A DNA stretch of 47,060 bases from an uncultured Christensenellaceae bacterium (GTDB lineage: Bacteria > Bacillota > Clostridia > Christensenellales > DTU072). This document shows positions 1 through 47,060 of this stretch, piece after piece. The notes below the pieces were generated by a model. The model ran no database searches, was not told the origin of the DNA, and was given only the letters and a program-made list of their open reading frames with translations. The translations under genes and the position numbers were made by a program. Each line of letters opens with the position of its first letter. The first letter of the stretch is position 1. Where the stretch lies: contig CAYXBO010000001.1 in the NCBI GenBank assembly GCA_964463195.1, forward strand, positions 1-47,060. The letters run 5' to 3'.

Positions 1-71
1 AGTGAAAAGTGAAGAGTGAAAAGTGAAGAGTGAAAAGTGAAGAGTGAAAAGTGAAGAGTGAAAAAGTAAAT
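1..71. repeat. Tandem repeat, heptamer AGTGAA[A/G] (14-bp unit AGTGAAAAGTGAAG), truncated by window start
   Basis: Read directly: AGTGAAAAGTGAAG x4 with no mismatch (nt 1-56), then a degenerate copy AGTGAAAAAGTAAAT. It runs into the window edge, so full length is unknown. Confidence 0.9.
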
Positions 72-78
72 GGTTTTC

Positions 79-111
79 GTCATTGCGAGGAGCGTAGCGA
101 CAAAGCAATCC
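79..111 (+). repeat. Interspersed ~33-bp element with self-complementary ends (GTCATTGCGAG...GCAATCC)
   Basis: GTCATTGCGAGGAGCGTAGCGACAAAGCAATCC; the ATTGC/GCAAT ends are reverse complements. A 32/33-identical copy in inverse orientation lies at 37275-37307, and two more related copies at 37331-37360 and 37412-37444. Confidence 0.8.
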
Positions 112-138
112 AGAATTTAAACAAAGTATCCAAAACCG

Positions 139-244
139 CTCGCCGTAGGCGAGTGATTTCACCAAGCCGATAGGCTTGATTTCACTCACGCGTAAGCGTG
201 AATTTCATCGCCACGCAGTGGCGATTTTAAGCGCAGTCACGCGC
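139..244 (+). repeat. Mini-hairpin array, GATTTCAC type (5 units of 22-23 bp)
   Basis: Units are CTCGCC-gta-GGCGAG, AAGCC-gata-GGCTT, CACGC-gtaa-GCGTG, GCCAC-gcag-TGGC and GCGC-agtcac-GCGC. They are separated by TGATTTCACC / GATTTCACT / AATTTCATC / GATTTTAA. The conserved word starts at 155, 178, 201 and 223. Confidence 0.8.
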
Positions 245-282
245 TTGACCGTTTTCCCATATAATGGAGAAAATGTTCCCTA

Positions 283-311
283 TTGACAACCGTATTTTAT
301 GGCGTTATAAT
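283..311 (+). promoter_or_regulatory. SigA-type promoter of first giant lipoprotein gene
   Basis: TTGACA (283-288) - 17 nt - TATAAT (306-311), a perfect consensus. GGAGG at 343-347 and ATG at 358 follow. Confidence 0.6.
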
Positions 312-357
312 GATTGTGCGTAAGTATGCGCAAATACTGTTTGGAGGTATTATTGCA

Positions 358-3300
358 ATGATGCGTAAAAGCTCGAAAGCATGGATTATAGCCGTCGTTA
401 TAGTCGCAATGCTTGTCTTGGTTTTCGCGATGGTAGGCTGCACCGGTGACGGGGATGTTGATAAGCCGGACAAGCCAATCGATACGGCCGAGGCCCTCAG
501 CAAGGTTATCACCGCAGCGGATGCTACCCTCGGAAAAATCAAGAACAGCAACGACACCGTAAGCCTCGGCTTGACCGTCGGTGTTAAGGGAGAAAATCTC
601 AAGCTTAACATCAACGAGCCGCAAAAAGGCGTTAACGTAAATATCAACGACGTAAACTTCGACGCGAAGGTCAAGGTGGGTGCCAACCTCAGCAAAACCA
701 CCGACAACAACGAAATCCTTGCCGAAATTATGGTAGGCAACGCCGTTAAATTCGGTGTTTACTCTAAGGATAACGTCGTTTACGTACAGGACGGAGTTAC
801 CACGACGTCGACCAAAAAGATAAAGGTTTCCGGCGCTCAGGCTGTCGGATACAACCAATATCTTGACGATATGCCGGGTATTCTTCAGAATGCTCTTAAG
901 AATTTGGACCTTTCCGGCATCGGCGGAATGATTACCAACTTCAAGAGCCTTATAAACGGTCTTATCACGACCACCTCGACCGCGGACGGATATACCTTCG
1001 ATATCGTCTTCGTTTCCAAAGACTCCAATGCGGGACTTGCCCCGATTCTGAAGCAGTTCGGCTCCAGCCTTAAGTTCGGCGACCCCTTCGACGATATTAT
1101 CTCGACGTACCTCCCGTACATTCTCGGCGGTAACTTTGACGATTTCTCCAACGGAACCGTTACTACCACCAGTAAAATCACTTTGGACGTAGGCATCAAA
1201 GACAATATGCTTACCGGTCTCAAAATCAACATTGACCTCGACCCCCTTAAATCCATTAAGGACGTAGGCGGTAAGATTTCCATAGAAATCGGCAATCTCG
1301 TTATCGACAACAAGAAAACCAATATTCTTCCTTCCGACCTCGATTCCTATCAGGAGGGCGCGGTTACCGCAAACCTCGCGCTCGACATTCCGGGCAGCCC
1401 GAAGAGCAAGGACGGCTTGCAGCTCTTTGCAAAAATCGAGTTCTCCCCGAGCCTCAAAGACGAAGACCTCAAACTGAGCGTCGTTGCGAAGGATAAGGAC
1501 GGCAAAGAAGTAGAGCTCGAAGGCGGTTACGTCAATCTGGGCGACGACAAGAACCCCGAATATGCGGTAGTCTTCGATATCGGATATCTCTACGAGGTTG
1601 CCGGAATGAAAGACCAAATACCCGCAACCGGTACCAAATATAAATTCTCCCTGAATATCGACGGTAATAACGTAGGTCTCGGCGACTTCCTTAAGAACCT
1701 CATTCAGAGCCAGCGCGTATTCGTCTTCTTCGACGAAGATTACCCCGATTGGCAGAATTCCTATTATAAAGCCGAATTCTTCAAGAAAAACGGCGATAGC
1801 TTCACTGCAAAAGACCTTGCGGAAATCACCCCGAAGGTTCAGGAGTATTACGTAGCCGAATTCGGCGGCGAAGCGGACGACTACGTAGTCGAATACCGCT
1901 TCAGCGACGGAACCTTGGCGCTCGACAAAGACGGCAAGGGCGATTTAACCAAGAAACAGGCGGAACTCGGTTACAACCTTGAGCTTACCGCAATCGTTAC
2001 GCTTGCAACTGCTGAACACGGCAGCACCTATACCAGTGAGTACGTCAAAGTCACTTTGACCAACGGCACCTCTGCCGGCAAGAAGGAAGTTTACGTACGT
2101 ACCGGTGTGACGGATAAGCTCGCCGAGTACGCTCCCGAGTACACCGTTGCCGACGGTCAGAACTTCGTAGGCTGGCAGGTAGGCGACGAGGAGAATAAGG
2201 ATAATTGGCTCCCGAATCTCGGAAGAGTAGAAATTCTTGAAGATACTACCGTAACCTTCAAGACCGAAAACGTCAGTTCAAAACAGAAAGTCGTGTTTAA
2301 GCAATACAATATGGACACTGCGAAATACGACGATGACGCCTATGCAACCGTATACTTCGACAAGTGGAACCCCAACGGCTTCGACAACAAAGCCAAAAAC
2401 GGCTTCACTATCAGCGATGACGATTTGAAATATTTACCGAAAGTGCCTAAGATTTACGGTATGGAAGGCAAGTGGGTCGTTATCTCCGACCAGAGCTACC
2501 AGGCTTTCGTAGACAAGGGCAAAGAAAACAAAGGCTACTACACGCCTCAGGTTATCGATATGGAGAACTCCGGCAACTACTCGGCAGTTCTCGACAAAGG
2601 CACCGCCACTGTATATCCCGTGTACGAGCTCGCGGACAACGCCGCAGAGATGTGGACGACTCAGTTTACCGTCGGACAGCTTGAGGACAGATTTGTCCGT
2701 CAGACCTTAAACGACGGCGTAATCACCTCTGTCGTCGAAGCGGGCGACCCGTCGCGTGTCGGACAGGGTGCGTTAAACTCCATTCTCGGCAATCTCGGCG
2801 ACATATTCGGAATAATCAAGAATATGAGTGTGGACGCGAACTTCGTCGCGAAAATCATGGGTTACATCTCGCCGTACCTCGGCTCCACCCAGCTGATTGC
2901 GGACCGTATCTTTGTAGCAGCCGGCGTCAAGTACGATACCGTTAAGTATCCGTACGCGCTGCCGACCCTCAAAAACGGTGACAAAACCGTAGACGACACA
3001 AGCGTTGCGGCAATCGACGACGACTTCCTTGCCATGAAGAAACAGTCCGGCGACATCGTTTCTCTCGCGCTCAACCGTTGCCAGAACGCCACAATCTATG
3101 CAACCTATCAGAGATTTGTAGGAATTTACGGCAACTTAACCGATACCGAAGTTGATAAGTTGTTCTGGGATGAGAAGCCGGATGAGAAAACTCCTAATAA
3201 GGATAAGTATTTCGCTGCGAAGACTGCCGAAGCGAGAGCCGAGCTCTACGTAGAATTTGAAGAGTCCAGCTATAGCAGGAAGGTTGAAGATGCACAGAAG

Positions 3301-3723
3301 AAGTTCGACGCAGGCAAGGCTGAGAAGCAGCAGACTATTCTCGACCTGATTGCAGCAGTCATCGGTGAAGACGCTCTCGGCGAAGCAGAGACCGTTGAAG
3401 AGTTCATCTTCGGCGTAGGCGGCAAGAACCCGCTCTCCGTTGCGCTTGAGTTCGCAGAGCCCACCGAGACCACCGGCTACGGCGTGACGGTTAAGCTCAT
3501 GAGAGGTAAAACCGTTATTGCCTCGATTAGCGGCGACGTGTTCTTCTCCTATGCGAAAGACATTCCGGAAATTGACCCCGACGACTACAAAGACGCATTG
3601 AGCATACACGAAGTAGCGAACGAAGGTGACGAGCTGTCTATCGTCGTTGCAGAGCTCAAGAAAATCGGAGAGGCAATGATTGGAAACAGCGGCGACACCT
3701 CCGGAGACGGTGACGCTGAATAA
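358..3723 (+). CDS. Large surface lipoprotein (~1121 aa), stand-alone copy of the N-terminal module of the two downstream giant lipoproteins; function unknown
   Basis: ORF 283-3723. Start moved to ATG 358 (GGAGG 10 nt upstream), giving MMRKSSKAWIIAVVIVAMLVLVFAMVGC = signal peptide plus lipobox (MVG|C). Acidic linker follows the Cys. Shares TVTTTS-type motifs and the DSYQ..VTANL segment with genes 2 and 3. No catalytic motif recognised. Confidence 0.85.
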   Translation: MMRKSSKAWIIAVVIVAMLVLVFAMVGCTGDGDVDKPDKPIDTAEALSKVITAADATLGKIKNSNDTVSLGLTVGVKGENLKLNINEPQKGVNVNINDVNFDAKVKVGANLSKTTDNNEILAEIMVGNAVKFGVYSKDNVVYVQDGVTTTSTKKIKVSGAQAVGYNQYLDDMPGILQNALKNLDLSGIGGMITNFKSLINGLITTTSTADGYTFDIVFVSKDSNAGLAPILKQFGSSLKFGDPFDDIISTYLPYILGGNFDDFSNGTVTTTSKITLDVGIKDNMLTGLKINIDLDPLKSIKDVGGKISIEIGNLVIDNKKTNILPSDLDSYQEGAVTANLALDIPGSPKSKDGLQLFAKIEFSPSLKDEDLKLSVVAKDKDGKEVELEGGYVNLGDDKNPEYAVVFDIGYLYEVAGMKDQIPATGTKYKFSLNIDGNNVGLGDFLKNLIQSQRVFVFFDEDYPDWQNSYYKAEFFKKNGDSFTAKDLAEITPKVQEYYVAEFGGEADDYVVEYRFSDGTLALDKDGKGDLTKKQAELGYNLELTAIVTLATAEHGSTYTSEYVKVTLTNGTSAGKKEVYVRTGVTDKLAEYAPEYTVADGQNFVGWQVGDEENKDNWLPNLGRVEILEDTTVTFKTENVSSKQKVVFKQYNMDTAKYDDDAYATVYFDKWNPNGFDNKAKNGFTISDDDLKYLPKVPKIYGMEGKWVVISDQSYQAFVDKGKENKGYYTPQVIDMENSGNYSAVLDKGTATVYPVYELADNAAEMWTTQFTVGQLEDRFVRQTLNDGVITSVVEAGDPSRVGQGALNSILGNLGDIFGIIKNMSVDANFVAKIMGYISPYLGSTQLIADRIFVAAGVKYDTVKYPYALPTLKNGDKTVDDTSVAAIDDDFLAMKKQSGDIVSLALNRCQNATIYATYQRFVGIYGNLTDTEVDKLFWDEKPDEKTPNKDKYFAAKTAEARAELYVEFEESSYSRKVEDAQKKFDAGKAEKQQTILDLIAAVIGEDALGEAETVEEFIFGVGGKNPLSVALEFAEPTETTGYGVTVKLMRGKTVIASISGDVFFSYAKDIPEIDPDDYKDALSIHEVANEGDELSIVVAELKKIGEAMIGNSGDTSGDGDAE

Positions 3724-3754
3724 GCCTTGAAGTCTCAGGACAAACAAACAGTAG

Positions 3755-3788
3755 AACAACCGCCCGCAAGGGCGGTTGTTTTTTTTTC
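3755..3788 (+). terminator. Rho-independent terminator of gene 1
   Basis: Perfect 11-bp stem AACAACCGCCC / GGGCGGTTGTT with GCAA loop, followed by a T7 run (3781-3787), 32 nt after the stop codon. Confidence 0.85.
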
Positions 3789-3809
3789 GCCCCTGAGGGG
3801 GAAGGGAGA

Positions 3810-3960
3810 GCGCCGAAGGCGCAATGAAATTGCAACTGCGTTGCAGTGATGCTCCTTGCGTCGCAGTGATATCGCCACTACGTGGCGGTGAAATTCACGC
3901 TGACGCGTGAGTGAAATCAAGCCTTGCGGCTTGGTGAAATCACTCGCCTTCGGCTCGCGG
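3810..3960 (-). repeat. Mini-hairpin array in inverse orientation (about 7 units; + strand reads hairpin + (A/G)GTGAAAT(C/T))
   Basis: Reads GCGCC-gaa-GGCGC AATGAAATT, GCAAC-tgc-GTTGC AGTGATGCT, TGCG-t-CGCA GTGATATC, GCCAC-tac-GTGGC GGTGAAATT, CACGC-tgac-GCGTG AGTGAAATC, AAGCC-ttgc-GGCTT GGTGAAATC, then an imperfect CTCGCC-ttc-GGCTCG. The reverse complement of 3871-3960 aligns ungapped to 136-225. Confidence 0.8.
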
Positions 3961-3988
3961 TTGTGGATTTTATTTAAATATCCTTAAC

Positions 3989-4078
3989 CGCACGCTTGCG
4001 TGCGATTTACCTCGCGCATAGCGCGAATTTACCCAAGCCGACAGGCTTGATTTACCCACGCGCAAGCGTGATTTACCT
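3989..4078 (+). repeat. Mini-hairpin array, ATTTACC type (4 units)
   Basis: Reads CGCACG-cttg-CGTGCG ATTTACCT, CGCGC-ata-GCGCG AATTTACCC, AAGCC-gaca-GGCTT GATTTACCC, CACGC-gcaa-GCGTG ATTTACCT. The conserved word starts at 4004, 4026, 4049 and 4070. It is separated from the inverse array by the AT-rich near-palindrome GGATTTTATTTAAATATCC (3965-3983). Confidence 0.8.
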
Positions 4079-4245
4079 AATCGCGAAGCCTTTGCTTTAC
4101 ACATTTTGCCGAAAGAAAGCTTATTGGCTTCGGGTATAACAAAAATCTTGGTTATTTATCGTGTTTAACTCCGTTTTGCGCTCGCGATGAGGGCGCGTAG
4201 CGCGCCCGCGCGTGTGTGAGATATGCGAAATTCCGGTTTTTGCCA

Positions 4246-4275
4246 TTGACACTATTATTATATTTATAATATAAT
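4246..4275 (+). promoter_or_regulatory. SigA-type promoter of the two-gene giant lipoprotein operon
   Basis: TTGACA (4246-4251) - 18 nt - TATAAT (4270-4275), about 47 nt upstream of ATG 4322. Confidence 0.55.
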
Positions 4276-4321
4276 TAGCGTGTATAAAAAGGGTGAAGTG
4301 CGCCCTTTAAGAGGCAAAGGA

Positions 4322-7300
4322 ATGTTGAAACGCGTAAACCTGAAAAAGATTTTGGTTATGATTTTAGCGGCGGTAATGCTCGTCGCTCTGGTCGCGTGCG
4401 TTTCCGCAGACGACGACGCCAATTATCCTTTCACAATAATCGATAACCAACAAAATAAGCATAACCAAGACCATACCACCAAGGACGAGGCTATACAGCG
4501 CACCTCGGACAGCATTACCAATCTCAAAAATTATCTCAAATCCGCGACGGTTGCGGACACCGGCTATTACATGGAGTTCGATTTCGATATCGACACCGAC
4601 ACGGGAGACAATTTCGAGCTCAAATTCCGCGGCAACCTCTACACTTACCCCTACGAAATCAAGGACGAGAACGGCAACGTCATCGGCGAAGACCCTGACG
4701 CGAAAGCCATTCATAACGAGGTTATAAAAAAGAGCGACCTTCTCATAGAGTGGTACAACGGTCACACCAACGAGCTCATGATAGGGTTCTATTTCGACGG
4801 TGTGAACGCCTCAAAGGAAAACCCAGGCAACCATCTCTATCTCAATTTGCGCGGTTATAAGCGCTGGTACAGGAACTTCGGAAATACCGTTATGTTCCAG
4901 CAGATTATGAGACTTATAACCAATCTCGACATAGAGCTTATTCTTGCCGATAACGATTCCTCTATAGACCAGAGTATAACGAAGTTCGCGACCTATCTGA
5001 GCTACGCCGTCAACGACAACTACAAGAAAACTCAGAACGGTTCCACAACCACGATTTTCTACGAAAATATCGTTCTCGACGCGATTACCGAGGATATCAA
5101 CAAGGCAATCCGCTCTGTGTTCTCGCCCTTTGAAGATAAAATCGACCCGCTGACAAATAAGTATCTCGGGTTTAAGTTCTCCACCTTAGGGCAGGTGCAG
5201 ACCAGAACGTTAAACTCCGACCTCACCTTCCACATCGAGCCCGATATAACCGAAACGTTGGACGTTCTTTACGGCATCGACGTCAAGATGAACGGCACCG
5301 CCATGTCTTACGGCACCTCCGTTCCCTTCCGCTCCAACGCAAACGTCAGATATTCCACAAGGGTTTCAAACGATATCCGCTTCGACCTTCAGGGTTACGT
5401 GGAATTCATTCACGGTCAGTACGATTTTACAGCGCTCTTCGATATCCCCATGTTCAAGCTTCGGTACGACGGCGAAATAATCACTTCTCTTACCGAAAAG
5501 GATAACACGCTCAATAAAATCGACGCGCGCTTCCGCAACCTCGCAACGCAGGAATACGCGGTTATGCTCTTTTACCGCGACGAAAAATTCTATCTCAATA
5601 CCGAAGGTATAGAAGATATCTACGGCGCAATTCAGATTGACGAATTGGGGTTCCCGAAGGTTTTCTACGAGGGAATCGACCTCGCCGCGTTGTTCAGAAC
5701 CTTCTACGATACCGTCAACAACGGTATGGTTTCCATAGTCGACGCTCTCTTAAATCCCGAAACCTATCAGGGTGAAGGGGTAGAGGAAGGTCTTATCCGC
5801 GCAGTAATGGCGAAAATGCGTTCCGAGGGCGACACCATGACCCTGACCGTCGATATCGAGCTTATAAAAGAGGTGCTGCGTTACACTCAGAAGGTTGACC
5901 CCAACGAGGAAAGTCCGTATTACACTTTAGACGACAAGGGGAGACCGATTTACACCACCAAAGGTCTCGTTATGCTGTTCAGCGACTGGCTCGGCTACGA
6001 TATGGAGCAGATTGCCGCAATTTTCGGCGTGGCTTCCGCGGAAATCCTTCTCGAGAGGAGCTGGTTTGAAATAACCTACGACGTGGAAACCAACCATATC
6101 GTCATAGAAATGTTCACAAGCATAAGGCAGGACAGGGCGATTGTGTTCCGACTGACGCTTATTCCCGAAAAGTTCGGCGAAAAGGTGACCTTCCCGACGG
6201 AAATGGAAAACTGGGACAGCTATAAGCCCCTCGAAGAGGTTAAAACCCTGTCCGCAACCTTAAACGGCGACATCCGGTTCGCTTCGAGCGCCGAGGTTGA
6301 TTTGTCCAAAATGCTCGCTTCCTTTATCGACGACCGCTCGGGACTCAATACCGTCTACCGGACGGCGCCCAACGCAAGAATTCTCTTTACTCTCGTGTTC
6401 GACCAGTACATTCAGTACACCGACCCCGAAGGCAACGACAATCTGCAGTTCATTCTCGGCGAGCTCGAGGATAAGGGTATCGAAATCGATATGGAGGAAA
6501 TGGTAGGGCAGATGCGCGGCAGAATGGCGTTCTACTTCTCCATGACCGTCCAGAGTAACCGCGGAGAGGAGCTCGTTGCAAGACTTTACGCCTACAACGT
6601 CGCCTTCAATCAGGACGTTTACGACAGAATTGAAGCGGGGCAGAACGTACCCGAGGGCTACGGCTACGTTTACGTCGATTTGACCGGAGGGCTCAACCCC
6701 GGGCGCGCGGACGTTCCGCTTATGAAGATTAGAGAAGACTATTTTATGCACTCCTTCTTCGACTATACCGGAAAAACCGACGCCGCAAACTCCGCGGCAA
6801 CGCTGTCGATTTATTCCATTCTCATGGCTATTCTCGAGGATTCCACCTTCTACACCACCGACGACGCGATAAGCATTACCACCTCAAACCGCCTGCTGCA
6901 GAGGATTTTCGGAATAGACGACCTCGTCGCCAACTTCACCGCGCAGGTAGGCTTCAGACAGAGAGTCAAGAACCAGTACAGCGTTATCACCATGGTGGAC
7001 CGCTTCGCCGATTACGAGGTGAGCGTGTTGACCGACCTCGAGGTGCTCGGTGTTTACGACAACACCGTTCCCGTTCACAAGACAATCGTGGTGGAATTCA
7101 GGTGGGTAAGCGGCGACGTTCAGACCAGAATTCTGAAGTTCAAATACTACAAGGAGTCCGAGCCCGTTCCCGACGAGTTCTACAACGAAGAGGAATATCA
7201 GGCGGCGCTCGACAAGTACAACGAATATATAGCGAGCAGACACAATATCGATATCGTTCCCGATAAAGACAGATATTATCCCTCCGTAGACGGCACGTTT

Positions 7301-10300
7301 ATGGGGGCGGAAAGGAATTACGTTCTGACCGTCAACGGCGGCGCAAACCAAAGAAACGCCACCGCGAGAATAGAAAGCCTTTACGAAACGGAATTCCGCT
7401 GGGAGCCGTTCGAGGATAAGCCGACTTCTATCCGCGCCGTCAACAGCAATAACGGTCTGGTTATGTATTACCCCGCCGATTTCGACATCGATTGGTCCAA
7501 GGTGACGGTCGACGGACTGGACAGAGCTTACTATACCGTCACCGTAGGTCCCGATTCCTTAGGTGAATTTACCGCTGAAGTTGCGATAAGCGTCATCAAC
7601 AGACGCGTCATAAACGGAGACGGAACGGCAGCCGACGTCGTGTACGTCTATAACGACGGAAAAGAGGTTTCCGCGTCCGTTGCCGCAAGCCTGACAATCG
7701 ACCCGTACGACTATATCGTCAGCCGTTACGCCAGCTCGAAGAGGTTTGAGGACGGCACGTTTATTACCGATTACCTCAAGACGAGAGCTTCGCAGGTTAC
7801 CCTGAACTTTGCGGGCGGCGACAGCGAAAGAGGCTTCTTCGATTGGTACTTCGACGACGCCGACGGCGTGGGCAACAACCGCGAAACCGCAATAAACGAA
7901 AGGGGCGGCAAGCTTTATCTGCACACCTCCTTCCATAAGCAGATTATTGCGCTCGAGCTCACCGTTTTACAGCGTACCGTAGACCATATAAAAATTATCG
8001 GAGAGGAAAAGGATGATACTTATACCGTAGACGTTCTGGACAGAAGCACCTATACGCTTCCCGTCCGTCCGACGGTTTACTTCAGTGACGGAAACGGCAA
8101 CGAAAGCAGCAGAATTTTCGCCTTCGACCTCATCTGGTCGTACGCCGCGGTCGATAACGTCACCATGGAGGGCGCGCCGGACATCGACGGGCATCCCAGC
8201 CCGTTTGCGGGACATATCGGCAACACGGTCAGCGCCTACCTCGATATCGAACGCGCCTTCGGCATAGGCGAATGGTTCGGCAAGCAGATTGTAACCCTGA
8301 CGGTCGTTGCGCCGCCGAAGGTGATTTCAGAACTGTACGAGGTCGGAGCAAGACCGTCCGTCGGTGCGGAGCCCGAAACCAGAAAAGCCGTTTCCATAGA
8401 GGTTCTCGGCACCCGCGAAAGAGGTTACTGGATAATCGACGACCGCTTCGAGTCGTCCTACAGACTGCCGCATACCGTCACCGCGTACTTCGACGACGGC
8501 ACCAATAAAAACTACAACGTGGAGTGGGACACCTCGACCGGACTCGTCACGAGACAGAATAACGACTATACCGTTTCGAGAAGCATAATGAACAATCAGG
8601 ACGTGGAATTCTATTACGTCAACGCCTCCCTCGACGACGTCTATCCCTTCAGCCTCATTATCGTGAAGCTTCCCTATAAAGGGAATATAAGCGTCGCCGC
8701 ATGGAACAGAACGGAAGGTCGGGACGACGTCCGCCTATCTATCGAAGAGGACGGCAGTGTTGCCGGAAGATATATCTATCAGGTAAATCCGTACGACGAC
8801 GTGTTCCTAACGCCCAACGTCATAGAAGAGGTGTTTGCGGGATATGAGGAAAACGGTATTCCGATAGGAATTGCCGTCGGAAGCGGGGAACGGCATTACT
8901 TCCGCAACAAATACGCCGTAAATCCTGCGGTCAGCGGTCTCGAATACGTCTACGTGCTCGGAGAGAGCAACGTGTCCGTTACGGTAACGGTGGAGGTCAC
9001 GACGGACGGAACCGTCGCCAAATCCATAGAGTTCCTGAATGCGGGAGTTACCGCCGGAAGCGGAGAGCATACCGTTTTCGCAGACTCGACGGTTACGATG
9101 GAGGTGAGCGCCGTTGCGGACAGCGTGAAGCGCATTCTTATCGGAGGACTGGAAGTCCCCGCGGACGGCGTGATAGTTGCCGGAGGCAAGAATTATTCCG
9201 CGAGAGGGCTCGTGGAATATCTGCTTTCCAACGTAAGAATTACCATGGAGGACAACTCGCAGAAGATAAGAAATCCCGAAATCGTCAACTTCAACGGAGT
9301 TTTCAATTCTGCGGAATTGCAAAACGGTATAAATCTCACTATGCGCATGTCGATAGTTCCGGGAATTCTCGATTACGAGGTCGTAGTTTCCGGACAGACG
9401 GAAAATCTGCATCCGGAAGTTAAGAACGTCGAGATTACCTTGCAGCCCTTCGACTCCGACCCCGAAAACGGCGAGAGATACCGGAACGGTTATTCCCTCA
9501 CCACCCACAGAGTGGAATTCGAGGACGGAACGACCGAAACCTTTACCGATTGGTACGTGGGCGCGTTCAACGGCGTGAGCGGACTTAAAGTCGGGCAGCT
9601 CATAAGAACCATTACTCCGGAAATGCTGCTTGCGAAGTACCCCGTGGATTCTACGGTTGATATCACCGTCTACACCTTCCGCGCGGACGACTCGAAGATT
9701 AACGTCAGGTTTAAGATTCCGACCCTTGACTGGACCAAGTTCCAGAGCATAAACTACAGCGGTGAGTTTGCGATTACCGACGGCGTTATCTTAATAAACG
9801 ATATGTACGCTACGGATATAACCTCAATAAGAGGAGTTCTCGACAGACTGCCCACATCTATTCGCTTCTACAACATAGAGGTGAACAACGTAAGATGGAG
9901 AGCCGCCGACGGCGCCGAGGAAAAGCTTGCGAATTTAAGGTTCGACGACAACAATCAGTTTGCGCTTGCGACGGCTACGGTCAACGCGGGCGGACTGTTT
10001 GACGTAACGCTGAAAATCCGTTTTGCAGACTGCAAAATCGGAAGAGTGGAGGGCTTCCCCGTTCAGAAGCCCGACGGTAACGGCAATCTGACGGTGGAAA
10101 TCAAAATCGACCCGTATGCGGAGGGTTCCACCGGAACGTATACTCTGCCGAGAGATATCGTCTTAAGATACAGCGGTTCCTCCAACAGAACGCACACCTT
10201 CTACGGCGTGGAGTACCGCCTCGGAGACAACGCGCATGCGGAACGTTCTATTCCTTATATATATAGCGGCTTCTCCGACGGACTTCAGGGCGGCGAAAGA

Positions 10301-12043
10301 GATTACGTCGTGGATATAGGAAGAGGACAGACCGTTACCTTCAGGGTGAGCGTAATCGACAGAACGCTTGTGAGCCACACCGTTTCGATAGGAGACGGGA
10401 CGGCAACCGTAACCGAATTCGGAATAGGCGACTGGAAAACCGTAACCGTGACCGACGGCACGGCAGCCTGCAAGTATTACGAAATCGACCCGTATAAGGT
10501 GGTCCCCGGCGAAGGCTATCTGCCGCGGGAAATCACCGCTGACACCTTCGCAAACGGCTTACCCGGTGAGTTCGTTCTGCCCGTTGTCTGGACGACCGAT
10601 TTCGTTATCGATTACGAAGGCTCGGATATAACCGTCGTCAACGGTCATATTCTCGGAATGGGAGACCAAGAGCTGACCTTTGCGGTGCTGGTAAAGCAAC
10701 GCTCCGCCTCGGCGTACGACGTTATGCTTTCGGACGAAAACGGCAACGCCTTAAAAGGTTATACCGACGGCAGCAACGCCGGAGCGGGAATTTACAACTT
10801 CGGCACGCATCAGGCGGACCCGTTTGCGTACGGTGCGGAAAATCTTCCGAAATACGCGAGTCTGGTTGCCAAAAACAACTCAGAGCCTCCGATAACGGTG
10901 CCGATTGACTGGAAAATCGAGCCTAATACCTTCAGCGTTTCGGGTGGGACGGCCGTCGTTCACGGTTATCTCGCGGCGGAGGGAGTTGGTCATCACGTAA
11001 CCTTGTCCGTCGAGTCCGACGCGTGGACCTTCGTGAGAATAGCAAGACCAGTCGACACCAAAGGGACGAGCGATTACAAAGAGTGGGAATACAGAGATAT
11101 GTCGCCGATAAGGTTCACCTTCGTGTCGCTTATTTCCGAAAACGGTTACTTTGAAATGACCGACCGCGCCTTCCGCGCGACCTTCAGAGTGACGGACGGA
11201 GAGGGCAATTACAGATACGAATACAAGTATTTCGTCCCCGAAGCGTACGCGACGGAGCAAGACCTGAAGATTTACTTCAGCGACGACGCTATACGTCAGG
11301 CTGCGCAATCGACTGCTAAAGAAAGCACCTCGAGCTTCTATCTCGGCGACGACGATAAGGTGAGAATGCACGTGACCGGCAACATAAACTATCTCGTCGA
11401 AGCTCCTATTATAGAGACCGACAGCGTGGTTTACTACTATAACACCTCGGGAGGCGCGCAGTATCTGCCGTACATCCTGATAGACCCCTTGAACCCGAGT
11501 CTGCCGCAGAAGGCGTACAGCTACACCAACTGGTCGCCCGACCGTCTGGTGGAGTGGACGATAACTTCTACCGCGGAGTTCGGCACGGTCAACCTCAGCA
11601 GCTACCTCGTCGGCGGAATTTTGAGGGGTAAGAACTTCGCGTTCACCTTAAAAGACGGAAGCGGCGCAAACGTTCTCGACCAGAGCGGAAATGCGGTAAC
11701 GCAGGTCGTTCCGGTGCAGCTCCTGTTCCTCGACAGAACCGTTGACGCGGGAGAGGAAACGACGCGAGTTTCCACAGGAAAAGAAGAGAGAGCGACTGTA
11801 AGCCTGACGTTTAAGGACACCTTCGACGCTTACACCTACGCCGGTCGCCCCAATCCGTACGGAAGCTATAACGAGGTTATCGACGCGTTGAACGCGGCGG
11901 TGTCAATCTACGGCAGCACGCGTACTGTGGAAATCGTTTACGAGATAACGGAAGGCGGAGAAAAAGTGTTCAGGGAATTCCGCACGGGCGGAAACGTATA
12001 TACCAAGGACCTTTTCGGAGACGCTCCGATAATATGGCAATAA
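4322..12043 (+). CDS. Giant surface lipoprotein (~2573 aa) with N-terminal paralogous module and many Ig-like-type DPY...LP...DG...W repeats
   Basis: ORF 4280-12043 (GTG). Start moved to ATG 4322 (AGAGGCAAAGGA upstream), giving MLKRVNLKKILVMILAAVMLVALVAC = signal peptide plus lipobox LVA|C. Colinear similarity to gene 3: DLSKMLASFIDDRSGLNT vs DISKLLGAFIGDSLGLNT, and LLQRIFGIDDLVANFTAQV vs LLKLIGISNLSANGTVKV. No LPXTG, SLH or C-terminal TM. Confidence 0.9.
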   Translation: MLKRVNLKKILVMILAAVMLVALVACVSADDDANYPFTIIDNQQNKHNQDHTTKDEAIQRTSDSITNLKNYLKSATVADTGYYMEFDFDIDTDTGDNFELKFRGNLYTYPYEIKDENGNVIGEDPDAKAIHNEVIKKSDLLIEWYNGHTNELMIGFYFDGVNASKENPGNHLYLNLRGYKRWYRNFGNTVMFQQIMRLITNLDIELILADNDSSIDQSITKFATYLSYAVNDNYKKTQNGSTTTIFYENIVLDAITEDINKAIRSVFSPFEDKIDPLTNKYLGFKFSTLGQVQTRTLNSDLTFHIEPDITETLDVLYGIDVKMNGTAMSYGTSVPFRSNANVRYSTRVSNDIRFDLQGYVEFIHGQYDFTALFDIPMFKLRYDGEIITSLTEKDNTLNKIDARFRNLATQEYAVMLFYRDEKFYLNTEGIEDIYGAIQIDELGFPKVFYEGIDLAALFRTFYDTVNNGMVSIVDALLNPETYQGEGVEEGLIRAVMAKMRSEGDTMTLTVDIELIKEVLRYTQKVDPNEESPYYTLDDKGRPIYTTKGLVMLFSDWLGYDMEQIAAIFGVASAEILLERSWFEITYDVETNHIVIEMFTSIRQDRAIVFRLTLIPEKFGEKVTFPTEMENWDSYKPLEEVKTLSATLNGDIRFASSAEVDLSKMLASFIDDRSGLNTVYRTAPNARILFTLVFDQYIQYTDPEGNDNLQFILGELEDKGIEIDMEEMVGQMRGRMAFYFSMTVQSNRGEELVARLYAYNVAFNQDVYDRIEAGQNVPEGYGYVYVDLTGGLNPGRADVPLMKIREDYFMHSFFDYTGKTDAANSAATLSIYSILMAILEDSTFYTTDDAISITTSNRLLQRIFGIDDLVANFTAQVGFRQRVKNQYSVITMVDRFADYEVSVLTDLEVLGVYDNTVPVHKTIVVEFRWVSGDVQTRILKFKYYKESEPVPDEFYNEEEYQAALDKYNEYIASRHNIDIVPDKDRYYPSVDGTFMGAERNYVLTVNGGANQRNATARIESLYETEFRWEPFEDKPTSIRAVNSNNGLVMYYPADFDIDWSKVTVDGLDRAYYTVTVGPDSLGEFTAEVAISVINRRVINGDGTAADVVYVYNDGKEVSASVAASLTIDPYDYIVSRYASSKRFEDGTFITDYLKTRASQVTLNFAGGDSERGFFDWYFDDADGVGNNRETAINERGGKLYLHTSFHKQIIALELTVLQRTVDHIKIIGEEKDDTYTVDVLDRSTYTLPVRPTVYFSDGNGNESSRIFAFDLIWSYAAVDNVTMEGAPDIDGHPSPFAGHIGNTVSAYLDIERAFGIGEWFGKQIVTLTVVAPPKVISELYEVGARPSVGAEPETRKAVSIEVLGTRERGYWIIDDRFESSYRLPHTVTAYFDDGTNKNYNVEWDTSTGLVTRQNNDYTVSRSIMNNQDVEFYYVNASLDDVYPFSLIIVKLPYKGNISVAAWNRTEGRDDVRLSIEEDGSVAGRYIYQVNPYDDVFLTPNVIEEVFAGYEENGIPIGIAVGSGERHYFRNKYAVNPAVSGLEYVYVLGESNVSVTVTVEVTTDGTVAKSIEFLNAGVTAGSGEHTVFADSTVTMEVSAVADSVKRILIGGLEVPADGVIVAGGKNYSARGLVEYLLSNVRITMEDNSQKIRNPEIVNFNGVFNSAELQNGINLTMRMSIVPGILDYEVVVSGQTENLHPEVKNVEITLQPFDSDPENGERYRNGYSLTTHRVEFEDGTTETFTDWYVGAFNGVSGLKVGQLIRTITPEMLLAKYPVDSTVDITVYTFRADDSKINVRFKIPTLDWTKFQSINYSGEFAITDGVILINDMYATDITSIRGVLDRLPTSIRFYNIEVNNVRWRAADGAEEKLANLRFDDNNQFALATATVNAGGLFDVTLKIRFADCKIGRVEGFPVQKPDGNGNLTVEIKIDPYAEGSTGTYTLPRDIVLRYSGSSNRTHTFYGVEYRLGDNAHAERSIPYIYSGFSDGLQGGERDYVVDIGRGQTVTFRVSVIDRTLVSHTVSIGDGTATVTEFGIGDWKTVTVTDGTAACKYYEIDPYKVVPGEGYLPREITADTFANGLPGEFVLPVVWTTDFVIDYEGSDITVVNGHILGMGDQELTFAVLVKQRSASAYDVMLSDENGNALKGYTDGSNAGAGIYNFGTHQADPFAYGAENLPKYASLVAKNNSEPPITVPIDWKIEPNTFSVSGGTAVVHGYLAAEGVGHHVTLSVESDAWTFVRIARPVDTKGTSDYKEWEYRDMSPIRFTFVSLISENGYFEMTDRAFRATFRVTDGEGNYRYEYKYFVPEAYATEQDLKIYFSDDAIRQAAQSTAKESTSSFYLGDDDKVRMHVTGNINYLVEAPIIETDSVVYYYNTSGGAQYLPYILIDPLNPSLPQKAYSYTNWSPDRLVEWTITSTAEFGTVNLSSYLVGGILRGKNFAFTLKDGSGANVLDQSGNAVTQVVPVQLLFLDRTVDAGEETTRVSTGKEERATVSLTFKDTFDAYTYAGRPNPYGSYNEVIDALNAAVSIYGSTRTVEIVYEITEGGEKVFREFRTGGNVYTKDLFGDAPIIWQ

Positions 12044-12055
12044 GTGAGATAAAGG

Positions 12056-15000
12056 ATGAAAAAGGCTAAACTTTTCAAAAACTTAATACTCATCCTTATG
12101 GCGGCGGCGATACTCGTGCTCGCCTTGTTCGCGTGCACTACCGACACGGACGACAACGGCGACCCGACTGGGACGGACGCTCCGACCTACACGAGGGAAC
12201 AGATTCTCGGGAAGCTGTCCACTTCTTTGGACACTTCTGTGAAGAAGCTCGCGGACGAAAGAAAGACCGGAACGGTTACCACGACGAGCGAGTATTCCAT
12301 AATCGTCGAGGATTTGAAATATACGGTCAAGTACAACGCCGCAATCGACTATTCGCACGTCGAGAACAGCCGCATATACTTCAAGATTTACGACGACGAG
12401 TGCACCATGACGAGGATTATGGCGTACTACGACGCCGGAACCCTCTATTACGAGAACAACGGCAGGCGTCAGAAGGTTGCGGGCTTCGGAACCTCGGGTA
12501 TTTTCCCGCTGTTCCTGTCGCTTATCGAGAATTTCGATATGTCCTATTCTTTAGGAACGATTGCCGATATCGTGTCGGGAACGGCTCTCGAAAACCTCAT
12601 CCGCTCTGACAACCTGAAGCTTTACGGCGCGGGCGAAAACCGCACCAACATTTCCATACAGGGTATTGAGCTCGACACCCTGAAGACCGTCCCGAACGGT
12701 ATGATTGCCGACTTCTTCTCAAGCTTCGGAACGGCGTTCGACGCAATAGGCACGGAGCTTTTAGGCACCTCCATTTCCGACCTCGGAATGCTGAGAATAA
12801 GAAGTCTCGACGCAAATTACGTGGAATTCTATTCGGAAAACGACGTTTTCGACCAGATGTATTTCGATTTCTCGGGTTATATGGAAACGCTGTCGCCGTT
12901 CAGCATAAAGGGCGGATTTAAGACCGTTACGGGCTTCAACGCAGTAGAGGTGGAAGCACTGGACGACGAAGTGAGATACCGCTCGGCAATAGACGAAATT
13001 GCCCTTAAAAACGGTTTCAGCGCGGAGCAGAAGGCGGCTTATCTCGAGAAGTACCGTTATCACGACTTCTATCTAGGGAAGGGCAGCTTCGCAGGAACAG
13101 TCAGCTTCCCGTCCATGAACGTCACCTACGACGCAACCTTGGATTATACCTTGAATTACAACGATAACGCTCAGAATCTTATGATATTTAAGATTAAGGA
13201 CGGCGGTCTCGACGCCGCCGCGGCGTACTACCTCGACGGTAAGCTTTATATCGACGCGGGTACTCTTTACGACGTGTTCAACGCCGGCTTCGGGCTTTCC
13301 TATTTCAATCTGCCGAAGGCGGTCGTCGCAGACTTCGATTTGTCCGCCTTCCTTGCAAGGGTAATCGACGTTTTAGACAACGTCGTGAGAGAAAGCAACG
13401 TGGACGTTTCCGAAGAAACGAAAAGCCGGATTTTAAAAATTCTGGTTTCAAAAATAGAGTCGAACGGTCCGGTTATCGGAATAACCGTAGATAAAGAGCT
13501 TATAGACGCTTTAAATCAGATTTCCTCAAACCCCGTCGACGCCGCAAACGTCGCAGCCTACCTCGGCTCGGTTCTCGGCGTAAGTCAGACCTTTATAGAC
13601 AATATTTTAAGCGCAAGCGTCTTCGACAGCATGGCTCTCGTTCTGTCGTTCAACCTCGCAACCGGCGGCTTTGCGACGGAGCTTCTCTTCAACGGCTCGA
13701 CCGTGGTCAGATGCGATTTCGAGGCGGTTTCCGCAACCACGGAGATTTACGAGACTGTAAAAGGGGCGAGCGTTTCGGCTAAACCCATGGCTGACGGCTC
13801 TATAGGTCTGTACGTAACTCTCGACGGTAAAACCTATTATCTCTCGGCGGACGACGGTGCGGTCGTCGGCTCCGACGGCGTAAGAGCGGGCAGTTACTTC
13901 CTTGAACAGAAGAGGTTCGGCATAGACGGCGCGGTCTACAGCTTCGCCGCCCCCGACCTTATTGCGCAGCACGACAATTCCAAGGTCGGAATATTCTCTC
14001 TCGTACAGAAGAAGCTGTCGGTCGACGGCGTAACCTACCGCATAGAGGACGGTCGGGTGCTTTACGAAACTCTCTCGGGAAGCTTCGACGGGCAGAGCCT
14101 TGCAATCGGAAATGCGCGTTACTTCGTAAGAGACGGTAAGATTTACGCGACCTCAGACGGGACGGACGTCCTCGGCAAAGTGGAAAACGGCGTGGTGACT
14201 TTGGGGCAGACCGAATACTTTACCGAAGACGGCGATTTGTTCCGCATTGCGGGAAGCATAAGGGCAAACGGCGATTTGGTTTCCGTTTCCGTCGGCGAGG
14301 GCATTTATATCGTCGCGACCGGAAAGGTTATGAGAGACCGCGGAATTTACCGCTCGGACGAAGGTATCATTACGCTTGACGGCGTAAATTATTACGTAAA
14401 CGACGGAAAGATTTATCAAACCGTCGATTTCGCTACGGAAACCGGTGCAATTGACGCCGAAAACAGCAAAATCACCGTAAACGGCGTCGATTACTATTTC
14501 GACGAGGCGAGAAAAGAGGTCGGACAGCACGTGTTCGGCGACGTTATCTATCCTGAAGAGGCGGGCTTTGTCGCAAGCGGAGAGCTTAAGGTTGCGGGCA
14601 TGCAGTCGCAGGATATCTCCAAGCTCCTCGGCGCGTTTATCGGAGACTCTTTGGGGCTTAACACTCCGATTGTGCTGAACGCAACCGACAGACTTAAATT
14701 CGACGTCAAAGTCGCGTTCGGAACGGACGGAGAGGACGGCGTTTACATAAAGCTCACCCTTAAAACGAGGGCGGGAACGGAAACCGTTCTCGTGGAAATC
14801 GCGACCGTAGACGGCAGCTCGGATACCGTCCTTATAGATTTCAGACTGCTCGATATCCGGTTCCGCTCGCCGAGCTCCGAGGTGGTCGGCGCGTTCCGCA
14901 GATTTGCGGGAGAGGGCAGCATTTTCGGCGAAGAGGATATTCTCAGCGCGTTAATTGCCGCTTTGGCGGAGGCAAGCGTGGGCTACGACAGCAACGGCAT

Positions 15001-18000
15001 ACAGTTTGCATTCGATTATCATGCGGTCTCGGGAGAGGTGGCGGTTGACCCGCTCCTAAAGCTCATCGGAATTTCCAATCTCTCCGCAAACGGCACCGTA
15101 AAGGTAAACTATTCCCCCGACATGGAGGAGTGGAAGGCGATGAACGCCGACGAGGGCTCCTTTATCGAGCCGAAGCTTGAGAATTTCCCGACCATAGTCG
15201 ATAATTACGAAAGCATTTACGACGCGGAATGGATAGAGGAGATTTCCTTCTTAAATCCCGAGCTCGACGGCCTGACGCTCAAAATTCCTTACGACCCCGA
15301 AACGGTTAAGGTCGTGACCGGAAAGAACACTTATACGCCGAGAGCCTCCCTTCTCGGACAGGTCCTGACCTATACGCTGATGTTAAGAGGCGGTGAAAAC
15401 GCCACCAAAGTCGCCGTCGAGGTCGTCGGCAACGCAATAGTATTCGACAGCTACGAGGAAAACCCCGTCCACGAAAAAATTGCCGTAAGATACGACGACG
15501 GAACGGAAGGCGAGGTTAAATATACCATAAAAGGCTTCAGCGAAGACCTCATTACCGAAGCCGGTATGGCTGCGGCTCCCTATACCGTGGTAATCGGCGA
15601 GGGCAAAATTGCCGAAACGGTGTTCGAGGGAGTAAGAGTCAGCGTCAGAAGCCGCGAGCTCGTCAAGCAGAATCCGGAAAATACCGACGGCTACGGCAGC
15701 CACTACCAGAGCACCGTTATCGGTTCCACGTCCGTTGACCCGTACGCGTACGCATTAAACAACAATTCAGGACTCGACCTTCCCGAAGCTTTGAACCTCA
15801 GGTTCTGGGAAGACGTAATAAACGACGACGGAACGACGGCTAAAGCCGTAATTCTCGACGAGTTCTGCTTCGATTGGGAGTTCGACGGTAAAATCGACGT
15901 GTCCGGCGGCACCTTCTATGCGCGCGTCGCGCGTATGTATAAAAAGGATAGCGACGCGGTCTATAAGGTTCCCGACTTGGTTTACGAAATTAACGTAATG
16001 CCTAAAATCTTCAGCTACGTTCAGTTCGGCGAGGAAAGCGGCAGCGGAGTGTATACGGTGGACGTGTTCGACAGCTCTACCTATTCCATCCCCGCAAGAA
16101 GCAGAGAGGGTTACCGCCTCGCAGTCTATTTTGCAGACGGTCATTACCGCATCGTCGGAAGCTCTGCTATGGGTCTTCCTACCGACGCTATGTTCGACGG
16201 TTATCTGGATATGACGTTAAACTGGAAATATCCGCAGGCAACTCACTTTGCACTCACGGGTTACCCCAACCCTCTCGGCGGAGAGACGGCGCAGAACACC
16301 GCCGTTCTTGCGGTCGACGGCTTGTCCTCTCAGGAGATAACCGCGAGAATTCTCGAGCCCACGAGAAACGTAAGAGAAGCGGGTACTGTTTCCGGCGTCG
16401 TGGAGAACGTGATTTCCGACGGAACGGTTTTACGCGATATAAGAAGCTTCCGTTACGACAACGTATCCTTCGGCGACAGCGACTACATAACCGTCAATCC
16501 GTACGCAACCGAAGCGCTTCCCGACACGATAACTCTCAATATCGAGGACAGAGTTACCGGCGTAATTACCAAGTTTACCTATCCCGTGGAGAGATGGCTC
16601 ACGGACGGCGACGTTATAAAGGAACAGGACGGTAAATACCTCCTTAAATATCCGGCAACCGAGGAAAGCTGGTTCAGAGCAGTAGCGGTCGTCGGAAACG
16701 GCAGAGTTACCGACCAGATTACAGTGAGAATTTACAATCCCGACGCGGAATACGCGGCGGTCACCTTCGACGGCTACGGCGAAAACGTCCTCGAGACGGT
16801 TGCAGACGCCTATTCGCCGCTAAAGCTTCCAAAAGGCTTCAGAATACGCCTCTACGACGGTACTGTTCTCTCGTACGGCGACGGAGACGGCGCGAGAGCG
16901 TTTGAATGGAAAGTGGATTTCGGGACGGAAAGAGAAAGCGACGTTCCCATGCTCACTGACTCCGAATATAACGCCTTCCGCGCGTTTATCGAAGGGCGGA
17001 GCAGAGTTTACGACCCCGTCTGGTTGACCAAAGGCTACAGCTTTGAAAACAGAGACTACAGCGTGGTGTTTACTGCGCACGTTCCGTCTGACGTCAACGG
17101 CTCCCTCGAGCAGGCGGTGGAGTTTACCGTAAACGTCAGAAGCCTTAAGCCCCGCGGAGTGGACGACGGCGCGGCTTCGTATCTCAATACCGGCAATATC
17201 AACCGCTACGGCTCGGACAGCGCGGAGCTTCTGAGCGCGTTGACGGAGGGCGGCATGTCCGTGCTTCCGATAAAGATGTACGCCCCGCAGAATATGTCGG
17301 AGATTACCTATTTCTTCAAGGTGGACTGGGCGGATAACGCGGCGTTCGAGAGCTTTACCGACGGATTGAAAGCCGTTGACGGCGGCGCGGAGTATGCACT
17401 TTCCGGAACGATATTCAGAGACGTTGCCGAAAAAGACCAGACCTTCGACGTGAGCTTCAGAACCCGCTCCAACGAGGTTCTCGATTCGGCGAGCTTCTAT
17501 TTCAGAAGCCTTTCCACGGCTCTTTCGGAAATGATAACCTCCGAATACAAAATCGACGGCGGCAAAAAGACCCTTACCGTCAACCTTCTCGAGCCGTACG
17601 CTCTTAAGCTTCTGAAAGGCGGCGCGTTCGGATACGCCTTGCCGAGCGAATATTTCGCGTTTACGCTTTCCAATATATATATCGTATTCGGCGACGGCTC
17701 GACGGGTAGCTATATTACGGACGCCCAGACGGCAATCGCCGCATATTCGGCAAACGGTAAGACCTTCGACGCGGCTGTTTACGATTTCGGCGGCGGAAAT
17801 ACCGAAAGCTCCGAAACGGAATTCGAGATAAGAATATCCGACGGCAGCTGTGAGGATTACCTGTCCGTAAAAATCGTCGCGACTCCCGACGTTGCGACGG
17901 TCTTTACCACGCGCGTTTCCGTCGAGCCGTACAACGACAACGGAACCCTTAAATATACCATTGAAAACGGCTACGCCGCAGGTTGCCCCATGTCCAACGA

Positions 18001-21000
18001 ATACACGGTGACCTACAACAATTCGGGAGTGGTCGTCTACTCGATAGACTGGACGATAAACGACCCCCTCACGAACAACGGTCTCGGTCTCGTCTATAAC
18101 GCTTCGGAGGGCGTCTGGTATCTGCCGATTGCTAATATTAAGGAAAGCGGCGGTTCGTCGACGTTAACCGGTGTTCTTCCGGACGGCACCGAGGTTCAGA
18201 GGGTAGTTTCCGTAAATCCCAAGAATATCGGCGGCACGGCGTATACCGCTCAGGCGGCGGAGGGCGGTTATTCCGCGGTAAACGGCACCGTAAACCTCGC
18301 CAACATGTATCAGTTATTTGAAATTATGACGGTTTCGGACGGGAACCGCGTGATAGACGTTGCAAAGCTTCCGTCTGTCATCGAGCCGAGACCGACGGCA
18401 ACGTTTGCCGGTTCGACCGTGTTTACCGTCAGCTGGCAGACGGAAAACTACTTCTCGGTTGCGGCAAACGGCGCGATAAACGGTGAAAAGACCGACGACG
18501 GGCGTTACCTTATCGCGCACGCGGATATTTCCGGCTATAACGGCGAAAGCCAGCGCGTTTACCTCTATATTAACGTTGCGGAAACCGAAGGTATTGCGGC
18601 AATCCGTGCGGACGGCTACGATTTCCGTCTGGAGGGTGACGCCTTCCACCTCTACCTCGACCCCTATAAGGACAACGGAGCGGGCGGTTACGACTGGACT
18701 GTAAAGCTTCCGACAGCGGCAACCGTCGACCTCTTCGGCGGCTCGACGAGCTATGCGTTTGCCTCGGGGCTCGTCTATAAGTACGGCGATATAACCGTAG
18801 AGCAAGCGGTTATCGACTATAAAACGCTCATTAAGCTTACCGGAGACGTTGAAACGGCAATTGACGGAGACACGGCGGAGCTCACTTTGGTTCTTCCGGA
18901 CGGCTTCGGGGTCGGGGTTACCTTAGAGGTCATTCCGAGAATAATTGCAGAAGACGGCGTAGAGGTTCCGTTCACGACCTCGGACGGAAGCACCGGCTAC
19001 CGCGCCGGAGCCTATTTCGTAGACCCGTACAATAGCGGCACCTATGATATCCCAACTACCATACGCGTGTGCTTTACCGACGGCGCAAGCCTTGACTTGA
19101 ACGTCGAATGGAATATCGTCGGCGCAAATTCCTTCACTGTTGACTACAGAGGCGGCGAATACGCCTTTACCGCAACCCTCGGCGGCGTGGGAGTGGATAT
19201 CGGAGACGCGCAGGTAATAAATCTTGACGTTACCGTCCTCGACCGCTCGCTGAAAGAGGACTTCGAGGCTTCCTCCGACGGAATGACTGCCAGGAACACG
19301 GGCGGCACGCTCGTTATAGAGAGACGTTTTGAAGATTATATAGGAGCGAGAGTGTCCGATATCTTCACGCACGCGTTCGTACCTTCCGATTTCGCGCATC
19401 CGGAGTTTCCGGAAGCGGGCGATATGAGCCTTGCGTATCCCGTTTTAAAGATATTCGGCGCGGGCGGCATAGAAGCGGGCGACGACGCCATAGTCAACGG
19501 AATGGCAGCCGTAGAATTCTCCGCGGCGCTTTCTGCGGGGACCGTCAAAGGGCAGCCGGCAAAGGTAGAAATAACCACCGACAGATTGACGTTAGTGGAC
19601 GATTTCGGAGATTTTGCGGCGTCCGACGGCGACAGGCTCTATTTCAATCCCTTCAGCAAGGATTCCCTTAAAACGGAATTCCGCTTAAGGTTTGCGGCTG
19701 AGACTTACGACCCCGAAACAGGCTGGACGGAAGCTCCGGACAAGCTTCTGACCTTCTATACCGAAAAATCTTCGGTAGGAGATTCCGAGCGCTCGAGAAG
19801 ACTTATCTACTGGGACGACGACATGTCCGCCGCGTTGTCCGGCGTTGCGGGATTTGCCTACGGAAACGAGGCAAAGCTCGTCGGCCGCGTGGAAAACACC
19901 GTCAACTATATCTATCTGCAGGTCAAAAACGTCAGGCTCGACTTGGGTTACGGCAGTAAGGAAAGCGGAATGGAGCCCTTCGATTACGTAATAGACCCCT
20001 TGACGCCCGAGCTCGTCTATACCGCTTACGCCGAGGGCAAAATAAACGGCGAATGGTACAGCCTCGGCAACGTCGTGCTCACATGGAAGGAAAGCGAGCT
20101 TTTAAGCGGCATATCCTTTACAGGAGAGCCGAGAAAGACCACCGGAGTTTACCTCGACGCTGGAGTGAAGGGGCTCGACGCCGTTCCGATAACGGTCAAC
20201 GTTTATTACCTCGACAGAACAGTCAAGAAAGCCTTCACCGACGAAAGCGGCTTTACCAACTACACCGAAGGAAATCTCTATAAGATTTACGACGACGGCA
20301 TCGTCAATTTCGGCGGAATGACTATCGACCCCGTCGCCAAATTTGAAAGCGGACGCTACGTGTATCCGTCCAATATAACCGCCGAGTTTGCGGCGGAAGC
20401 CTCAGGCGCTCCGCAGTCGGTTATAACCGCCGCGGTGGAAAAATACGGTCTGAGACTTAAGCTTACCGACACGCTCTGGGGGCTTAACGGCAAATCGGTG
20501 ACGCTTGCGGGTACGGGCTCCTCCCCGATAAACCTCGCGCTTCTCAGCGGAACGGTCACCCGCGGAGAGACTGCTTTCGTTTCGCAGTTTATGGAAACGG
20601 CAAATCAGAGCATCAACCCGTTCGTGTTCAAGATGAGCGTTCTCGACAGGGCGATTACCGCAACAAGCATTACCCACGCGCTTGACATCCACATGGCGTT
20701 CGACGGCTCGGACGGGCATCCCGACTACAGCATCGACCCGTACAATATAACCCTTCCGAAGAGCGTCGTCGTTACCTTCGGGTCGGGGAACGACACGACC
20801 AAAAGAACCTATACCTGGCAGAACGAATACGGTGAGCTGTGGACGTTCAACGACGAATCCTTGCAGAAGCTTCAGAGAGAAGAGATTATTAACGGCGCCG
20901 TCCTCGCCTCCGATATGTTTGCGACGGCATACTTTACAGTCAATTCGGAGACTTTCGAGGTGACCTTCCCGATAATCGCGAGAGTCATCGACGTAAACGG

Positions 21001-23710
21001 CGACTGGGGCAGCTCGGAGGTCGTGTCCGACGGCATGATTCCCGGCGGAACGATTTACGTCAAGGCGGGAACGAGCGCAGCCGACACCGTTTCGCAGCTT
21101 CCGAAGGAAATCTACTACAACTTCGCGCCGAGCGCCGACGTTACCCCCGATTATTCGCCGGTGCCGCTTAAATTTGAAACCGTAAACTTCTTCAGAACGG
21201 GTTCTTATACCTTAAGAGCCGTTATGGGAAAGGTGAGTAAGGAATACAATATCCTCTTCAACGTCGAGGTTATCGACCCGAAGCTTTACGACATCAGAAC
21301 GGTAACCGACGCGGTAGGCACGGTAATAGACTTCAACGGGTACGACTTCGTGTTGGATACGCTTCCCGTTTCCGTCAACTCCTCGGGTAACCTCATGGCG
21401 GGGCTCGAGGACGATTGGCTGCCCGAATATATTGCGGCGTCTGACGGGAATTATATCCGCGTCAGCGGTATTTCCTATTCCGTCTCGGAGATGAAGGCGT
21501 ATCTTACCTGTACTTACGAATTCATTTCCGCTTCCGACGGTCCGAGAATTGCAGGACGCGCGGACGGCGAAAAGACCAGAGATTTCGTGTTTGAAGTGCC
21601 GCTCACATTAAATTCCACCGACAGACTAAGCGGCGACGCGGAGCTTTCCTCGGATACGGTTATAACCGAGCTCGGTCAGCCGATTCTGCTGTCTGCAATG
21701 CCGGTCGTACTGTCCGACGGAAGGGAATACAGTCTGTTCTGGGACGTTGCGGCGGGCGGAGTGGATACCAACGTGTCCGGAGAGTATTCGGTAATCGGAT
21801 ATCTTCTGGATTCCTTTAATTCGGTCAGAGAGTTCAGAGTAAAGGTCGTCGTTGCAAAACGCGAGCTGTTTCCGTCGGAATTCGGCGTTACCGGAACCAC
21901 AATCGACGGTCGCGTGGAGATTTCCTTCACCGGTCGCCGCGTCGACTGGCAATACAGAGTTCCTCAGAACTGTATAGACGAAAACGGCGACAGATACGCA
22001 CCCGTTCCTACGTTCACATATTCAGCCGACGGCGGACAGAGCTGGACTGCCATTCAGCCCGTGGCGGTCGGTACTTATCTCATGAAAATGACCGTGGACG
22101 ATACCAACGTGTTCGGCGAAAAGACCGTAACCCTCAGAATAAATAAGGCGCTTATAAACACCGACGACATCTCGTTCGCGGATACTACCGTCGTCTATAA
22201 CGGTATGCCGCAGCAGCCGACGGTTATAGGGCTTCCGCAGTCCGTCGGGTTCTCCTTCCGCATGACGCGCCGCACCGAATCGGGCGACACCGTGCTGCAT
22301 CCCGAGGGAGCGGTCAACGCTTACGTCTATACCGCAACGCTCATCATCGAAGAGAGCGACAGCTACGTGTTTACGGGTCTGAACTTCCGTACGGTAACCT
22401 TTACCGTAACCCGCGCCAACCCCGCGTACAGAGCCGCCGCAAGCGAAACCTATAACGGTCTCGACAGGCATATTTACGTGGAGGGTATGCCCGAATTCTT
22501 CACGGGCGGCATGACCGTGGTTTACACCTACACCAACACCGCGACCGGCGCCGTGACGACCAACAGAATAAGGAACGTCGGCGTATACAGATACACCATC
22601 GAAATACACGGCGGTATCAACTATTACGACAACAACCTGAGCGGAGAGTATTCCATAACTCAGGCGCCGCTTACCGTTGACGTGGGGAATATCGAGGTTC
22701 CCTATCTCGACGAAATGCTTCCTTTAAATTCCGGAGTGACGGTAACGGGCGTGGTCGGAGACGACGCGACCAAGGTGTTCGGCTCTGTGTTCGGTGAATT
22801 AACGCTCAGCTCGCCCGTGCGTCTCGACGGATATTCCGCGCCCGGCTCCTATCCGATATACGCAAGCGGACTGAGAAACAACAATTACCGCATCGAATAT
22901 ATCGACGACAGAGGAAACGACAGCGGCAATTACCGTTATAATATCGTGCTGCCCGAGGGGACGGTGGACGTCGCGACTGCTGCGGAAGCTGAGGGAATAA
23001 GCGCCGCGGACATGCTGAGAAAGCTGATTTCCGAGGCTAAAACCGGTGATTTGAAGCTGTATCTTACGGCAGGCGAATACGGCGACGTAACCCTTTCGGA
23101 CGCTTCCGTATCCCTCTATCTCTACGGCGAATACGACGGGGACGGAAAGCTTGCCACGGTTCTCGACAGCATGACGGTCAGCGGCGGAACGGTCAATCTC
23201 TACGCCTTGTCCTTTAAGGCTCTCGAAGGTATTGCGTCCGTCCGCCTCGAAGGAAAAGCGGGCAGCTTAATGCTCGACAGAGTGGAATTTGCGGCGAAGA
23301 CGAACGCAAGCGGAGCATGTTCGGTCGCTTCCGGTTCGGTGGGCGTTTACGCGGGGCAGGAATTTAAGGGCAACGTCACGGCGTACCGCATAAGCGTAGC
23401 ATACCGCTTTACCGGAATTTATATGGCGGGCGGAAGCCTTAACGTGGAAAATTCCCTGTTCGACGGTTGCGTAGCGGGTATAGAAGCTCAGTGCAAAAAC
23501 GTGAGCATAGCCGACAGTGAATTCGCGCATTCCACGCTCCACGCGCTGTATCTCACCAATGCGGAGACGACTGCAACAATCTCCGGCAACGAATTCCGCT
23601 ATAACGTGGCGGCAATCAAATACAATTTCCGTCTGAGCCTCTCCGGTAGCGCCGAGGTAATCAACGAAAACGTGTATTTCAAGAACAACGAAAATCTCAT
23701 TTCGCAGTAA
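12056..23710 (+). CDS. Giant surface lipoprotein (3884 aa): paralogous N-terminal module, DG/YY repeat insert, Ig-like-type repeats, MBG-like repeats, C-terminal parallel beta-helix-like region
   Basis: Uninterrupted 11.7-kb ORF starting 12 nt after the previous stop. MKKAKLFKNLILILMAAAILVLALFAC = lipobox LFA|C. MBG-like signature: ITQAPLTVDVGN...GDDATKVFG...GSYPIYASGLRNNNYRIEY. Beta-helix-like repeats: NVENSLFDGCVAGIEAQCKNVSIADSEFAHSTLHALYLTNAETTATISGNEFRYN. Confidence 0.9.
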   Translation: MKKAKLFKNLILILMAAAILVLALFACTTDTDDNGDPTGTDAPTYTREQILGKLSTSLDTSVKKLADERKTGTVTTTSEYSIIVEDLKYTVKYNAAIDYSHVENSRIYFKIYDDECTMTRIMAYYDAGTLYYENNGRRQKVAGFGTSGIFPLFLSLIENFDMSYSLGTIADIVSGTALENLIRSDNLKLYGAGENRTNISIQGIELDTLKTVPNGMIADFFSSFGTAFDAIGTELLGTSISDLGMLRIRSLDANYVEFYSENDVFDQMYFDFSGYMETLSPFSIKGGFKTVTGFNAVEVEALDDEVRYRSAIDEIALKNGFSAEQKAAYLEKYRYHDFYLGKGSFAGTVSFPSMNVTYDATLDYTLNYNDNAQNLMIFKIKDGGLDAAAAYYLDGKLYIDAGTLYDVFNAGFGLSYFNLPKAVVADFDLSAFLARVIDVLDNVVRESNVDVSEETKSRILKILVSKIESNGPVIGITVDKELIDALNQISSNPVDAANVAAYLGSVLGVSQTFIDNILSASVFDSMALVLSFNLATGGFATELLFNGSTVVRCDFEAVSATTEIYETVKGASVSAKPMADGSIGLYVTLDGKTYYLSADDGAVVGSDGVRAGSYFLEQKRFGIDGAVYSFAAPDLIAQHDNSKVGIFSLVQKKLSVDGVTYRIEDGRVLYETLSGSFDGQSLAIGNARYFVRDGKIYATSDGTDVLGKVENGVVTLGQTEYFTEDGDLFRIAGSIRANGDLVSVSVGEGIYIVATGKVMRDRGIYRSDEGIITLDGVNYYVNDGKIYQTVDFATETGAIDAENSKITVNGVDYYFDEARKEVGQHVFGDVIYPEEAGFVASGELKVAGMQSQDISKLLGAFIGDSLGLNTPIVLNATDRLKFDVKVAFGTDGEDGVYIKLTLKTRAGTETVLVEIATVDGSSDTVLIDFRLLDIRFRSPSSEVVGAFRRFAGEGSIFGEEDILSALIAALAEASVGYDSNGIQFAFDYHAVSGEVAVDPLLKLIGISNLSANGTVKVNYSPDMEEWKAMNADEGSFIEPKLENFPTIVDNYESIYDAEWIEEISFLNPELDGLTLKIPYDPETVKVVTGKNTYTPRASLLGQVLTYTLMLRGGENATKVAVEVVGNAIVFDSYEENPVHEKIAVRYDDGTEGEVKYTIKGFSEDLITEAGMAAAPYTVVIGEGKIAETVFEGVRVSVRSRELVKQNPENTDGYGSHYQSTVIGSTSVDPYAYALNNNSGLDLPEALNLRFWEDVINDDGTTAKAVILDEFCFDWEFDGKIDVSGGTFYARVARMYKKDSDAVYKVPDLVYEINVMPKIFSYVQFGEESGSGVYTVDVFDSSTYSIPARSREGYRLAVYFADGHYRIVGSSAMGLPTDAMFDGYLDMTLNWKYPQATHFALTGYPNPLGGETAQNTAVLAVDGLSSQEITARILEPTRNVREAGTVSGVVENVISDGTVLRDIRSFRYDNVSFGDSDYITVNPYATEALPDTITLNIEDRVTGVITKFTYPVERWLTDGDVIKEQDGKYLLKYPATEESWFRAVAVVGNGRVTDQITVRIYNPDAEYAAVTFDGYGENVLETVADAYSPLKLPKGFRIRLYDGTVLSYGDGDGARAFEWKVDFGTERESDVPMLTDSEYNAFRAFIEGRSRVYDPVWLTKGYSFENRDYSVVFTAHVPSDVNGSLEQAVEFTVNVRSLKPRGVDDGAASYLNTGNINRYGSDSAELLSALTEGGMSVLPIKMYAPQNMSEITYFFKVDWADNAAFESFTDGLKAVDGGAEYALSGTIFRDVAEKDQTFDVSFRTRSNEVLDSASFYFRSLSTALSEMITSEYKIDGGKKTLTVNLLEPYALKLLKGGAFGYALPSEYFAFTLSNIYIVFGDGSTGSYITDAQTAIAAYSANGKTFDAAVYDFGGGNTESSETEFEIRISDGSCEDYLSVKIVATPDVATVFTTRVSVEPYNDNGTLKYTIENGYAAGCPMSNEYTVTYNNSGVVVYSIDWTINDPLTNNGLGLVYNASEGVWYLPIANIKESGGSSTLTGVLPDGTEVQRVVSVNPKNIGGTAYTAQAAEGGYSAVNGTVNLANMYQLFEIMTVSDGNRVIDVAKLPSVIEPRPTATFAGSTVFTVSWQTENYFSVAANGAINGEKTDDGRYLIAHADISGYNGESQRVYLYINVAETEGIAAIRADGYDFRLEGDAFHLYLDPYKDNGAGGYDWTVKLPTAATVDLFGGSTSYAFASGLVYKYGDITVEQAVIDYKTLIKLTGDVETAIDGDTAELTLVLPDGFGVGVTLEVIPRIIAEDGVEVPFTTSDGSTGYRAGAYFVDPYNSGTYDIPTTIRVCFTDGASLDLNVEWNIVGANSFTVDYRGGEYAFTATLGGVGVDIGDAQVINLDVTVLDRSLKEDFEASSDGMTARNTGGTLVIERRFEDYIGARVSDIFTHAFVPSDFAHPEFPEAGDMSLAYPVLKIFGAGGIEAGDDAIVNGMAAVEFSAALSAGTVKGQPAKVEITTDRLTLVDDFGDFAASDGDRLYFNPFSKDSLKTEFRLRFAAETYDPETGWTEAPDKLLTFYTEKSSVGDSERSRRLIYWDDDMSAALSGVAGFAYGNEAKLVGRVENTVNYIYLQVKNVRLDLGYGSKESGMEPFDYVIDPLTPELVYTAYAEGKINGEWYSLGNVVLTWKESELLSGISFTGEPRKTTGVYLDAGVKGLDAVPITVNVYYLDRTVKKAFTDESGFTNYTEGNLYKIYDDGIVNFGGMTIDPVAKFESGRYVYPSNITAEFAAEASGAPQSVITAAVEKYGLRLKLTDTLWGLNGKSVTLAGTGSSPINLALLSGTVTRGETAFVSQFMETANQSINPFVFKMSVLDRAITATSITHALDIHMAFDGSDGHPDYSIDPYNITLPKSVVVTFGSGNDTTKRTYTWQNEYGELWTFNDESLQKLQREEIINGAVLASDMFATAYFTVNSETFEVTFPIIARVIDVNGDWGSSEVVSDGMIPGGTIYVKAGTSAADTVSQLPKEIYYNFAPSADVTPDYSPVPLKFETVNFFRTGSYTLRAVMGKVSKEYNILFNVEVIDPKLYDIRTVTDAVGTVIDFNGYDFVLDTLPVSVNSSGNLMAGLEDDWLPEYIAASDGNYIRVSGISYSVSEMKAYLTCTYEFISASDGPRIAGRADGEKTRDFVFEVPLTLNSTDRLSGDAELSSDTVITELGQPILLSAMPVVLSDGREYSLFWDVAAGGVDTNVSGEYSVIGYLLDSFNSVREFRVKVVVAKRELFPSEFGVTGTTIDGRVEISFTGRRVDWQYRVPQNCIDENGDRYAPVPTFTYSADGGQSWTAIQPVAVGTYLMKMTVDDTNVFGEKTVTLRINKALINTDDISFADTTVVYNGMPQQPTVIGLPQSVGFSFRMTRRTESGDTVLHPEGAVNAYVYTATLIIEESDSYVFTGLNFRTVTFTVTRANPAYRAAASETYNGLDRHIYVEGMPEFFTGGMTVVYTYTNTATGAVTTNRIRNVGVYRYTIEIHGGINYYDNNLSGEYSITQAPLTVDVGNIEVPYLDEMLPLNSGVTVTGVVGDDATKVFGSVFGELTLSSPVRLDGYSAPGSYPIYASGLRNNNYRIEYIDDRGNDSGNYRYNIVLPEGTVDVATAAEAEGISAADMLRKLISEAKTGDLKLYLTAGEYGDVTLSDASVSLYLYGEYDGDGKLATVLDSMTVSGGTVNLYALSFKALEGIASVRLEGKAGSLMLDRVEFAAKTNASGACSVASGSVGVYAGQEFKGNVTAYRISVAYRFTGIYMAGGSLNVENSLFDGCVAGIEAQCKNVSIADSEFAHSTLHALYLTNAETTATISGNEFRYNVAAIKYNFRLSLSGSAEVINENVYFKNNENLISQ

Positions 23711-23728
23711 ATTAGCGCTGCATGCGCG

Positions 23729-23757
23729 TTGACAACGGTAAAAACAAAGTATATAAT
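23729..23757 (+). promoter_or_regulatory. SigA-type promoter of the five-gene protease/cohesin/signal-peptidase operon
   Basis: TTGACA (23729-23734) - 17 nt - TATAAT (23752-23757), a perfect consensus located 19 nt after the gene 3 stop. GGAG at 23793-23796 precedes ATG 23805. Confidence 0.6.
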
Positions 23758-23804
23758 GTGTTTAGATACTTGTTGTATTTAGACATCAATACGGAGTCGG
23801 ATAT

Positions 23805-25025
23805 ATGAAAATTGTGATGAACGTAATTAAATCGGTATTTTGTTTGGCTTTGATTGCCGGCACGGTTTACCTTGCAGTAGGCGGGGTCATCATGGCAACC
23901 GGCGGGGGCGGAATAGAGGGCGACCCCGTTATCGAAATAGGAAATATAGGAAAGGAACCGGTAAGCCTCTTTTCGGACGTTCTCGACGACAAGACAGACG
24001 ACGTGCAGGAGGTCGTGGACAGCTACGATTTAACGGATATCGACGAGATAAAGAGCGCGATTATCGATTTATACGTTATAGGCTGCGAAACGTGGTATAA
24101 CGCTCCCGCAAGAGGCGCGAGATATCTCGGCGACGGCACCGGCGGCATTTACGGAGAGCTTGAGGGGAAACTGAAGGTTTTTAACGAAAGATATTACGTA
24201 AAGGGCGACGCGACGGACGATAATCCTTATCCTTATTACGGAATCGAGGAAAAACACAACTATGCATACGACGTCAATAAGCCTGAACCGATAGCGTCTA
24301 TTGCCGCTCAAACGTTGGGTTCCGCGCGCCGCTTCCTCTATATGCCCACAGGCGACTGGTCGTGGGAAGGGGAGAAGAATTCATCTACGCTCAATACAGA
24401 AGGTGCAAAAGCCAGTTTTACGAAATCGCCCGAATATAAATCGGCTGCCGAAGTGAAAAAAGCCAAGGAAGACGAGGAGCTTGCCTCTCATTTGGGAAGC
24501 GGCTCCGCATATTACTATTACGGCGACGAAATTCCCGACAAGAGCACCTACGTTCTTTACGAGCCCGAGGCAATACTCGACGCGTCGGACGAGAACGGTT
24601 TTGCCCCCAAGCTCACGGAGAGCAAAATAGACGGAAAGACCGTCTGGACCGCGGAGTTTGCCGTAAACTGCGACGTGAATAAAGCGTATACCAAATATGC
24701 GGCTCATGCAATCGGCAAAACTATTGACTCCGTAGTAAACGTAGTATACAAGAAACTGACTATTAAATTCGAGCTTTGGGAGACCGGCTATTTCCGCAGC
24801 TGGTCGGCGACCGAGCGTTGGGAAGGAGACAGTACTAACGCCCTTTATAAGGATAAAACCGGTTTTGCCGAGGTTGCGAGCACGGAAATTTACACCTACG
24901 ATATCGACGAGGTGACTAAAGTCATTTCCGAAAAAGCCGCTATCGTCTTAAAAGCCGACCCCGCAAAACCCGACGTAAGCTCCGTCGTAAAGGTTACCTA
25001 CAACGGGAAGGAAGTTTTCAAATAG
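23805..25025 (+). CDS. Membrane-anchored or secreted protein of unknown function (406 aa)
   Basis: Good SD spacing. N-terminal hydrophobic segment VIKSVFCLALIAGTVYLAVGGVIMATGGGG with no lipobox. The remainder is acidic and aromatic-rich with no motif I recognise. Confidence 0.8.
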   Translation: MKIVMNVIKSVFCLALIAGTVYLAVGGVIMATGGGGIEGDPVIEIGNIGKEPVSLFSDVLDDKTDDVQEVVDSYDLTDIDEIKSAIIDLYVIGCETWYNAPARGARYLGDGTGGIYGELEGKLKVFNERYYVKGDATDDNPYPYYGIEEKHNYAYDVNKPEPIASIAAQTLGSARRFLYMPTGDWSWEGEKNSSTLNTEGAKASFTKSPEYKSAAEVKKAKEDEELASHLGSGSAYYYYGDEIPDKSTYVLYEPEAILDASDENGFAPKLTESKIDGKTVWTAEFAVNCDVNKAYTKYAAHAIGKTIDSVVNVVYKKLTIKFELWETGYFRSWSATERWEGDSTNALYKDKTGFAEVASTEIYTYDIDEVTKVISEKAAIVLKADPAKPDVSSVVKVTYNGKEVFK

Positions 25026-25062
25026 GCTTCACGGAAGCTGTTTGAAGCTTTATCGGTAAATT

Positions 25063-28000
25063 ATGAATAGCATGGATAAAAAACCGCAGAACAGAATTAA
25101 AGCAATCTGTTTCACTGCGGTTTTTTTAACAGTCGCCGTCCTCCTGATTTTCTCTCCGGTAATTTTCGGAGGGACGGGCGATGAGACGATATTCCCCAAA
25201 GAGCTATATACCTTCAGCGAGGAGTATACCGAGCCGGACGGAACGGTTGCGGAGGTCTATGCCTCCGGCGACAGTGACTTCCGGTACATGCACGACGGCG
25301 ACGGATATATTCTCACGCCGGACGGCGAGGGATATCTCAGATACGCCGTAAACGACGGCGGGCGCGTCGAGGCTTCGGGACTCAGGTGGAACGCCTCGTC
25401 TCTTCAGAAATCCTTCGTAGACAAAATGACTTCGGAGGACTTGGTAAGGGAGAAAAACCCCGAGCTCGAAACCCTCCACGAGTACGACGGAGACCGTCCG
25501 GCGGTGCTTGCCGCAAGCCGCAAAAGTACCGTCTATAACGTGGTTATTTTTATTTCGTTTGCCGATAGCAGACTGACCGAGGCAGATATTCCTACCGAGA
25601 TTAGGGAAACCTTTTCAAATGATTGGGGAACCTATAACAGCCTTAAAAACTATTTTGCCGCTCAGACCGCGGGAGAAAAAGAGCTCGTCAATCTGTTTTC
25701 CTACGAGGACGGAAAGATATTCGTTTACCGGTCGCCGATGAGCAGAATTTATTATTCCTTTACCATAAGCGAGAGTACGAGAAGGAAGAGAGAGCGGGAG
25801 CTTCTCACCGCCGCCGCGGCGGCGTTTAACGCGGCGGAAAAAGAGGACGTTCCCGAAGACTGTCTCGACTCCGACGGCGACGGATACGCCGACGCGGTTT
25901 CCTTCGTAGTCCTCGACAGACCCGCGTCTACGCAAGGCTCTATTCTTTGGCCGCACAAATGGCACATGTCCTCTATCGGTGCAAGCTCGGAGGTGTGCGG
26001 CGTGCCTATAGGCGTTTATTCTCTCAATTTCACCGCCTCGCATTTCGTAACGTATGCGCACGAAACGGGTCACGTTCTCGGAGCGCCCGATTACTACGCA
26101 AGCACGAACAACTCCATGCCGCTCGTTGCGGAATGGGACGTTATGAGCATAACCCAGCGGTCTGGCAGTCCGGCAAACATGCTGGCTTACACCCGTAAAA
26201 AATACCTTGGACTGGAAGCCGGTGTTGTCGAGACCGTGCGCGCGGGGCAGACGGTGACTTTGAAGAACGCGGCTGACGTTCAGGGCGACGACCTTCTGGC
26301 AGTCAGAATACCGACGGACGCGGAAGGCGTTTACATATACGCCGAGTACCGTGCAAAAGCCGCGGCGGAAGAGTTTGACGGCGGGCAGAAGTCATACGGA
26401 CTGATTGTTTACCGCGTAAACGAAAACGTAGGCGGTTACGGCAACATAAACGCCAAAAGGATTACGGACTATTCCAATATAGAAGTGTTCGTCTACAGAA
26501 AGGGCGGCGCGGACAATCTGAGCGCGGTATATTCCGCAGCGCTCAACGGCAAGGATAAAACCGATTTCAATATTATAGGAAGCGGCACGGATACCCCTCT
26601 TACAGTAAACGCCCAAACCGTTCTCGACGCTTGCTTTTCCGACGTTGTGGAAAACGGTGACGGCACGGTTTCCTTTACCGTAAGCGGCGACGGAATAAAA
26701 TCCGACTACGACGGGGATTTTACGGTAAAAGGAGCAACCGCTTCAGACTGGACTTATTTCGCGAGAGCGGGCGAGCGGTTTACCGTAGAAATAGGACGCG
26801 CCCTGCCGACAGCTCAGGGCACGGTCAGAGCGTTTTACGATTACGATGCCGACGCGCTTACGGAAATTTCCTCTTCTGGGCTTTCTAAGACCTTCGAGGT
26901 GAAAGAGCACGCCGCAGAGACCGAGCCGATAACCGTCAGAATAAGGGACGGAATATCCTCATGTCAGATGAGGTTTGCGGTGATTACGGACGGAAGGAGC
27001 GCCCGCAGGGCAGAGATTAAAGAGGGAACGGATTCCGCCGTATTTTTGGGCGACGGTTGGGACGCAGTCACTGCCGTAGGGATATTCGGCGGCGAGGAAA
27101 AGGCGCTCGGAGAGGTCGAACCGCTTGCCTTCAACGCTTGGTCGGGAGCGGGGCTCAGGCGGGTGTATTTTAATATCGGAACGGAGCTTTACTGTTACGA
27201 CCTGACGGTTGCCGACCGCCCCGTTTATATGGAACCCGAGGTGGAGGAAATATCCCTTCTCGTCGGGGAAGCCTTACCCGAAACTCTTTCGTTAACGGTG
27301 CACTTCGCGTCGGGAGAGGAGAGACGGGTGGCGGTTTCGGATTGCGTGGTAAGCGGATTTGACAGCTCGGAAAAAGGGACGGTTACGGTGGTTCTTACCT
27401 ACCGCTCGGAGCTTGGCAACGCGGACAACGGTACGGTAAGCGCCGAGCTGAAGGTGTCTCTTGCAAGACCCGTCGGCATGCAAATAGTGGGCACGGAGAC
27501 GGAGTATGACGGGAAGAGTTATCCGACGGCGGAGCTCATTTCTTCGGACGGCACGGTGAATTTCGGAAGGACGGCGGTTTGCTATTATCTCGATTACGGA
27601 ACGGAAACCGTAGCGGTTTCGGCGGTCTACGGAGAGAGCTTTGAAAACGATTGGATTACCGTTGAGTTCGTAAACGGCGCGCCTTTGGAAAGCGGAATAT
27701 ACGGCGCCGCCGTTAAGGTTTACCGCAGGGCAAACGGAAGAGAAAGCATAGTGGCTGAGCTGGAAAACGTGGAGTTTAGGATACTGAAATCGATAAATAA
27801 GGCGACTATACTGATAGACGACAGCTTTAAGCAGGACGACGAAAGCTATGAGCTTTATCTAGAGGACAGGGATAACTGGGAGATATTCTGTTTAGTGGAA
27901 TACTTCGACGGAACCTCGGAAACGGTGCCGCTTACGGTCGGGGACGAGGATATTGTTTCGGGCGTACCGTATGAATTTGCGCCGGAATATCTGGGGCATC

Positions 28001-29535
28001 TTACGGAAGGAGTTTCTCTTGTTATCAGAAATACGGCGGTGGCTGTCGTAAGCTACGTTGCCGTAAGCTATTTCGGAGAACCGCTTGAGCTTGACCTCTG
28101 CGCAGTCATGGCTGACGGCACAGAAAGGGAGCTTTCGGACGGCGACTGGAGATATTCCGAGGGCTCGTGTTTTAACGAGTTCGGCGAAATCGGAGTGGCG
28201 CAGAATTTCAGGGTGGAGCTCACGGAGAGCAGCGGACTTATCAGGAAGGGCGGTTCCGTTTCCTCGCAGATATCCGTTACCCTTGTGGACGGCTTGAAGC
28301 GTATCGAGCTTCTCGCAGATTGTTACAAAAGAGATTACGAATACGGCGACGAGAATTTTGTGCTGAGATATCTTAAGACGGTATACTACAGCGGAAGGAC
28401 GGAGATAATATCTCCGACCGCAGAGGAAATAACCGTTTCGGGCTTCGACTCTACGGTTATAGTTGGTACGGAATACTCCCACACCCAGACCGTAACCGTC
28501 GGATATTCGGACAAAACTGCGGAGGCGGAAATAGAAATAATCAATCCCGTAATGTCGGTGAGGCTTGAAGGACTGCGCTTTGACGGCGAGGCTGACGCGT
28601 ATTTAAAGGATACGGCTTCCGACCGTCCATTTGAGCTGAGACTTGTCTACAAAAACGAAGCCGCCGAAACGGTGGAATGCGGAGTGGACACTCCGGAAAA
28701 CTACGATATCGGAGTTTTGGGACGGCATACGGCGACCTTTAACGTCCGGAAGGAAAACCGGATAATCTGCCGTACGACCGTGACTATTCTTAATTATACC
28801 TCAAACGTAAGACAAGCCTCGCTTGTCGATAACTCGACGGGAGAGGAACCCGAAGTCGTTTCGTTAAGGTACGGAGAAGCGTTGAACCTCGAGAGGTTTT
28901 CGGTACGGTTTTCCACGGGAAACGAAGCATTTTCATTAAGCCTTAACGATAAAGTTGCGAATACTTTAACGAAGAATTATTCCTTAAAGCGCGAAGAGGG
29001 CGGCGCGACCTCGGTAGTATTGGGAGTGCCCGTTTTACGCGACCAGAACGGAAAAGCCGCGTCATTTACCGTTCAGTTAAGCGTTGCGCCTAAAGTGAAC
29101 GAAAGAATACTTGCCGTCTCGTCGCAGGCTTCAGGCGTGGAAATAAAATACGGCAATAAAATCATAGTCCTGCAAAATCAGATGACGGTCGGGGAGTTGA
29201 CGGAGGCTTTGATATCCGATTATCTCCTTGTAAGCTATAAGGGCGGAACGGGCTCTCAGCTTGCGGGCGGATACGCCGGAGTCGGGAAAAACAGAGTTTT
29301 CCATACAGTCGAGCTTAAGAATGCCGAAGGAACGCTCGTCGACGTCTATAAGGTTTGCTTGCTCGGCGACTTTAGCGGGGACGGAAGGGTTTCTTCGGAG
29401 GATATTTCCGTCTTTGCCGAGAGGATACTGGAAAACAGCACGGAGATTTACGACTGCGAGGCGGCGGGCGGCAGTTTAAATCTGAAATCCTTCGTTAACA
29501 TGCTGAAGGCGCAAAAGGAGGGTGAGCAGATATGA
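25063..29535 (+). CDS. M6-type (immune inhibitor A-like) zinc metalloprotease with multiple Ig-like repeats and a C-terminal dockerin-like module (1490 aa)
   Basis: N-terminal signal/anchor KAICFTAVFLTVAVLLIFSPVIFGG. M6-domain hallmarks in order: VYNVVIFISFADS, SLKNYFAAQTAGEKEL, ILWPHKWHM, HETGHVLGAPDYY (HExxH at nt 26059-26073). Big_3-like repeats such as VSGFDSSEKGTVTVVLTY. Last 57 aa: GDFSGDGRVSSEDISVFAERIL plus a degenerate second loop. ATG 25072 is an alternative start. Confidence 0.8.
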   Translation: MNSMDKKPQNRIKAICFTAVFLTVAVLLIFSPVIFGGTGDETIFPKELYTFSEEYTEPDGTVAEVYASGDSDFRYMHDGDGYILTPDGEGYLRYAVNDGGRVEASGLRWNASSLQKSFVDKMTSEDLVREKNPELETLHEYDGDRPAVLAASRKSTVYNVVIFISFADSRLTEADIPTEIRETFSNDWGTYNSLKNYFAAQTAGEKELVNLFSYEDGKIFVYRSPMSRIYYSFTISESTRRKRERELLTAAAAAFNAAEKEDVPEDCLDSDGDGYADAVSFVVLDRPASTQGSILWPHKWHMSSIGASSEVCGVPIGVYSLNFTASHFVTYAHETGHVLGAPDYYASTNNSMPLVAEWDVMSITQRSGSPANMLAYTRKKYLGLEAGVVETVRAGQTVTLKNAADVQGDDLLAVRIPTDAEGVYIYAEYRAKAAAEEFDGGQKSYGLIVYRVNENVGGYGNINAKRITDYSNIEVFVYRKGGADNLSAVYSAALNGKDKTDFNIIGSGTDTPLTVNAQTVLDACFSDVVENGDGTVSFTVSGDGIKSDYDGDFTVKGATASDWTYFARAGERFTVEIGRALPTAQGTVRAFYDYDADALTEISSSGLSKTFEVKEHAAETEPITVRIRDGISSCQMRFAVITDGRSARRAEIKEGTDSAVFLGDGWDAVTAVGIFGGEEKALGEVEPLAFNAWSGAGLRRVYFNIGTELYCYDLTVADRPVYMEPEVEEISLLVGEALPETLSLTVHFASGEERRVAVSDCVVSGFDSSEKGTVTVVLTYRSELGNADNGTVSAELKVSLARPVGMQIVGTETEYDGKSYPTAELISSDGTVNFGRTAVCYYLDYGTETVAVSAVYGESFENDWITVEFVNGAPLESGIYGAAVKVYRRANGRESIVAELENVEFRILKSINKATILIDDSFKQDDESYELYLEDRDNWEIFCLVEYFDGTSETVPLTVGDEDIVSGVPYEFAPEYLGHLTEGVSLVIRNTAVAVVSYVAVSYFGEPLELDLCAVMADGTERELSDGDWRYSEGSCFNEFGEIGVAQNFRVELTESSGLIRKGGSVSSQISVTLVDGLKRIELLADCYKRDYEYGDENFVLRYLKTVYYSGRTEIISPTAEEITVSGFDSTVIVGTEYSHTQTVTVGYSDKTAEAEIEIINPVMSVRLEGLRFDGEADAYLKDTASDRPFELRLVYKNEAAETVECGVDTPENYDIGVLGRHTATFNVRKENRIICRTTVTILNYTSNVRQASLVDNSTGEEPEVVSLRYGEALNLERFSVRFSTGNEAFSLSLNDKVANTLTKNYSLKREEGGATSVVLGVPVLRDQNGKAASFTVQLSVAPKVNERILAVSSQASGVEIKYGNKIIVLQNQMTVGELTEALISDYLLVSYKGGTGSQLAGGYAGVGKNRVFHTVELKNAEGTLVDVYKVCLLGDFSGDGRVSSEDISVFAERILENSTEIYDCEAAGGSLNLKSFVNMLKAQKEGEQI

Positions 29536-30257
29536 AAAAGGCGATTTTGGCGATAATTCTCATACTGTGCGCAGTCGTCGCTCTTTCCGGCTGCACAACG
29601 GTTACCGAAATTGCTCTCGTAGAAAACGGCGTAAAAACCGAATATTCGGTGGACGAGGAGTTCCCGAGAGAGGCGCGGATTTCCGTAAAATACAAAAACG
29701 GCAAAACCGAAACCGTAAATATCCGAGCGTCCGACGTGGAAGGTTTCGACACCGGAATAAGCGGAACGCGCACGATGACGGTAAATTACGGCGGCAAAAG
29801 TCTGCCCGTTGAATATAATGTTAAGGGGCGGGTAAACACCCGCGCAAGGGTTAAGGCGGACGTAGACGTAGGCGACGGGGTCTTGAAAATCACTTTGAGC
29901 CTTAGCGGGCTTGACACTTCGGGCGCTCCGTTGTATGCTATTAAAATAAAGACGGCTTATTCTGCCGACAAGCTGGAATACGTCGGGGCGGTAGCCGCGG
30001 CGGACGGCTGGACGGTGGAGACGGTCGCGACTGCGGGTTCGGTTTCGGCACTGTTTTACAATGCGGACGCCGAAAATCCGATAAACGCCGACTGCAAGTT
30101 TGCGGAAATAACCTTCGGGACGTTATCGCAGGCGGACGGAACGGAATTCTATTTTTCCGGCGGCTCGGCAGGCTATGAGGAAATAGACGTATCCGACGGG
30201 GAAGGAATTTGGTATATGCCCGCGTTCGGTATCGGTTATTATGTGATAGAGGATTGA
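29532..30257 (+). CDS. Lipoprotein with Ig-like domain and cohesin-like domain (241 aa)
   Basis: ATGA overlap with the protease stop. MKKAILAIILILCAVVALSGC = lipobox LSG|C. Big_3-like segment GFDTGISGTRTMTVNYGGKSLPVEYNV. Cohesin-like pattern: VKADVDVGDGVLKITLSLSGLDTSGAPLYAIKIKTAYSADKLEYVGAVAAADGWTVETVATAGSVSALFYNADAENPINADCKFAEITFGTL. Confidence 0.7.
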   Translation: MKKAILAIILILCAVVALSGCTTVTEIALVENGVKTEYSVDEEFPREARISVKYKNGKTETVNIRASDVEGFDTGISGTRTMTVNYGGKSLPVEYNVKGRVNTRARVKADVDVGDGVLKITLSLSGLDTSGAPLYAIKIKTAYSADKLEYVGAVAAADGWTVETVATAGSVSALFYNADAENPINADCKFAEITFGTLSQADGTEFYFSGGSAGYEEIDVSDGEGIWYMPAFGIGYYVIED

Positions 30258-31903
30258 TGGCACTGAAAATTTTAACGCCCGACGAAATGTGGCGCGGTTT
30301 CAAAGAGGACGGTTCCTTTGCCGTTATAGATGAAAAAGTCAGCGTAAAAGCCGATTTTATCACCGAACACCTTCTGACCTTCGTTTCCGAAACGGTAGAC
30401 GACGGCGATATTACCGTGTCCGTCAGGTGCCTTTTGCCGGAAAATTATTCCGCGGTTGCGTTGGTTATCGAGGATTATAAAAAATCTGCCGACGAAGAGT
30501 TTATTGCGGAGCTTTTGAAAAGCGGGCTTGCGGTGGCAATTCCCGATTATTCCGACAGATATAAAAGCGGAACCTCGTTTACTCCTCTCACCGCGTACCT
30601 TGCGGAGGACACCCGCGGCGACAGACTCTACGAGGTCAACGAATCCGCAAAGGACAGCTGCCAGTTCATCTATGCCAAGATGGTGCGGAACACCGCAACC
30701 CTCATCAAGAACAGGTTCGGAGCGGACAAATTCCTGTTCGTTTCCGTAGGAGATTCTGCGGAGGTCGCCGTGACCTGCGCCGCAACGGACAAACGTGCCG
30801 TAGGTCTTCTGATGCTGAACGGGTTCGGATATTACGAGTTTAACGATTTGAACGTTTTCGGAGAAACCAAAGAAGCGGTTTACGACGAAAAGCTTTTGAG
30901 CTGGATGTCCGGAGTTTCCGCGGTCGCGTATACGCAGTACGTCCGCTGTCCCGTGCTTATCGCTGTCGGGACCAACAGCAACCGCTGCGATATGGACAGG
31001 CTGTCCGGCTTTACCTCGCGAATGAACGACGCGACGGTAAGCGTCGTTCTCTCGGCGGGCGCCAAAAAAACCGTCGATTACGACGGGTTTAAAACGGTAA
31101 AGAACTGGATTACGAGAATACTTTCCGGTTTAACTCTTCCGAGAATTCCGGATTCGAGGCTGTTCGTGAGCCGCGACGGCACGGTTTATACAGAGGTTGC
31201 GGTCGACACCTCGGCGATAATCGAAAAGGTGGAGGTTTATTATTCGACAGGGGAGTATAACCGCCGTTTCAGGGGCTGGCGTAAGGCGGCTTGTATGTCC
31301 ATTGCCCACGGAGAATATATGGCGACTATCCCGCTCTGCTCGGAAACCGACCCCGTTTTCGCTTACGCGCAGGTGACCTATATCGACGGAACCACGCTAT
31401 CTTCCTACGTTTCCCATATCGAAGCTAAGGAACAGAAGGTTAAGCCCACGGCGGTGCCGTCGAGGCATATTGTCGTGGAAAGCGGGCGTTCCTTCGACTG
31501 CTTCGCCATTGACAGAACGGCGGATATCGTCGTTTCGGAAGAAAAAATCGCCACTTCAAGCAGCTTAGGGCTCAAAGGGGTTGCGGCAAAAAAGGGCGGG
31601 CTTCTGACCTTCGTCATTGCCGAAGCCGCGAAAACAGCCGACAGCGAGATGCTTCAGATAGACGTTTTCAGCGAGAAGGGAGTAAGCGTCGGCATAGAGC
31701 TGGAAGCCTTGGAGGACGGAGCCGTCGAAACCTATACCGCCTATTGTCAGGTGCTCGGTTCCACTCTCTGTTTTTCTCCGGTAAGACTTACCGCCGTAGA
31801 CTTCAAAAACGCTGACCTTAAACCGCTCGAGGGCTGGCACAACGTCAGAAGTCTCAAGGTTTTAACGCCGACGGTTGCAGTAGGGAATATAATTTTCGTA
31901 TGA
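30257..31903 (+). CDS. Hypothetical cytoplasmic protein (~548 aa), possibly alpha/beta-hydrolase-like N-terminal half plus beta-sandwich-like C-terminal half
   Basis: ORF 30209-31903. Start placed at ATG 30257 (TGATG 1-nt overlap with the upstream stop), giving MALKILTPDEMWRGF. No signal peptide or TM. FLFVSVGDSAEVAV resembles a degenerate nucleophile elbow. The product call is weak. Confidence 0.6.
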   Translation: MALKILTPDEMWRGFKEDGSFAVIDEKVSVKADFITEHLLTFVSETVDDGDITVSVRCLLPENYSAVALVIEDYKKSADEEFIAELLKSGLAVAIPDYSDRYKSGTSFTPLTAYLAEDTRGDRLYEVNESAKDSCQFIYAKMVRNTATLIKNRFGADKFLFVSVGDSAEVAVTCAATDKRAVGLLMLNGFGYYEFNDLNVFGETKEAVYDEKLLSWMSGVSAVAYTQYVRCPVLIAVGTNSNRCDMDRLSGFTSRMNDATVSVVLSAGAKKTVDYDGFKTVKNWITRILSGLTLPRIPDSRLFVSRDGTVYTEVAVDTSAIIEKVEVYYSTGEYNRRFRGWRKAACMSIAHGEYMATIPLCSETDPVFAYAQVTYIDGTTLSSYVSHIEAKEQKVKPTAVPSRHIVVESGRSFDCFAIDRTADIVVSEEKIATSSSLGLKGVAAKKGGLLTFVIAEAAKTADSEMLQIDVFSEKGVSVGIELEALEDGAVETYTAYCQVLGSTLCFSPVRLTAVDFKNADLKPLEGWHNVRSLKVLTPTVAVGNIIFV

Positions 31904-32442
31904 AAGCAAACGTTAAGAACATCCTTATAACCTTACTCGTTTTCGTCATCGTAACCTCGGTGGCGGTTATAGTTACGGGAATTCTGTTCGCCATCGTTCC
32001 GATAAACGGAGAGAGTATGCACCCGACCGTAAGAGACGGGGATTTCGTTTTCATACTGAAGGTTGGGTCGTTCAAAAGGGGCGACGTCGTGGTTATAGAG
32101 AACCCTAACGCGGATGGGAACGCCGAAAGACTCCTGAAAAGGATTATCGCCGTCGAAGGCGATACGGTTGAGACGCGCTTCGTTGACGGTGAGGAAAGGT
32201 ATTTCGTAAACGGCGAAATGCTGGACGAGCCCTACGTGAACAACGGGCAGGAGGCGAAGGGAAGACAGCCTATGATTACCGTTCCCGAGGGGCGCTTTTA
32301 CTACCTCGGCGACAACAGAAGGGTGTCCGCCGACAGCTATTCGTCCTCGGTAAGCGGCTCGAAGCTCGGCTATATGGACCATATCGTCGGAAAAGTGCTT
32401 TTTAAGGGCAATTTCAAGGAGTTCAGTTTTGCCGGAGTTTAA
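31900..32442 (+). CDS. lepB: Type I signal peptidase (S26 family)
   Basis: ATGA overlap with the upstream gene. N-terminal TM. Catalytic Ser box INGESMHPTV, Lys box LLKRIIAVEGDTV and box E YYLGDNRRVSADS, all in canonical order. Confidence 0.85.
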   Translation: MKANVKNILITLLVFVIVTSVAVIVTGILFAIVPINGESMHPTVRDGDFVFILKVGSFKRGDVVVIENPNADGNAERLLKRIIAVEGDTVETRFVDGEERYFVNGEMLDEPYVNNGQEAKGRQPMITVPEGRFYYLGDNRRVSADSYSSSVSGSKLGYMDHIVGKVLFKGNFKEFSFAGV

Positions 32443-32455
32443 TTCGGCTTTTTTC
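32431..32455 (+). terminator. Weak rho-independent terminator after lepB
   Basis: GCCGGA-gtttaa-TTCGGC (6-bp stem with one G.U pair; the loop contains the stop codon), followed by T6. Confidence 0.45.
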
Positions 32456-32503
32456 TACAAAAACAGCTATTTTCAAGCGGATATTTTAATCTAAAATAGG
32501 GCT

Positions 32504-34753
32504 ATGGCTAAATTTAAAAGGCTGGTGCCTTATTTTTTTTACGCCGCGGCGTTGTTTGCTTTTTCGGCGGCGGAATCGACCCTTCCCGTGCGCCCGTTTG
32601 CGCTCGGCTTTTTTCTCGCTCTCGTCTATTCGAGGCAGAACGTCATAATTCTCGCGCCGGTATACGCCGTCGCCGCGATAGTCTTCGATTTGTCCGTCGC
32701 CTCCGCGGTTTACGCAACGGTTCCCGTAGCCGTTGTCGTCGGAGCGTCGTTTTTCCATTATAAGCTCAACCGTCCCATGAATATCGCCGCGCTTAACGCT
32801 TACGTTCTTCTGTCCGCGGCGCCCATGTTCGCGTTTATAAGTCCCACCGTGGAATCCGTCCTTCTGACGTCCGCGACGGTCGTCGGCAACCTGTTCACCG
32901 CAAACGTTGCCGTCATTATGCTTTACGCTGTATCGGTAAGGGGGTTAAGATACAGACTGTCGCCGCAGGAGGTCATGTCGGTCATGCTTTTTGCGGCGGC
33001 TCTTTCCCTCAGCCTCGTAAGAATAAACGTTTTCGGATTTCCGCTTCTGCCGCTCGCGGCAGTTCCCGTAATTGCGCTGTCCCTTTTCGGCGGCGGAATT
33101 TTCCCGCTCGTTTCGGGAGCGGTAATCGGCGCGGGAGCCGCTGTCGGAGCGCTCGATATGGCTTTCGTCGGAGTGTATTTTCTAATGGGGTGCGGCGCTG
33201 CGGCAGGCTTTAAGCATCCCGTTTTCGCCGCTCTCTTTACCTTCGGCGCCTTTTCCGTCGGGCTGTTCCTTCAGGGGCTTATAGAGCAGTATCTCTATCT
33301 CGTTTCGGCTGGAGTGGGCACGGTCGTATATATCGCGTCCTATAAATTCACCTCTCCGTCGCTTGCAGCTGTTGCCGCCGTTCAGAGAAGGGAACAGGGC
33401 GGTCGGTTCCTCATCAACAGAACGAGGCTCGACGTGGCGCAAAAGCTTTCCAATCTGTCGACGGTATTTTCCGATATGGAAAACACTCTTAAGGAGGACG
33501 CGGAGCCGGCAGCTTCTGCGGGAAGCCTGAGAGCCGTGGACGGAGTAAAGCGCGACACCTGCGCAAAATGCGCGCGAAGAACGGAGTGCGAGGCAGCTTT
33601 AGGGGGTGACACTTCCGTGGTCGTAGCTGATTTGGTCGACGCCGCGGAGAGAAGGGGCAAGGCGACTATTCTCGATACCACGCCGTTTCTGTCCTCCCGT
33701 TGCGGCAACATAAATATCATGATTGACAGCGTCAACCGCTGGGTGGAAAGAGTAAGAAACCGTGACGACGCAGAGAGAAAACAGCGCGGAATGGAGGACA
33801 TGCTGTCCCGTCAGATGGGAAGCGTTTCGGGTATTTTAGAAAACCTCAGGCAGGACGTAGAACAGCCGGTGTCTTACGATATGCGCCTTGAAAGAAAGCT
33901 CATTGACGAATTGCAATACAGAGACGTCAGAGCCGTCGAAGCAATAGTATATAAGGAGAAGGACGGGCTCTGCCTGACCCTCATCGTTGCCGCGGGCGAC
34001 GAGAACAAACCTCAGCTTTTGGATACCGTTAATAAAGTATTGGGAGCCCGAATGTGCGAAAACCGACGGGTTCAGACCATTAAGGGTAACGTAACTCTCA
34101 ACTTTATAAAGGAACCCGCGTACTCCGTGGTATACGGCTCCTACGGAGTTCCGAAGGACGGAAAAGTGTCGGGAGACGTATCGGACGCGGTTTCTCTCGG
34201 GAGGGGGAAAGTGATGATAATTCTATCCGACGGAATGGGCAGCGGCAAAAAAGCCAACAGGAATTCCCTGCTTGCCGTCAGAATGATTGAAGGCTTCTAT
34301 AAGGCGGGCTTCAGCCACGAGGCGGTGACGGACGCCGCTTCCGGACTTCTGACCCTCAGGGGCGGAGAGGAGTTCAACGCCGTCGACCTCGCGGTCGTCG
34401 ACCTTGAGACGGCGGAGACCGACTTTATTAAGCTCGGCGGGCGGGAAGGCTATATTTTAACCGGCGGCACCGTCGATGAAGTGCCCTGCGGTTCCCTTCC
34501 GATAGGTATCGTCGAGGACGTAACGCCAAGGATTGTCAGGCGCACGCTTTCCGACGGCGACGTGTTCGTTATGATGTCCGACGGAGTGGCTGATATTATG
34601 GATAACGAGAAGGTTACCGCAATTTTAACCTCGGAAAATTCCTTAAATCCCAACCTTATCGCCAAGGATTTGGTGTCTAACGCCTTGGCTCTCGGCGGTC
34701 ACGAGGACGATATGAGCTGCGTCGTCGGACGCATTTTCCGCCGCGCCGGTTGA
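32504..34753 (+). CDS. spoIIE: Stage II sporulation protein E (PP2C-type phosphatase with polytopic N-terminal membrane domain)
   Basis: About 330 aa of repeated hydrophobic helices, then a PP2C domain with VMIILSDGMGSGKKANRNS, FNAVDLAVVDL, GSLPIGIV and VFVMMSDGVADI, typical of SpoIIE. Confidence 0.85.
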   Translation: MAKFKRLVPYFFYAAALFAFSAAESTLPVRPFALGFFLALVYSRQNVIILAPVYAVAAIVFDLSVASAVYATVPVAVVVGASFFHYKLNRPMNIAALNAYVLLSAAPMFAFISPTVESVLLTSATVVGNLFTANVAVIMLYAVSVRGLRYRLSPQEVMSVMLFAAALSLSLVRINVFGFPLLPLAAVPVIALSLFGGGIFPLVSGAVIGAGAAVGALDMAFVGVYFLMGCGAAAGFKHPVFAALFTFGAFSVGLFLQGLIEQYLYLVSAGVGTVVYIASYKFTSPSLAAVAAVQRREQGGRFLINRTRLDVAQKLSNLSTVFSDMENTLKEDAEPAASAGSLRAVDGVKRDTCAKCARRTECEAALGGDTSVVVADLVDAAERRGKATILDTTPFLSSRCGNINIMIDSVNRWVERVRNRDDAERKQRGMEDMLSRQMGSVSGILENLRQDVEQPVSYDMRLERKLIDELQYRDVRAVEAIVYKEKDGLCLTLIVAAGDENKPQLLDTVNKVLGARMCENRRVQTIKGNVTLNFIKEPAYSVVYGSYGVPKDGKVSGDVSDAVSLGRGKVMIILSDGMGSGKKANRNSLLAVRMIEGFYKAGFSHEAVTDAASGLLTLRGGEEFNAVDLAVVDLETAETDFIKLGGREGYILTGGTVDEVPCGSLPIGIVEDVTPRIVRRTLSDGDVFVMMSDGVADIMDNEKVTAILTSENSLNPNLIAKDLVSNALALGGHEDDMSCVVGRIFRRAG

Positions 34754-34780
34754 TTTCTCTAAATTTTCATGTTAAATCCC

Positions 34781-34809
34781 TTGTATTATTTAGGCAATTA
34801 CTTTATAAT
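34781..34809 (+). promoter_or_regulatory. Candidate SigA-type promoter for the PrsA-like lipoprotein gene
   Basis: TTGTAT (34781-34786) - 17 nt - TATAAT (34804-34809) in the AT-rich spacer after spoIIE. Confidence 0.35.
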
Positions 34810-34877
34810 TACTTATTATAATGTCAATAATATGCTCGTGCGTTATGTGCGCGCGAGGTTCCATAAAGGGAGTGTCT

Positions 34878-37139
34878 ATGAAAAAGACTATCGTCGCAAC
34901 GCTTTTGATTATCGTTATTTTAGCCGCAAGCCTGACGGGCTGTACGTTTATCAGAGCCAACGAACAGCGTCAGCTCGAACAGACTCTTATCGTCGTCGAA
35001 AAGGACGGGCTCAAGCTGTCCGTTACTCAGATGGAGCTCATCGATAATATCAACAGCTCGGTCTACAATTACGTTCAGTACGGAATGACCGTCGAACAAG
35101 CCATAAATTACGTTATCGAAGGGCGCGTCCAATCCAAAATTCTGGTTATCGAGGCAATGCAGTATCTGCCGACCGTTGAGAGAAGACGGGCGGTTCAGAG
35201 AAACGCAACCGTAACTAAACCCGAGGACGTTTTAACTTACGCCGAATATTGCGAGGCGATAATTGCAGTAAACAATCAGATTCAGGATTCCATAGACAAC
35301 TACGTCAAGGAATACGAGGATAACCTTAAGAAAACCGAGGTTACCAACGCTTCCAAAAACAACGTGGAGAAAATAGAGATTGAGTCGGGACTTAACGAAG
35401 AATATATCGTCGGAGAGTCCTTAGCCCTCGACGACCTTAAGCTTCGTATCGTCTATAAGGACGGAACCGAAGCGGTAATTCCGGTAATTTCCTCTATGGT
35501 AGACACGGAGTTCTCTTCCCAGAGCGCCGGAGATTTCGAGCTAATCCTCGCTCTGGACGTTAACGTGGAAAAGGACGGCGTCGTCGAAACCGAAAAGATT
35601 AAGACCGAAAACGGCAAGTATACCGTTAAGGCTGCGCCTACCGTCAAGACGACTACGCTCGACGACGAAAATTACAATCCGCACAGCCATTCCAATGCCT
35701 ACATCGACAGCATCCGCTATATGACCGAGGCGGAATTGAGAACGTGGGTCACCGGCAACGAGGCTAAAAAGTACGATTACAACAACGGAAAGGGTGTCGT
35801 TCCTACACCCATCGACCTCGAGGCGATGCCCACAGCAGACATGTCCGCCGCCGAAAAGGACGCCTGGAGACGCTTAAAAACCAACCTTACCACCAACTAC
35901 AGAAGTCCCGAATACTATTACCGCTCCAACTTCGAGTCGCAGGTTCTGTCCGCGCTTCAGCACGAGCTCTATCAGAACGTGGACGAGGAAATTGCGTCCG
36001 ACGGAGATTTCAACGCAAGCGTTCTGGAGCAGTTCTCCGCGCTTTCCGCCCAGGACAGCGTCAAATACGAGCGCATGACCGTAAAAGACAGAAAGTCGGC
36101 GTTTATTTCGGCGATTTCCTCAAGTCTCGAATCTCTCTACTTCTGCCCCTCGGTGGAAAACCTCAACGAATACTATTACGTGCAGCACGTTTTGTTTAAA
36201 TTCGACGACGAAACCTTCAATTTTATCAAAGCCAACAACCTCGACCCCATTAAGGATAAGAAGGAATTCGAGAAGCTCGTTTCCCGTCAGAAGGTAAGAG
36301 AGGCTAACCCGCTTTACGACGCAAGCTACGAATGCGGCGCGGAGCACTTCGACGAAGACGGTAACTATATCGCCAATCCCGAAGGTTGCAAGTTTAATGT
36401 CTCTGAATATCTCAATCTCGGAAAGAGCAATTATCAGTATATGATAGACCATCCGGACGGACAATACTACTGCCCGTCGGTCGCCTATCTCAGGAACGAA
36501 ACTCCTGTTACGGATGTTCTCGCCGAGTTCGCCGACGCCCTCGCCACGGCAAAGAGCCTTAACGATACGCAGAAATTAAAGGAAACCTTTGAATGGTTCA
36601 TTTACCGCTTCTCCGACGTCAACAGCGGCAGCTTCAACAACGACCTCGGTTACCTTATAACCCCCGATAAATCCGATTCCTCGCTTGTCGACGGCTTCTA
36701 CGCCTTCGGCAAACTGCTCGGTGCGCAGGCGGAATATAAGGCGGAGAACGAAGGTATCTACACCGTTTCGGATGAGGTTATCAATGGAAACGGACAATAC
36801 GGCGCATACGTCATGAAATACCAAAGCAAAGGCGGCAACGCATTGCAGTACGTTGTGGGGACCGACAATTCCTCTTACGCAGGTATCCACGTTTTAATGC
36901 TTCAGAAAGTGCCGTTTACCACATCCGCGGACTGGAACTACGAAAGCTTCGTAAATTCCGCCAACGACAAGACGATTTCCAAAGCCTTGGCAGACGGAAT
37001 AATCTCTACGCGCCGCTCCACTGCATACAGCAACTTCACTTCCGAAAAACTCAAGGACTACGACGAGAGAGAGGACGTAACCGTTACCAAAGAGGAAAAG
37101 AAAATCAAATCGCTCATCTCTCAGTATACCGGTTCGTAA
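34878..37139 (+). CDS. Lipoprotein, divergent PrsA/parvulin-like foldase candidate (~753 aa)
   Basis: ORF 34821-37139. Start moved to ATG 34878 (AAAGGGAG upstream), giving MKKTIVATLLIIVILAASLTGC = lipobox LTG|C. Parvulin-like landmarks: YYVQHVLFKF, SDVNSGSFNNDLGYLI, LVDGFYAFGKLL and GIHVLMLQKV, interrupted by a long Cys-containing insert. Confidence 0.5.
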   Translation: MKKTIVATLLIIVILAASLTGCTFIRANEQRQLEQTLIVVEKDGLKLSVTQMELIDNINSSVYNYVQYGMTVEQAINYVIEGRVQSKILVIEAMQYLPTVERRRAVQRNATVTKPEDVLTYAEYCEAIIAVNNQIQDSIDNYVKEYEDNLKKTEVTNASKNNVEKIEIESGLNEEYIVGESLALDDLKLRIVYKDGTEAVIPVISSMVDTEFSSQSAGDFELILALDVNVEKDGVVETEKIKTENGKYTVKAAPTVKTTTLDDENYNPHSHSNAYIDSIRYMTEAELRTWVTGNEAKKYDYNNGKGVVPTPIDLEAMPTADMSAAEKDAWRRLKTNLTTNYRSPEYYYRSNFESQVLSALQHELYQNVDEEIASDGDFNASVLEQFSALSAQDSVKYERMTVKDRKSAFISAISSSLESLYFCPSVENLNEYYYVQHVLFKFDDETFNFIKANNLDPIKDKKEFEKLVSRQKVREANPLYDASYECGAEHFDEDGNYIANPEGCKFNVSEYLNLGKSNYQYMIDHPDGQYYCPSVAYLRNETPVTDVLAEFADALATAKSLNDTQKLKETFEWFIYRFSDVNSGSFNNDLGYLITPDKSDSSLVDGFYAFGKLLGAQAEYKAENEGIYTVSDEVINGNGQYGAYVMKYQSKGGNALQYVVGTDNSSYAGIHVLMLQKVPFTTSADWNYESFVNSANDKTISKALADGIISTRRSTAYSNFTSEKLKDYDEREDVTVTKEEKKIKSLISQYTGS

Positions 37140-37160
37140 TAACGGTTTAAAAAGGATGCA

Positions 37161-37194
37161 AAAGCCCGACTGATATCACAGTCGGGCTTTTTTG
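37161..37194 (+). terminator. Rho-independent terminator of the PrsA-like gene
   Basis: 12-bp stem AAAGCCCGACTG / CAGTCGGGCTTT followed by a T6 run, 22 nt after the stop. Confidence 0.85.
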
Positions 37195-37203
37195 TTGCAG
37201 CTT

Positions 37204-37444
37204 GTCATTGCGGGACTATGGAATAAAATTAAGGCGGTGCTGCGCACCTAATTGTTAATATATTATTAAGCACTGGATTGCTTTGTCGCTACGCTCCGCG
37301 CAATGACAGTCTATGACAGCCGCTTCCATCGTCATTGCGAGACTTCAGTCGAAGCAATCCAGTGCTTTAATAAAATACCTTATTTATTTGCGGGAGGTGC
37401 TTCGAGGGGCTGGATTGCCGCGTCACTTCGTTCCTCGCAATGAC
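37204..37444. repeat. Cluster of 3-4 copies of the GTCATTGCGAG...GCAATCC element in alternating orientation
   Basis: Partial GTCATTGCGGGAC (37204-37216). GGATTGCTTTGTCGCTACGCTCCGCGCAATGAC (37275-37307). GTCATTGCGAGACTTCAGTCGAAGCAATCC (37331-37360). GGATTGCCGCGTCACTTCGTTCCTCGCAATGAC (37412-37444). Copies 2 and 3, with flanking CACT/AGTG, form a long inverted repeat. Confidence 0.8.
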
Positions 37445-37520
37445 GATTTAAATTACTTATCCTCAAGAATCGTTGCCGTGGGACGCCCTTTGCAATCGCG
37501 AAACAAAAAGTACGTATCAT

Positions 37521-37554
37521 AAACAAAAAAGGCAACGGAAATATTCCGTTGCCT
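37521..37554 (-). terminator. Rho-independent terminator of the minus-strand Wzz-like gene
   Basis: AGGCAACGG / CCGTTGCCT stem. On the minus strand it is followed by TTTTTTGTTT, 25 nt after the stop at 37579. Confidence 0.75.
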
Positions 37555-37578
37555 TTTGCCGTTATACCGATGTTTGTT

Positions 37579-39036
37579 TTAGCCGTTAAACGCTTCCCAT
37601 TCCTTGCGGTTTACGAGCGAGCGGTAGGTTAAGAGCACGGCTATTATTGCCGCTACAATAACCGCTATGACTGCCGCTATAAGCATGGTGGTCAGAGAGG
37701 TCATGAGATTCAGCTGATATACTGCCGGAACTGCCGTAGAAATGGAATCCGAGAAGGCTTCGGTTTCCAGATACTCGTCGGTGGTGAGGTTTATCGAAAT
37801 AATCAGATTGTTGAGTTTTGTGGAAATATTCTCAGCCTGTTTGGTTGCGGACGCCTTGTTTTTAGCGATAGTTTCTTCGTCGGCGACAGTATTGTCGGGG
37901 TCGAGGTTGGCTTTGAATTTCTCTATTCTGTCTTCAAGGTCCGCGAGGTCTCTCTGATAATTGGTGAGGTTGACCTGTGCGGTGGTCTTGCGGGTGACCA
38001 GCTCGTCGTATTTTGCGGAGGGAGTGGAGAGGAACATGCCGTTCGCTCCGTTTTCTCCCTGAACGTAGATTGCGCCGTTATTGTATTCCTCAATGGAGCC
38101 CGAAAGAGATTCGATAAGGGCTTTCGTAGAATCGATTTGGTTGTTGAGCCTGACCTTTTTGGCTTCGAGGCTTTTAATGATAGACGCAGGATTGTTCGTA
38201 ATACCGTTGTTTGTGACGTGATTTTCAAAAATCGCAACGTCCAAATCTCTCAGGAGCTCTACGGAATTGATGAGGTCGTTGAAGGAAAGGGAGGTTTCCG
38301 AGCTTCTGAAATTGGGTGCGCTCTGAGCCTTGTTCTCGAGGTACATGAGTATTGTGGAAATACGGCTGCTGAAGACGTCGTACATATCGACGAAATCGTA
38401 TTCTTCGAGGTTGATGCTCGGAGCAATCGTTGCGAGGATGTTGTCCTCTGAGTAGGTTTCCTTAAAGTATTCGACGTAGCTTGCGACAATCTTGTTGAGA
38501 AGGGCGGGAGCCGTTTTCTTGTCGAGCCCGCACTTTTTAAGGTCGGAAATAGTCAGTCTGTAGCGCGACGGGAAATAGGTTAAGTCGTTGAGCTGGGTGA
38601 GCTGAGTAACGTCCTTTTCGGCAATGGAATTTATAATGAGTATCTTCTGCATTATGTCGTCGGGAACGATTCCTTCTATCGTAAGATTGTCGATTATTTC
38701 GTTCTGATATTTCACGTCGATATCTATGCCGTCGTTTCTGAGCATGGCGATTGCGTTGGAAACGACGTTAGAGGACTTGATTTTGGATACGTCAAAGGTC
38801 CTTCCGAACGGGTCTTTGCCATCTTCGATGCCCTTGAAGTTGAAGTCAACGAGAGTTTCCGCAGTGGCGTTGTCTTTGTAAGTTGCAAGAATTACGCTGC
38901 CGGAGATGAGGGCGACGAGGAGAATTGCCGCGACGCAAAGAATAAGCATTCTCACGCCGGATTTTTTCAGAAGCCAGAACAGCTTTTTGAAAGTAAATTC
39001 GCCGTTCTGTTCTTTAATTTCGGGTACTTGTCCCAT
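37579..39036 (-). CDS. Bitopic membrane protein with Wzz/polysaccharide co-polymerase-like architecture (485 aa)
   Basis: Good SD (AAAGAGAGG). TM1 MLILCVAAILLVALISGSVILAT near the N-terminus and TM2 LTTMLIAAVIAVIVAAIIAVLLTY near the C-terminus. They flank ~400 aa of helix/coiled-coil-like sequence. The call rests on architecture only, with no diagnostic motif. Confidence 0.45.
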   Translation of the reverse strand: MGQVPEIKEQNGEFTFKKLFWLLKKSGVRMLILCVAAILLVALISGSVILATYKDNATAETLVDFNFKGIEDGKDPFGRTFDVSKIKSSNVVSNAIAMLRNDGIDIDVKYQNEIIDNLTIEGIVPDDIMQKILIINSIAEKDVTQLTQLNDLTYFPSRYRLTISDLKKCGLDKKTAPALLNKIVASYVEYFKETYSEDNILATIAPSINLEEYDFVDMYDVFSSRISTILMYLENKAQSAPNFRSSETSLSFNDLINSVELLRDLDVAIFENHVTNNGITNNPASIIKSLEAKKVRLNNQIDSTKALIESLSGSIEEYNNGAIYVQGENGANGMFLSTPSAKYDELVTRKTTAQVNLTNYQRDLADLEDRIEKFKANLDPDNTVADEETIAKNKASATKQAENISTKLNNLIISINLTTDEYLETEAFSDSISTAVPAVYQLNLMTSLTTMLIAAVIAVIVAAIIAVLLTYRSLVNRKEWEAFNG

Positions 39037-39081
39037 AATGCTAGGTTACCTCTCTTTATTATAATAAACGGTATTTAGTAC

Positions 39082-39111
39082 AGTATAGCATATACAAAAT
39101 ATAAGAAACAA
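39082..39111 (-). promoter_or_regulatory. Candidate promoter of the Wzz-like gene
   Basis: Minus strand reads TTGTTT - 18 nt - TGcTATACT (extended -10), about 45 nt upstream of the start codon. Confidence 0.4.
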
Positions 39112-39252
39112 GTATTTTCTCGGAATTAAAGTTTTATAAAGCGACAAATAGCGAGCGAAAACGCCATAGAGCGGCGTTTTCGCCGGATTGCAGCGCGATT
39201 GATTTATCCGGCGGAAAATTGCGGGTTTACACAGAAAATATGCTCAATGAGG

Positions 39253-39281
39253 TTGGCTTCGGTCAAATAATGTTATATAAT
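39253..39281 (+). promoter_or_regulatory. Candidate promoter of the MBL-CPBP-CPBP-tadA-pth-mfd chain, positioned for a leaderless transcript
   Basis: TTGGCT (39253-39258) - 17 nt - TATAAT (39276-39281). The ATG at 39288 starts 7 nt after the -10 box. No SD is present. Confidence 0.4.
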
Positions 39282-39287
39282 AAACTT

Positions 39288-40076
39288 ATGTCTATATCTA
39301 TTTGTCCTTTGGGAAGCGGTTCCAAAGGCAACGCCACAGTCATAAGATGCGGCGAAACCGTCGGACTTATTGACGCAGGGCTTCCGTTCTGTACGCTAAA
39401 GGCTCGTTTGGAGAGCGTGGGAATTCCGACGGGCACGCTTTCCTTCGTGGTTCTGACGCATGACCACGACGACCATATCGCGGCTTTATCCGAGCTCGCG
39501 ACGGCTTACGACGTTCCCGTTTACGCTAACGAGGAAACCATGCGGGCGGTAAGGCTCAAAAAGGAAATTCCTTTGAAGAACGCCATGGAAATCAGCGAAA
39601 TGCCGTTTTATATCGGGGCTCTCGAGTTTGAGCCCTTCAAGGTGTCTCACGATGCGGCTAACCCGTTCGGATATTCGGTAAACGACGGCTTTTCGAGGTT
39701 CAGCTACGCGACGGACCTGGGAATTATGACGGACAAGGTTTTCGATGCGTTTACGGAAAGCTCTCTGGTCATGCTGGAAAGCAATCACGACCGCGAAATG
39801 CTTTTCGGCGGTAAATACCCCGAGTTTCTGAAGAGAAGAATCTGGGGCGGGAGGGGACATCTCTCAAACGACACGTGCGCCCAAACCGTGGTGGGGCTGG
39901 CGGAAAAAGGAGTGAAACACGTGGTTTTATCCCATCTTTCCGAAGAGAACAATTTGCCCGAGCTCGCATATTTCACTACGGCTTCCGCTCTCAGGGAGTG
40001 CGGGGCGACGAAAGAGGACGTTCGGCTGACGGTCGCAAAGCAGCATTACGTGACGGGCTTTATCGAGGTTAAGTAG
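39288..40076 (+). CDS. MBL-fold metallo-hydrolase (YycJ/WalJ-like)
   Basis: ORF 39219-40076 (TTG). ATG 39288 is preferred because it gives MSISICPLGSGSKGNATVI..LIDAGL, as in this family. HxHxDH motif VLTHDHDDHI; C-terminal HLS. The start is uncertain (39240 and 39270 are alternatives). Confidence 0.8.
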   Translation: MSISICPLGSGSKGNATVIRCGETVGLIDAGLPFCTLKARLESVGIPTGTLSFVVLTHDHDDHIAALSELATAYDVPVYANEETMRAVRLKKEIPLKNAMEISEMPFYIGALEFEPFKVSHDAANPFGYSVNDGFSRFSYATDLGIMTDKVFDAFTESSLVMLESNHDREMLFGGKYPEFLKRRIWGGRGHLSNDTCAQTVVGLAEKGVKHVVLSHLSEENNLPELAYFTTASALRECGATKEDVRLTVAKQHYVTGFIEVK

Positions 40077-40077
40077 T

Positions 40078-41004
40078 ATGGTCGGGCCTTGCGAAAAGAA
40101 AACCTGCCTGAGCCCCTTCGACGCGGCTGTTCTCATAGCGTTATCGCTCGTTTTCGGGACGGTTTTATCGACGCTGGCGTTTATTCCGATGCCCGAAAAC
40201 ATCCGCGCGTTCCTGTCGTATGCGGCGGTGCAGGCGGCAATCCTCGCCGTACTCTTTATATATATAAAGATAAGGAAGCAGCCGGTTTCCGTCCTCGGAG
40301 TTTCGGAAAAACCGAAGCCAGCAGCACTTGCTCTCACTCCGGTCATGGCAATAGGGGCAATCGCGCTGTTTATGATTGTGAACTATATCGCGGTGTACGT
40401 TTACGCCGCTTGCGGCATAGAAACCGCGGTTGCCGCTCCCGCGTGGGACAGGTGGGAGAACGTAGTTCTCGGTATCCTCACCATGTGCGTTTTACCCGCC
40501 TTCGGAGAGGAGCTGCTGTTTCGGGGCGCGGTGCTCGGGGCTGAGAGACGGTTCGGAGACAAAAAGGCGATAATTACCGTAGCGGTGGTTTTCGCGCTTT
40601 ACCACTTCAACCTCGCGCAGACCTGGTATCAGCTGTTCTACGGCACGTTCCTCGCGTTTATCGTCGTAAAAACCGACAACGTGTGGTACGCGGTGTCCCT
40701 TCACTTCTTCAATAACCTGTTCGTTCAGCTCTTGTCGCTCATACCGTCTATAGGCGCGCTGGACGTTTTCAGCTGGGCGAACATGGGAATACTTTTGTCG
40801 ATTTCTTTGGGCGGCGCGGGCATTCTGTCAACGTCGGGGCTGCTCTTCCTGAGAACGGTAGGGGATAAAAAGCTTTCCGGAAAAACGGCGGAAGCCGACG
40901 CGGTAACTCTTAAAGCCGACAGAACGGCAAATTGCGCTTTAATCGGCGGACTGGCAATTATATGGATAATAACAGTAATAATCTCACTTACGGGGGCGTT
41001 ATGA
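40078..41004 (+). CDS. CPBP family intramembrane glutamic endopeptidase (CAAX protease-like), copy 1
   Basis: Polytopic protein. Motifs FGEELLFRG, FALYHF and HFFNN in order. GAGGT SD 8 nt upstream. Starts 1 nt after the MBL stop. Confidence 0.85.
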   Translation: MVGPCEKKTCLSPFDAAVLIALSLVFGTVLSTLAFIPMPENIRAFLSYAAVQAAILAVLFIYIKIRKQPVSVLGVSEKPKPAALALTPVMAIGAIALFMIVNYIAVYVYAACGIETAVAAPAWDRWENVVLGILTMCVLPAFGEELLFRGAVLGAERRFGDKKAIITVAVVFALYHFNLAQTWYQLFYGTFLAFIVVKTDNVWYAVSLHFFNNLFVQLLSLIPSIGALDVFSWANMGILLSISLGGAGILSTSGLLFLRTVGDKKLSGKTAEADAVTLKADRTANCALIGGLAIIWIITVIISLTGAL

Positions 41005-42038
41005 CGAAAACCGCAAAAACAGGACTTATATATTTTATATCGACGGTGCTGTTGCTATTGAACCGCACTATAAACAGTCTTTATCCGCTGTCGGATAACT
41101 GGAGCGGCTGGCTCTATTCCGTAACCTCTCAGATACTCATTATGTTCGTGCTACCTACGGTGCTTTACATGATAATGATAAAGAGAGACGGCAGCCTGTG
41201 GCAGGACGTGAATATCCTTCCTAAAAAGAAGCTCAATCCCGCGGTTTGGGGATTGGTTATTGCGGCCGTTCCGTTGTTCATTTTCCTGACCCGCTGCATC
41301 TCCGTTCTTTGGAACGGACTGCTGCTCCCGATTGTGGGATTTACCTCGGTGTCGGGAGTCGGAACCATATATTCCGAGCCGTCGGTTCTCGTGATGGAGC
41401 TTTTAACCGGCGCGTTGCTTCCCGGCTTCTGCGAAGAGTTTTTCAACCGCGGGCTCCTCAATATGAGCATTTGGGATACTAAAGACGATAATGTGAGGGC
41501 AATAATCATCGGCGTGGTGTTCGGACTTTTCCATATGAACGTACAGCAGTTCGGATACGCGATATTCGGAGGGTTCGTGCTCGGATTCCTTTTCGTCAAG
41601 ACCAAAAACCTTTGGGCGGGCGTAATTTTACACGTCGCCAACAACGCCTGGAATACGATTTGCGACTACGCCGACCAGAAGGAGCTCGCGCTCGGAGCGT
41701 TATACAACAGGGTCTGGGATTTCATGACCTCGAGCGTGCTCGTTCTTCTGGTGCTGACCGTCGTTGCGGCGATGGCGCTTGCGTCAGTCGTTGCGTTAAT
41801 CGGAAGACTGGCGGATAAAAGCCCCGAGCGGAGTAAGGCAACCGGTGCGGATACTGTCGAAGAGCCGAGGGAGAGAAGCTTTGCGGAAACCGTATTCGGG
41901 TTTGTCAAGCAGGAAAATACGGCGGCTCCTGAAAGTACGGCCAAAGCTAAGTTTTACGAATACGGCTTTCTCGTCGCGGCGTTGGTCGTCATGGCGGTCG
42001 CGACGCTGGCAACCTTTATCTGGGGTCTCGTGAGATGA
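41001..42038 (+). CDS. CPBP family intramembrane glutamic endopeptidase, copy 2
   Basis: ORF 40932-42038. Start placed at ATG 41001 (ATGA overlap with copy 1). Motifs FCEEFFNRG, FGLFHM and HVANNAW. Confidence 0.8.
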   Translation: MTKTAKTGLIYFISTVLLLLNRTINSLYPLSDNWSGWLYSVTSQILIMFVLPTVLYMIMIKRDGSLWQDVNILPKKKLNPAVWGLVIAAVPLFIFLTRCISVLWNGLLLPIVGFTSVSGVGTIYSEPSVLVMELLTGALLPGFCEEFFNRGLLNMSIWDTKDDNVRAIIIGVVFGLFHMNVQQFGYAIFGGFVLGFLFVKTKNLWAGVILHVANNAWNTICDYADQKELALGALYNRVWDFMTSSVLVLLVLTVVAAMALASVVALIGRLADKSPERSKATGADTVEEPRERSFAETVFGFVKQENTAAPESTAKAKFYEYGFLVAALVVMAVATLATFIWGLVR

Positions 42039-42487
42039 CGGATACCGAGCTTATGGCGCTTGCTTTGGAGGAAGCCTCCGCCGCGGCTCTTGCGGGAGAG
42101 GTTCCCGTCGGGGCGGTTCTTGCAAAGGACGGAGAGCCCGTCGTAAGATGCGGTAACATGAAGGAGCGCAGCGGGCTGTCAACGAGGCACGCCGAGCTCG
42201 CCGCAATCGAAGAGGGCATGAAGCTCTTCGGAAAATACCTTTACGACTGCACTCTTTACGTAACTCTCGAGCCCTGCGCAATGTGTTCGGGAGCTATAAT
42301 CAACGCGAGAGTGGGGCGCGTGGTTTTCGGGGCGTTCGACCCGAAGGCGGGGTGCGCCGGCAGTCTCTACAATCTTTTGGAGGATAACCGTTTCAATCAC
42401 CGCCCCGAGGTTTCGGGCGGAGTGGAAAAGGAAAAATGCGGCGAGATTTTAAGCGCGTTTTTCAAGGAAAAGAGAGGACGAAAATGA
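42035..42487 (+). CDS. tadA: tRNA-specific adenosine(34) deaminase
   Basis: HAELAAI and PCAMCSGAI zinc-binding motifs, 150 aa. ATGA overlap with the upstream gene. Confidence 0.9.
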   Translation: MTDTELMALALEEASAAALAGEVPVGAVLAKDGEPVVRCGNMKERSGLSTRHAELAAIEEGMKLFGKYLYDCTLYVTLEPCAMCSGAIINARVGRVVFGAFDPKAGCAGSLYNLLEDNRFNHRPEVSGGVEKEKCGEILSAFFKEKRGRK

Positions 42488-43041
42488 AGCTTATAGTAGG
42501 TCTCGGAAACATAGGAAAGGAATACGAAAACACCTTCCACAATATGGGGTTTCTGGCAGTCGACGCTCTTGCTGAAAAAATCGGGGTTTCCCTCAGAAAA
42601 ACCGAGTGTTCCGCTACGACCGGTGCGGGGAAAATCGGAGCGGAAAGAGTTATTCTCGCAAAGCCGACTACCTATATGAATCTGTCCGGCGGAGCAGTCA
42701 AAAGTCTGCTCGTCAAATATAAAGCAAATCCCGAGGACGTGATAATTATATACGACGATATCGACCTTCCGCGGTTTAAGACGAGGGCAAGGGAAGCGGG
42801 CAGCGCGGGGACGCACAACGGCATGCGCGACGTGGTTCTCAAATGCGGCACCACGGAGATAAAGAGAATAAGAATAGGTATCGGAAGAAACGAGGGCGAA
42901 TTGAAGGATTTCGTGCTGTCTGCCTTGACTAAATCGGACAGAGAAACCTTTAAAACGGTTTTCGGTAAGGTAGCCGACGCGCTGTCGGAGTATATCGCGG
43001 ACGGAGATTTCCCCCGCCTTATGAGGACGCTTAACGCATAG
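42484..43041 (+). CDS. pth: Peptidyl-tRNA hydrolase
   Basis: ORF 42436-43041. Start moved to ATG 42484 (ATGA overlap with tadA), giving MKLIVGLGNIGKEYENTFHNMGF, the canonical Pth N-terminus. Confidence 0.9.
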   Translation: MKLIVGLGNIGKEYENTFHNMGFLAVDALAEKIGVSLRKTECSATTGAGKIGAERVILAKPTTYMNLSGGAVKSLLVKYKANPEDVIIIYDDIDLPRFKTRAREAGSAGTHNGMRDVVLKCGTTEIKRIRIGIGRNEGELKDFVLSALTKSDRETFKTVFGKVADALSEYIADGDFPRLMRTLNA

Positions 43042-43049
43042 CACACAGT

Positions 43050-46000
43050 ATGGACGACATTCTTAGACCGGAAAACTATCCCGATTTGGCGGAGTTTAAG
43101 AAAGCGGTTGACGACGCAAAAAGCTGCGTCGTCTTTTCCTCTACGGAATATGCAAAGTATCATATGACGGCAATGCTCGGAAGACCGTTTCTCTTTATCG
43201 CGCCGGATATGACCGAGGCGAGACGGGCCGCCCGCGCGCTTTCGGAGTTTACCGGACGTGAGGTGGTATATATTCCCGAAAGAGAGGACCCGTTAAAGCC
43301 CGTAGCTCCGGTATCGAACGCAACTAAAAAAGAGAGAATAGCCGCCTTAGGCGCGCTCCTTGACGGAAGAGCCTTCGGAGCGGTCACGACCGTTGAGGGC
43401 GCGTTGCAGTATCTGCCTCCTAAAACGGAATATGCTGAGCTGTTTCAGACCGTTAAAACGGGACGGGATTACGACCGCGACGGTTTGTGCGAAAAGCTTG
43501 TGGCAGCCGGCTACCGCCGTGAGGACACTGCGGAAAGAGAGGGCGTTTTTACCGCGCGCGGCGACAGAATAGAGGTGTGGTCGTACGACGCTCCCGCTCC
43601 GGTGAGAATAGAATTTTTCGGAGACGAGGTGGAGAGCATAAAGGAATTTGCGCCGGATACCAAGCTTTCGTATAAAACCCTCGACAGCATTACTCTATCC
43701 CCTGCAATTGACTTTTTAGTACCCCGAAATAAAGAAGAAAACACCCTAAAACGCGTTTTGAGCAAACAGCGCCTTGCAAAAAAGCGCATGGCGGAGGTGT
43801 TGCAGAGCATGGTTGACGCCATAACCCTCGGGTCGAATACCGGTGCTTTGTATTATATCGCGCCTCTTATTTCCGGCGGGCTTTCTACGGTTTTCGATTA
43901 TATATCCGGCAGAGCCGTCGTGGTTTATTCGGACGTTAAAGCCTGCGACGACAGACTGCGGCTTTTCCTTAATAATTATTACGGGCGCGTGAAGAGCTTT
44001 ACGGACGCGGGAGAGGCGTATTCCGAGCAACGCGCCTCTCTTCTCAATCGCGAGGAGCTGTATCAAAGAGCTACCGGTTTTGTAAAAGTCGGGTTCGGTC
44101 TAATAACCTCTTCCTGTCCTGCGTTTCTTCCGGAAGCCGTGTTTTCCATAAAATCGCTTGCCGTCCCGAGATACACCTTAAACCGCGCGATGCTCTTTGC
44201 CGACCTTAAAAATTACGCCGTAAACGGAGCGACGGTTGCGATATACGCGGGCAGCGCATTTACGGCGGAACGGCTCTCCAAAGACCTGATGGAGGAGGGG
44301 CTTGCCGTTCCGGTAAAGGACGCTCCCGAGCACGGGGCGCTGACTATCGTTTCCGCAGAGCTCTCGCACGGCTTCATTTATCCCAAGGAAAAGCTCGTCG
44401 TAATAGGCACCGGCGACGTCGTAAGAAAAACCGAGGTACGCGACAAGCCTTCCCGTAAAAAGCGCGAAAACTTCATCGTCCCTAAAGTCGGGGAATACGT
44501 CGTCCACGAAAGGTACGGAATAGGAATTTCCGAGGGCATAAAAAGCGTGGAGACCTCTTCGGGCGTCAAGGATTTCTTTATCATATTATATAAGGACCAG
44601 GACCGACTCTACGTTCCGACCGACCAGATGGATTTGGTGGACCGCTGGTCGGGAAGCGGCACGCCTACAATTTACCGTCTTGGAGGAAGGGAGTTCGAGC
44701 GGCTCAAGGAAAGGGTCAAGGAATCCGCCAAGAAAATGGCAATCGACCTTCTGAAGCTCTACGAACGGAGGGAACGCGCCACGGGCTTTAAATACAGTCC
44801 CGACACTCCTTTTCAGAAGGAGCTCGAGGACAGCTTCGAGTTCGAGGAGACCTCCGACCAGCTTTCCGCAATCGCCGATATTAAAGAGGATATGGAATCG
44901 GGAAGGGTCATGGACCGCCTTCTTGCGGGAGACGTGGGCTACGGAAAGACCGAGGTTGCGATACGCGCGATGTTCAAAACCGTATGGGACGGCAAGCAGG
45001 CGGCGCTTCTTGCACCGACGACCATTCTCGCTCAGCAGCACTACAACAATATTTCCGCGAGGCTCAACCGCTTCGGCATAAAGACGGTGTTGCTGTCCCG
45101 CTTTCAGACGGATGCGGAAATCAAGGAAGCGGTTGAGAAAATCGCCTCGGGCGAGGCTCAGATAACCGTCGCCACTCATAGGCTCTTATCAAAGGACATT
45201 GCGTTTAAGGATTTGGGGCTTCTCGTTCTCGACGAGGAACAGCGCTTCGGCGTGGAGCACAAGGAGAAGCTGAAAACCATGAAGACCAACGTCAACGTTC
45301 TGACGATGTCCGCGACTCCCATTCCCCGAACGCTCCACATGGCGCTTGTCGGTATACGCGATATATCCGTTCTTGCCGAGCCCCCGAAAAACCGTCTTCC
45401 CGTCGAGACCTACGTTACGGAATATTCCGATTCGCTTGCGGTGGACGCTATAAAGCGCGAGGTTTCGCGTGACGGGCAGGTTTTCGTACTCTTTAACGAC
45501 ACCAAGAGAATAGTCGGTTATTACCGTCATCTTCAGTCGCTTCTTCCCGACGTTCCGATGATTTACGCTCACGGACAGATGGAAAGCGGCGACCTCGAAA
45601 ACAGAATACGCCTTTTTTACGAAAAGGAAGCGAGGGTAATGATTTCCACGACGATAATCGAAAACGGTATCGACATTCCGGACGCGAACACCCTTATCGT
45701 TCTCCATTCCGACAAACTGGGGCTTTCCGCTCTCTATCAGCTGAAGGGGCGCGTGGGGCGGTCGGGAACTTTGGCTTACGCTTATTTCACCGTTCCGGAA
45801 AACAAGGTCGTTTCGGGAAACGCCGAAAAACGCTTGTCGGCTCTTCTCGAATGCACCGAGCTCGGAAGCGGCTTTAAGCTCGCGGAACGCGATTTGGAAA
45901 TAAGGGGTGCAGGGAACGTTCTCGGTCGGGAGCAGCACGGCAATATGGAAAAGGTGGGCTACGACCTCTATATGCGCCTCGTCAAGGAGTCCGTCGCAGA

Positions 46001-46469
46001 GGCGAGAGGGGAAACGGCGTTATCGGCGCGGGAAGTCGACCTGAATATCGACGGAGACTGCACCGTTCCCAAGGAGTATATCGCCGACGCGGACGGAAGA
46101 ATTACCGCCTTAAAAAGAGCCGCCGAGCTCTCCGGTAAAGAGGAGAGACTGGAATATCTCAAAGAGCTCACCGACGTATACGGAGCCGTCCCCGAAAGCG
46201 TGATGAATCTGGTCGATAAGGGCGTTATCAAAAACCTCGCGAAAAAGCTCGGAATAAAAACCGTAACGATAGGCAGACAGACCAGCGTGGAATTTTACGG
46301 CTCAGACATCTTAGGGAACGCTTCTCTTATGGACGCAATTTCCGAAAACGCAAAAAAACTCACTTTGTCTTTCGACAAAATTCCTTATATTATATTCCGT
46401 TTGGGTGACCGTTCTCAGCGCGAAAGGATACGCTTTATAAGGGGATTTCTGGAGCGCGCAGCGGGCTGA
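43050..46469 (+). CDS. mfd: Transcription-repair coupling factor
   Basis: 1139 aa. Helicase motifs GDVGYGKTEVA, LVLDEEQRFG, SATPIPRTL and QLKGRVGRS. Conserved pth-mfd gene order. Confidence 0.92.
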   Translation: MDDILRPENYPDLAEFKKAVDDAKSCVVFSSTEYAKYHMTAMLGRPFLFIAPDMTEARRAARALSEFTGREVVYIPEREDPLKPVAPVSNATKKERIAALGALLDGRAFGAVTTVEGALQYLPPKTEYAELFQTVKTGRDYDRDGLCEKLVAAGYRREDTAEREGVFTARGDRIEVWSYDAPAPVRIEFFGDEVESIKEFAPDTKLSYKTLDSITLSPAIDFLVPRNKEENTLKRVLSKQRLAKKRMAEVLQSMVDAITLGSNTGALYYIAPLISGGLSTVFDYISGRAVVVYSDVKACDDRLRLFLNNYYGRVKSFTDAGEAYSEQRASLLNREELYQRATGFVKVGFGLITSSCPAFLPEAVFSIKSLAVPRYTLNRAMLFADLKNYAVNGATVAIYAGSAFTAERLSKDLMEEGLAVPVKDAPEHGALTIVSAELSHGFIYPKEKLVVIGTGDVVRKTEVRDKPSRKKRENFIVPKVGEYVVHERYGIGISEGIKSVETSSGVKDFFIILYKDQDRLYVPTDQMDLVDRWSGSGTPTIYRLGGREFERLKERVKESAKKMAIDLLKLYERRERATGFKYSPDTPFQKELEDSFEFEETSDQLSAIADIKEDMESGRVMDRLLAGDVGYGKTEVAIRAMFKTVWDGKQAALLAPTTILAQQHYNNISARLNRFGIKTVLLSRFQTDAEIKEAVEKIASGEAQITVATHRLLSKDIAFKDLGLLVLDEEQRFGVEHKEKLKTMKTNVNVLTMSATPIPRTLHMALVGIRDISVLAEPPKNRLPVETYVTEYSDSLAVDAIKREVSRDGQVFVLFNDTKRIVGYYRHLQSLLPDVPMIYAHGQMESGDLENRIRLFYEKEARVMISTTIIENGIDIPDANTLIVLHSDKLGLSALYQLKGRVGRSGTLAYAYFTVPENKVVSGNAEKRLSALLECTELGSGFKLAERDLEIRGAGNVLGREQHGNMEKVGYDLYMRLVKESVAEARGETALSAREVDLNIDGDCTVPKEYIADADGRITALKRAAELSGKEERLEYLKELTDVYGAVPESVMNLVDKGVIKNLAKKLGIKTVTIGRQTSVEFYGSDILGNASLMDAISENAKKLTLSFDKIPYIIFRLGDRSQRERIRFIRGFLERAAG

Positions 46470-46500
46470 AAAAATTCCCCGAAAAATTTATAATTTGTTG

Positions 46501-46529
46501 TTGACACTCTATTTATGTTGTGGTATATT
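46501..46529 (+). promoter_or_regulatory. nrdD promoter
   Basis: TTGACA (46501-46506) - 17 nt - TATATT (46524-46529), with TGg immediately upstream (extended -10). Confidence 0.6.
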
Positions 46530-46540
46530 GTTTGAGCACC

Positions 46541-46554
46541 CACAATATATTGTG
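46541..46554. promoter_or_regulatory. NrdR box (operator)
   Basis: Perfect 14-bp palindrome CACAATATATTGTG starting 12 nt after the -10 box. It matches the core of the known NrdR-box consensus (acaCAATATATTGtgt), directly upstream of a ribonucleotide reductase gene. Confidence 0.7.
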
Positions 46555-46585
46555 TTGAGCGAAAGTTATGGAGGAAGGCAGAAAA

Positions 46586-47060
46586 ATGTTAAAAGTTGTG
46601 AAAAGAGACGGCAGATTGGTCAATTACGACATATCCAAAATAGTCAAGGCGATTGAGAAGGCTATGATATCCGCAGGCCGCCGCGACGTCGGAGAGAGCC
46701 GGAAGCTCGCCGAAAGAGTGGAAGAGCTCGTGACCAGAAATTTTACGGACACCAATCCTACAGTCGAGGATATACAGGATACCGTCGAAGCCGTTCTCAT
46801 GGCTGCCGGATACGCTTACGTTGCCAAGAAATACATTCTTTACCGCGCAGAGAGAACCAAAGCAAGAGAGCTTAACTCCAACCTTATGAAAATATACGAC
46901 GAGCTTACCTTCACGGAAGCCGCCGACAGCGATATCAAGAGAGAAAACGCCAACATCGACGGCAACACCGCAATGGGTACTATGCTGAAGTTCGGAAGCG
47001 AGGGTGCGAAAGACTATTATTCCAAAAACATTCTTACCGACGAGCAGTCCAAGGCGCATA
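46586..47060 (+). CDS. nrdD: Anaerobic ribonucleoside-triphosphate reductase (class III), 5' partial
   Basis: Absent from the ORF track because no stop falls inside the window. My translation from ATG 46586 (GGAGGAAGG 8 nt upstream) is MLKVVKRDGRLVNYDISKIVKAIEKAM... (ATP-cone) ...KRENANIDGNTAMGTMLKFGSEGAKDYY, which is typical of NrdD. An in-frame ATG at 46568 is a less likely start. Confidence 0.8.
   Translation, partial: MLKVVKRDGRLVNYDISKIVKAIEKAMISAGRRDVGESRKLAERVEELVTRNFTDTNPTVEDIQDTVEAVLMAAGYAYVAKKYILYRAERTKARELNSNLMKIYDELTFTEAADSDIKRENANIDGNTAMGTMLKFGSEGAKDYYSKNILTDEQSKAH

Follow-up and report, generated by a model that had tools for sequence, protein, structure and literature searches.

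A conserved cluster of giant predicted lipoproteins, candidate adhesin-like surface proteins, in Christensenellales-type gut Clostridia

Described giant adhesins and the lipoprotein locus

Fibrillar adhesins are defined by great length, a stalk, an adhesive region and a surface anchor (PMC9210967). The three consecutive predicted lipoproteins which we describe here from an uncultured Christensenellaceae bacterium resemble the Firmicutes fibrillar adhesins, as defined by Monzon and Bateman (PMC8286594, PMC9210967), in several respects: the products of genes 2 and 3 are very large (2573 and 3884 aa) and are among the longest of the proteome, their surface anchoring is predicted, and they carry stalk-type Ig domains (Big_4) together with sub-threshold MBG-type domains, both common in surface adhesins. 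However, they are predicted to be anchored by an N-terminal lipobox and not by a C-terminal LPXTG motif, SLH or cell-wall-binding domain, and therefore their polarity would be reversed; the same proposed reversal distinguishes them from sortase-anchored Gram-positive adhesins. In addition, their stalk would consist of highly divergent, individually conserved domains instead of near-identical tandem repeats, no adhesive domain passes its threshold, and the base of ~900 aa belongs to no described family.

Adhesins of the LapA, MpIBP and SiiE type are T1SS substrates which are retained in an outer-membrane pore and contain RTX repeats and near-identical BIg repeats. The likeness lies in the order of parts: in these diderm proteins a retention module close to the cell at the N-terminus is followed by a long Ig-like extender and then by C-terminal domains that bind the ligand, and such an order is predicted for the proteins of our locus. 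Contrastingly, the latter have a Sec/lipobox signal, lack both RTX repeats and a T1SS signal, and are found in Clostridia.

The first-pass annotation of the window (the whole stretch of DNA analysed, 47,060 nucleotides) had pointed to three consecutive giant ORFs on the + strand which fill half of it, and these ORFs indeed cover 23.3 of the 47.06 kb (Table 1). Their lipoboxes were read correctly as well: MVG/C, LVA/C and LFA/C (in the contexts MLVLVFAMVGC, AAVMLVALVAC and AAILVLALFAC for genes 1, 2 and 3) satisfy the PROSITE PS51257-type rule, which asks for positive charge in the n-region, a hydrophobic h-region and, among the first ~40 residues, the pattern [LVI][ASTVI][GAS]C. Each of the three proteins has one hydrophobic segment, lacks a second TM segment and continues past the lipobox cysteine with an acidic linker. 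As had also been stated, LPXTG-like motifs, C-terminal TM segments and SLH domains are absent from all three, and a Pfam scan found neither SLH nor any other anchor domain; since the motifs are absent, a sortase-anchored or SLH protein identity was ruled out. The cysteine is at least 90% conserved in 36 module sequences and invariant across the gene 1 family. The anchoring of the three products via the lipobox is a prediction from sequence; neither lgt nor lspA is present on the 47-kb contig.

Perfect sigma-A consensus matches occur three times in the window, compared to 0.01 expected by chance. Such a promoter is also present upstream of gene 1-like genes in nine other loci, and the gene 2 promoter is kept upstream of the gene 2 orthologues in loci L001, L002 and L005. 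Gene 3 starts 12 nt past the gene 2 stop, and therefore genes 2 and 3 are probably co-transcribed. Gene 1 lies between inverted repeats of 98 nt. The perfection and conservation of these putative promoters argue against silent ORFs. Chance ORFs or pseudogenes were ruled out because the ORFs are intact and conserved in 27 or more species, and phage or mobile-element cargo because the neighbours are housekeeping and sporulation genes.

Table 1. Coordinates of the genes, signals and domains of the cluster in the window
Feature	Positions	Strand	Description
Promoter of gene 1	283-311	+	Perfect sigma-A consensus (TTGACA-17-TATAAT), upstream of gene 1
Gene 1	358-3723	+	1121 aa (3.4 kb), predicted lipoprotein, lipobox Cys28, own transcription unit
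Gene 1 N-domain	475-1707	+	aa ~40-450; remote homologue of the first domain of the gene 2/3 module
Terminator	3753-3782	+	Strong intrinsic terminator downstream of gene 1; stem of 13 bp with 7 GC pairs, and a T-run
Promoter of gene 2	4246-4275	+	Perfect sigma-A consensus, upstream of gene 2
Gene 2	4322-12043	+	2573 aa (7.7 kb), predicted lipoprotein, lipobox Cys26
Gene 2 N-terminal module	4400-7021	+	aa 27-~900, from alignments; most conserved part of the protein; internally duplicated
Gene 2 Big_4-like Ig region	7679-10705	+	aa 1120-2128; five detectable units; Pfam and iterated HMM search
Gene 3	12056-23710	+	3884 aa (11.7 kb), predicted lipoprotein, lipobox Cys27
Gene 3 N-terminal module	12137-15295	+	aa 28-1080; paralogue of the gene 2 module
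Gene 3 YYxDG repeats	13733-14575	+	aa 560-840; lineage-specific insertion in the module
Gene 3 Big_4-like Ig region	16031-20992	+	aa 1326-2979; four to five detectable units among divergent beta-rich domains
Gene 3 MBG-type domains	22010-22906	+	aa 3319-3617; just under Pfam cut-offs
Gene 3 right-handed beta-helix region	23411-23692	+	aa 3786-3879; C-terminal, sub-threshold
Promoter of gene 4	23729-23757	+	Perfect sigma-A consensus, upstream of gene 4
Gene 4	23805-25025	+	406 aa, N-terminal TM anchor

The N-terminal module and its family

Genes 2 and 3 had been proposed to be colinear paralogues, and BLASTP agrees with this: aa 1-515 align with 22% of residues identical (E 1e-15) and another block reaches E 6e-13, so the two proteins have a colinear N-terminal module of ~900 aa in common. 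The motif pair picked out earlier, DLSKMLASFIDDRSGLNT / DISKLLGAFIGDSLGLNT, marks the stretch where the family is most strongly conserved, with invariant D660, S662, L665, F668, D671, G674, N676 and T677. The recurring Y(Y)xDGxLY strands proved to be real and reflect an internal duplication, which is detected in gene 2 between aa 45-215 and 340-480 (hhalign 87%, E 4e-6) and in gene 3 between aa 90-185 and 355-447 (E 3.6e-5). Comparison of gene 2 with its relatives gives identities of mostly 34-64% in the module and 14-36% distally (50% in one stretch); such a gradient, with the base better conserved than the distal part, would be anticipated if the protein is exposed and its anchor region is under constraint.

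The module had been called unassignable to any family. Pfam (36 members, E<=1), NCBIfam and PDB sequence and profile searches gave nothing consistent, and profile searches do not place it in any characterised family. The same holds in Pfam at E<=1 across 20 gene 1-like members; PDB searches with all three proteins, the N-terminal module, the whole gene 3 family and the gene 3 C-terminus returned no matches, and neither did an NCBIfam search of the lipoproteins. Within the window the best non-self HMM matches are the other lipoproteins. All three proteins have in common a new alpha/beta domain of ~450 aa with an internal duplication, which in genes 2 and 3 is enlarged to a module of ~900 aa, and the family of ~450-900-aa domains defined here is, as judged by these searches, without counterpart in Pfam, NCBIfam or PDB.

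Gene 1 had been regarded as a stand-alone copy of the complete module (800-1100 aa). BLASTP similarity between gene 1 and genes 2 and 3 is limited to the signal peptide, and a first hhalign match (85% probability) was discarded as a signal-peptide artefact, its E being 0.39 after trimming. Deeper profiles of the mature sequences (20 vs 67) gave 89% and E 2.2e-6 over 284 colinear columns (positions ~30-336), while reversed controls gave E 0.5; the gene 1 N-domain also matched the upstream lipoproteins of other loci at 99.2% in hhalign. The mature-profile match covers the N-terminal part only; thus what gene 1 shares at the profile level is the first ~330-450 aa and not the full module. The pairing of the gene 1 motif DSYQ..VTANL with DSYKPLEEVKTLSATL of gene 2 has to be withdrawn, as in the mature-profile alignment it faces GYVEF..FTALFDIP. 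Alignment of secondary-structure strings of the gene 1 and gene 2 models (z = 3.8 vs shuffled elements) was set aside as not discriminating because the reversed string scored almost as high. Five homologues of gene 1 have identities of 40-68%.

A profile search of 1.84 billion representatives retrieved ~97 clusters, nearly all members of which are 2,300-6,800 aa long (the longest has 6803 aa). The module is always N-terminal in the giant proteins of the family, and 68 of the 73 members above 1,500 aa have a lipobox, the remaining five looking N-terminally truncated. Orthologues of gene 2 were found in 27 genome loci at 26-49% identity, all of them in Christensenellales-type gut MAGs. The order of gene 1-like, gene 2-like and gene 3-like genes is conserved: the tandem of the latter two is seen in nearly all loci with enough sequence, and a syntenic gene 1-like lipoprotein precedes the gene 2 orthologue in 14 of 16 loci. 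In the distant relative L028 a homologue of gene 4 (27% identity, E 1e-25) lies directly downstream of the gene 3-like gene, and therefore gene 4 is probably the fourth member of the cluster. A metagenome scan with gene 4 alone gave no matches, and a scan with a four-sequence alignment gave two loci. Our literature search found nothing relevant on giant lipoproteins in Christensenellales. A genuine family of giant predicted lipoproteins is thus supported, which upholds this part of the first-pass proposal of lipid-anchored giant fibrils or adhesins; the fibril or adhesin part we infer from the features discussed below.

Distal domains and a possible adhesin architecture

In the distal parts Big_4 (PF07532, gathering threshold 22.1 bits) passes its threshold once in gene 2, at 34 bits, scores just under it in gene 3, at 22.0 bits, and is matched in 7 of 13 family members. 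Iterated HMM searches detect five Big_4-like units in gene 2 and four to five in gene 3; beyond these, hardly any internal repeats can be detected. Gene 3 has further sub-threshold matches to MBG_2 (21.6-24.8 bits, cut-off 25), MBG_3 (17-23 bits, cut-off 25) and Beta_helix (18.5-21 bits, cut-off 25.9). All four families recur among family members, the best E across members being 1.5e-6 for MBG_2 and 9.5e-6 for MBG_3, and a Pfam scan of three giant relatives gave no matches. No recognised adhesive domain was found above a curated threshold in the three proteins. Along its entire length gene 3 aligns colinearly with 18 representatives, and its C-terminal motif is kept across the gene 3-like proteins. 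The dark remainder of the distal parts is conserved domain by domain across orthologues and is not tandemly repeated; such dark, individually conserved domains could equally fit a multi-domain machine or an enzyme array.

The gene 3 segment aa 560-840 is missing from the relatives (2-5% identity in A6). Its ~20-30-aa hairpin repeats of the YYxDG type resemble choline- or cell-wall-binding repeats and draw weak matches to three families of this clan: Choline_bind_3 (E 0.01), Choline_bind_1 (E 0.25) and Choline_bind_4 (E 0.49). However, all are under their cut-offs (16.2 bits against 27 for Choline_bind_3, 12.2 against 20.5 for Choline_bind_1), the GW/aromatic signature is lacking and the insertion is absent from the orthologues.

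We consider it probable that the conserved cluster encodes three lipid-anchored, adhesin-like giant surface proteins together with a small TM-anchored partner. This reading is drawn from the size of the proteins, the Big_4-like Ig domains, the sub-threshold MBG and beta-helix matches and the conservation gradient. Each lipoprotein would be exported by Sec, after which Lgt would attach diacylglycerol to the lipobox cysteine and LspA would next remove the signal peptide. The N-terminal module may form the membrane- and wall-proximal base, into which gene 3 would have received its lineage-specific insertion of cell-wall-binding-like repeats. On this base would stand a long stalk of 1,600-2,800 aa, made up of divergent Ig-like domains (Big_4-type) along with other beta-rich ones, which would take the C-terminal parts beyond the wall to ligands outside the cell, of which glycans or other cells are the likeliest. 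The distal parts of gene 3 would be the putative MBG domains and the right-handed beta-helix. The predicted polarity thus has the anchor at the N-terminus and the tip at the C-terminus.

Alternative readings and significance

One could argue that the four co-encoded proteins form, via the shared N-domain, a single hetero-oligomeric envelope structure of mainly architectural function, for instance a surface layer, a scaffold that spans the wall or a structure associated with the spore coat. The conserved order of the four genes across divergent species, the N-domain common to all three lipoproteins and the base as the most conserved part are consistent with this, as are the identical perfect promoters of the units, which suggest high and coordinated expression, and the nearby sporulation gene SpoIIE. 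However, neither an SLH domain nor any other known S-layer anchor is present and the genes around the cluster vary from locus to locus: mfd lies upstream of it in L001 and downstream in the window. Therefore, the linkage to sporulation genes is not conserved, and we regard a mainly architectural structure as unlikely.

The proteins may instead be surface lipoproteins which capture or degrade glycans, with distal domains, including the beta-helix, that bind and cleave dietary or host polysaccharides, by analogy to the large cell-anchored glycanases of gut Firmicutes. The right-handed beta-helix is the fold class of pectate and other polysaccharide lyases; the Beta_helix match at the gene 3 C-terminus recurs in relatives, faint GH101_N and CBM60 matches occur in gene 1-like relatives, and the carriers are gut organisms. 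Furthermore, the domain-by-domain conservation of gene 3 over its full length is more in keeping with functional modules than with a passive stalk. Against this, no glycoside hydrolase, lyase or CBM exceeds its threshold in 13 full-length or 20 gene 1-like members, the PDB profile searches are without matches, and no sugar transporter or regulator adjoins the cluster in the window. Glycan capture or degradation appears similarly unlikely.

Structure prediction opens a further possibility. Word-indexed protein searches returned just 3, 9 and 5 relatives, which meant shallow alignments and poor models: the two AlphaFold models of the N-modules are of low confidence (pLDDT 57 and 54). For gene 1, Foldseek against the PDB matched MTP (6i7s, E 9e-4, probability 0.91), LolA (9azz, 0.92) and 4egd (0.84), and further AttH, RseB and ApoB; for gene 2 it matched LolA (9azz, probability 0.57) and also 4egd, 3buu and AttH. 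All matches have TM-scores <=0.34 and rmsd of 10-15 A from models of pLDDT 54-57, with one match below E 1e-3; the best LolA matches (probability 0.57-0.92, TM-score <=0.34) have E of at least 0.014 and come from these low-confidence models. The assignment to a LolA-like fold, for which we ask for a confident model with a TM-score above ~0.5 to LolA, LolB, LppX or RseB structures, was not accepted because of the low TM-scores and the single match below E 1e-3. The predicted N-domains, like the open beta-barrel of LolA, LppX and RseB, are built from helices packed against long antiparallel hairpins, and both low-confidence models draw weak matches to this fold class, but they have no sequence similarity to it, are about twice the size and are internally duplicated. 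We therefore treat the resemblance to LolA-type folds, modelled as it is, as a lead only.

On a further reading the four genes would encode, instead of a series of separate adhesins, one hetero-oligomeric, envelope-spanning apparatus of Christensenellales-type gut Clostridia. Its shared, internally duplicated N-domain, an undescribed LolA-like fold binding lipids or lipoproteins, would start the assembly at the membrane and connect membrane, wall and a giant external structure; we hold this to be quite improbable. That the N-domains are LolA/LppX/MTP-like lipid-binding half-barrels in proteins which act on lipids or lipoproteins where membrane and wall meet is highly improbable: LolA-superfamily and other lipid-binding beta-sheet folds are among the top Foldseek matches for both independent models, but the low TM-scores, the large rmsd and the single match below E 1e-3 speak against it, the mean pLDDT means that the matches may be meaningless, and such a role leaves 2,000-6,000 aa of distal domains unexplained.

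Christensenellales-type Clostridia are widespread, mostly uncultured gut bacteria whose surface biology has hardly been described. Strong consensus promoters and proteins of up to several thousand residues make the adhesin-like lipoproteins good candidates for major surface structures, through which the cells may meet partner microbes, dietary particles or the mucus of the host. Such lipobox-anchored giants are missed by current searches for fibrillar adhesins because those seek LPXTG motifs or known anchor domains. If the N-domain is indeed a lipid-binding or assembly module, it would add a novel route by which these Clostridia construct large surface structures.

The N-terminal domains of three predicted giant lipoproteins

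The three consecutive plus-strand open reading frames of the first-pass annotation were confirmed, and the coordinates are collected in the Table. At 52% GC, chance cannot produce open reading frames of 3.4-11.7 kb, and conserved counterparts of all three exist in other genomes. As that annotation had also claimed, each N-terminus carries a lipobox under a PROSITE PS51257-type rule: MVG-C in gene 1, LVA-C in gene 2 and LFA-C in gene 3, with Cys28, Cys26 and Cys27 as the predicted lipid-modified residues. The proteins are acidic overall, each has a single hydrophobic segment, and none contains an LPXTG-like motif, a C-terminal TM segment or, according to Pfam, an SLH domain.

Table. Features of the window and their coordinates
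Feature	Position	Strand	Description
Tandem repeat	1-70		14-nt period, very start of the contig
Inverted-repeat arms	128-225 and 3871-3968		98 nt, 91% complementary
Gene 1	358-3723	+	1121 aa from the MMRK start
Third related hairpin array	~3990-4075
Gene 2	4322-12043	+	2573 aa
Gene 3	12056-23710	+	3884 aa
Gene 4	23805-25025		406 aa, N-terminal TM anchor
Protease-like gene	25063-29535		1490 aa, N-terminal TM segment
Small lipoprotein gene	29532-30257		241 aa, lipobox LSG-C, Big_3 domain
Housekeeping and sporulation context	31900-37139 and 42436-46469
Multi-pass membrane proteins	40078-42038		two, adjacent

Genes 2 and 3 are clear paralogues by sequence: BLASTP aligned their residues 1-515 colinearly (22% identity, E 1e-15) and returned a second block (E 6e-13), which bears out the shared stretches reported before. 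Once three database relatives were added, the whole N-terminal module of about 900 aa could be aligned, and its most invariant stretch proved to be the previously noted motif DLSKMLASFIDDRSGLNT / DISKLLGAFIGDSLGLNT. The recurring Y(Y)xDGxLY strands also find their explanation, because the module is internally duplicated (aa 90-185 versus 355-447 in gene 3, E 3.6e-5; aa 45-215 versus 340-480 in gene 2, hhalign 87%, E 4e-6).

The position of gene 1 is different from the stand-alone copy of the module that had been proposed. BLASTP against genes 2 and 3 gave no similarity except in the signal peptide, and a first profile-profile match (85% probability) was rejected since its score was lost after trimming of the first 44 residues (E 0.39). 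Deeper profiles of mature sequences only, 20 gene 1-like against 67 gene 2/3-like N-domains, matched over 284 colinear columns at positions ~30-336 on both sides (hhalign 89%, E 2.2e-6; reversed-sequence controls, E 0.5). Family HMMs searched within the window had the other lipoproteins as top non-self matches. The order of secondary-structure elements was similar in two independent AlphaFold models (genes 1 and 2), a likeness that was non-discriminating in the control. From the profiles we conclude that gene 1 is a remote homologue of genes 2 and 3 over the first ~330-450-aa domain, not over the whole module. The DSYQ/DSYK pairing of genes 1 and 2 has to be abandoned, as these positions are not homologous.

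Family members and their distal regions

When 1.84 billion representative proteins were searched exhaustively with the profile, 97 clusters were returned at E<=1e-3, including 69 at E<=1e-30. Nearly all full-length members have 2,300-6,800 aa and carry the module at their very N-terminus. A lipobox is found in 68 of the 73 members above 1,500 aa, and the remaining five look truncated. Two subfamilies are visible by their C-termini: a gene 2-like one with a '..G.TY.S.L..L..' motif and a gene 3-like one with a beta-helix and a '..QN.F..N..D..' tail. Scanning 185,579 species, each represented by one genome, gave 27 loci. All belong to uncultured gut Clostridia, with the labels Christensenellaceae, Christensenellales, Christensenella sp., Candidatus Stercoripulliclostridium or similar, and one bin is labelled Ruminococcus bicirculans. 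The closest orthologue among them is only 49% identical. The window makes up an entire NCBI contig of 47,060 bp, and its gene 2, 3 and 4 products are singletons in the collection.

In the gene 2 family the module is the most conserved part, with identities to relatives of mostly 34-64% against 14-36% distally (50% in one segment). Pfam gave one Big_4 match above threshold for gene 2 and borderline Big_4, MBG_2, MBG_3 and Beta_helix matches for gene 3; all four recur among family members, Big_4 in 7 of 13. Starting from the Big_4-like unit '..IDPY....LP..V.V.F.DG....V.W..', an iterated HMM search located five such units in gene 2 (aa 1120-2128) and four to five in gene 3 (aa 1326-2979); other internal repeats are nearly undetectable. 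Gene 3 is colinear over its full length with 18 representatives whose mutual identity does not exceed 50%, and W, P, G and Y are invariant at many positions. This colinearity and the scarcity of internal repeats argue that the distal region is a chain of domains, each conserved in itself but divergent from the others, and not a stalk of classic tandem repeats. Residues 560-840 of gene 3 are a lineage-specific insertion of YYxDG hairpin repeats with sub-threshold matches to three choline-binding or cell-wall-binding repeat families.

At another locus, L029, a gene 3-like relative of >3776 aa (8-11338), N-terminally truncated by the locus end, has an insertion of ~1,500-2,000 aa that separates the Ig-like region from the C-terminal MBG/beta-helix part; by eye it is helix-rich, with much Ala, Glu and Lys. 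No gene 4-like gene follows it.

Gene cluster, promoters and surroundings

The gene 2-gene 3 tandem is present in nearly every locus of sufficient extent. Of the 16 loci with upstream sequence, 14 encode a lipoprotein of 680-1230 aa immediately ahead of the gene 2 orthologue; homology between these lipoproteins and gene 1 spans the first ~420 aa of gene 1 (hhalign 99.2%, E 3e-19). A gene 4 homologue (27% identity, E 1e-25) immediately follows the gene 3-like gene of a distant metagenomic locus. Exactly three perfect TTGACA-N17/18-TATAAT promoters occur in the window where 0.01 are expected. All are on the plus strand, and the start codons of genes 1, 2 and 4 follow them at 47-48 nt; ten other loci have the same perfect promoter ahead of gene 1-like or gene 2-like genes. 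From the promoter positions, a strong terminator 3' of gene 1 and the 12 nt between the gene 2 stop and the gene 3 start, we infer three transcription units: gene 1 alone, genes 2 and 3, and gene 4 with downstream genes. The conserved strong promoters argue that the cluster is probably expressed.

The inverted repeats flank gene 1 with its promoter and terminator. Their arms are strings of ~16-nt GC-rich hairpins (e.g. CAAGCC-NNNN-GGCTTG) with conserved stems, variable loops and a constant GTGAAAT spacer between them; apart from the arms and the third, related array, the hairpin motif is absent from the window and from the 29 loci. These repeats may represent REP-like elements, or else mark the two ends of a segment that is invertible or mobile. 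The tandem repeat AGTGAAAAGTGAAG comprises four overlapping 28-nt copies.

Downstream, the 1490-aa protein contains HETGHVLGAPDYY, a zincin HExxH motif, with sub-threshold Peptidase_M6 (E 0.036) and Peptidase_M7 matches, and shares Big_3-like repeats with the next gene. Its C-terminal 'GDFSGDGRVSSEDISVF' is dockerin-like by eye, as the C-terminal domain of the 241-aa lipoprotein is cohesin-like (Pfam gave only a weak HphA_C match); together they could form a small cohesin-dockerin surface tether. The two multi-pass proteins, with EELLFRG and EEFFNRG motifs, are by eye candidate CPBP/CAAX-type intramembrane proteases. The remaining context encodes signal peptidase I (S26), SpoIIE, Mfd, a Big_3-containing lipoprotein of 772 aa and, by eye, peptidyl-tRNA hydrolase. 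SpoIIE suggests a spore-forming organism. At locus L001 mfd lies upstream of the cluster, unlike in the window.

Proposed lipid-anchored surface proteins of reversed polarity

We consider genes 1-3 to encode, probably, adhesin-like giant surface proteins with a polarity reversed relative to sortase-anchored adhesins. The observations behind this reading are the signal peptide and conserved lipobox, the conserved N-terminal base, the divergent distal Ig-like, MBG and beta-helix regions, and the conserved cluster with strong promoters. Sec/Lgt/LspA processing is an established pathway; through it, an N-terminal diacylglyceryl-Cys would tether the mature proteins to the outer face of the cytoplasmic membrane. 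The module would then occupy the membrane- and wall-proximal zone, which the cell-wall-binding-like insertion of gene 3 at this position fits, and 1,600-2,800 distal residues would reach outward and present C-terminal binding domains. If the distal part is mostly Ig-like at ~4 nm per ~100 aa, gene 3 might reach ~100 nm, an estimate only.

The domain common to all three proteins could instead assemble them into a single hetero-oligomeric envelope structure, which we regard as unlikely, and a role in surface glycan processing seems to us slightly less probable still. Lipid handling by LolA-like N-domains is very improbable: LolA, LolA-like proteins, AttH, RseB and ApoB recurred as weak Foldseek matches of both N-module models, with TM-scores <=0.34, and the sole PDB match below E 1e-3, microsomal triglyceride transfer protein, came from the low-pLDDT gene 1 model. 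Only 11 and 6 sequences went into these models, whose mean pLDDT is 57 and 54, and their better-predicted stretches are long beta-hairpins alternating with helices. The Foldseek comparison proposed in the first-pass annotation thus yielded a possible LolA-like, lipid-binding fold as a lead, not an assignment. Its statement that the module could not be assigned to any family holds: Pfam has no match for gene 1, NCBIfam gave no match, no Pfam family matched consistently when 36 N-modules and 20 gene 1-like proteins were scanned one by one with lenient cut-offs, and PDB sequence and profile searches found nothing for the N-module, the whole gene 3 family or the gene 3 C-terminus.

Fibrillar adhesins are defined by length, a stalk, an adhesive region and an anchor (PMC9210967). 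The adhesin-like proteins described here have the length, but lack a known anchor because a lipobox replaces it; the Big_4-like units are a candidate stalk, and the borderline MBG and Beta_helix matches a candidate adhesive region. Giant N-terminally retained adhesins are the closest in predicted working, but our proteins belong to no described family. The system is partly novel: an undescribed domain family, the predicted lipobox anchoring of proteins of 2.5-6.8 kaa, and a cluster of four genes conserved within a gut clade of interest.

Follow-up and report, generated by a model that had tools for sequence, protein, structure and literature searches.

What is the composite palindrome, built of small GC-rich hairpins each followed by a conserved A/T-rich word, that lies between two genes at positions 3810-4078 of the window, the whole 47,060-nucleotide stretch of DNA analyzed here? 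The original prediction recognized in it neither CRISPR nor a riboswitch nor a named REP family and left three alternatives standing: a phased operator array for a regulator of the giant genes nearby, a multi-stem-loop RNA or protein sponge, and a new structured repeat akin to REP/BIME elements. CRISPR was rightly dismissed, the sole repeated element being a 7-nt word, with palindromes in place of "spacers" and no identical repeats of 24-48 nt. A named family, in contrast, does exist: Rfam Gut-1 (RF01706) matches positions 3864-3945 on the + strand with 56.1 bits (E = 1.5e-8, gathering score 50), and the alignment spans consensus positions 1-77 of the 77 in the model, canonical relatives scoring 73-80 bits. 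The feature is a Gut-1 family locus, composed of a head-to-head double array (B and C) and a solo arm (A) that bracket gene 1, and the window contains the three adjacent hairpins, split and flanked by GUGAAAU, by which the family is recognized.

Gut-1 was described in 2010 from human gut metagenomes as three consecutive covarying hairpins separated by GUGAAAU, a 77-nt single arm filed as "Gene; sRNA" and "only from human gut" (Weinberg et al. 2010, PMC2864571). We found no literature on it past the 2010 catalogue, and its Rfam entry ("human gut only") has since then had neither an organism nor a function attached to it. Like the published element, the window's copy exceeds the gathering threshold and has relatives in gut microbiomes. 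Unlike it, the array in the window is longer (seven units), is joined head-to-head to a second arm that has the word ATTTACC and is missed by the model, and is duplicated in inverted form across gene 1; moreover, its relatives can be placed in Clostridia genome assemblies from many animal guts, and their loop statistics argue against the annotated strand. Our preferred reading, to which we give a probability of roughly 45%, is that Gut-1 is a multi-copy, REP/BIME-like structured intergenic repeat of gut Clostridia, acting at the DNA level and tied to a four-helix-bundle cassette, rather than a free-standing small RNA.

The arrays and their surroundings in the window

Hairpin-plus-word units are confined to two sites in the 47-kb window, 139-244 and 3810-4078; a scan for such units returned no cluster elsewhere in it, just isolated weak matches with 4-5-bp stems. 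The pattern GTGAAAT-N16-GTGAAAT, with at most one mismatch, occurs four times versus 0.01 expected, and the folding z-score of the 311-nt region is -9.7 for DNA and -9.0 for RNA. The anatomy first read from the letters, namely hairpins plus words, an AT-rich centre and four units of opposite orientation, is as described. Array B (3810-3960, + strand, in Gut-1 orientation) comprises seven hairpin units, two of them degenerate: five hairpins (3810-3822, 3831-3845, 3873-3887, 3895-3910 and 3918-3933) are accompanied by a weak one at about 3853-3865 and a degenerate one at 3941-3960, and the + strand words after the hairpins are AATGAAAT, GTGATGC, GTGATAT and three times GTGAAAT. The earlier count of about seven units is therefore slightly generous, because just three of the words (at 3888, 3911 and 3934) are exact GTGAAAT.

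An AT-rich near-palindromic centre (3959-3989, GGTTGTGGATTTTATTTAAATATCCTTAACC; core GGATTTTATTTAAATATCC at 3965-3983) joins B to array C (3989-4078, - strand), which has four hairpins (3989-4004, 4012-4026, 4034-4049 and 4057-4070); read along the + strand, a variant word, ATTTACC, comes after every one of them (at 4005, 4027, 4050 and 4071). Array C gave no match to Rfam Gut-1, even in a permissive search; its variant word also lies upstream of the gene-1 homologues in loci L321 and L323. Array A (139-244), which closely precedes the promoter of gene 1, has the Gut-1 orientation when read on the - strand and consists of hairpins at 139-153, 163-178, 186-201 and 207-225, each followed by an ATTTCAC-type word on the + strand, and a fifth hairpin at 231-244; its Gut-1 match (151-232, - strand) reaches 46.2 bits, under the gathering score of 50. 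The recurrence of stems from one array to another, which had been noticed at the outset, is real: A (128-225) and B (3871-3968) form a 98-nt inverted repeat, 91% complementary, that flanks gene 1, and B and C have complementary stretches of 27 nt and 24 nt in common. The 98-nt inverted repeats invite the idea that the gene-1 segment is invertible; no contig with the segment in the opposite orientation was retrieved, and contigs that carry gene-1 homologues end inside arrays. Compared by blastn with all the fetched loci, the window matched the gene-1 homologues only.

At the left edge, positions 1-64 (+ strand) hold tandem heptamer words, AGTGAAA/AGTGAAG, without hairpins (14-nt unit x 4.6, TRF score 128), in a tract that is truncated by the window start. 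This tract is probably the hairpin-less left arm of a composite whose right arm is array A, and tandem words of a similar kind (GTGAAA/GTGAAG) border the four-helix-bundle genes of loci L019 and L088. The centre position of this left composite is occupied by a second, unlike repeat of 34 nt (CGTCATTGCGAGGAGCGTAGCGACAAAGCAATCC, 78-111, + strand), which recurs in the composite centre upstream of the gene-1 homologue in L323 and in more copies at 37203-37446 of the window. A centre kindred to the one between B and C (GGTTTTGGAT..TTTAAAT) is found at 113-138, as well as in L099 and L323.

As the original prediction held, A and C both lie upstream of promoters, and these are full consensus, sigma-70-type sites on the + strand (12/12 each): that of gene 1 (TTGACA-17-TATAAT, 283-311), downstream of A and kept in the homologous loci L321-L323, including the array-less L322, and that of the giant-gene operon, gene 2 (TTGACA-18-TATAAT, 4246-4275), 170 bp beyond array C. 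Directly before B, gene 1 ends in an intrinsic terminator (3753-3790, + strand) with a 13-bp stem, a GCAA loop and a T-run. A scan found no promoter between 3790 and 4100, the centre having no promoter-like site on either strand, and a promoter in the centre and word pairs serving as -35 and -10 boxes were both rejected; TGAAAT, moreover, does not have the A that a -10 hexamer requires at position 2. The proteins of the neighboring genes are surface proteins, SpoIIE, Pth and Mfd. No PF05635 gene was detected in the window by tblastn, no transposase or RAYT was found there, and a search of its proteins found no RAYT (Y1 transposase) domain.

The element in related genomes

Conservation of the unit in related genomes, on which the original prediction had staked itself, is observed, arrays being kept in relatives at 50-68% protein identity. 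Across about 75 loci sampled from gut and rumen Clostridia genomes, double arrays joined head-to-head are the rule. Of about 23 sites with two arms, 20 are convergent when read in the GTGAAAT sense, and of 35 canonical elements 34 share the constant word count of 5 + 4. Word spacing ranges over 18-28 bp with several modes and no single helical phase, so that strict helical phasing is rejected. The contexts are many and unrelated, with a marked preference for the 3' side of stable-RNA genes: tRNA genes lie within 400 nt of 23 of 93 sites, and all 31 of those tRNA genes point toward the array. A T-run terminator precedes 26 of the 35 canonical elements and a co-oriented tRNA gene lies 35-48 nt before 17 of the 35; RNase P RNA and 23S-5S rRNA genes also precede arrays. 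The polarity of the canonical element is fixed, co-directional with the upstream stable-RNA gene, and some copies (e.g., L029) are bounded by terminators on both sides.

These contexts bear on the proposal that the arrays regulate the promoter next to them from upstream, and with it gene 1 and the giant-gene operon, either as a row of transcription-factor sites or as phased AT-rich blocks that would resemble UP elements or curved DNA. The placement of A and C before their promoters and the strong conservation of the word speak for it, as does the finding that 8 of 34 canonical elements have a promoter scoring at least 9/12 that starts no more than 12 nt past their final word, versus 1.9% of control windows. 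Most copies, however, have no following promoter, and many are closed off by terminators on either side; array B itself comes after a terminator and has no promoter in the direction it faces, and L322 has the gene-1 promoter with no array at all. Nor does the variable spacing suit phased sites, and the spacers are under selection for pairing that a double-stranded operator would not need. The element also occurs in many unrelated gene contexts. We regard this proposal as improbable, and we do not read the window's array as a regulator made for the giant genes.

Of the three alternatives first offered, the REP/BIME-like repeat comes closest, only its novelty being lost to the existing Rfam entry. 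REPs are extragenic and multi-copy, each with a small hairpin and a short conserved single-stranded word at its foot, and they form inverted clusters downstream of genes and break assemblies. Gut-1 resembles the REP/BIME elements of Enterobacteria and Pseudomonas in being extragenic and apparently multi-copy, in pairing a hairpin with a word, in forming inverted clusters, in lying downstream of genes and in breaking assemblies. It differs in its units of 18-28 nt with variable stems, where loop type, closing pair and the 7-nt word are what is conserved, and in arranging these units as direct arrays with a single inversion instead of alternating orientations; a RAYT gene was not seen among the window's proteins, and neither a GTAG box nor one conserved 20-40-nt imperfect palindrome bearing such a box is present. 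The iteron arrays of plasmid origins and multi-site transposon ends share with Gut-1 a repeat length near 22 bp and the inversion of arrays about a centre rich in A and T. Gut-1, on the other hand, is chromosomal and apparently multi-copy, varies in spacing between 18 and 28, is unconserved beyond 7 nt per unit and has no adjacent rep or transposase gene; the near-identical direct repeats at constant spacing beside rep or dnaA that mark an iteron origin are absent. A phage or plasmid origin was likewise rejected, as just 4 of 120 pattern matches from viral contigs were true arrays and pth, mfd and spoIIE are among the window's genes. The anatomy also excluded integron attC sites and the RNA repeats of type III toxin-antitoxin systems.

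Hairpin loops, strand and the level of action

The stems consist almost exclusively of Watson-Crick pairs, and compensatory changes support them. Pairing in helix H1 is 95%, with double changes at 4 pairs; over helices H1 and P0 the figures are 95-99% and 4-6, and the observed score was reached by 0 of 500 shuffles. Among 232 non-redundant hairpins, whose 1395 pairs were counted in the Rfam reading, 1353 pairs are Watson-Crick, 9 are G.U, 19 are A.C and 14 are of other kinds, and Watson-Crick pairing is kept though stem sequences differ between hairpins. On the ATTTCAC strand, GNA triloops outnumber TNC triloops 79 to 4 (p = 4e-19) and GNNA tetraloops outnumber TNNC tetraloops 58 to 0; 24 of these 58 are GNYA, outside the RNA GNRA class, and the closing pair is C-G in 210 of 243 hairpins. 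The bias toward c(GNA)g and c(GNNA)g loops on the ATTTCAC strand holds in both arms and is opposite to the strand annotated in Rfam, where the same loops read UUC, UGC and UUGC. The asymmetry of loops and wobble pairs points, in each arm, to the strand opposite the annotation.

Such loops match the DNA mini-hairpin motifs GCGNAGC and GCGNNAGC (PMC13037366; PMC3201870), with the same rule for loop and closing pair and the same restriction to one specific strand. Where these motifs are known, in origins or promoters of phages or plasmids, they occur as single hairpins, whereas Gut-1 is a chromosomal array of 4-11 hairpins that have a conserved 3' word and no known priming or promoter activity. 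In the DNA-level reading that we prefer, Gut-1 would act on single-stranded or supercoil-extruded DNA, each unit being a perfect short palindrome whose ATTTCAC strand may fold as a mini-hairpin; a loop of unusual stability, c(GNA)g or c(GNNA)g, would cap it, and the 7-nt word after it would be exposed. The arms are mirror images, and each would therefore show good hairpins on its own strand. The element stands between two transcription units, after the terminator of the first, which in very many cases is a tRNA, RNase P RNA or rRNA gene. We base this tentative preference for DNA over RNA on loop identity and the scarcity of wobble pairs; GNA and GNRA loops are good in RNA too, and a very stable RNA could likewise show few wobble pairs.

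That Gut-1 is a structured RNA as in Rfam, either a small RNA or the trailer of a stable-RNA operon, is a possibility that we place somewhat on the unlikely side. Its hairpins and single-stranded GUGAAAU/AUUUCAC words would then serve as a platform or sponge for an RNA-binding protein, possibly a four-helix-bundle pentamer wrapping several words as TRAP wraps triplets, or alternatively as a processing signal. The curated Rfam family has 18 covarying positions, matched by our own counts for H1 and P0, and the fixed length and architecture agree with an RNA; so does an 11-bp long-range helix with strong covariation that closes the canonical left arm and looks like part of a discrete folded molecule, as for an RNA gene, against the DNA reading. 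Co-transcription would also fit the polarity of an element that adjoins tRNA, RNase P RNA and 5S rRNA genes in their own orientation, as well as the terminators on either side of copies such as L029. In layouts that have the four-helix-bundle gene in the middle, such as L270, the downstream arm lies between gene and terminator and is therefore transcribed, and the related intervening sequences (IVS) of 23S rRNA work at the RNA level via RNase III (PMC4990558). Against an RNA stand the lack of a promoter in or before the arrays, the left arm starting right after a strong terminator, and loops that in the Rfam orientation are not known stable RNA loops. In addition, G.U makes up about 1% of pairs and is no commoner than A.C, triloops predominate (127 of 232 hairpins), and the favored loops fall on opposite strands in the two arms, so that a single transcript cannot explain them. 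The idea that hairpin-plus-AUUU units are tandem weak terminators was rejected, since the sister words ATATCAC, ACATCAC and CATCAT have no U-run.

The c(GNA)g mini-hairpins are also known as parts of single-stranded DNA priming signals and N4 hairpin promoters (PMC13037366), and the arrays might accordingly be initiation or origin-like signals, at which mini-hairpins in the lagging-strand template would bring in primase, in the manner of RSF1010 ssiA or the origins of phage G4, or topological devices, a gyrase or supercoil sink behind genes of high transcription as proposed for BIMEs. Inverted arrays around an AT-rich centre and a position behind strongly transcribed stable-RNA genes would suit such roles. 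We nevertheless hold them very improbable: copies appear to be many per genome, no replication gene is adjacent, primase trinucleotide logic was not identified, and the conserved word, its lineage-specific variants and the link to a four-helix-bundle gene would all go unexplained.

The association with a four-helix-bundle gene

In relatives, the array often precedes a gene for a four-helix-bundle protein of the 23S-rRNA-IVS/S23p family (PF05635, 7.5e-26; TIGR02436), whose closest solved structure is 2RLD and which had no PADLOC match to a defense system. Six of nine PF05635 genes in the fetched loci start 16-71 nt past the last ATTTCAC word, and the open reading frame (ORF) lies between or next to inverted repeats in L250, L270, L261, L280, L241 and others. 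A second sample consisted of 80 metagenome loci selected by their PF05635 gene; repeated words flank the gene in 47 of 59 cases in these gene-selected loci, versus 21 of 82 controls at displaced positions. Which word is used goes with the cluster of the protein, the words being (A/G)TGAAAT, GTGATAT, GTGATG, GTGAAG, CAATTG and others, so that in other lineages the arrays on the two sides of a related gene have a word of their own. This link between word and protein is a correlation only. Against our reading as a whole count the absence of such a gene from the window, the fact that just a minority of arrays adjoin one, and the failure to find a transposase or RAYT by which the element might spread. 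We know of no role for PF05635 (Avd relatives), a large family with solved structures, outside diversity-generating retroelements.

Literature linking PF05635 to such arrays was not found, except for heptameric repeats noted in the Coxiella IVS. In IVS elements the S23p ORF is surrounded by terminal inverted repeats as well as heptameric ones, and the protein forms a pentameric toroid (PMC4990558). Gut-1 shares with the 23S rRNA IVS of Coxiella and Leptospira (PMC4990558) the PF05635 ORF, the terminal inverted repeats with preceding tandem heptameric repeats, the tie to stable-RNA genes and a putatively selfish character. It differs from them in lying outside rRNA, behind tRNA, RNase P RNA or 5S rRNA terminators, and in having hairpin-interrupted arms instead of one long RNase III stem. 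An ORF between or beside the inverted terminal repeats is seen in related loci; most copies, including the window's, have none, and the window's arrays sit between protein-coding genes, not in a 23S rRNA helix from which RNase III would excise them.

We propose that the element and the four-helix-bundle gene form one system, in which family members bracketed by inverted arrays of lineage-specific words would read those words, presumably as the pentameric ring of solved relatives. Because related loci have the PF05635 ORF and the window has none, the window's copies would be ORF-less derivatives; gene-less copies in general would be solo (MITE-like) elements with at most a local topological or insulating effect. 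A more specific version, in which Gut-1 arrays are the cognate nucleic-acid sites of orphan S23p/Avd-like proteins, combines reading by a ring, a clade-specific word and a selfish cassette, and we consider it rather unlikely in this full form. Under it, four or five heptamer words at close spacing would be read by one pentameric ring, the DNA (or RNA) mini-hairpins between the words would keep them single-stranded and adjacent, and each protein clade would have its own word. Protein and inverted arrays would constitute a widespread selfish cassette that colonizes the 3' flanks of stable-RNA genes, the 23S rRNA intervening sequences being only its best-known niche. Should the links hold between a two-armed element behind stable-RNA genes, DNA-type loops on mirror strands and words that change with the neighboring protein, two orphans, Gut-1 and PF05635, would become directly testable by simple binding and mapping experiments, and the Rfam "sRNA" may need re-filing as a DNA-level repeat.

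In practical terms, recognizing the arrays should aid annotation and assembly, because they break metagenome assemblies of gut Clostridia and flank surface-protein genes. Many Gut-1 matches sit at contig ends, and a single metagenome-assembled genome has at least eight contigs with matches; the window holds two sites in 47 kb.

Repeat arrays around gene 1

A repeat with two arms lies downstream of gene 1, past the terminator of that gene (stem 3753-3782, followed by a T-run) and ahead of the giant-gene operon, whose consensus promoter is at 4246-4275. In arm B (3810-3960, + strand), short GC hairpins alternate with words of the GTGAAAT type (AATGAAAT, GTGATGC, GTGATAT, and GTGAAAT three times), one word after each hairpin; of the seven hairpins, two are degenerate. 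Beyond an AT-rich near-palindromic centre (3959-3989), arm C (3989-4078) repeats the same kind of unit in reversed orientation and with a variant word, as four hairpins with ATTTACC after each. These features confirm the hairpin-and-word array with two opposed arms and an AT-rich centre described in the original prediction. Gene 1 has its own consensus promoter (283-311), preceded by a further array, A (139-244), and is bracketed by A and B, which form a 98-nt inverted repeat with 91% complementarity (128-225 and 3871-3968). The pattern is far beyond chance, with four matches to GTGAAAT-N16-GTGAAAT at no more than one mismatch against 0.01 expected and folding z-scores of about -9 to -10 in the array region. 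Elsewhere in the 47-kb window, a hairpin-plus-word scan found no clustered units and only isolated weak matches.

The 98-nt inverted repeats also enclose the promoter and terminator of gene 1, and of the nine differences between them, five are located in hairpin loops and none in the perfect stems. Judging from this arrangement, the 3.6-kb gene 1 segment could invert.

The window comes from the chromosome of a spore-forming member of the Clostridia and encodes SpoIIE, a signal peptidase, Pth, and Mfd, together with giant surface lipoproteins whose Big_4, MBG, and beta-helix matches, in a run of very large lipoprotein-like genes at 358-29535 (1121, 2573, 3884, and 1490 aa), are all weak. Five homologues of gene 1 are present in databases (40-68% identity), all on short contigs of 3.7-7.7 kb, and three of these loci were fetched. 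One (L321) carries arrays on both sides, the downstream contig end falling inside an array; another (L323) has an upstream composite with ATTTAC(C/T)-type words on its promoter-side arm and, as its centre, the same 34-nt CGTCATTGCG...GCAATCC repeat as window 78-111, so that the units do recur in related genomes. The third (L322) keeps the promoter, lacks the upstream array, and has a different gene neighbourhood. By these loci, the arrays are conserved in the lineage and the gene 1 promoter does not require them, which argues against the earlier proposal of an operator dedicated to a regulator of the giant genes.

The Gut-1 family and its double-array form

The covariance model of the Gut-1 RNA (RF01706; gathering score, 50) matches 3864-3945 on the + strand with 56.1 bits (E = 1.5e-8), reaches 46.2 bits at 151-232 on the - strand, and gives no match to arm C, which has the variant word. 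Gut-1 entered the catalogue of Weinberg et al. in 2010 as a likely noncoding RNA, on the basis of 43 sequences from human-gut metagenomes, and its entire published description is that it is restricted to gut environmental sequences (PMC2864571). Since we found no literature on Gut-1 after that catalogue, the window element belongs to a family that is known yet unexplained. Among the three readings offered earlier, that of a new REP/BIME-like repeat comes nearest, except that the element already bears a name.

We searched one genome per species for three phased GTGAAAT words and obtained 120 loci. True hairpin arrays are present in about 75, nearly all of them in gut or rumen MAGs labelled Clostridia, Eubacteriales, Oscillospiraceae, Acutalibacteraceae, Ruminococcaceae, or Christensenellaceae. 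A few array-bearing MAGs are labelled Akkermansia or Bacteroidaceae, and binning errors are possible there. One Akkermansia-labelled locus (L003, 2300-3310 and 5900-6850) has three Gut-1 matches of 60-67 bits and a four-helix-bundle gene with a different hairpin array on both sides (word (G)ATATAAC); either the element crosses phyla here or the sequence was wrongly binned. Of 120 pattern matches in viral contigs, only 4 are real arrays. Many matches lie at contig ends and one MAG gives at least eight contigs with matches, which is the behaviour of a multicopy repeat. In some genomes, several Gut-1 arms stand in tandem, about 240-280 nt apart (L005, 3372-3979; L086, 1101-1762); the original 2010 alignment also has matches 240 nt apart on one contig.

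The double array is the usual form: of about 23 sites with two arms, 20 have them converging in the GTGAAAT sense, like the pair in the window. A widespread canonical form of fixed design emerges from 35 distinct aligned copies (alignment A2). After a terminator, its left arm, with five words and four hairpins, reads AACGAAAT H1 GTGAAAT H2 GTGAAAT H3 GTGAAAT H4 GTGAG; a box follows, and then the right arm, which reads ATTTCATTTCAC H5 ATTTCAC H6 ATTTCAC H7 ATTTCAC and has four words and three hairpins in 34 of 35 copies. The Rfam model corresponds to the left arm, and left arms score 73-80 bits. A new long-range helix of 11 bp (A2 columns 4-14 with 102-112), which the Rfam model does not include, closes off the left arm: its 5' strand is the first 11 nt, made up of GAAAT and the 5' half of H1, and its 3' strand is formed by the centre box together with ATTTC. 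This helix is 99.2% paired, with six pairs changed on both sides and a score reached by 0 of 500 shuffles; H1 competes with it and covaries equally. The helix would produce a cloverleaf-like fold with H2-H4 as branches.

Stable-RNA genes are frequent neighbours. tRNA genes lie within 400 nt of 23 of 93 array sites, and all 31 such genes point toward the array; a co-oriented tRNA gene precedes 17 of the 35 canonical copies by 35-48 nt, and a T-run terminator stands directly before 26 of them. In L106 (1-296), 17 nt separate an RNase P RNA gene from Gut-1-type arrays downstream of it, and a 23S-5S rRNA operon is followed by arrays and a four-helix-bundle gene (L280, 1-1103), extending the association to other stable-RNA genes. 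Many copies have terminators on both sides. Of 34 copies, 8 have a promoter whose -35 hexamer starts within 12 nt of the last word (control windows, 1.9%); such a promoter is thus frequent, not obligatory.

The fetched genome loci contain nine genes of a four-helix-bundle family (PF05635 23S_rRNA_IVP, 7.5e-26; TIGR02436, 7e-30; closest structure, 2RLD), six of which begin 16-71 nt after the last ATTTCAC word and in the same direction. In a second sample, 80 metagenome loci selected by the gene and not by the repeat, repeated short words occupy the gene flanks in 47 of 59 cases versus 21 of 82 displaced controls. The word tracks the protein cluster: (A/G)TGAAAT in 13/13 closest relatives, GTGATAT in 8/10 of the next cluster, and GTGATG/CATCAT, GTGAAG, AGTGAAT, CAATTG(AC), and others in further clusters. 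Two arrangements are seen repeatedly: the gene is flanked by a word-array upstream and its reverse complement downstream (L250, L270, L261, L280, and L285), or it has both arms, joined, ahead of its promoter (L241, L254, and L277). Hairpins separate the words in some lineages, and others have bare tandem heptamers, the kind found in the first 64 bases of the window (AGTGAAA/AGTGAAG). These layouts match those of published 23S rRNA intervening sequences, which are selfish in character and have an S23p ORF encoding a pentameric toroidal protein, tandem heptameric repeats before the ORF, and terminal inverted repeats (PMC4990558). No four-helix-bundle gene was found within the 47-kb window.

DNA or RNA as the level of action

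Our preferred reading, to which we assign a probability of roughly 45%, is that the arrays would act at the DNA level as a structured intergenic repeat of a four-helix-bundle cassette system, of which the window arrays would be ORF-less copies. The main rival is an RNA-level role for Gut-1, as filed in Rfam; good arguments for it are that the long-range helix covaries and that the element keeps one polarity behind stable-RNA genes. The stems of 232 non-redundant hairpins consist almost entirely of Watson-Crick pairs (1353, against 9 G.U, 19 A.C, and 14 other mismatches in the Rfam reading), and their loops show an extreme strand bias. On the ATTTCAC strand, GNA outnumbers TNC among triloops by 79 to 4 (p = 4e-19) and GNNA outnumbers TNNC among tetraloops by 58 to 0; 24 of the 58 GNNA loops are GNYA, the RNA-typical class being GNRA, and C-G closes 210 of 243 hairpins. 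Such c(GNA)g and c(GNNA)g motifs form extraordinarily stable DNA mini-hairpins (GCGNAGC and GCGNNAGC), found in single-stranded DNA priming signals and N4 hairpin promoters (PMC13037366, PMC3201870).

The loop bias flips between the arms, so the favoured loops lie on each arm's own strand, 5' to 3' away from the centre, a mirror-image selection that cannot be explained by a single read-through transcript. The orientation annotated in Rfam has the loops UUC, UGC, and UUGC, none of which is known as a stable RNA loop, and a search for promoters within or ahead of the arrays found none. These observations favour, without proving, a DNA-level or two-strand function, and we regard an RNA-level role as less likely. 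Gut-1 and PF05635 become testable through several leads: the architecture with two arms, the new long-range helix, the preference for stable-RNA genes, loops of the DNA type, and the covariation of word and protein.

Other repeats beside the arrays

At window positions 1-64, AGTGAAAAGTGAAG is repeated perfectly in tandem (4.6 copies); this repeat runs off the window start, contains the GTGAAA/GTGAAG words of the arrays without hairpins, and resembles the repeats flanking four-helix-bundle genes in two fetched loci (L019 and L088). The window start may be an assembly break caused by this repeat. A second repeat family consists of units of about 34 nt (CGTCATTGCGAGGAGCGTAGCGACAAAGCAATCC), hairpins in which ATTGC and GCAAT pair beneath a long loop, and has one copy beside array A (78-111) and three to four copies in both orientations at 37203-37446, within the intergenic region 37139-37579; it gave no Rfam match at the thresholds used. 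The same repeat occurs in L322 and in L323, where it is the centre of the Gut-1 composite. A box at 255-270 (TTTTCCCATATAATGG), between array A and the gene 1 promoter, is kept in L321 and L323 and absent, like the array, from L322; by this distribution, it may belong to the repeat module and not to the gene.

Follow-up and report, generated by a model that had tools for sequence, protein, structure and literature searches.

The window analysed here, 47,060 nucleotides from an uncultured Christensenellaceae bacterium, carries five ORFs on one strand (Table 1), preceded by three giant lipoprotein genes, G1 to G3. The original prediction described a perfect promoter driving a translationally coupled five-gene unit, and both the promoter and the unit were recovered; its assignments of ORF2 to ORF5 as an M6 protease with dockerin, a cohesin lipoprotein, a signal-less protein and signal peptidase I are also largely borne out by the evidence given below. 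The successive junctions are +37, -4, -1 and -4 nt: ORF1 and ORF2 are separated by a gap of 37 nt, ORF2/ORF3 and ORF4/ORF5 overlap in ATGA, and ORF3/ORF4 overlap by 1 nt in TGATG. For ORF4, the family alignment favours the ATG at 30257 over a TTG located upstream.

Table 1. Features of the five-gene interval, with positions counted from the first nucleotide of the window.
Feature	Position	Strand	Basis or description
Sigma-70-type promoter, TTGACA-17 nt-TATAAT	23729..23757	+	12/12 consensus match
Leader	23758..23804	+	Starts with GTGTTTAGATACTT; GGAG ribosome-binding site 8 nt 5' of ATG
ORF1, 406 aa	23805..25025	+	N-terminal hydrophobic anchor or signal; lineage-restricted
ORF2, 1490 aa	25063..29535	+	N-terminal signal/anchor, M6 (InhA-type) zinc metalloprotease, ~1000 aa beta-rich stalk, C-terminal dockerin
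M6 catalytic domain of ORF2, aa 161-436	25543..26370	+	TIGR03296 match, zinc motif
Dockerin of ORF2, aa 1435-1488	29365..29526	+	HMM of distant relatives' dockerins, E 3e-6
ORF3, 241 aa lipoprotein	29532..30257	+	Lipobox, Big_3, cohesin
Lipobox of ORF3, LSGC, aa 18-21	29583-29594	+	Conserved in most ORF3-like proteins
Cohesin of ORF3, about aa 100-237	29829-30242	+	Pfam on orthologues, Foldseek
ORF4, 548 aa, no signal peptide	30257..31903	+	Alpha/beta-hydrolase fold and two beta-sandwich domains
ORF5, 180 aa type I signal peptidase (S26)	31900..32442	+	Pfam, NCBIfam, catalytic motifs
Weak terminator-like hairpin	32431..32455	+	Overlaps ORF5 stop codon, then T6; folding z-score -1.45

The promoter match, with its -35 at 23729-23734 and its -10 at 23752-23757, is unique within 22.5-35.5 kb. 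Both hexamers are unchanged in the two closest contigs, L001 and L002, which are close relatives of the window (ORF4 67–77% identical in L001 and L002, and 67–93% among the three). The 14 nt following the -10, GTGTTTAGATACTT, are likewise the same in all three, and no second copy of this sequence was found elsewhere in the window. As the hexamers and GTGTTTAGATACTT are constant while the spacer and the flanks vary, the region can be regarded as a phylogenetic footprint.

The only terminator-like hairpin had been placed after the fifth gene. A hairpin is indeed present there, with a 6-bp stem including one G-U pair (32431-32448), but it is weak when compared to the strong terminator 3' of G1 (folding z-score -4.98), its stem is not kept in L001, and three other terminator-like matches on the + strand fall within the operon. 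Such matches occur at chance level across the region (18 found vs 17.7 expected). No terminator was detected between the G3 stop codon (23710) and the promoter, so that read-through from G2-G3 is possible.

A search with ORF1 gave no sequence match in Pfam, NCBIfam or PDB. Only nine homologues, 64–100% identical, were retrieved among 5.8 billion proteins, and ORF1 was not found in the distant related loci. It is probably an addition specific to this lineage.

The protease domain of ORF2 contains the zinc motif HETGHVLGAPD (aa 333-343, nt 26059-26091), and HExxHxxGxxD is kept in all 11 ORF2-like proteins having a readable N-terminus. The match to NCBIfam TIGR03296 (E 2.9e-29) reaches 102.8 bits, below the cut-off of 110.8. 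At E 0.01 or better, the window ORF2 shows no match to Pfam PF05547; the homologous proteins of L020 and L033 exceed the cut-off of 22 bits, scoring 33.1 and 40.6, and phmmer connects ORF2 to its relatives with E values down to 3e-66. Like InhA, the M6 protease of Bacillus thuringiensis and B. cereus, ORF2 has the HExxHxxGxxD motif, matches the M6 profile, is multidomain and is predicted to be secreted. Unlike InhA it is far longer (approximately 2000 aa in relatives) and carries Ig-like or RCC1 repeats in addition to the dockerin; the likeness is one of sequence, with an M6 score below the NCBIfam trusted cut-off.

The first dockerin repeat of ORF2, DFSGDGRVSSED, is a canonical Ca-binding repeat, and the second, DCEAAGGSLNLKSF, is degenerate, its Asp/Asn ligands being gone. 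Pfam Dockerin_1 recognises the first half only (profile positions 2-28, E 0.05). The HMM built from distant relatives alone aligns with the C-terminus over positions 2-56, and finds no other dockerin in the window. In the relatives, Dockerin_1 scores above its cut-off in the ORF2-like proteins, with both repeats present in the distant ones, and canonical two-repeat dockerins end the ORF2-like proteins of more than 20 loci.

ORF3 contains a Big_3 domain (aa 35-90, E 2.8e-6) followed by the cohesin. The window protein itself is below the Pfam reporting threshold for cohesin; PF00963 matches two out of six orthologues that are 71–73% identical (best E 2e-8). Cohesins are the top Foldseek matches of an AF2 model of ORF3 of moderate quality (pLDDT 70), with TM scores of 0.71–0.74, normalised to the target. 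The best structural matches are cohesin-like modules of Clostridium perfringens (PDB 2jh2, E 3e-7, and 2vo8) together with cellulosomal cohesins.

Domains, motifs, gene order and conservation are established by these data, and we infer cohesin-dockerin binding and surface display of the protease. Indirect support for the binding comes from the presence in the window of one dockerin and one cohesin, and from the conservation of their gene pair with overlapping cistrons. ORF2 would be exported, and its C-terminal dockerin would bind the single cohesin of ORF3, a lipid-anchored protein translated from the overlapping next cistron. Such a private 1:1 pair would hold the protease at the cell surface. 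With its second repeat degenerate, the dockerin of the window lineage could have altered cohesin binding or have lost it. The window does not point to a cellulosome, as it has only one cohesin and one dockerin, the cargo is a protease, and no carbohydrate-active enzyme in it bears a dockerin.

Cohesins and dockerins reportedly also occur in non-cellulosomal settings (Peer et al. 2009, FEMS Microbiol Lett 291:1, as cited in PMC2930009), and the present genes resemble such systems in that a type-I-like dockerin ends a secreted enzyme and the cohesin is part of a cell-anchored protein. In contrast to the known cohesin-dockerin systems, ORF2 and ORF3, whose cistrons overlap, form a putative private pair, the anchor is a one-cohesin lipoprotein of small size rather than an SLH- or sortase-anchored multi-cohesin scaffoldin, and the cargo is an M6 protease, with no carbohydrate-active enzymes and, in this lineage, a degenerate second repeat. 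Dockerin-linked peptidases have been documented in Ruminococcus flavefaciens FD-1 (PMC2930009). Our literature search found no paper connecting M6 or immune inhibitor A to dockerin or cohesin. The predicted tethering of a single protease to a lipoprotein anchor would be a clean case of cohesin-dockerin use outside fibre degradation, and conservation of the ORF2-ORF3 pair extends over a gut order that has been little studied and is mostly uncultured.

The N-terminal 300 aa of ORF4 resemble CE7 acetyl xylan esterases (Foldseek E 1e-9 to 1e-10, TM 0.5–0.6), and share the fold of these enzymes and of dienelactone-hydrolase-type alpha/beta hydrolases. Unlike CE7/DLH hydrolases, the ORF4 family has no conserved Ser-His-Asp triad, possesses two extra C-terminal beta-sandwich domains, and its gene obligately adjoins a signal peptidase gene. 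Neither the triad with its GxSxG nucleophile elbow nor a His after the last strand is conserved across 72 family members. The nucleophile column is occupied by Gly (52), Ala (15) or Ser (4), and the window ORF4, unlike most of its family, carries Ser167 in this position. Weak Pfam matches were obtained to DLH (21/72) and AXE1 (8/72), and in some members to S15. The family comprises 406 representatives (about 400 clusters at 50% identity), none of which has a Pfam family of its own. Judged by its full-length conservation and by the AF2 model of ORF4 (pLDDT 94.8), the family is clearly under purifying selection. The only consistent feature of this unannotated family is the location of its gene directly 5' of a signal peptidase I gene.

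On its sequence, ORF5 is a bacterial P-type Ser-Lys signal peptidase I and is predicted to be active. The catalytic Ser39 (in GESMHP) and Lys80 (in KRIIAVEGD) are intact and box E reads GDNRRVSADS; the protein matches Pfam Peptidase_S26 (PF10502) with E 1e-28 and scores 109.6 bits with NCBIfam sigpep_I_bact (TIGR02227), whose cut-off is 47. It has a single N-terminal TM helix and only about 7 cytoplasmic residues, and a direct complex with the cytoplasmic ORF4 is not obvious.

Dedicated signal peptidases such as SipW, which accompanies TasA/TapA in Bacillus subtilis, and SipA/LepA of streptococcal pilus islands had been invoked as analogues. As in those systems, the S26 gene shares an operon with surface proteins, but the analogy fails on their defining features. 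SipW is an ER/archaeal-type enzyme and the pilus SipA proteins are without catalytic residues, whereas ORF5 is of the standard P-type with the dyad intact. Furthermore, the conserved partner of ORF5 is ORF4 and not a secreted substrate, and some S26 loci have no surface-protein genes nearby.

A comparison of 50 related loci, mostly from Christensenellales-like MAGs, revealed two recurring modules: M6-dockerin followed by cohesin lipoprotein, and ORF4 followed by S26. Stop-start overlaps between the ORF2-like and ORF3-like genes are usual and recur across loci (-4, -8, -11). Most relatives have a GH20 and/or a P-type ATPase gene between the modules and spoIIE after them; the GH20 and ATPase genes are missing from the window lineage, which results in its compact overlapping layout. 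ORF3 lies directly 5' of ORF4 in L003, L033, L048 and the window lineage. The order and orientation of ORF2-ORF3 and ORF4-ORF5 are kept in approximately 30 of 37 assessable loci, although this and the other counts overstate independence, as related MAGs contribute many of the loci and there is some redundancy among them. This conservation suggests that the modules may be functionally linked and not merely juxtaposed.

An ORF4-family gene is followed by an S26 gene in 48 of the 49 loci having downstream DNA. This adjacency is kept at only 20–25% ORF4 identity and in unrelated neighbourhoods: beside gidB/trmE, divergent from tilS, or after a gerA operon. In L022, L023, L026, L035, L037 and L039 the pair occurs without M6/cohesin and without spoIIE, and in L036 without M6/cohesin. 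A dedicated, substrate-specific peptidase is not supported by these loci, the S26 gene tracking ORF4 rather than the protease, whether surface-protein genes are present or not.

We consider it probable that the ORF1-ORF5 interval is a single real transcription unit built from separable parts, and that neither the protease-anchor module nor the ORF4-S26 pair has a specific link to the giant lipoprotein genes. The pair would be an old module, in which ORF5 probably serves as a signal peptidase of general use, or at any rate one not specific to the giants, and ORF4 as an accessory protein. Within the operon, plausible substrates would be the signals of ORF1 and ORF2, which are not of the lipoprotein type. 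More tentatively, the ORF4 family of Christensenellales-like Clostridia may be an obligate, so far undescribed partner of their type I signal peptidase, a dead esterase fold that regulates or positions the enzyme or supplies its substrates, with the pair cooperating in most genomes with a cohesin-dockerin-anchored surface M6 protease; we offer this as a possibility on the doubtful side. To our knowledge, hardly any accessory proteins have been described for bacterial signal peptidase I, which makes the link to ORF4 experimentally approachable.

It is rather unlikely that the M6-dockerin protein, the cohesin lipoprotein, the GH20 and P-type ATPase where present, ORF4, S26 and spoIIE all belong to one pathway, such as cell-envelope or spore-surface remodelling, with S26 and ORF4 working for the protease module, and with calcium transport in support of the dockerin or sporulation. 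Order and orientation are the same, with junctions mostly ≤30 nt, in more than 25 loci with an ORF4 26–33% identical to that of the window; spoIIE stays adjacent even when inverted (L033), and the loci where ORF3 immediately precedes ORF4 fit a single pathway as well. InhA-type proteases also occur in Bacillus exosporia. However, the ORF4-S26 pair exists without M6/cohesin and spoIIE in the six loci listed above, and neither GH20 nor the ATPase is indispensable. Moreover, spoIIE-tilS-hpt is part of the core chromosome, where much of the conservation could be due to synteny inherited vertically within one order.

The original prediction further proposed that positions 358 to 32442 may be one system for maturing, trimming or shedding the three giants, with a surface-tethered M6 protease and a dedicated signal peptidase as its enzymes. 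This more exciting idea of a dedicated maturation system is unsupported, and we regard it as highly improbable. G3 is located directly 5' of ORF1-ORF5 in the window, L001 and L002, no terminator separates it from ORF1, and an enzyme-substrate relation is plausible for a surface protease encoded beside giant surface proteins. Against this, the three loci are closely related, and homologues of G1-G3 and of ORF1 were seen in L001 and L002 only: M6, cohesin, ORF4 and S26 genes travel together in many genomes, but the approximately 45 distant loci retaining them have no homologue of the giants or of ORF1. Where DNA 5' of the ORF2-like gene is readable (L025, L029, L033, L034), it encodes small unrelated genes or spoIIE. 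The giants bear lipobox-like sites (MVGC in G1, LVAC in G2, LFAC in G3); lipoproteins are processed by LspA (signal peptidase II) and not by signal peptidase I, and the giants are thus expected substrates of the former. No dockerin or cohesin was found in them, G1 and G2 each have their own consensus-type promoter, G1 has its own strong terminator, and S26 co-varies with ORF4 and not with the giants. Under the favoured explanation of separable modules, the giants would be neighbours gained in the window lineage and not conserved partners.

Least credible is that the adjacency is meaningless, with ORF5 a housekeeping signal peptidase, ORF4 a decayed esterase that has nothing to do with it, and overlaps produced by genome compaction: the site does lie in a conserved core region beside spoIIE/tilS, ORF4 is at family level without catalytic residues and lacks a signal peptide, and ORF5 is almost wholly extracytoplasmic, but chance neighbours would not be expected to stay together at 20–25% identity in three or more unrelated settings, as ORF4 and S26 do, and the ORF4 family is clearly maintained by purifying selection.

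The five-gene unit ORF1 to ORF5 is real but composite, and the observation behind the original prediction was confirmed, with its interpretation partly supported. The ORF coordinates (see table) bear out junctions of +37, -4 (ATGA), -1 (TGATG) and -4 (ATGA) nt in turn, and the perfect consensus promoter is present as the sole 12/12 match in 22.5-35.5 kb, with a 17-nt spacer. L001 and L002 are the closest related contigs (their ORF4 is 77% and 67% identical to the window's); they keep both hexamers and the following 14 nt unchanged, while the spacer and flanks have diverged, which argues that the promoter is functional. The 14-nt element (GTGTTTAGATACTT), shared by all three contigs, could be an operator or start-site element. 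A second copy of the conserved promoter/leader motif, as a sign of co-regulation with the giant lipoprotein genes G1-G3 upstream, was not found in the window. The proposed terminator fared less well: a hairpin does follow ORF5, but it is weak (six pairs including one G-U) and folds with a z-score of -1.45, where the terminator after G1 reaches -4.98; L001 does not preserve the stem, and the region has no more terminator-like matches than chance would give (18 observed, 17.7 expected). No terminator was found between the G3 stop and the operon promoter.

Positions of features in the window
Feature	Position (nt)	Strand
Tandem repeat	1-60	
GC-rich hairpin array	about 120-245	
Gut-1 RNA motif	151-232	-
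G1 promoter, perfect	283-311	
G1 terminator	3759-3790	
GC-rich hairpin array	about 3800-4090	
Gut-1 RNA motif	3864-3945	+
G2 promoter, near-perfect	4247-4280	
Operon promoter, TTGACA	23729-23734	
Operon promoter, TATAAT	23752-23757	
14-nt element	23758-23771	
ORF1	23805-25025	+
ORF2	25063-29535	+
ORF3	29532-30257	+
ORF3 aa 209-241	30158-30254	
ORF4	30257-31903	+
ORF4 Ser167 codon	30755-30757	
ORF5	31900-32442	+
Hairpin after ORF5	32431-32448	
spoIIE	32504-34753	
772-aa protein gene	34821-37139	
Two CAAX/Rce1-like genes	40078-42038	

The labels M6 protease-dockerin for ORF2 and cohesin lipoprotein for ORF3 largely held. Against the NCBIfam M6 domain ORF2 gives E 2.9e-29, a little short of the trusted cut-off, and it carries HETGHVLGAPD, the M6 HExxHxxGxxD motif, which is kept in all homologues examined. 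Of its two C-terminal dockerin repeats one is canonical and one degenerate; homologues in distant loci have textbook two-repeat dockerin ends and pass the Pfam cut-offs for Dockerin_1 and Peptidase_M6. An HMM built solely from these distant dockerins aligned over its full length to ORF2 residues 1435-1488 (E 3e-6), and ORF2 is predicted to encode an M6 (InhA-type) protease that ends in a dockerin. ORF3 combines the lipobox LSGC with a Big_3 domain, and its C-terminal domain is Cohesin according to Pfam in two orthologues (best E 2e-8). The AlphaFold model of ORF3 (pLDDT 70) found cohesin 2jh2 as its best match (E 3e-7, TM 0.71-0.74), with many cellulosomal cohesins ranking next; ORF3 is a lipoprotein that bears a cohesin. 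PDB sequence searches with ORF2 and ORF3 gave no useful match. The last 30 residues of ORF3 (…YMPAFGIGYYVIED) hardly vary across orthologues, yet they are modelled with pLDDT <50.

The whole window holds exactly one dockerin and exactly one cohesin. Surface display is the best-supported mechanism for the predicted ORF2-ORF3 pair: produced from coupled cistrons, the protease would be exported and then held through its dockerin on the lipid-anchored cohesin. ORF5 could cleave the ORF1 and ORF2 signals within the operon, and retention of the cleaved ORF2 would then rest on the dockerin. M6/InhA proteases and S26 peptidases are well-known families. Dockerin-bearing peptidases and non-cellulosomal cohesin-dockerin pairs have already been documented (PMC2930009), a topic also covered by Peer et al. 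2009, as cited there. The system differs from the cellulosome and is not one, since it has a single cohesin and no carbohydrate-active enzymes among its cargo. Searching the literature for M6 or InhA combined with dockerin or cohesin brought up no description of an M6-dockerin paired with a single-cohesin lipoprotein, and neither the ORF4 family nor its near-invariant adjacency to signal peptidase I was found described. The proposed private cohesin-dockerin anchor and the association of ORF4 with signal peptidase I are the main points of value.

The related loci comprised 31 from genomes, 11 from metagenomes and 8 from exact-protein look-ups, mostly Christensenellales, Stercoripulliclostridium or unclassified Clostridia MAGs. 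They cluster phylogenetically, with some redundancy (L041 is like L005, L043 like L014, L044 like L015, and L049 and L050 like L031). The genome loci were found with a 12-sequence ORF4 subset, the full 72-sequence alignment being too divergent; all loci were annotated by phmmer with the window's proteins as queries. In about 30 loci an ORF2-like M6-dockerin gene and, after it, an ORF3-like cohesin lipoprotein gene lie upstream of ORF4-S26; the stop and start codons of this pair mostly overlap (-4, -8, -11). Of the proposed linkage, the joint occurrence of protease, cohesin and S26 genes was borne out; the giants join them in L001 and L002 only.

Between the two pairs, most of these loci have a gene for a GH20 hexosaminidase, for a P-type cation ATPase or for both (Pfam E 3e-108 and 1e-50). 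The usual order is M6-dockerin, cohesin lipoprotein, GH20, ATPase, ORF4, S26, spoIIE and tilS, and most junctions do not exceed 30 nt. The compact order, ORF3 directly 5' of ORF4, is found in the window and also in L003, L033 and L048. That this whole string of genes, including GH20, ATPase and spoIIE, serves one envelope or sporulation pathway would fit this tight order, but is rather improbable, as ORF4-S26 is also found without the protease module. In L004 (5873-9998) and most of L004-L050 the intervening genes encode a cytoplasmic GH20 beta-hexosaminidase and a Ca/Mg-type P-type ATPase, separated by tiny gaps; neither is present in the window operon, nor was either found in the rest of the window. 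The spoIIE gene lies directly 3' of S26 in most loci (L004-L044). In L033 it is inverted and upstream of the M6 gene, still adjacent, and three Christensenellaceae loci (L022, L023, L026) have two tandem S26 genes in place of spoIIE.

ORF5 scores 109.6 bits against NCBIfam sigpep_I_bact (cut-off 47) and E 1e-28 against Pfam S26, and has Ser39 (GESMHP), Lys80 (KRIIAVEGD) and box E. These features support its original label and point to a standard bacterial signal peptidase I, unlike SipW or SipA, so that the analogy drawn with those enzymes fails. Of the 49 loci with downstream DNA, 48 have an S26 gene after ORF4. The exception, the 2.7-kb contig L027, has a 360-nt gap after ORF4 and then an RHS/YD-repeat-like ORF at the contig end (2404-2682), and may be an assembly join. 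The order is kept at only 20-25% identity in other neighbourhoods: beside gidB/trmE/smpB (L037 to L039), divergent from tilS (L035) and downstream of a gerA operon (L036), with M6 or cohesin genes absent nearby in several of these. Judged by gene order, ORF4 and ORF5 represent a separate, older module of a signal peptidase I and a conserved putative pseudo-esterase partner. Because the pair turns up both where the protease module and the giants are present and where they are missing, ORF5 is unlikely to be dedicated to either.

ORF4 lacks a signal peptide and matches nothing in Pfam or NCBIfam. An exhaustive HMMER search gave 406 cluster representatives, nearly all full-length (about 550 aa), and the AlphaFold model from this alignment (pLDDT 94.8) has an N-terminal alpha/beta hydrolase followed by two beta-sandwich domains. 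The nearest structures to the hydrolase domain are CE7 acetyl xylan esterases (Foldseek E 1e-9 to 1e-10); against PDB, the family profile gave weak alpha/beta-hydrolase matches only and ORF4 alone nothing useful. Among 72 aligned members the nucleophile column holds Gly in 52, Ala in 15 and Ser in four, and there is no conserved histidine, from which we infer that the family is not one of serine hydrolases. ORF4 itself has Ser167 (GDSAE) at the nucleophile elbow, Gly or Ala in 67/72 members, and no His to match it. It appears catalytically dead; the reading as an active esterase was rejected because the triad is missing throughout the family.

ORF1 has an N-terminal hydrophobic segment, and its detectable relatives are nine proteins, 64-100% identical; a PDB search with its profile gave nothing useful. 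Homologues of ORF1 and G1-G3 are confined to L001 and L002 among the compared loci. Upstream of the ORF2-like gene lie small unrelated genes in L025, L029 and L034, a divergent spoIIE in L033 and an unrelated ORF running off the locus end in L020, L024 and L032; ORF1 shows no similarity to the ORFs at this position in distant loci. The N-terminal modules of G2 and G3 are weakly alike (22% identity, E 1e-15), and a metagenome scan found no relatives of the C-terminal 485 aa of G3. G1 has its own TTGACA-17-TATAAT promoter and a very strong terminator (-22.6 kcal/mol), G2 a promoter in an AT-rich stretch, and G2 and G3 are 12 nt apart, which indicates at least two putative transcription units. 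All three giants carry lipobox-like signals, and lipoprotein precursors are substrates of signal peptidase II (LspA) rather than of an S26 enzyme. G1-G3 contain no dockerin or cohesin, which rules them out as dockerin-bearing cargo of ORF3. The proposal that giants and operon form one unit, in which a tethered protease and a dedicated signal peptidase mature, trim or shed the giants, is thus very improbable despite their adjacency, given the LspA-type signals, the separate promoters, the G1 terminator and the restriction to L001 and L002.

Two inverted copies of the Gut-1 RNA motif (Rfam RF01706), for which we know of no assigned function, flank G1. One copy passes the gathering score of 50 with 56.1 bits; the other, at 46.2 bits (E 4e-7), falls just under it. 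Both sit in longer arrays of short GC-rich hairpins with GUGAAAU/GATTTCAC-like spacers. The window is a complete NCBI contig of 47,060 bp, at whose start a AGTGAAAAGTGAAG-type unit of approximately 14 nt is repeated in tandem. The 772-aa protein encoded after spoIIE has an N-terminal hydrophobic region, a weak ABC-2-like match and a Big_3 domain and may also belong to the surface proteins; the relatives showed no homologue at the same position. Further downstream, two consecutive CAAX/Rce1-like membrane protease genes, whose listed ORFs overlap by about 70 nt, sit between a metallo-beta-lactamase-fold gene and tadA-pth-mfd.

What the first reader, a model, noticed from the sequence alone, without database searches (positions are those of the whole stretch)
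29365..30210. Candidate cognate dockerin-cohesin pair encoded across an ATGA gene overlap, in a non-cellulosomal context
Seen: the protease ends with GDFSGDGRVSSEDISVFAERIL, which fits the DxNxDGxVxxxD calcium loop plus helix of a dockerin repeat. A degenerate second repeat follows (DCEAAGGSLNLKSFVNMLK). The next gene, whose ATG overlaps the protease stop, encodes a lipobox lipoprotein. Its C-terminal ~120 aa follow the cohesin strand pattern: V.VDVGDGVLKITLSLSG......YAIKIKTAYSADKLEYVG.....GW.......GSVSALFYNA....I..DCKFAEITF. No glycoside hydrolase or scaffoldin is present nearby. Established: cohesin-dockerin pairs assemble cellulosomes, and non-cellulosomal cohesin- and dockerin-like modules have been noted bioinformatically but are rarely assigned a function. 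Inference: a minimal one-cohesin, one-dockerin device that parks an M6 protease on a membrane lipoprotein.
Basis: partly seen in the sequence, partly recalled or inferred. Interest (0 to 1): 0.75.

Follow-up and report, generated by a model that had tools for sequence, protein, structure and literature searches.

The report
Protease dockerin beside lipoprotein cohesin
A large secreted metalloprotease ends in a small calcium-loop docking module, and the overlapping next gene encodes a membrane lipoprotein carrying the matching receptor fold, so this looks like a two-gene device that tethers the protease to the cell surface, conserved across several lineages of Clostridia.

Summary
Binding itself was not tested.

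The C-terminal ~140 aa of the lipoprotein (29532-30257) are a cohesin. The isolated module passes Pfam's Cohesin cutoff (25.8 bits against 24.1), and so do all six orthologues (best E 6.4e-9). Its profile retrieves CBM3-X2-cohesin scaffoldins from 1.84 billion proteins. The AlphaFold model's best PDB matches are cohesins (2jh2, TM 0.71-0.74).

The window's own protease tail misses the Dockerin_1 cutoff (15 bits against 22.9). It is nevertheless homologous to tails that pass: the nearest orthologue scores 23.1 bits, and the Christensenellales-type relative P0021 scores 35.2 bits over both repeats. The first calcium loop is intact. The second has lost all four ligand positions but is invariant among the close orthologues.

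The pairing goes well beyond this window. All 19 Firmicute-type M6 relatives carry the tail. In all 8 divergent lineages examined, a lipobox/Big_3/β-module lipoprotein gene follows directly, usually overlapping by 4-10 nt. In most, an uncharacterised ~548-aa protein and a signal peptidase I follow.

Dockerin-bearing peptidases, single-cohesin anchors and a minimal 1:1 cohesin-dockerin pair are all known. The lipid anchor, the dedicated M6 cargo and the decayed second repeat appear to be new.

The parts
25063..29535 (+). Gene for a 1490-aa M6-like metalloprotease: N-terminal hydrophobic signal/anchor (aa 10-40), catalytic domain, about 1000 aa of uncharacterised, probably Ig-like, repeats, and a C-terminal dockerin-like tail
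   Evidence: ORF. TIGR03296 E = 2.9e-29 over aa 161-436. Homologues named M6 family metalloprotease. Hydrophobic segment.
25543..26370 (+). M6-type catalytic domain (aa 161-436), with HETGHVLGAPD zinc motif at aa 333-343 (nt 26059-26091) and a conserved DSDGDGYAD loop at aa 269 (nt 25867)
   Evidence: Pfam Peptidase_M6 is only 13.8 bits.
29365..29451 (+). Dockerin repeat 1: calcium loop D1436-F-S-G-D-G-R-V-S-S-E-D1447, then helix ISVFAERIL and linker
   Evidence: Pfam Dockerin_1 profile positions 2-29, 15.2 bits. Orthologues read GDANGDGKVSSED and reach 23.1 bits. Helix predicted at residues 24-36 of the 69-aa tail construct.
29452..29532 (+). Decayed dockerin repeat 2: D1464-CEAAGGSLNLKSFVNMLK, then a charged end. 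Ligand positions 1/3/5/12 read C/A/G/S instead of D/N/D/D, and the helix is retained
   Evidence: Aligns in register with canonical second repeats of P0017, P0019 and P0021. Helix at residues 53-66 of the tail construct. Invariant among the six close orthologues.
29515..29535 (+). Translational-coupling junction: Shine-Dalgarno AAGGAGG (29515-21) inside the last protease codons, and ATGA start/stop overlap (29532-35)
   Evidence: ATGA also seen in L001 and L006. Gene-call coordinates give 4-10 nt overlaps in L002, L004, L005, L008, L009, L010, L015 and L016. In L007 and L017 the genes abut without overlapping.
29532..29594 (+). Lipoprotein signal peptide with lipobox L-S-G-C (Cys21)
   Evidence: Cys21 is invariant in six orthologues. 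Lipoboxes are present in all distant homologues.
29634..29801 (+). Big_3 Ig-like spacer domain (aa 35-90)
   Evidence: Pfam PF07523, 27.9 bits against cutoff 21.2.
29832..30257 (+). Cohesin module (aa 101-241) of the lipoprotein
   Evidence: Pfam Cohesin 25.8-25.9 bits against cutoff 24.1. PDB profile hits 1g1k and 2vn5. Foldseek top hits are cohesins. Scaffoldins retrieved. hhalign 90.6%.
30257..31903 (+). Conserved 548-aa cassette protein of unknown function with no signal peptide. Its start overlaps the lipoprotein stop (TGATG)
   Evidence: No Pfam, NCBIfam or PDB match. Conserved in L002, L004, L006, L008, L009, L010 and L016. A faint DLH hit in L009.
31900..32442 (+). Signal peptidase I (S26). 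Its start overlaps the stop of the 548-aa gene (ATGA). It is the last gene of the coupled four-gene unit
   Evidence: Pfam Peptidase_S26, E = 1.1e-28. Junction. Conserved in L002, L004, L006, L008, L009, L010 and L016.

Best explanation
This is a dedicated, divergent cohesin-dockerin pair that tethers an M6-type metalloprotease to the outer face of the cytoplasmic membrane.

Shown:
- The small protein is a lipobox lipoprotein with a Big_3 spacer and one cohesin module.
- The protease ends in a dockerin-family tail with one intact calcium loop and a decayed, but strongly conserved, second repeat.
- The two genes are translationally coupled (Shine-Dalgarno inside the protease's last codons, ATGA overlap).
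- The pair, mostly with a 548-aa protein and a signal peptidase I, is conserved across divergent Clostridia.

Inferred:
- After Sec export, the lipoprotein is acylated at Cys21.
- The protease's N-terminal signal is removed, plausibly by the co-encoded signal peptidase I, or else stays as a second anchor.
- The C-terminal dockerin binds the cohesin 1:1. The ~1000-aa repeat region then acts as a stalk that holds the N-terminal catalytic domain away from the membrane. This would be a non-covalent, sortase-independent C-terminal anchor.
- With only one canonical calcium site and two dissimilar repeats, the dockerin probably has a single binding mode.
For: Cohesin:
- Pfam PF00963 above cutoff for the module.
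- The module profile finds PDB cohesins 1g1k and 2vn5, E about 4e-4.
- In an exhaustive search of 1.84 billion proteins it finds CBM3-X2-cohesin scaffoldins.
- An HMM built only from scaffoldin cohesins hits this ORF, and no other in the window.
- hhalign probability 90.6%.
- AlphaFold model (pLDDT 70) has best PDB matches 2jh2, 2vo8 and 6kgf, all cohesins.

Dockerin:
- Repeat 1 matches Dockerin_1 in all six orthologues.
- P0009 scores 23.1 bits, P0023 23.0 bits and P0021 35.2 bits over both repeats. P0019 scores 22.3 bits over profile positions 1-51.
- The family profile's top PDB hit is a dockerin (2y3n_B, E = 5.9e-7), with two-repeat alignments to 6kg9, 6kge, 2ccl_B and 1ohz_B.
- The tail model is loop-helix-linker-loop-helix, and its 14 best PDB matches are all dockerins.

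Pairing:
- Overlapping genes.
- One tail and one cohesin per locus.
- The tail is present in 19 of 19 Firmicute-type relatives and absent from 17 of 17 non-Firmicute-type relatives, most of which carry a T9SS sorting domain at the same end.
- A lipobox/Big_3/β-module protein lies directly downstream in 8 of 8 lineages.

Precedent:
- An adjacent 1:1 cohesin-dockerin gene pair binds in vitro (PMC13487519).
- Dockerin-peptidases and single-cohesin wall anchors are known (PMC12997984).
Against: - No interaction evidence of any kind.
- The window's own tail scores 15 bits, below the 22.9-bit cutoff. It also matches EF-hand models.
- The second loop lacks all canonical calcium ligands.
- The tail model has pLDDT 60, and its Foldseek E-values are 0.4-2.
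- The last ~33 residues of the cohesin model are below pLDDT 50.
- The most distant lipoprotein modules fail the Pfam cutoff: L008 16.8 bits, L010 18.7 bits, L009 no hit.
- The protease has its own N-terminal hydrophobic segment of about 30 aa that could already anchor it.
- The rest of the genome could not be searched for other cohesins or dockerins.
Confidence: 0.62

Rival explanations
1. Both modules are genuine cohesin and dockerin relatives, but they are not each other's partner. The dockerin docks onto another cohesin-bearing protein elsewhere in the genome, or the lipoprotein cohesin collects other dockerin-bearing proteins. The adjacency then reflects co-regulation of one surface system.
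For: Cohesin-dockerin specificity cannot be read from sequence. Other proteins with canonical dockerin tails exist in Clostridia MAGs (L011-L013). Only 47 kb of this genome was available.
Against: There is one cohesin and one tail per locus in about 107 kb scanned. Overlapping or abutting genes and strict co-occurrence hold in 8 of 8 lineages over large divergence. The tail's unusual second repeat and the cohesin module are both clade-specific, as expected for a private pair.
Confidence: 0.15
2. The tail is only a structural EF-hand-like calcium site, and the lipoprotein's β-sandwich is a cohesin-fold domain used for something else, such as a protease maturation factor, an inhibitor or an adhesin. 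The conserved coupling would then reflect a different protein-protein or functional link.
For: The tail also hits EF-hand models, and EF-hand proteins interleave with dockerins in PDB searches. The second loop is decayed. The window's tail is below the Pfam cutoff. Non-cellulosomal cohesin-like modules mostly have no assigned function (as cited in PMC13487519).
Against: Homologous tails in the same protein family are full two-repeat dockerins above the cutoff (35.2 bits). The best structural matches of both models are chains taken from cohesin-dockerin complexes. The tail sits at the extreme C-terminus, after a β-strand plus GD junction, as in enzyme-borne dockerins. Non-Firmicute relatives carry a different surface-sorting module at the same position.
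Confidence: 0.18
3. The resemblances are chance: a DxSxDG loop and a generic β-rich C-terminus.
For: The window's tail alone gives E = 0.025-0.067. The full-length lipoprotein did not report Cohesin.
Against: All orthologues and distant homologues give the same hits. The reciprocal searches return scaffoldins and dockerins.
Confidence: 0.02

Closest known systems
Single-cohesin cell-surface anchoring proteins: C. thermocellum OlpA and OlpC (PDB 3ul4, 4dh2), and Limousia cSca5 (PMC12997984)
   Same: One cohesin on a cell-envelope-anchored protein captures a dockerin-bearing enzyme directly. 3ul4_A and 4dh2_A are among the structural matches of the lipoprotein model, and their dockerin chains are among the tail's matches.
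   Different: cSca5 is anchored by an LPxTG sortase signal (PMC12997984). From my own knowledge, OlpA and OlpC are anchored by SLH repeats, and they serve many enzymes. Here the anchor is an N-terminal lipid (lipobox), the cargo appears to be one specific protease, and the two genes are translationally coupled.
Minimal ClcC/ClcD system of Cellulosilyticum lentocellum (PMC13487519)
   Same: A single cohesin and a single dockerin encoded by adjacent genes (Clole_2599 and Clole_2598), forming a 1:1 heterodimer. That pair was shown experimentally.
   Different: There the cargo is a GH5 cellulase and the cohesin protein carries a CBM. Here the cargo is an M6-like protease, the cohesin protein is a lipoprotein with a Big_3 spacer, no CAZyme lies in the window, and the dockerin has a decayed second repeat.
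Clostridium perfringens non-cellulosomal cohesin-dockerin toxin complexes (PDB 2jh2, 2vo8, 2w1n, 2o4e, 2ozn)
   Same: These are the best structural matches of the lipoprotein model (2jh2, TM 0.71-0.74). The modules are used outside cellulose degradation, in a host-associated Clostridium.
   Different: There the cohesins and dockerins sit on large glycoside hydrolases that bind one another. There is no lipoprotein anchor and no protease cargo.
Dockerin-bearing peptidases of cellulosome-like systems (R. flavefaciens, PMC2930009; Limousia mucinolysome, PMC12997984)
   Same: Peptidases carrying C-terminal dockerins are incorporated into surface complexes.
   Different: Those genomes have many dockerins and multi-cohesin scaffoldins. 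Here the pair looks private. No paper in the searchable library mentions a dockerin together with 'immune inhibitor A' and 'metalloprotease'.
M6 peptidases with a C-terminal T9SS sorting domain in the non-Firmicute relatives (P0028-P0043)
   Same: Homologous catalytic domain, with a C-terminal module that serves surface targeting or retention.
   Different: The module and the mechanism differ: Por_Secre_tail and the type IX system, against dockerin-cohesin.

Membership tests
Cohesin (Pfam PF00963) | Profile score at or above the curated gathering score (24.1 bits) | tested here: met
   Isolated module 25.8-25.9 bits, E = 1.3e-5. All 6 orthologues hit, best E = 6.4e-9. The full-length protein did not report the hit. 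Distant homologues are below the cutoff: 16.8 bits, 18.7 bits and no hit.
Cohesin (Pfam PF00963) | β-sandwich (jelly-roll) cohesin fold | tested here: met
   AlphaFold2 model with pLDDT 70, strands from 106 to 238. Foldseek best hits 2jh2, 2vo8, 6kgf, 5nrk and 1g1k, E = 3e-7 to 2e-5, target TM up to 0.74. The last ~33 residues are low-confidence.
Cohesin (Pfam PF00963) | Reciprocal homology to scaffoldin cohesins | tested here: met
   The module profile retrieves CBM3-X2-cohesin scaffoldins P0045-P0049 and PDB 1g1k and 2vn5. A scaffoldin-only HMM hits the lipoprotein at E = 3e-4. hhalign 90.6%, E = 1.3e-6.
Cohesin (Pfam PF00963) | Binds a dockerin | not testable with these tools
No multimer tool is available.
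Dockerin type I (Pfam PF00404) | Profile score at or above the gathering score (22.9 bits) | tested here: not met
   The window tail scores 15.0-15.2 bits, over profile positions 2-29 only. Homologous tails: P0009 23.1, P0023 23.0, P0021 35.2 (all met); P0019 22.3 (just under); P0012, P0014 and P0011 no hit.
Dockerin type I (Pfam PF00404) | First F-hand: calcium loop D1-x-(N/D/S)3-x-D5-G6-x-(I/V)8-x-x-x-D12 followed by a helix | tested here: met
   D1436-F-S-G-D-G-R-V-S-S-E-D1447, then ISVFAERIL. Helix predicted.
Dockerin type I (Pfam PF00404) | Second F-hand with calcium ligands (duplicated repeat) | tested here: not met
   The segment is in register with the second repeats of P0017, P0019 and P0021, but positions 1/3/5/12 read C/A/G/S. 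The helix is retained, and the segment is invariant in close orthologues.
Dockerin type I (Pfam PF00404) | Dockerin fold (two loop-helix motifs joined by a linker) | tested here: inconclusive
   The model has pLDDT 60.5 and the right topology. Its 14 best PDB matches are dockerins, but E = 0.4-2 and TM is about 0.5. The family profile against PDB has a dockerin as top hit, E = 5.9e-7, with EF-hand proteins interleaved.
Dockerin type I (Pfam PF00404) | Calcium-dependent binding to a cohesin | not testable with these tools
   Needs a binding assay or a multimer prediction.
Peptidase family M6 (InhA-like) | HExxHxxGxxD zinc motif and a match to the M6 domain model | tested here: inconclusive
   HETGHVLGAPD at aa 333-343. 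TIGR03296 E = 2.9e-29, but 102.8 bits is below the 110.8 cutoff. Pfam PF05547 is only 13.8 bits. Relatives P0025 and P0026 carry PF05547 and are named M6 by NCBI.
Bacterial lipoprotein (signal peptidase II substrate) | n-region, h-region and a lipobox [LVI][ASTVI][GAS]C within the first ~35 residues | tested here: met
   MKK-AILAIILILCAVVA-LSGC, Cys21. Cys is invariant in orthologues. LASC, VSGC, LSAC, FVAC, VAGC and LTAC in the distant homologues. No SignalP or LipoP tool was available.
Cellulosome (multi-enzyme scaffoldin system) | A scaffoldin with two or more cohesins, plus dockerin-fused glycoside hydrolases | tested here: not met
   There is a single cohesin and a single dockerin, and no GH among the window's large ORFs. 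The rest of the genome was not available.

The most novel reading that the evidence does not exclude
The four translationally coupled genes (M6 protease with dockerin, cohesin lipoprotein, 548-aa protein, signal peptidase I) form a previously undescribed, widely conserved surface-display cassette of Clostridia, including Christensenellales. In it a private cohesin-dockerin pair replaces sortase or SLH anchoring. A dedicated signal peptidase frees the N-terminus. A single-calcium dockerin, with a re-purposed second repeat, fastens the C-terminus to a lipid-anchored cohesin, so that the catalytic head is held out on a long repeat stalk. This would define a new cohesin-dockerin type with a lipoprotein anchor.
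Probability: 0.35. Interest if true: 0.7.

Novelty: new variant of a known kind. Interest (0 to 1): 0.55.

Why it matters
Most cohesin- and dockerin-like modules outside cellulosomes have no assigned function. This case offers a clean, testable one. The partners are named by gene order, there are only two of them, and the same pair recurs across gut-associated Clostridia lineages, including Christensenellales-type MAGs.

If binding is confirmed, three things follow:

- A lipid-anchored cohesin would join the known ways in which Gram-positive bacteria hold proteins at their surface.
- Dockerins with only one calcium site could be shown to remain functional.
- There would be a small orthogonal cohesin-dockerin pair for protein engineering.

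It would also place an InhA-like protease, together with giant adhesin-like lipoproteins, at the cell surface of poorly known gut anaerobes.

Tried and rejected
1. AlphaFold of a fused chain (tail, (G4S)6 linker, cohesin) with nine paired orthologues (A4). No interface prediction was therefore possible.
2. The search for homologous proteins with the 62-aa tail profile returned nothing, because only 2 word candidates were found. One search was wasted.
3. The genome-contig scan with the tail profile used the pattern V[CVI]LxGD[AG][ND]GD. That pattern does not match the window's own GDFSGD, nor the P0014-type tails. It returned only three unrelated 676-755-aa proteins with canonical dockerins. 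It could not count dockerins in this genome.
4. An exact look-up of P0001 to name the source assembly found nothing on record.
5. Single-sequence PDB searches found nothing useful for the cohesin module, the 548-aa protein or the protease N-terminal 546 aa.
6. The HphA_C Pfam hit on the lipoprotein (19.6-20.4 bits against cutoff 31) was judged a weak β-sandwich cross-hit, seen in only 1 of 6 orthologues.
7. A mirror-tree or covariation analysis of tail against cohesin was considered and dropped. About 12 pairs is too few, and the analysis would be confounded by phylogeny.


Full report
**1. Observation**

The window encodes a 1490-aa protein on the + strand (25063-29535). Its last 56 residues read GDFSGDGRVSSEDISVFAERILENSTEIYDCEAAGGSLNLKSFVNMLKAQKEGEQI (G1435 = nt 29365).

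The next ORF (29532-30257, 241 aa) starts at the ATG of an ATGA overlap. An AAGGAGG Shine-Dalgarno lies at 29515-29521, inside the last protease codons. The ORF opens with a signal peptide and lipobox (MKKAILAIILILCAVVALSGC, Cys21).

**2. The lipoprotein carries a cohesin**

- Full-length, the protein reported only Big_3 (aa 35-90, 27.9 bits) in Pfam.
- Trimmed to aa 96-241, it matches Pfam Cohesin at 25.8 bits, above the 24.1 cutoff, E = 1.4e-5.
- Six orthologues (69-78% identical) exist. All six modules match Cohesin, best E = 6.4e-9. Two carry a precomputed PF00963 hit on the full-length protein.
- A profile of the six modules finds the C. cellulolyticum scaffoldin cohesins 1g1k and 2vn5 in the PDB, E about 4e-4.
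- In an exhaustive HMMER search of 1.84 billion representatives, the profile finds itself, then one 250-aa relative. After that it finds long proteins with 3-7 matched stretches. Pfam shows these to be CBM3-X2-cohesin scaffoldins.
- The reverse test also works. An HMM built only from 21 scaffoldin cohesins hits the lipoprotein ORF (E = 3e-4) and no other ORF in the window.
- hhalign of a 12-member family alignment against those cohesins gives 90.6% probability, E = 1.3e-6.
- An AlphaFold2 model (pLDDT 70; the last ~33 residues are below 50) has cohesins as its best PDB matches. These are the non-cellulosomal C. perfringens modules 2jh2 and 2vo8 (target TM 0.71-0.74, E about 3e-7), followed by cohesins taken from type I complexes.

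I regard the cohesin assignment as established at the level of homology and fold.

**3. The protease tail is a divergent dockerin**

The window's own tail matches only the first half of Dockerin_1, at 15.0-15.2 bits against a cutoff of 22.9 (E = 0.025). It also weakly matches EF-hand models. By the curated criterion it fails.

The wider family tells a different story.

- The closest orthologue reads GDANGDGKVSSED and reaches 23.1 bits.
- More distant M6 relatives have tails scoring 23.0 bits (P0023) and 35.2 bits over both repeats (P0021).
- P0019 scores 22.3 bits over profile positions 1-51 of 57.

In alignments of these tails, the window's segment YDCEAAGGSLNLKSFV falls in register with canonical second repeats such as FDYNGDGKQNLTDLV. 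The 'degenerate second repeat' is thus a true, decayed F-hand. The ligand positions 1/3/5/12 read C/A/G/S instead of D/N/D/D, so a second calcium site is unlikely. Even so, the segment is invariant among the close orthologues, which points to a retained role.

A 15-member family profile has a dockerin as its best PDB hit (2y3n_B, E = 5.9e-7). It aligns across both repeats to 6kg9, 6kge, 2ccl_B and 1ohz_B. EF-hand proteins are interleaved, as expected for this superfamily.

The AlphaFold model of the tail is only moderately confident (pLDDT 60.5), but it has loop-helix-linker-loop-helix topology. Its 14 best PDB matches are all dockerin chains, although at non-significant E-values of 0.4-2.

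**4. The pairing is ancient and strict**

Among relatives of the protease, a tail HMM scores 35-104 bits on all 19 Firmicute-type proteins (P0008-P0026). It scores nothing meaningful on the 17 non-Firmicute-type ones, most of which end in a T9SS sorting domain.

I examined the gene neighbourhoods of eight divergent lineages:

- the window clade (L001, L002, L004-L007);
- P0012 (L010);
- P0014 (L008);
- P0019 (L009);
- P0025 (L014/L015, a Christensenellaceae MAG);
- P0018 (L016);
- P0026 (L017, a Christensenellales MAG).

In every case the next gene encodes a 227-267-aa protein with a lipobox, a Big_3-like domain and a ~125-140-aa β-module. The gene usually overlaps the protease gene by 4-10 nt; in L007 and L017 the two genes abut without overlapping.

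In most loci a ~548-aa protein and a signal peptidase I follow. In this window all four genes are joined by start/stop overlaps (ATGA, TGATG, ATGA).

A six-frame scan of the window and four related loci (1147 ORFs) found exactly one tail and one cohesin module per locus.

**5. Mechanism**

Shown: both products are extracytoplasmic, the lipoprotein should be lipid-anchored, and the genes are translationally coupled.

Inferred: the dockerin binds the cohesin 1:1 and fastens the protease's C-terminus to the membrane surface.

- The catalytic domain lies near the N-terminus (aa 161-436; HETGH at 333).
- It is followed by about 1000 residues of repeat domains, which would act as a stalk.
- The protease has an N-terminal hydrophobic segment (aa 10-40) and no lipobox. 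Either it is cleaved, plausibly by the co-encoded signal peptidase I, or the protein is tethered at both ends.
- The asymmetry of the two repeats suggests a single binding mode.

**6. Comparison with known systems**

- Non-cellulosomal cohesins and dockerins are widespread and mostly unassigned (as cited in PMC13487519).
- C. perfringens uses them to assemble toxin complexes; these are the best structural matches here.
- Single-cohesin surface anchors exist: OlpA and OlpC (3ul4, 4dh2) and the sortase-anchored cSca5 (PMC12997984).
- Dockerin-bearing peptidases are known (PMC2930009, PMC12997984).
- A minimal adjacent 1:1 pair, ClcC/ClcD, was recently shown to bind (PMC13487519).

The principle is therefore known. 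What appears new:

- the lipoprotein anchor;
- the dedicated M6-like protease cargo (no paper in the searchable library links dockerins with 'immune inhibitor A' and 'metalloprotease');
- the translationally coupled cassette with its own signal peptidase;
- the one-calcium dockerin variant;
- the breadth of conservation.

I rate it a new variant of a known kind.

**7. Limits**

- The rest of the genome could not be scanned, so 'one cohesin, one dockerin' holds only for the loci seen.
- The structural models are of moderate confidence.
- The M6 assignment rests on a sub-cutoff but highly significant domain match, plus the zinc motif.

Noticed in passing
P0014-P0018, P0020, P0022, P0024-P0026 (C-termini); absent from the window protein: Many relatives carry a further 20-40-aa extension after the dockerin, with a shared motif P-x-P-[VLI]-x-x-[ML]-A-[EN]-x-[FL]. 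It is followed by charged residues and in several relatives by a Cys near the C-terminus (for example SSPLPVAELFVCEYRGKEDETC and PSPVNKMAELLTAPVSNRKKESLCE). It looks like an unrecognised C-terminal signal or clasp. Its function is unknown.
   Followed up: no
window 283-3723, 4280-12043, 12056-23710, 34821-37139: Giant surface proteins of 1146, 2587 and 3884 aa, plus a 772-aa protein, surround the cassette. Two have clear lipoboxes (LVAC, LTGC), and the 3884-aa one has LFAC. Pfam sees only Big_3, Big_4, MBG and beta-helix fragments. A giant protein (up to 8339 aa in L014) precedes the protease in most of the related loci examined.
   Followed up: partly
window 32504-34753; also L006, L010, L016: The cassette lies directly upstream of spoIIE in several divergent lineages. 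This could hint at a sporulation-linked or simply ancient syntenic position. It was not analysed further.
   Followed up: no
L016 14951-16414 and L017 14211-15692: In the two Christensenellales-type loci, a GH20 (beta-hexosaminidase-like) gene lies next to the cohesin lipoprotein gene. The 'no glycoside hydrolase nearby' feature is therefore not universal for the family.
   Followed up: no
window 25867-25893 (protease aa 269-277, DSDGDGYAD): A second DxDxDG calcium-loop-like motif lies inside the catalytic domain. It is conserved in relatives (FDVNDDGYFDS in P0014, DADGDGSVDS in P0019). It gave weak secondary hits to the tail HMM. It is probably a structural calcium site of the M6 domain, not a dockerin.
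   Followed up: partly
window 30257-31903: The 548-aa cassette protein has no signal peptide and no Pfam, NCBIfam or PDB-sequence match. The only hint is a faint dienelactone-hydrolase hit in one homologue. Yet it is conserved and translationally coupled between the lipoprotein and the signal peptidase. A cytoplasmic protein in the middle of a secretion cassette is unexplained.
   Followed up: partly
L001 10001-10702 and L006 366-1067: Gene callers started the lipoprotein 8 codons downstream (233 aa) in these contigs. The ATGA-overlapping ATG (MKK...) is conserved in the DNA, so those database entries probably lack the true N-terminus.
   Followed up: yes
window 3694-3723: The 1146-aa ORF ends ...GNSGDTSGDGDAE*. 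This is a lone, truncated DxSxDG-like loop with no following helix. It did not score with the tail HMM.
   Followed up: yes
window 40078-41004 and 40932-42038: Two tandem, slightly overlapping genes for CAAX/Rce1-like intramembrane proteases lie downstream. They are followed by tadA-like deaminase, pth and mfd genes.
   Followed up: no
L016 1-1841: A CBASS-like defence pair (SMODS/DncV-like nucleotidyltransferase plus a SAVED effector) lies upstream of the cassette in this contig.
   Followed up: no
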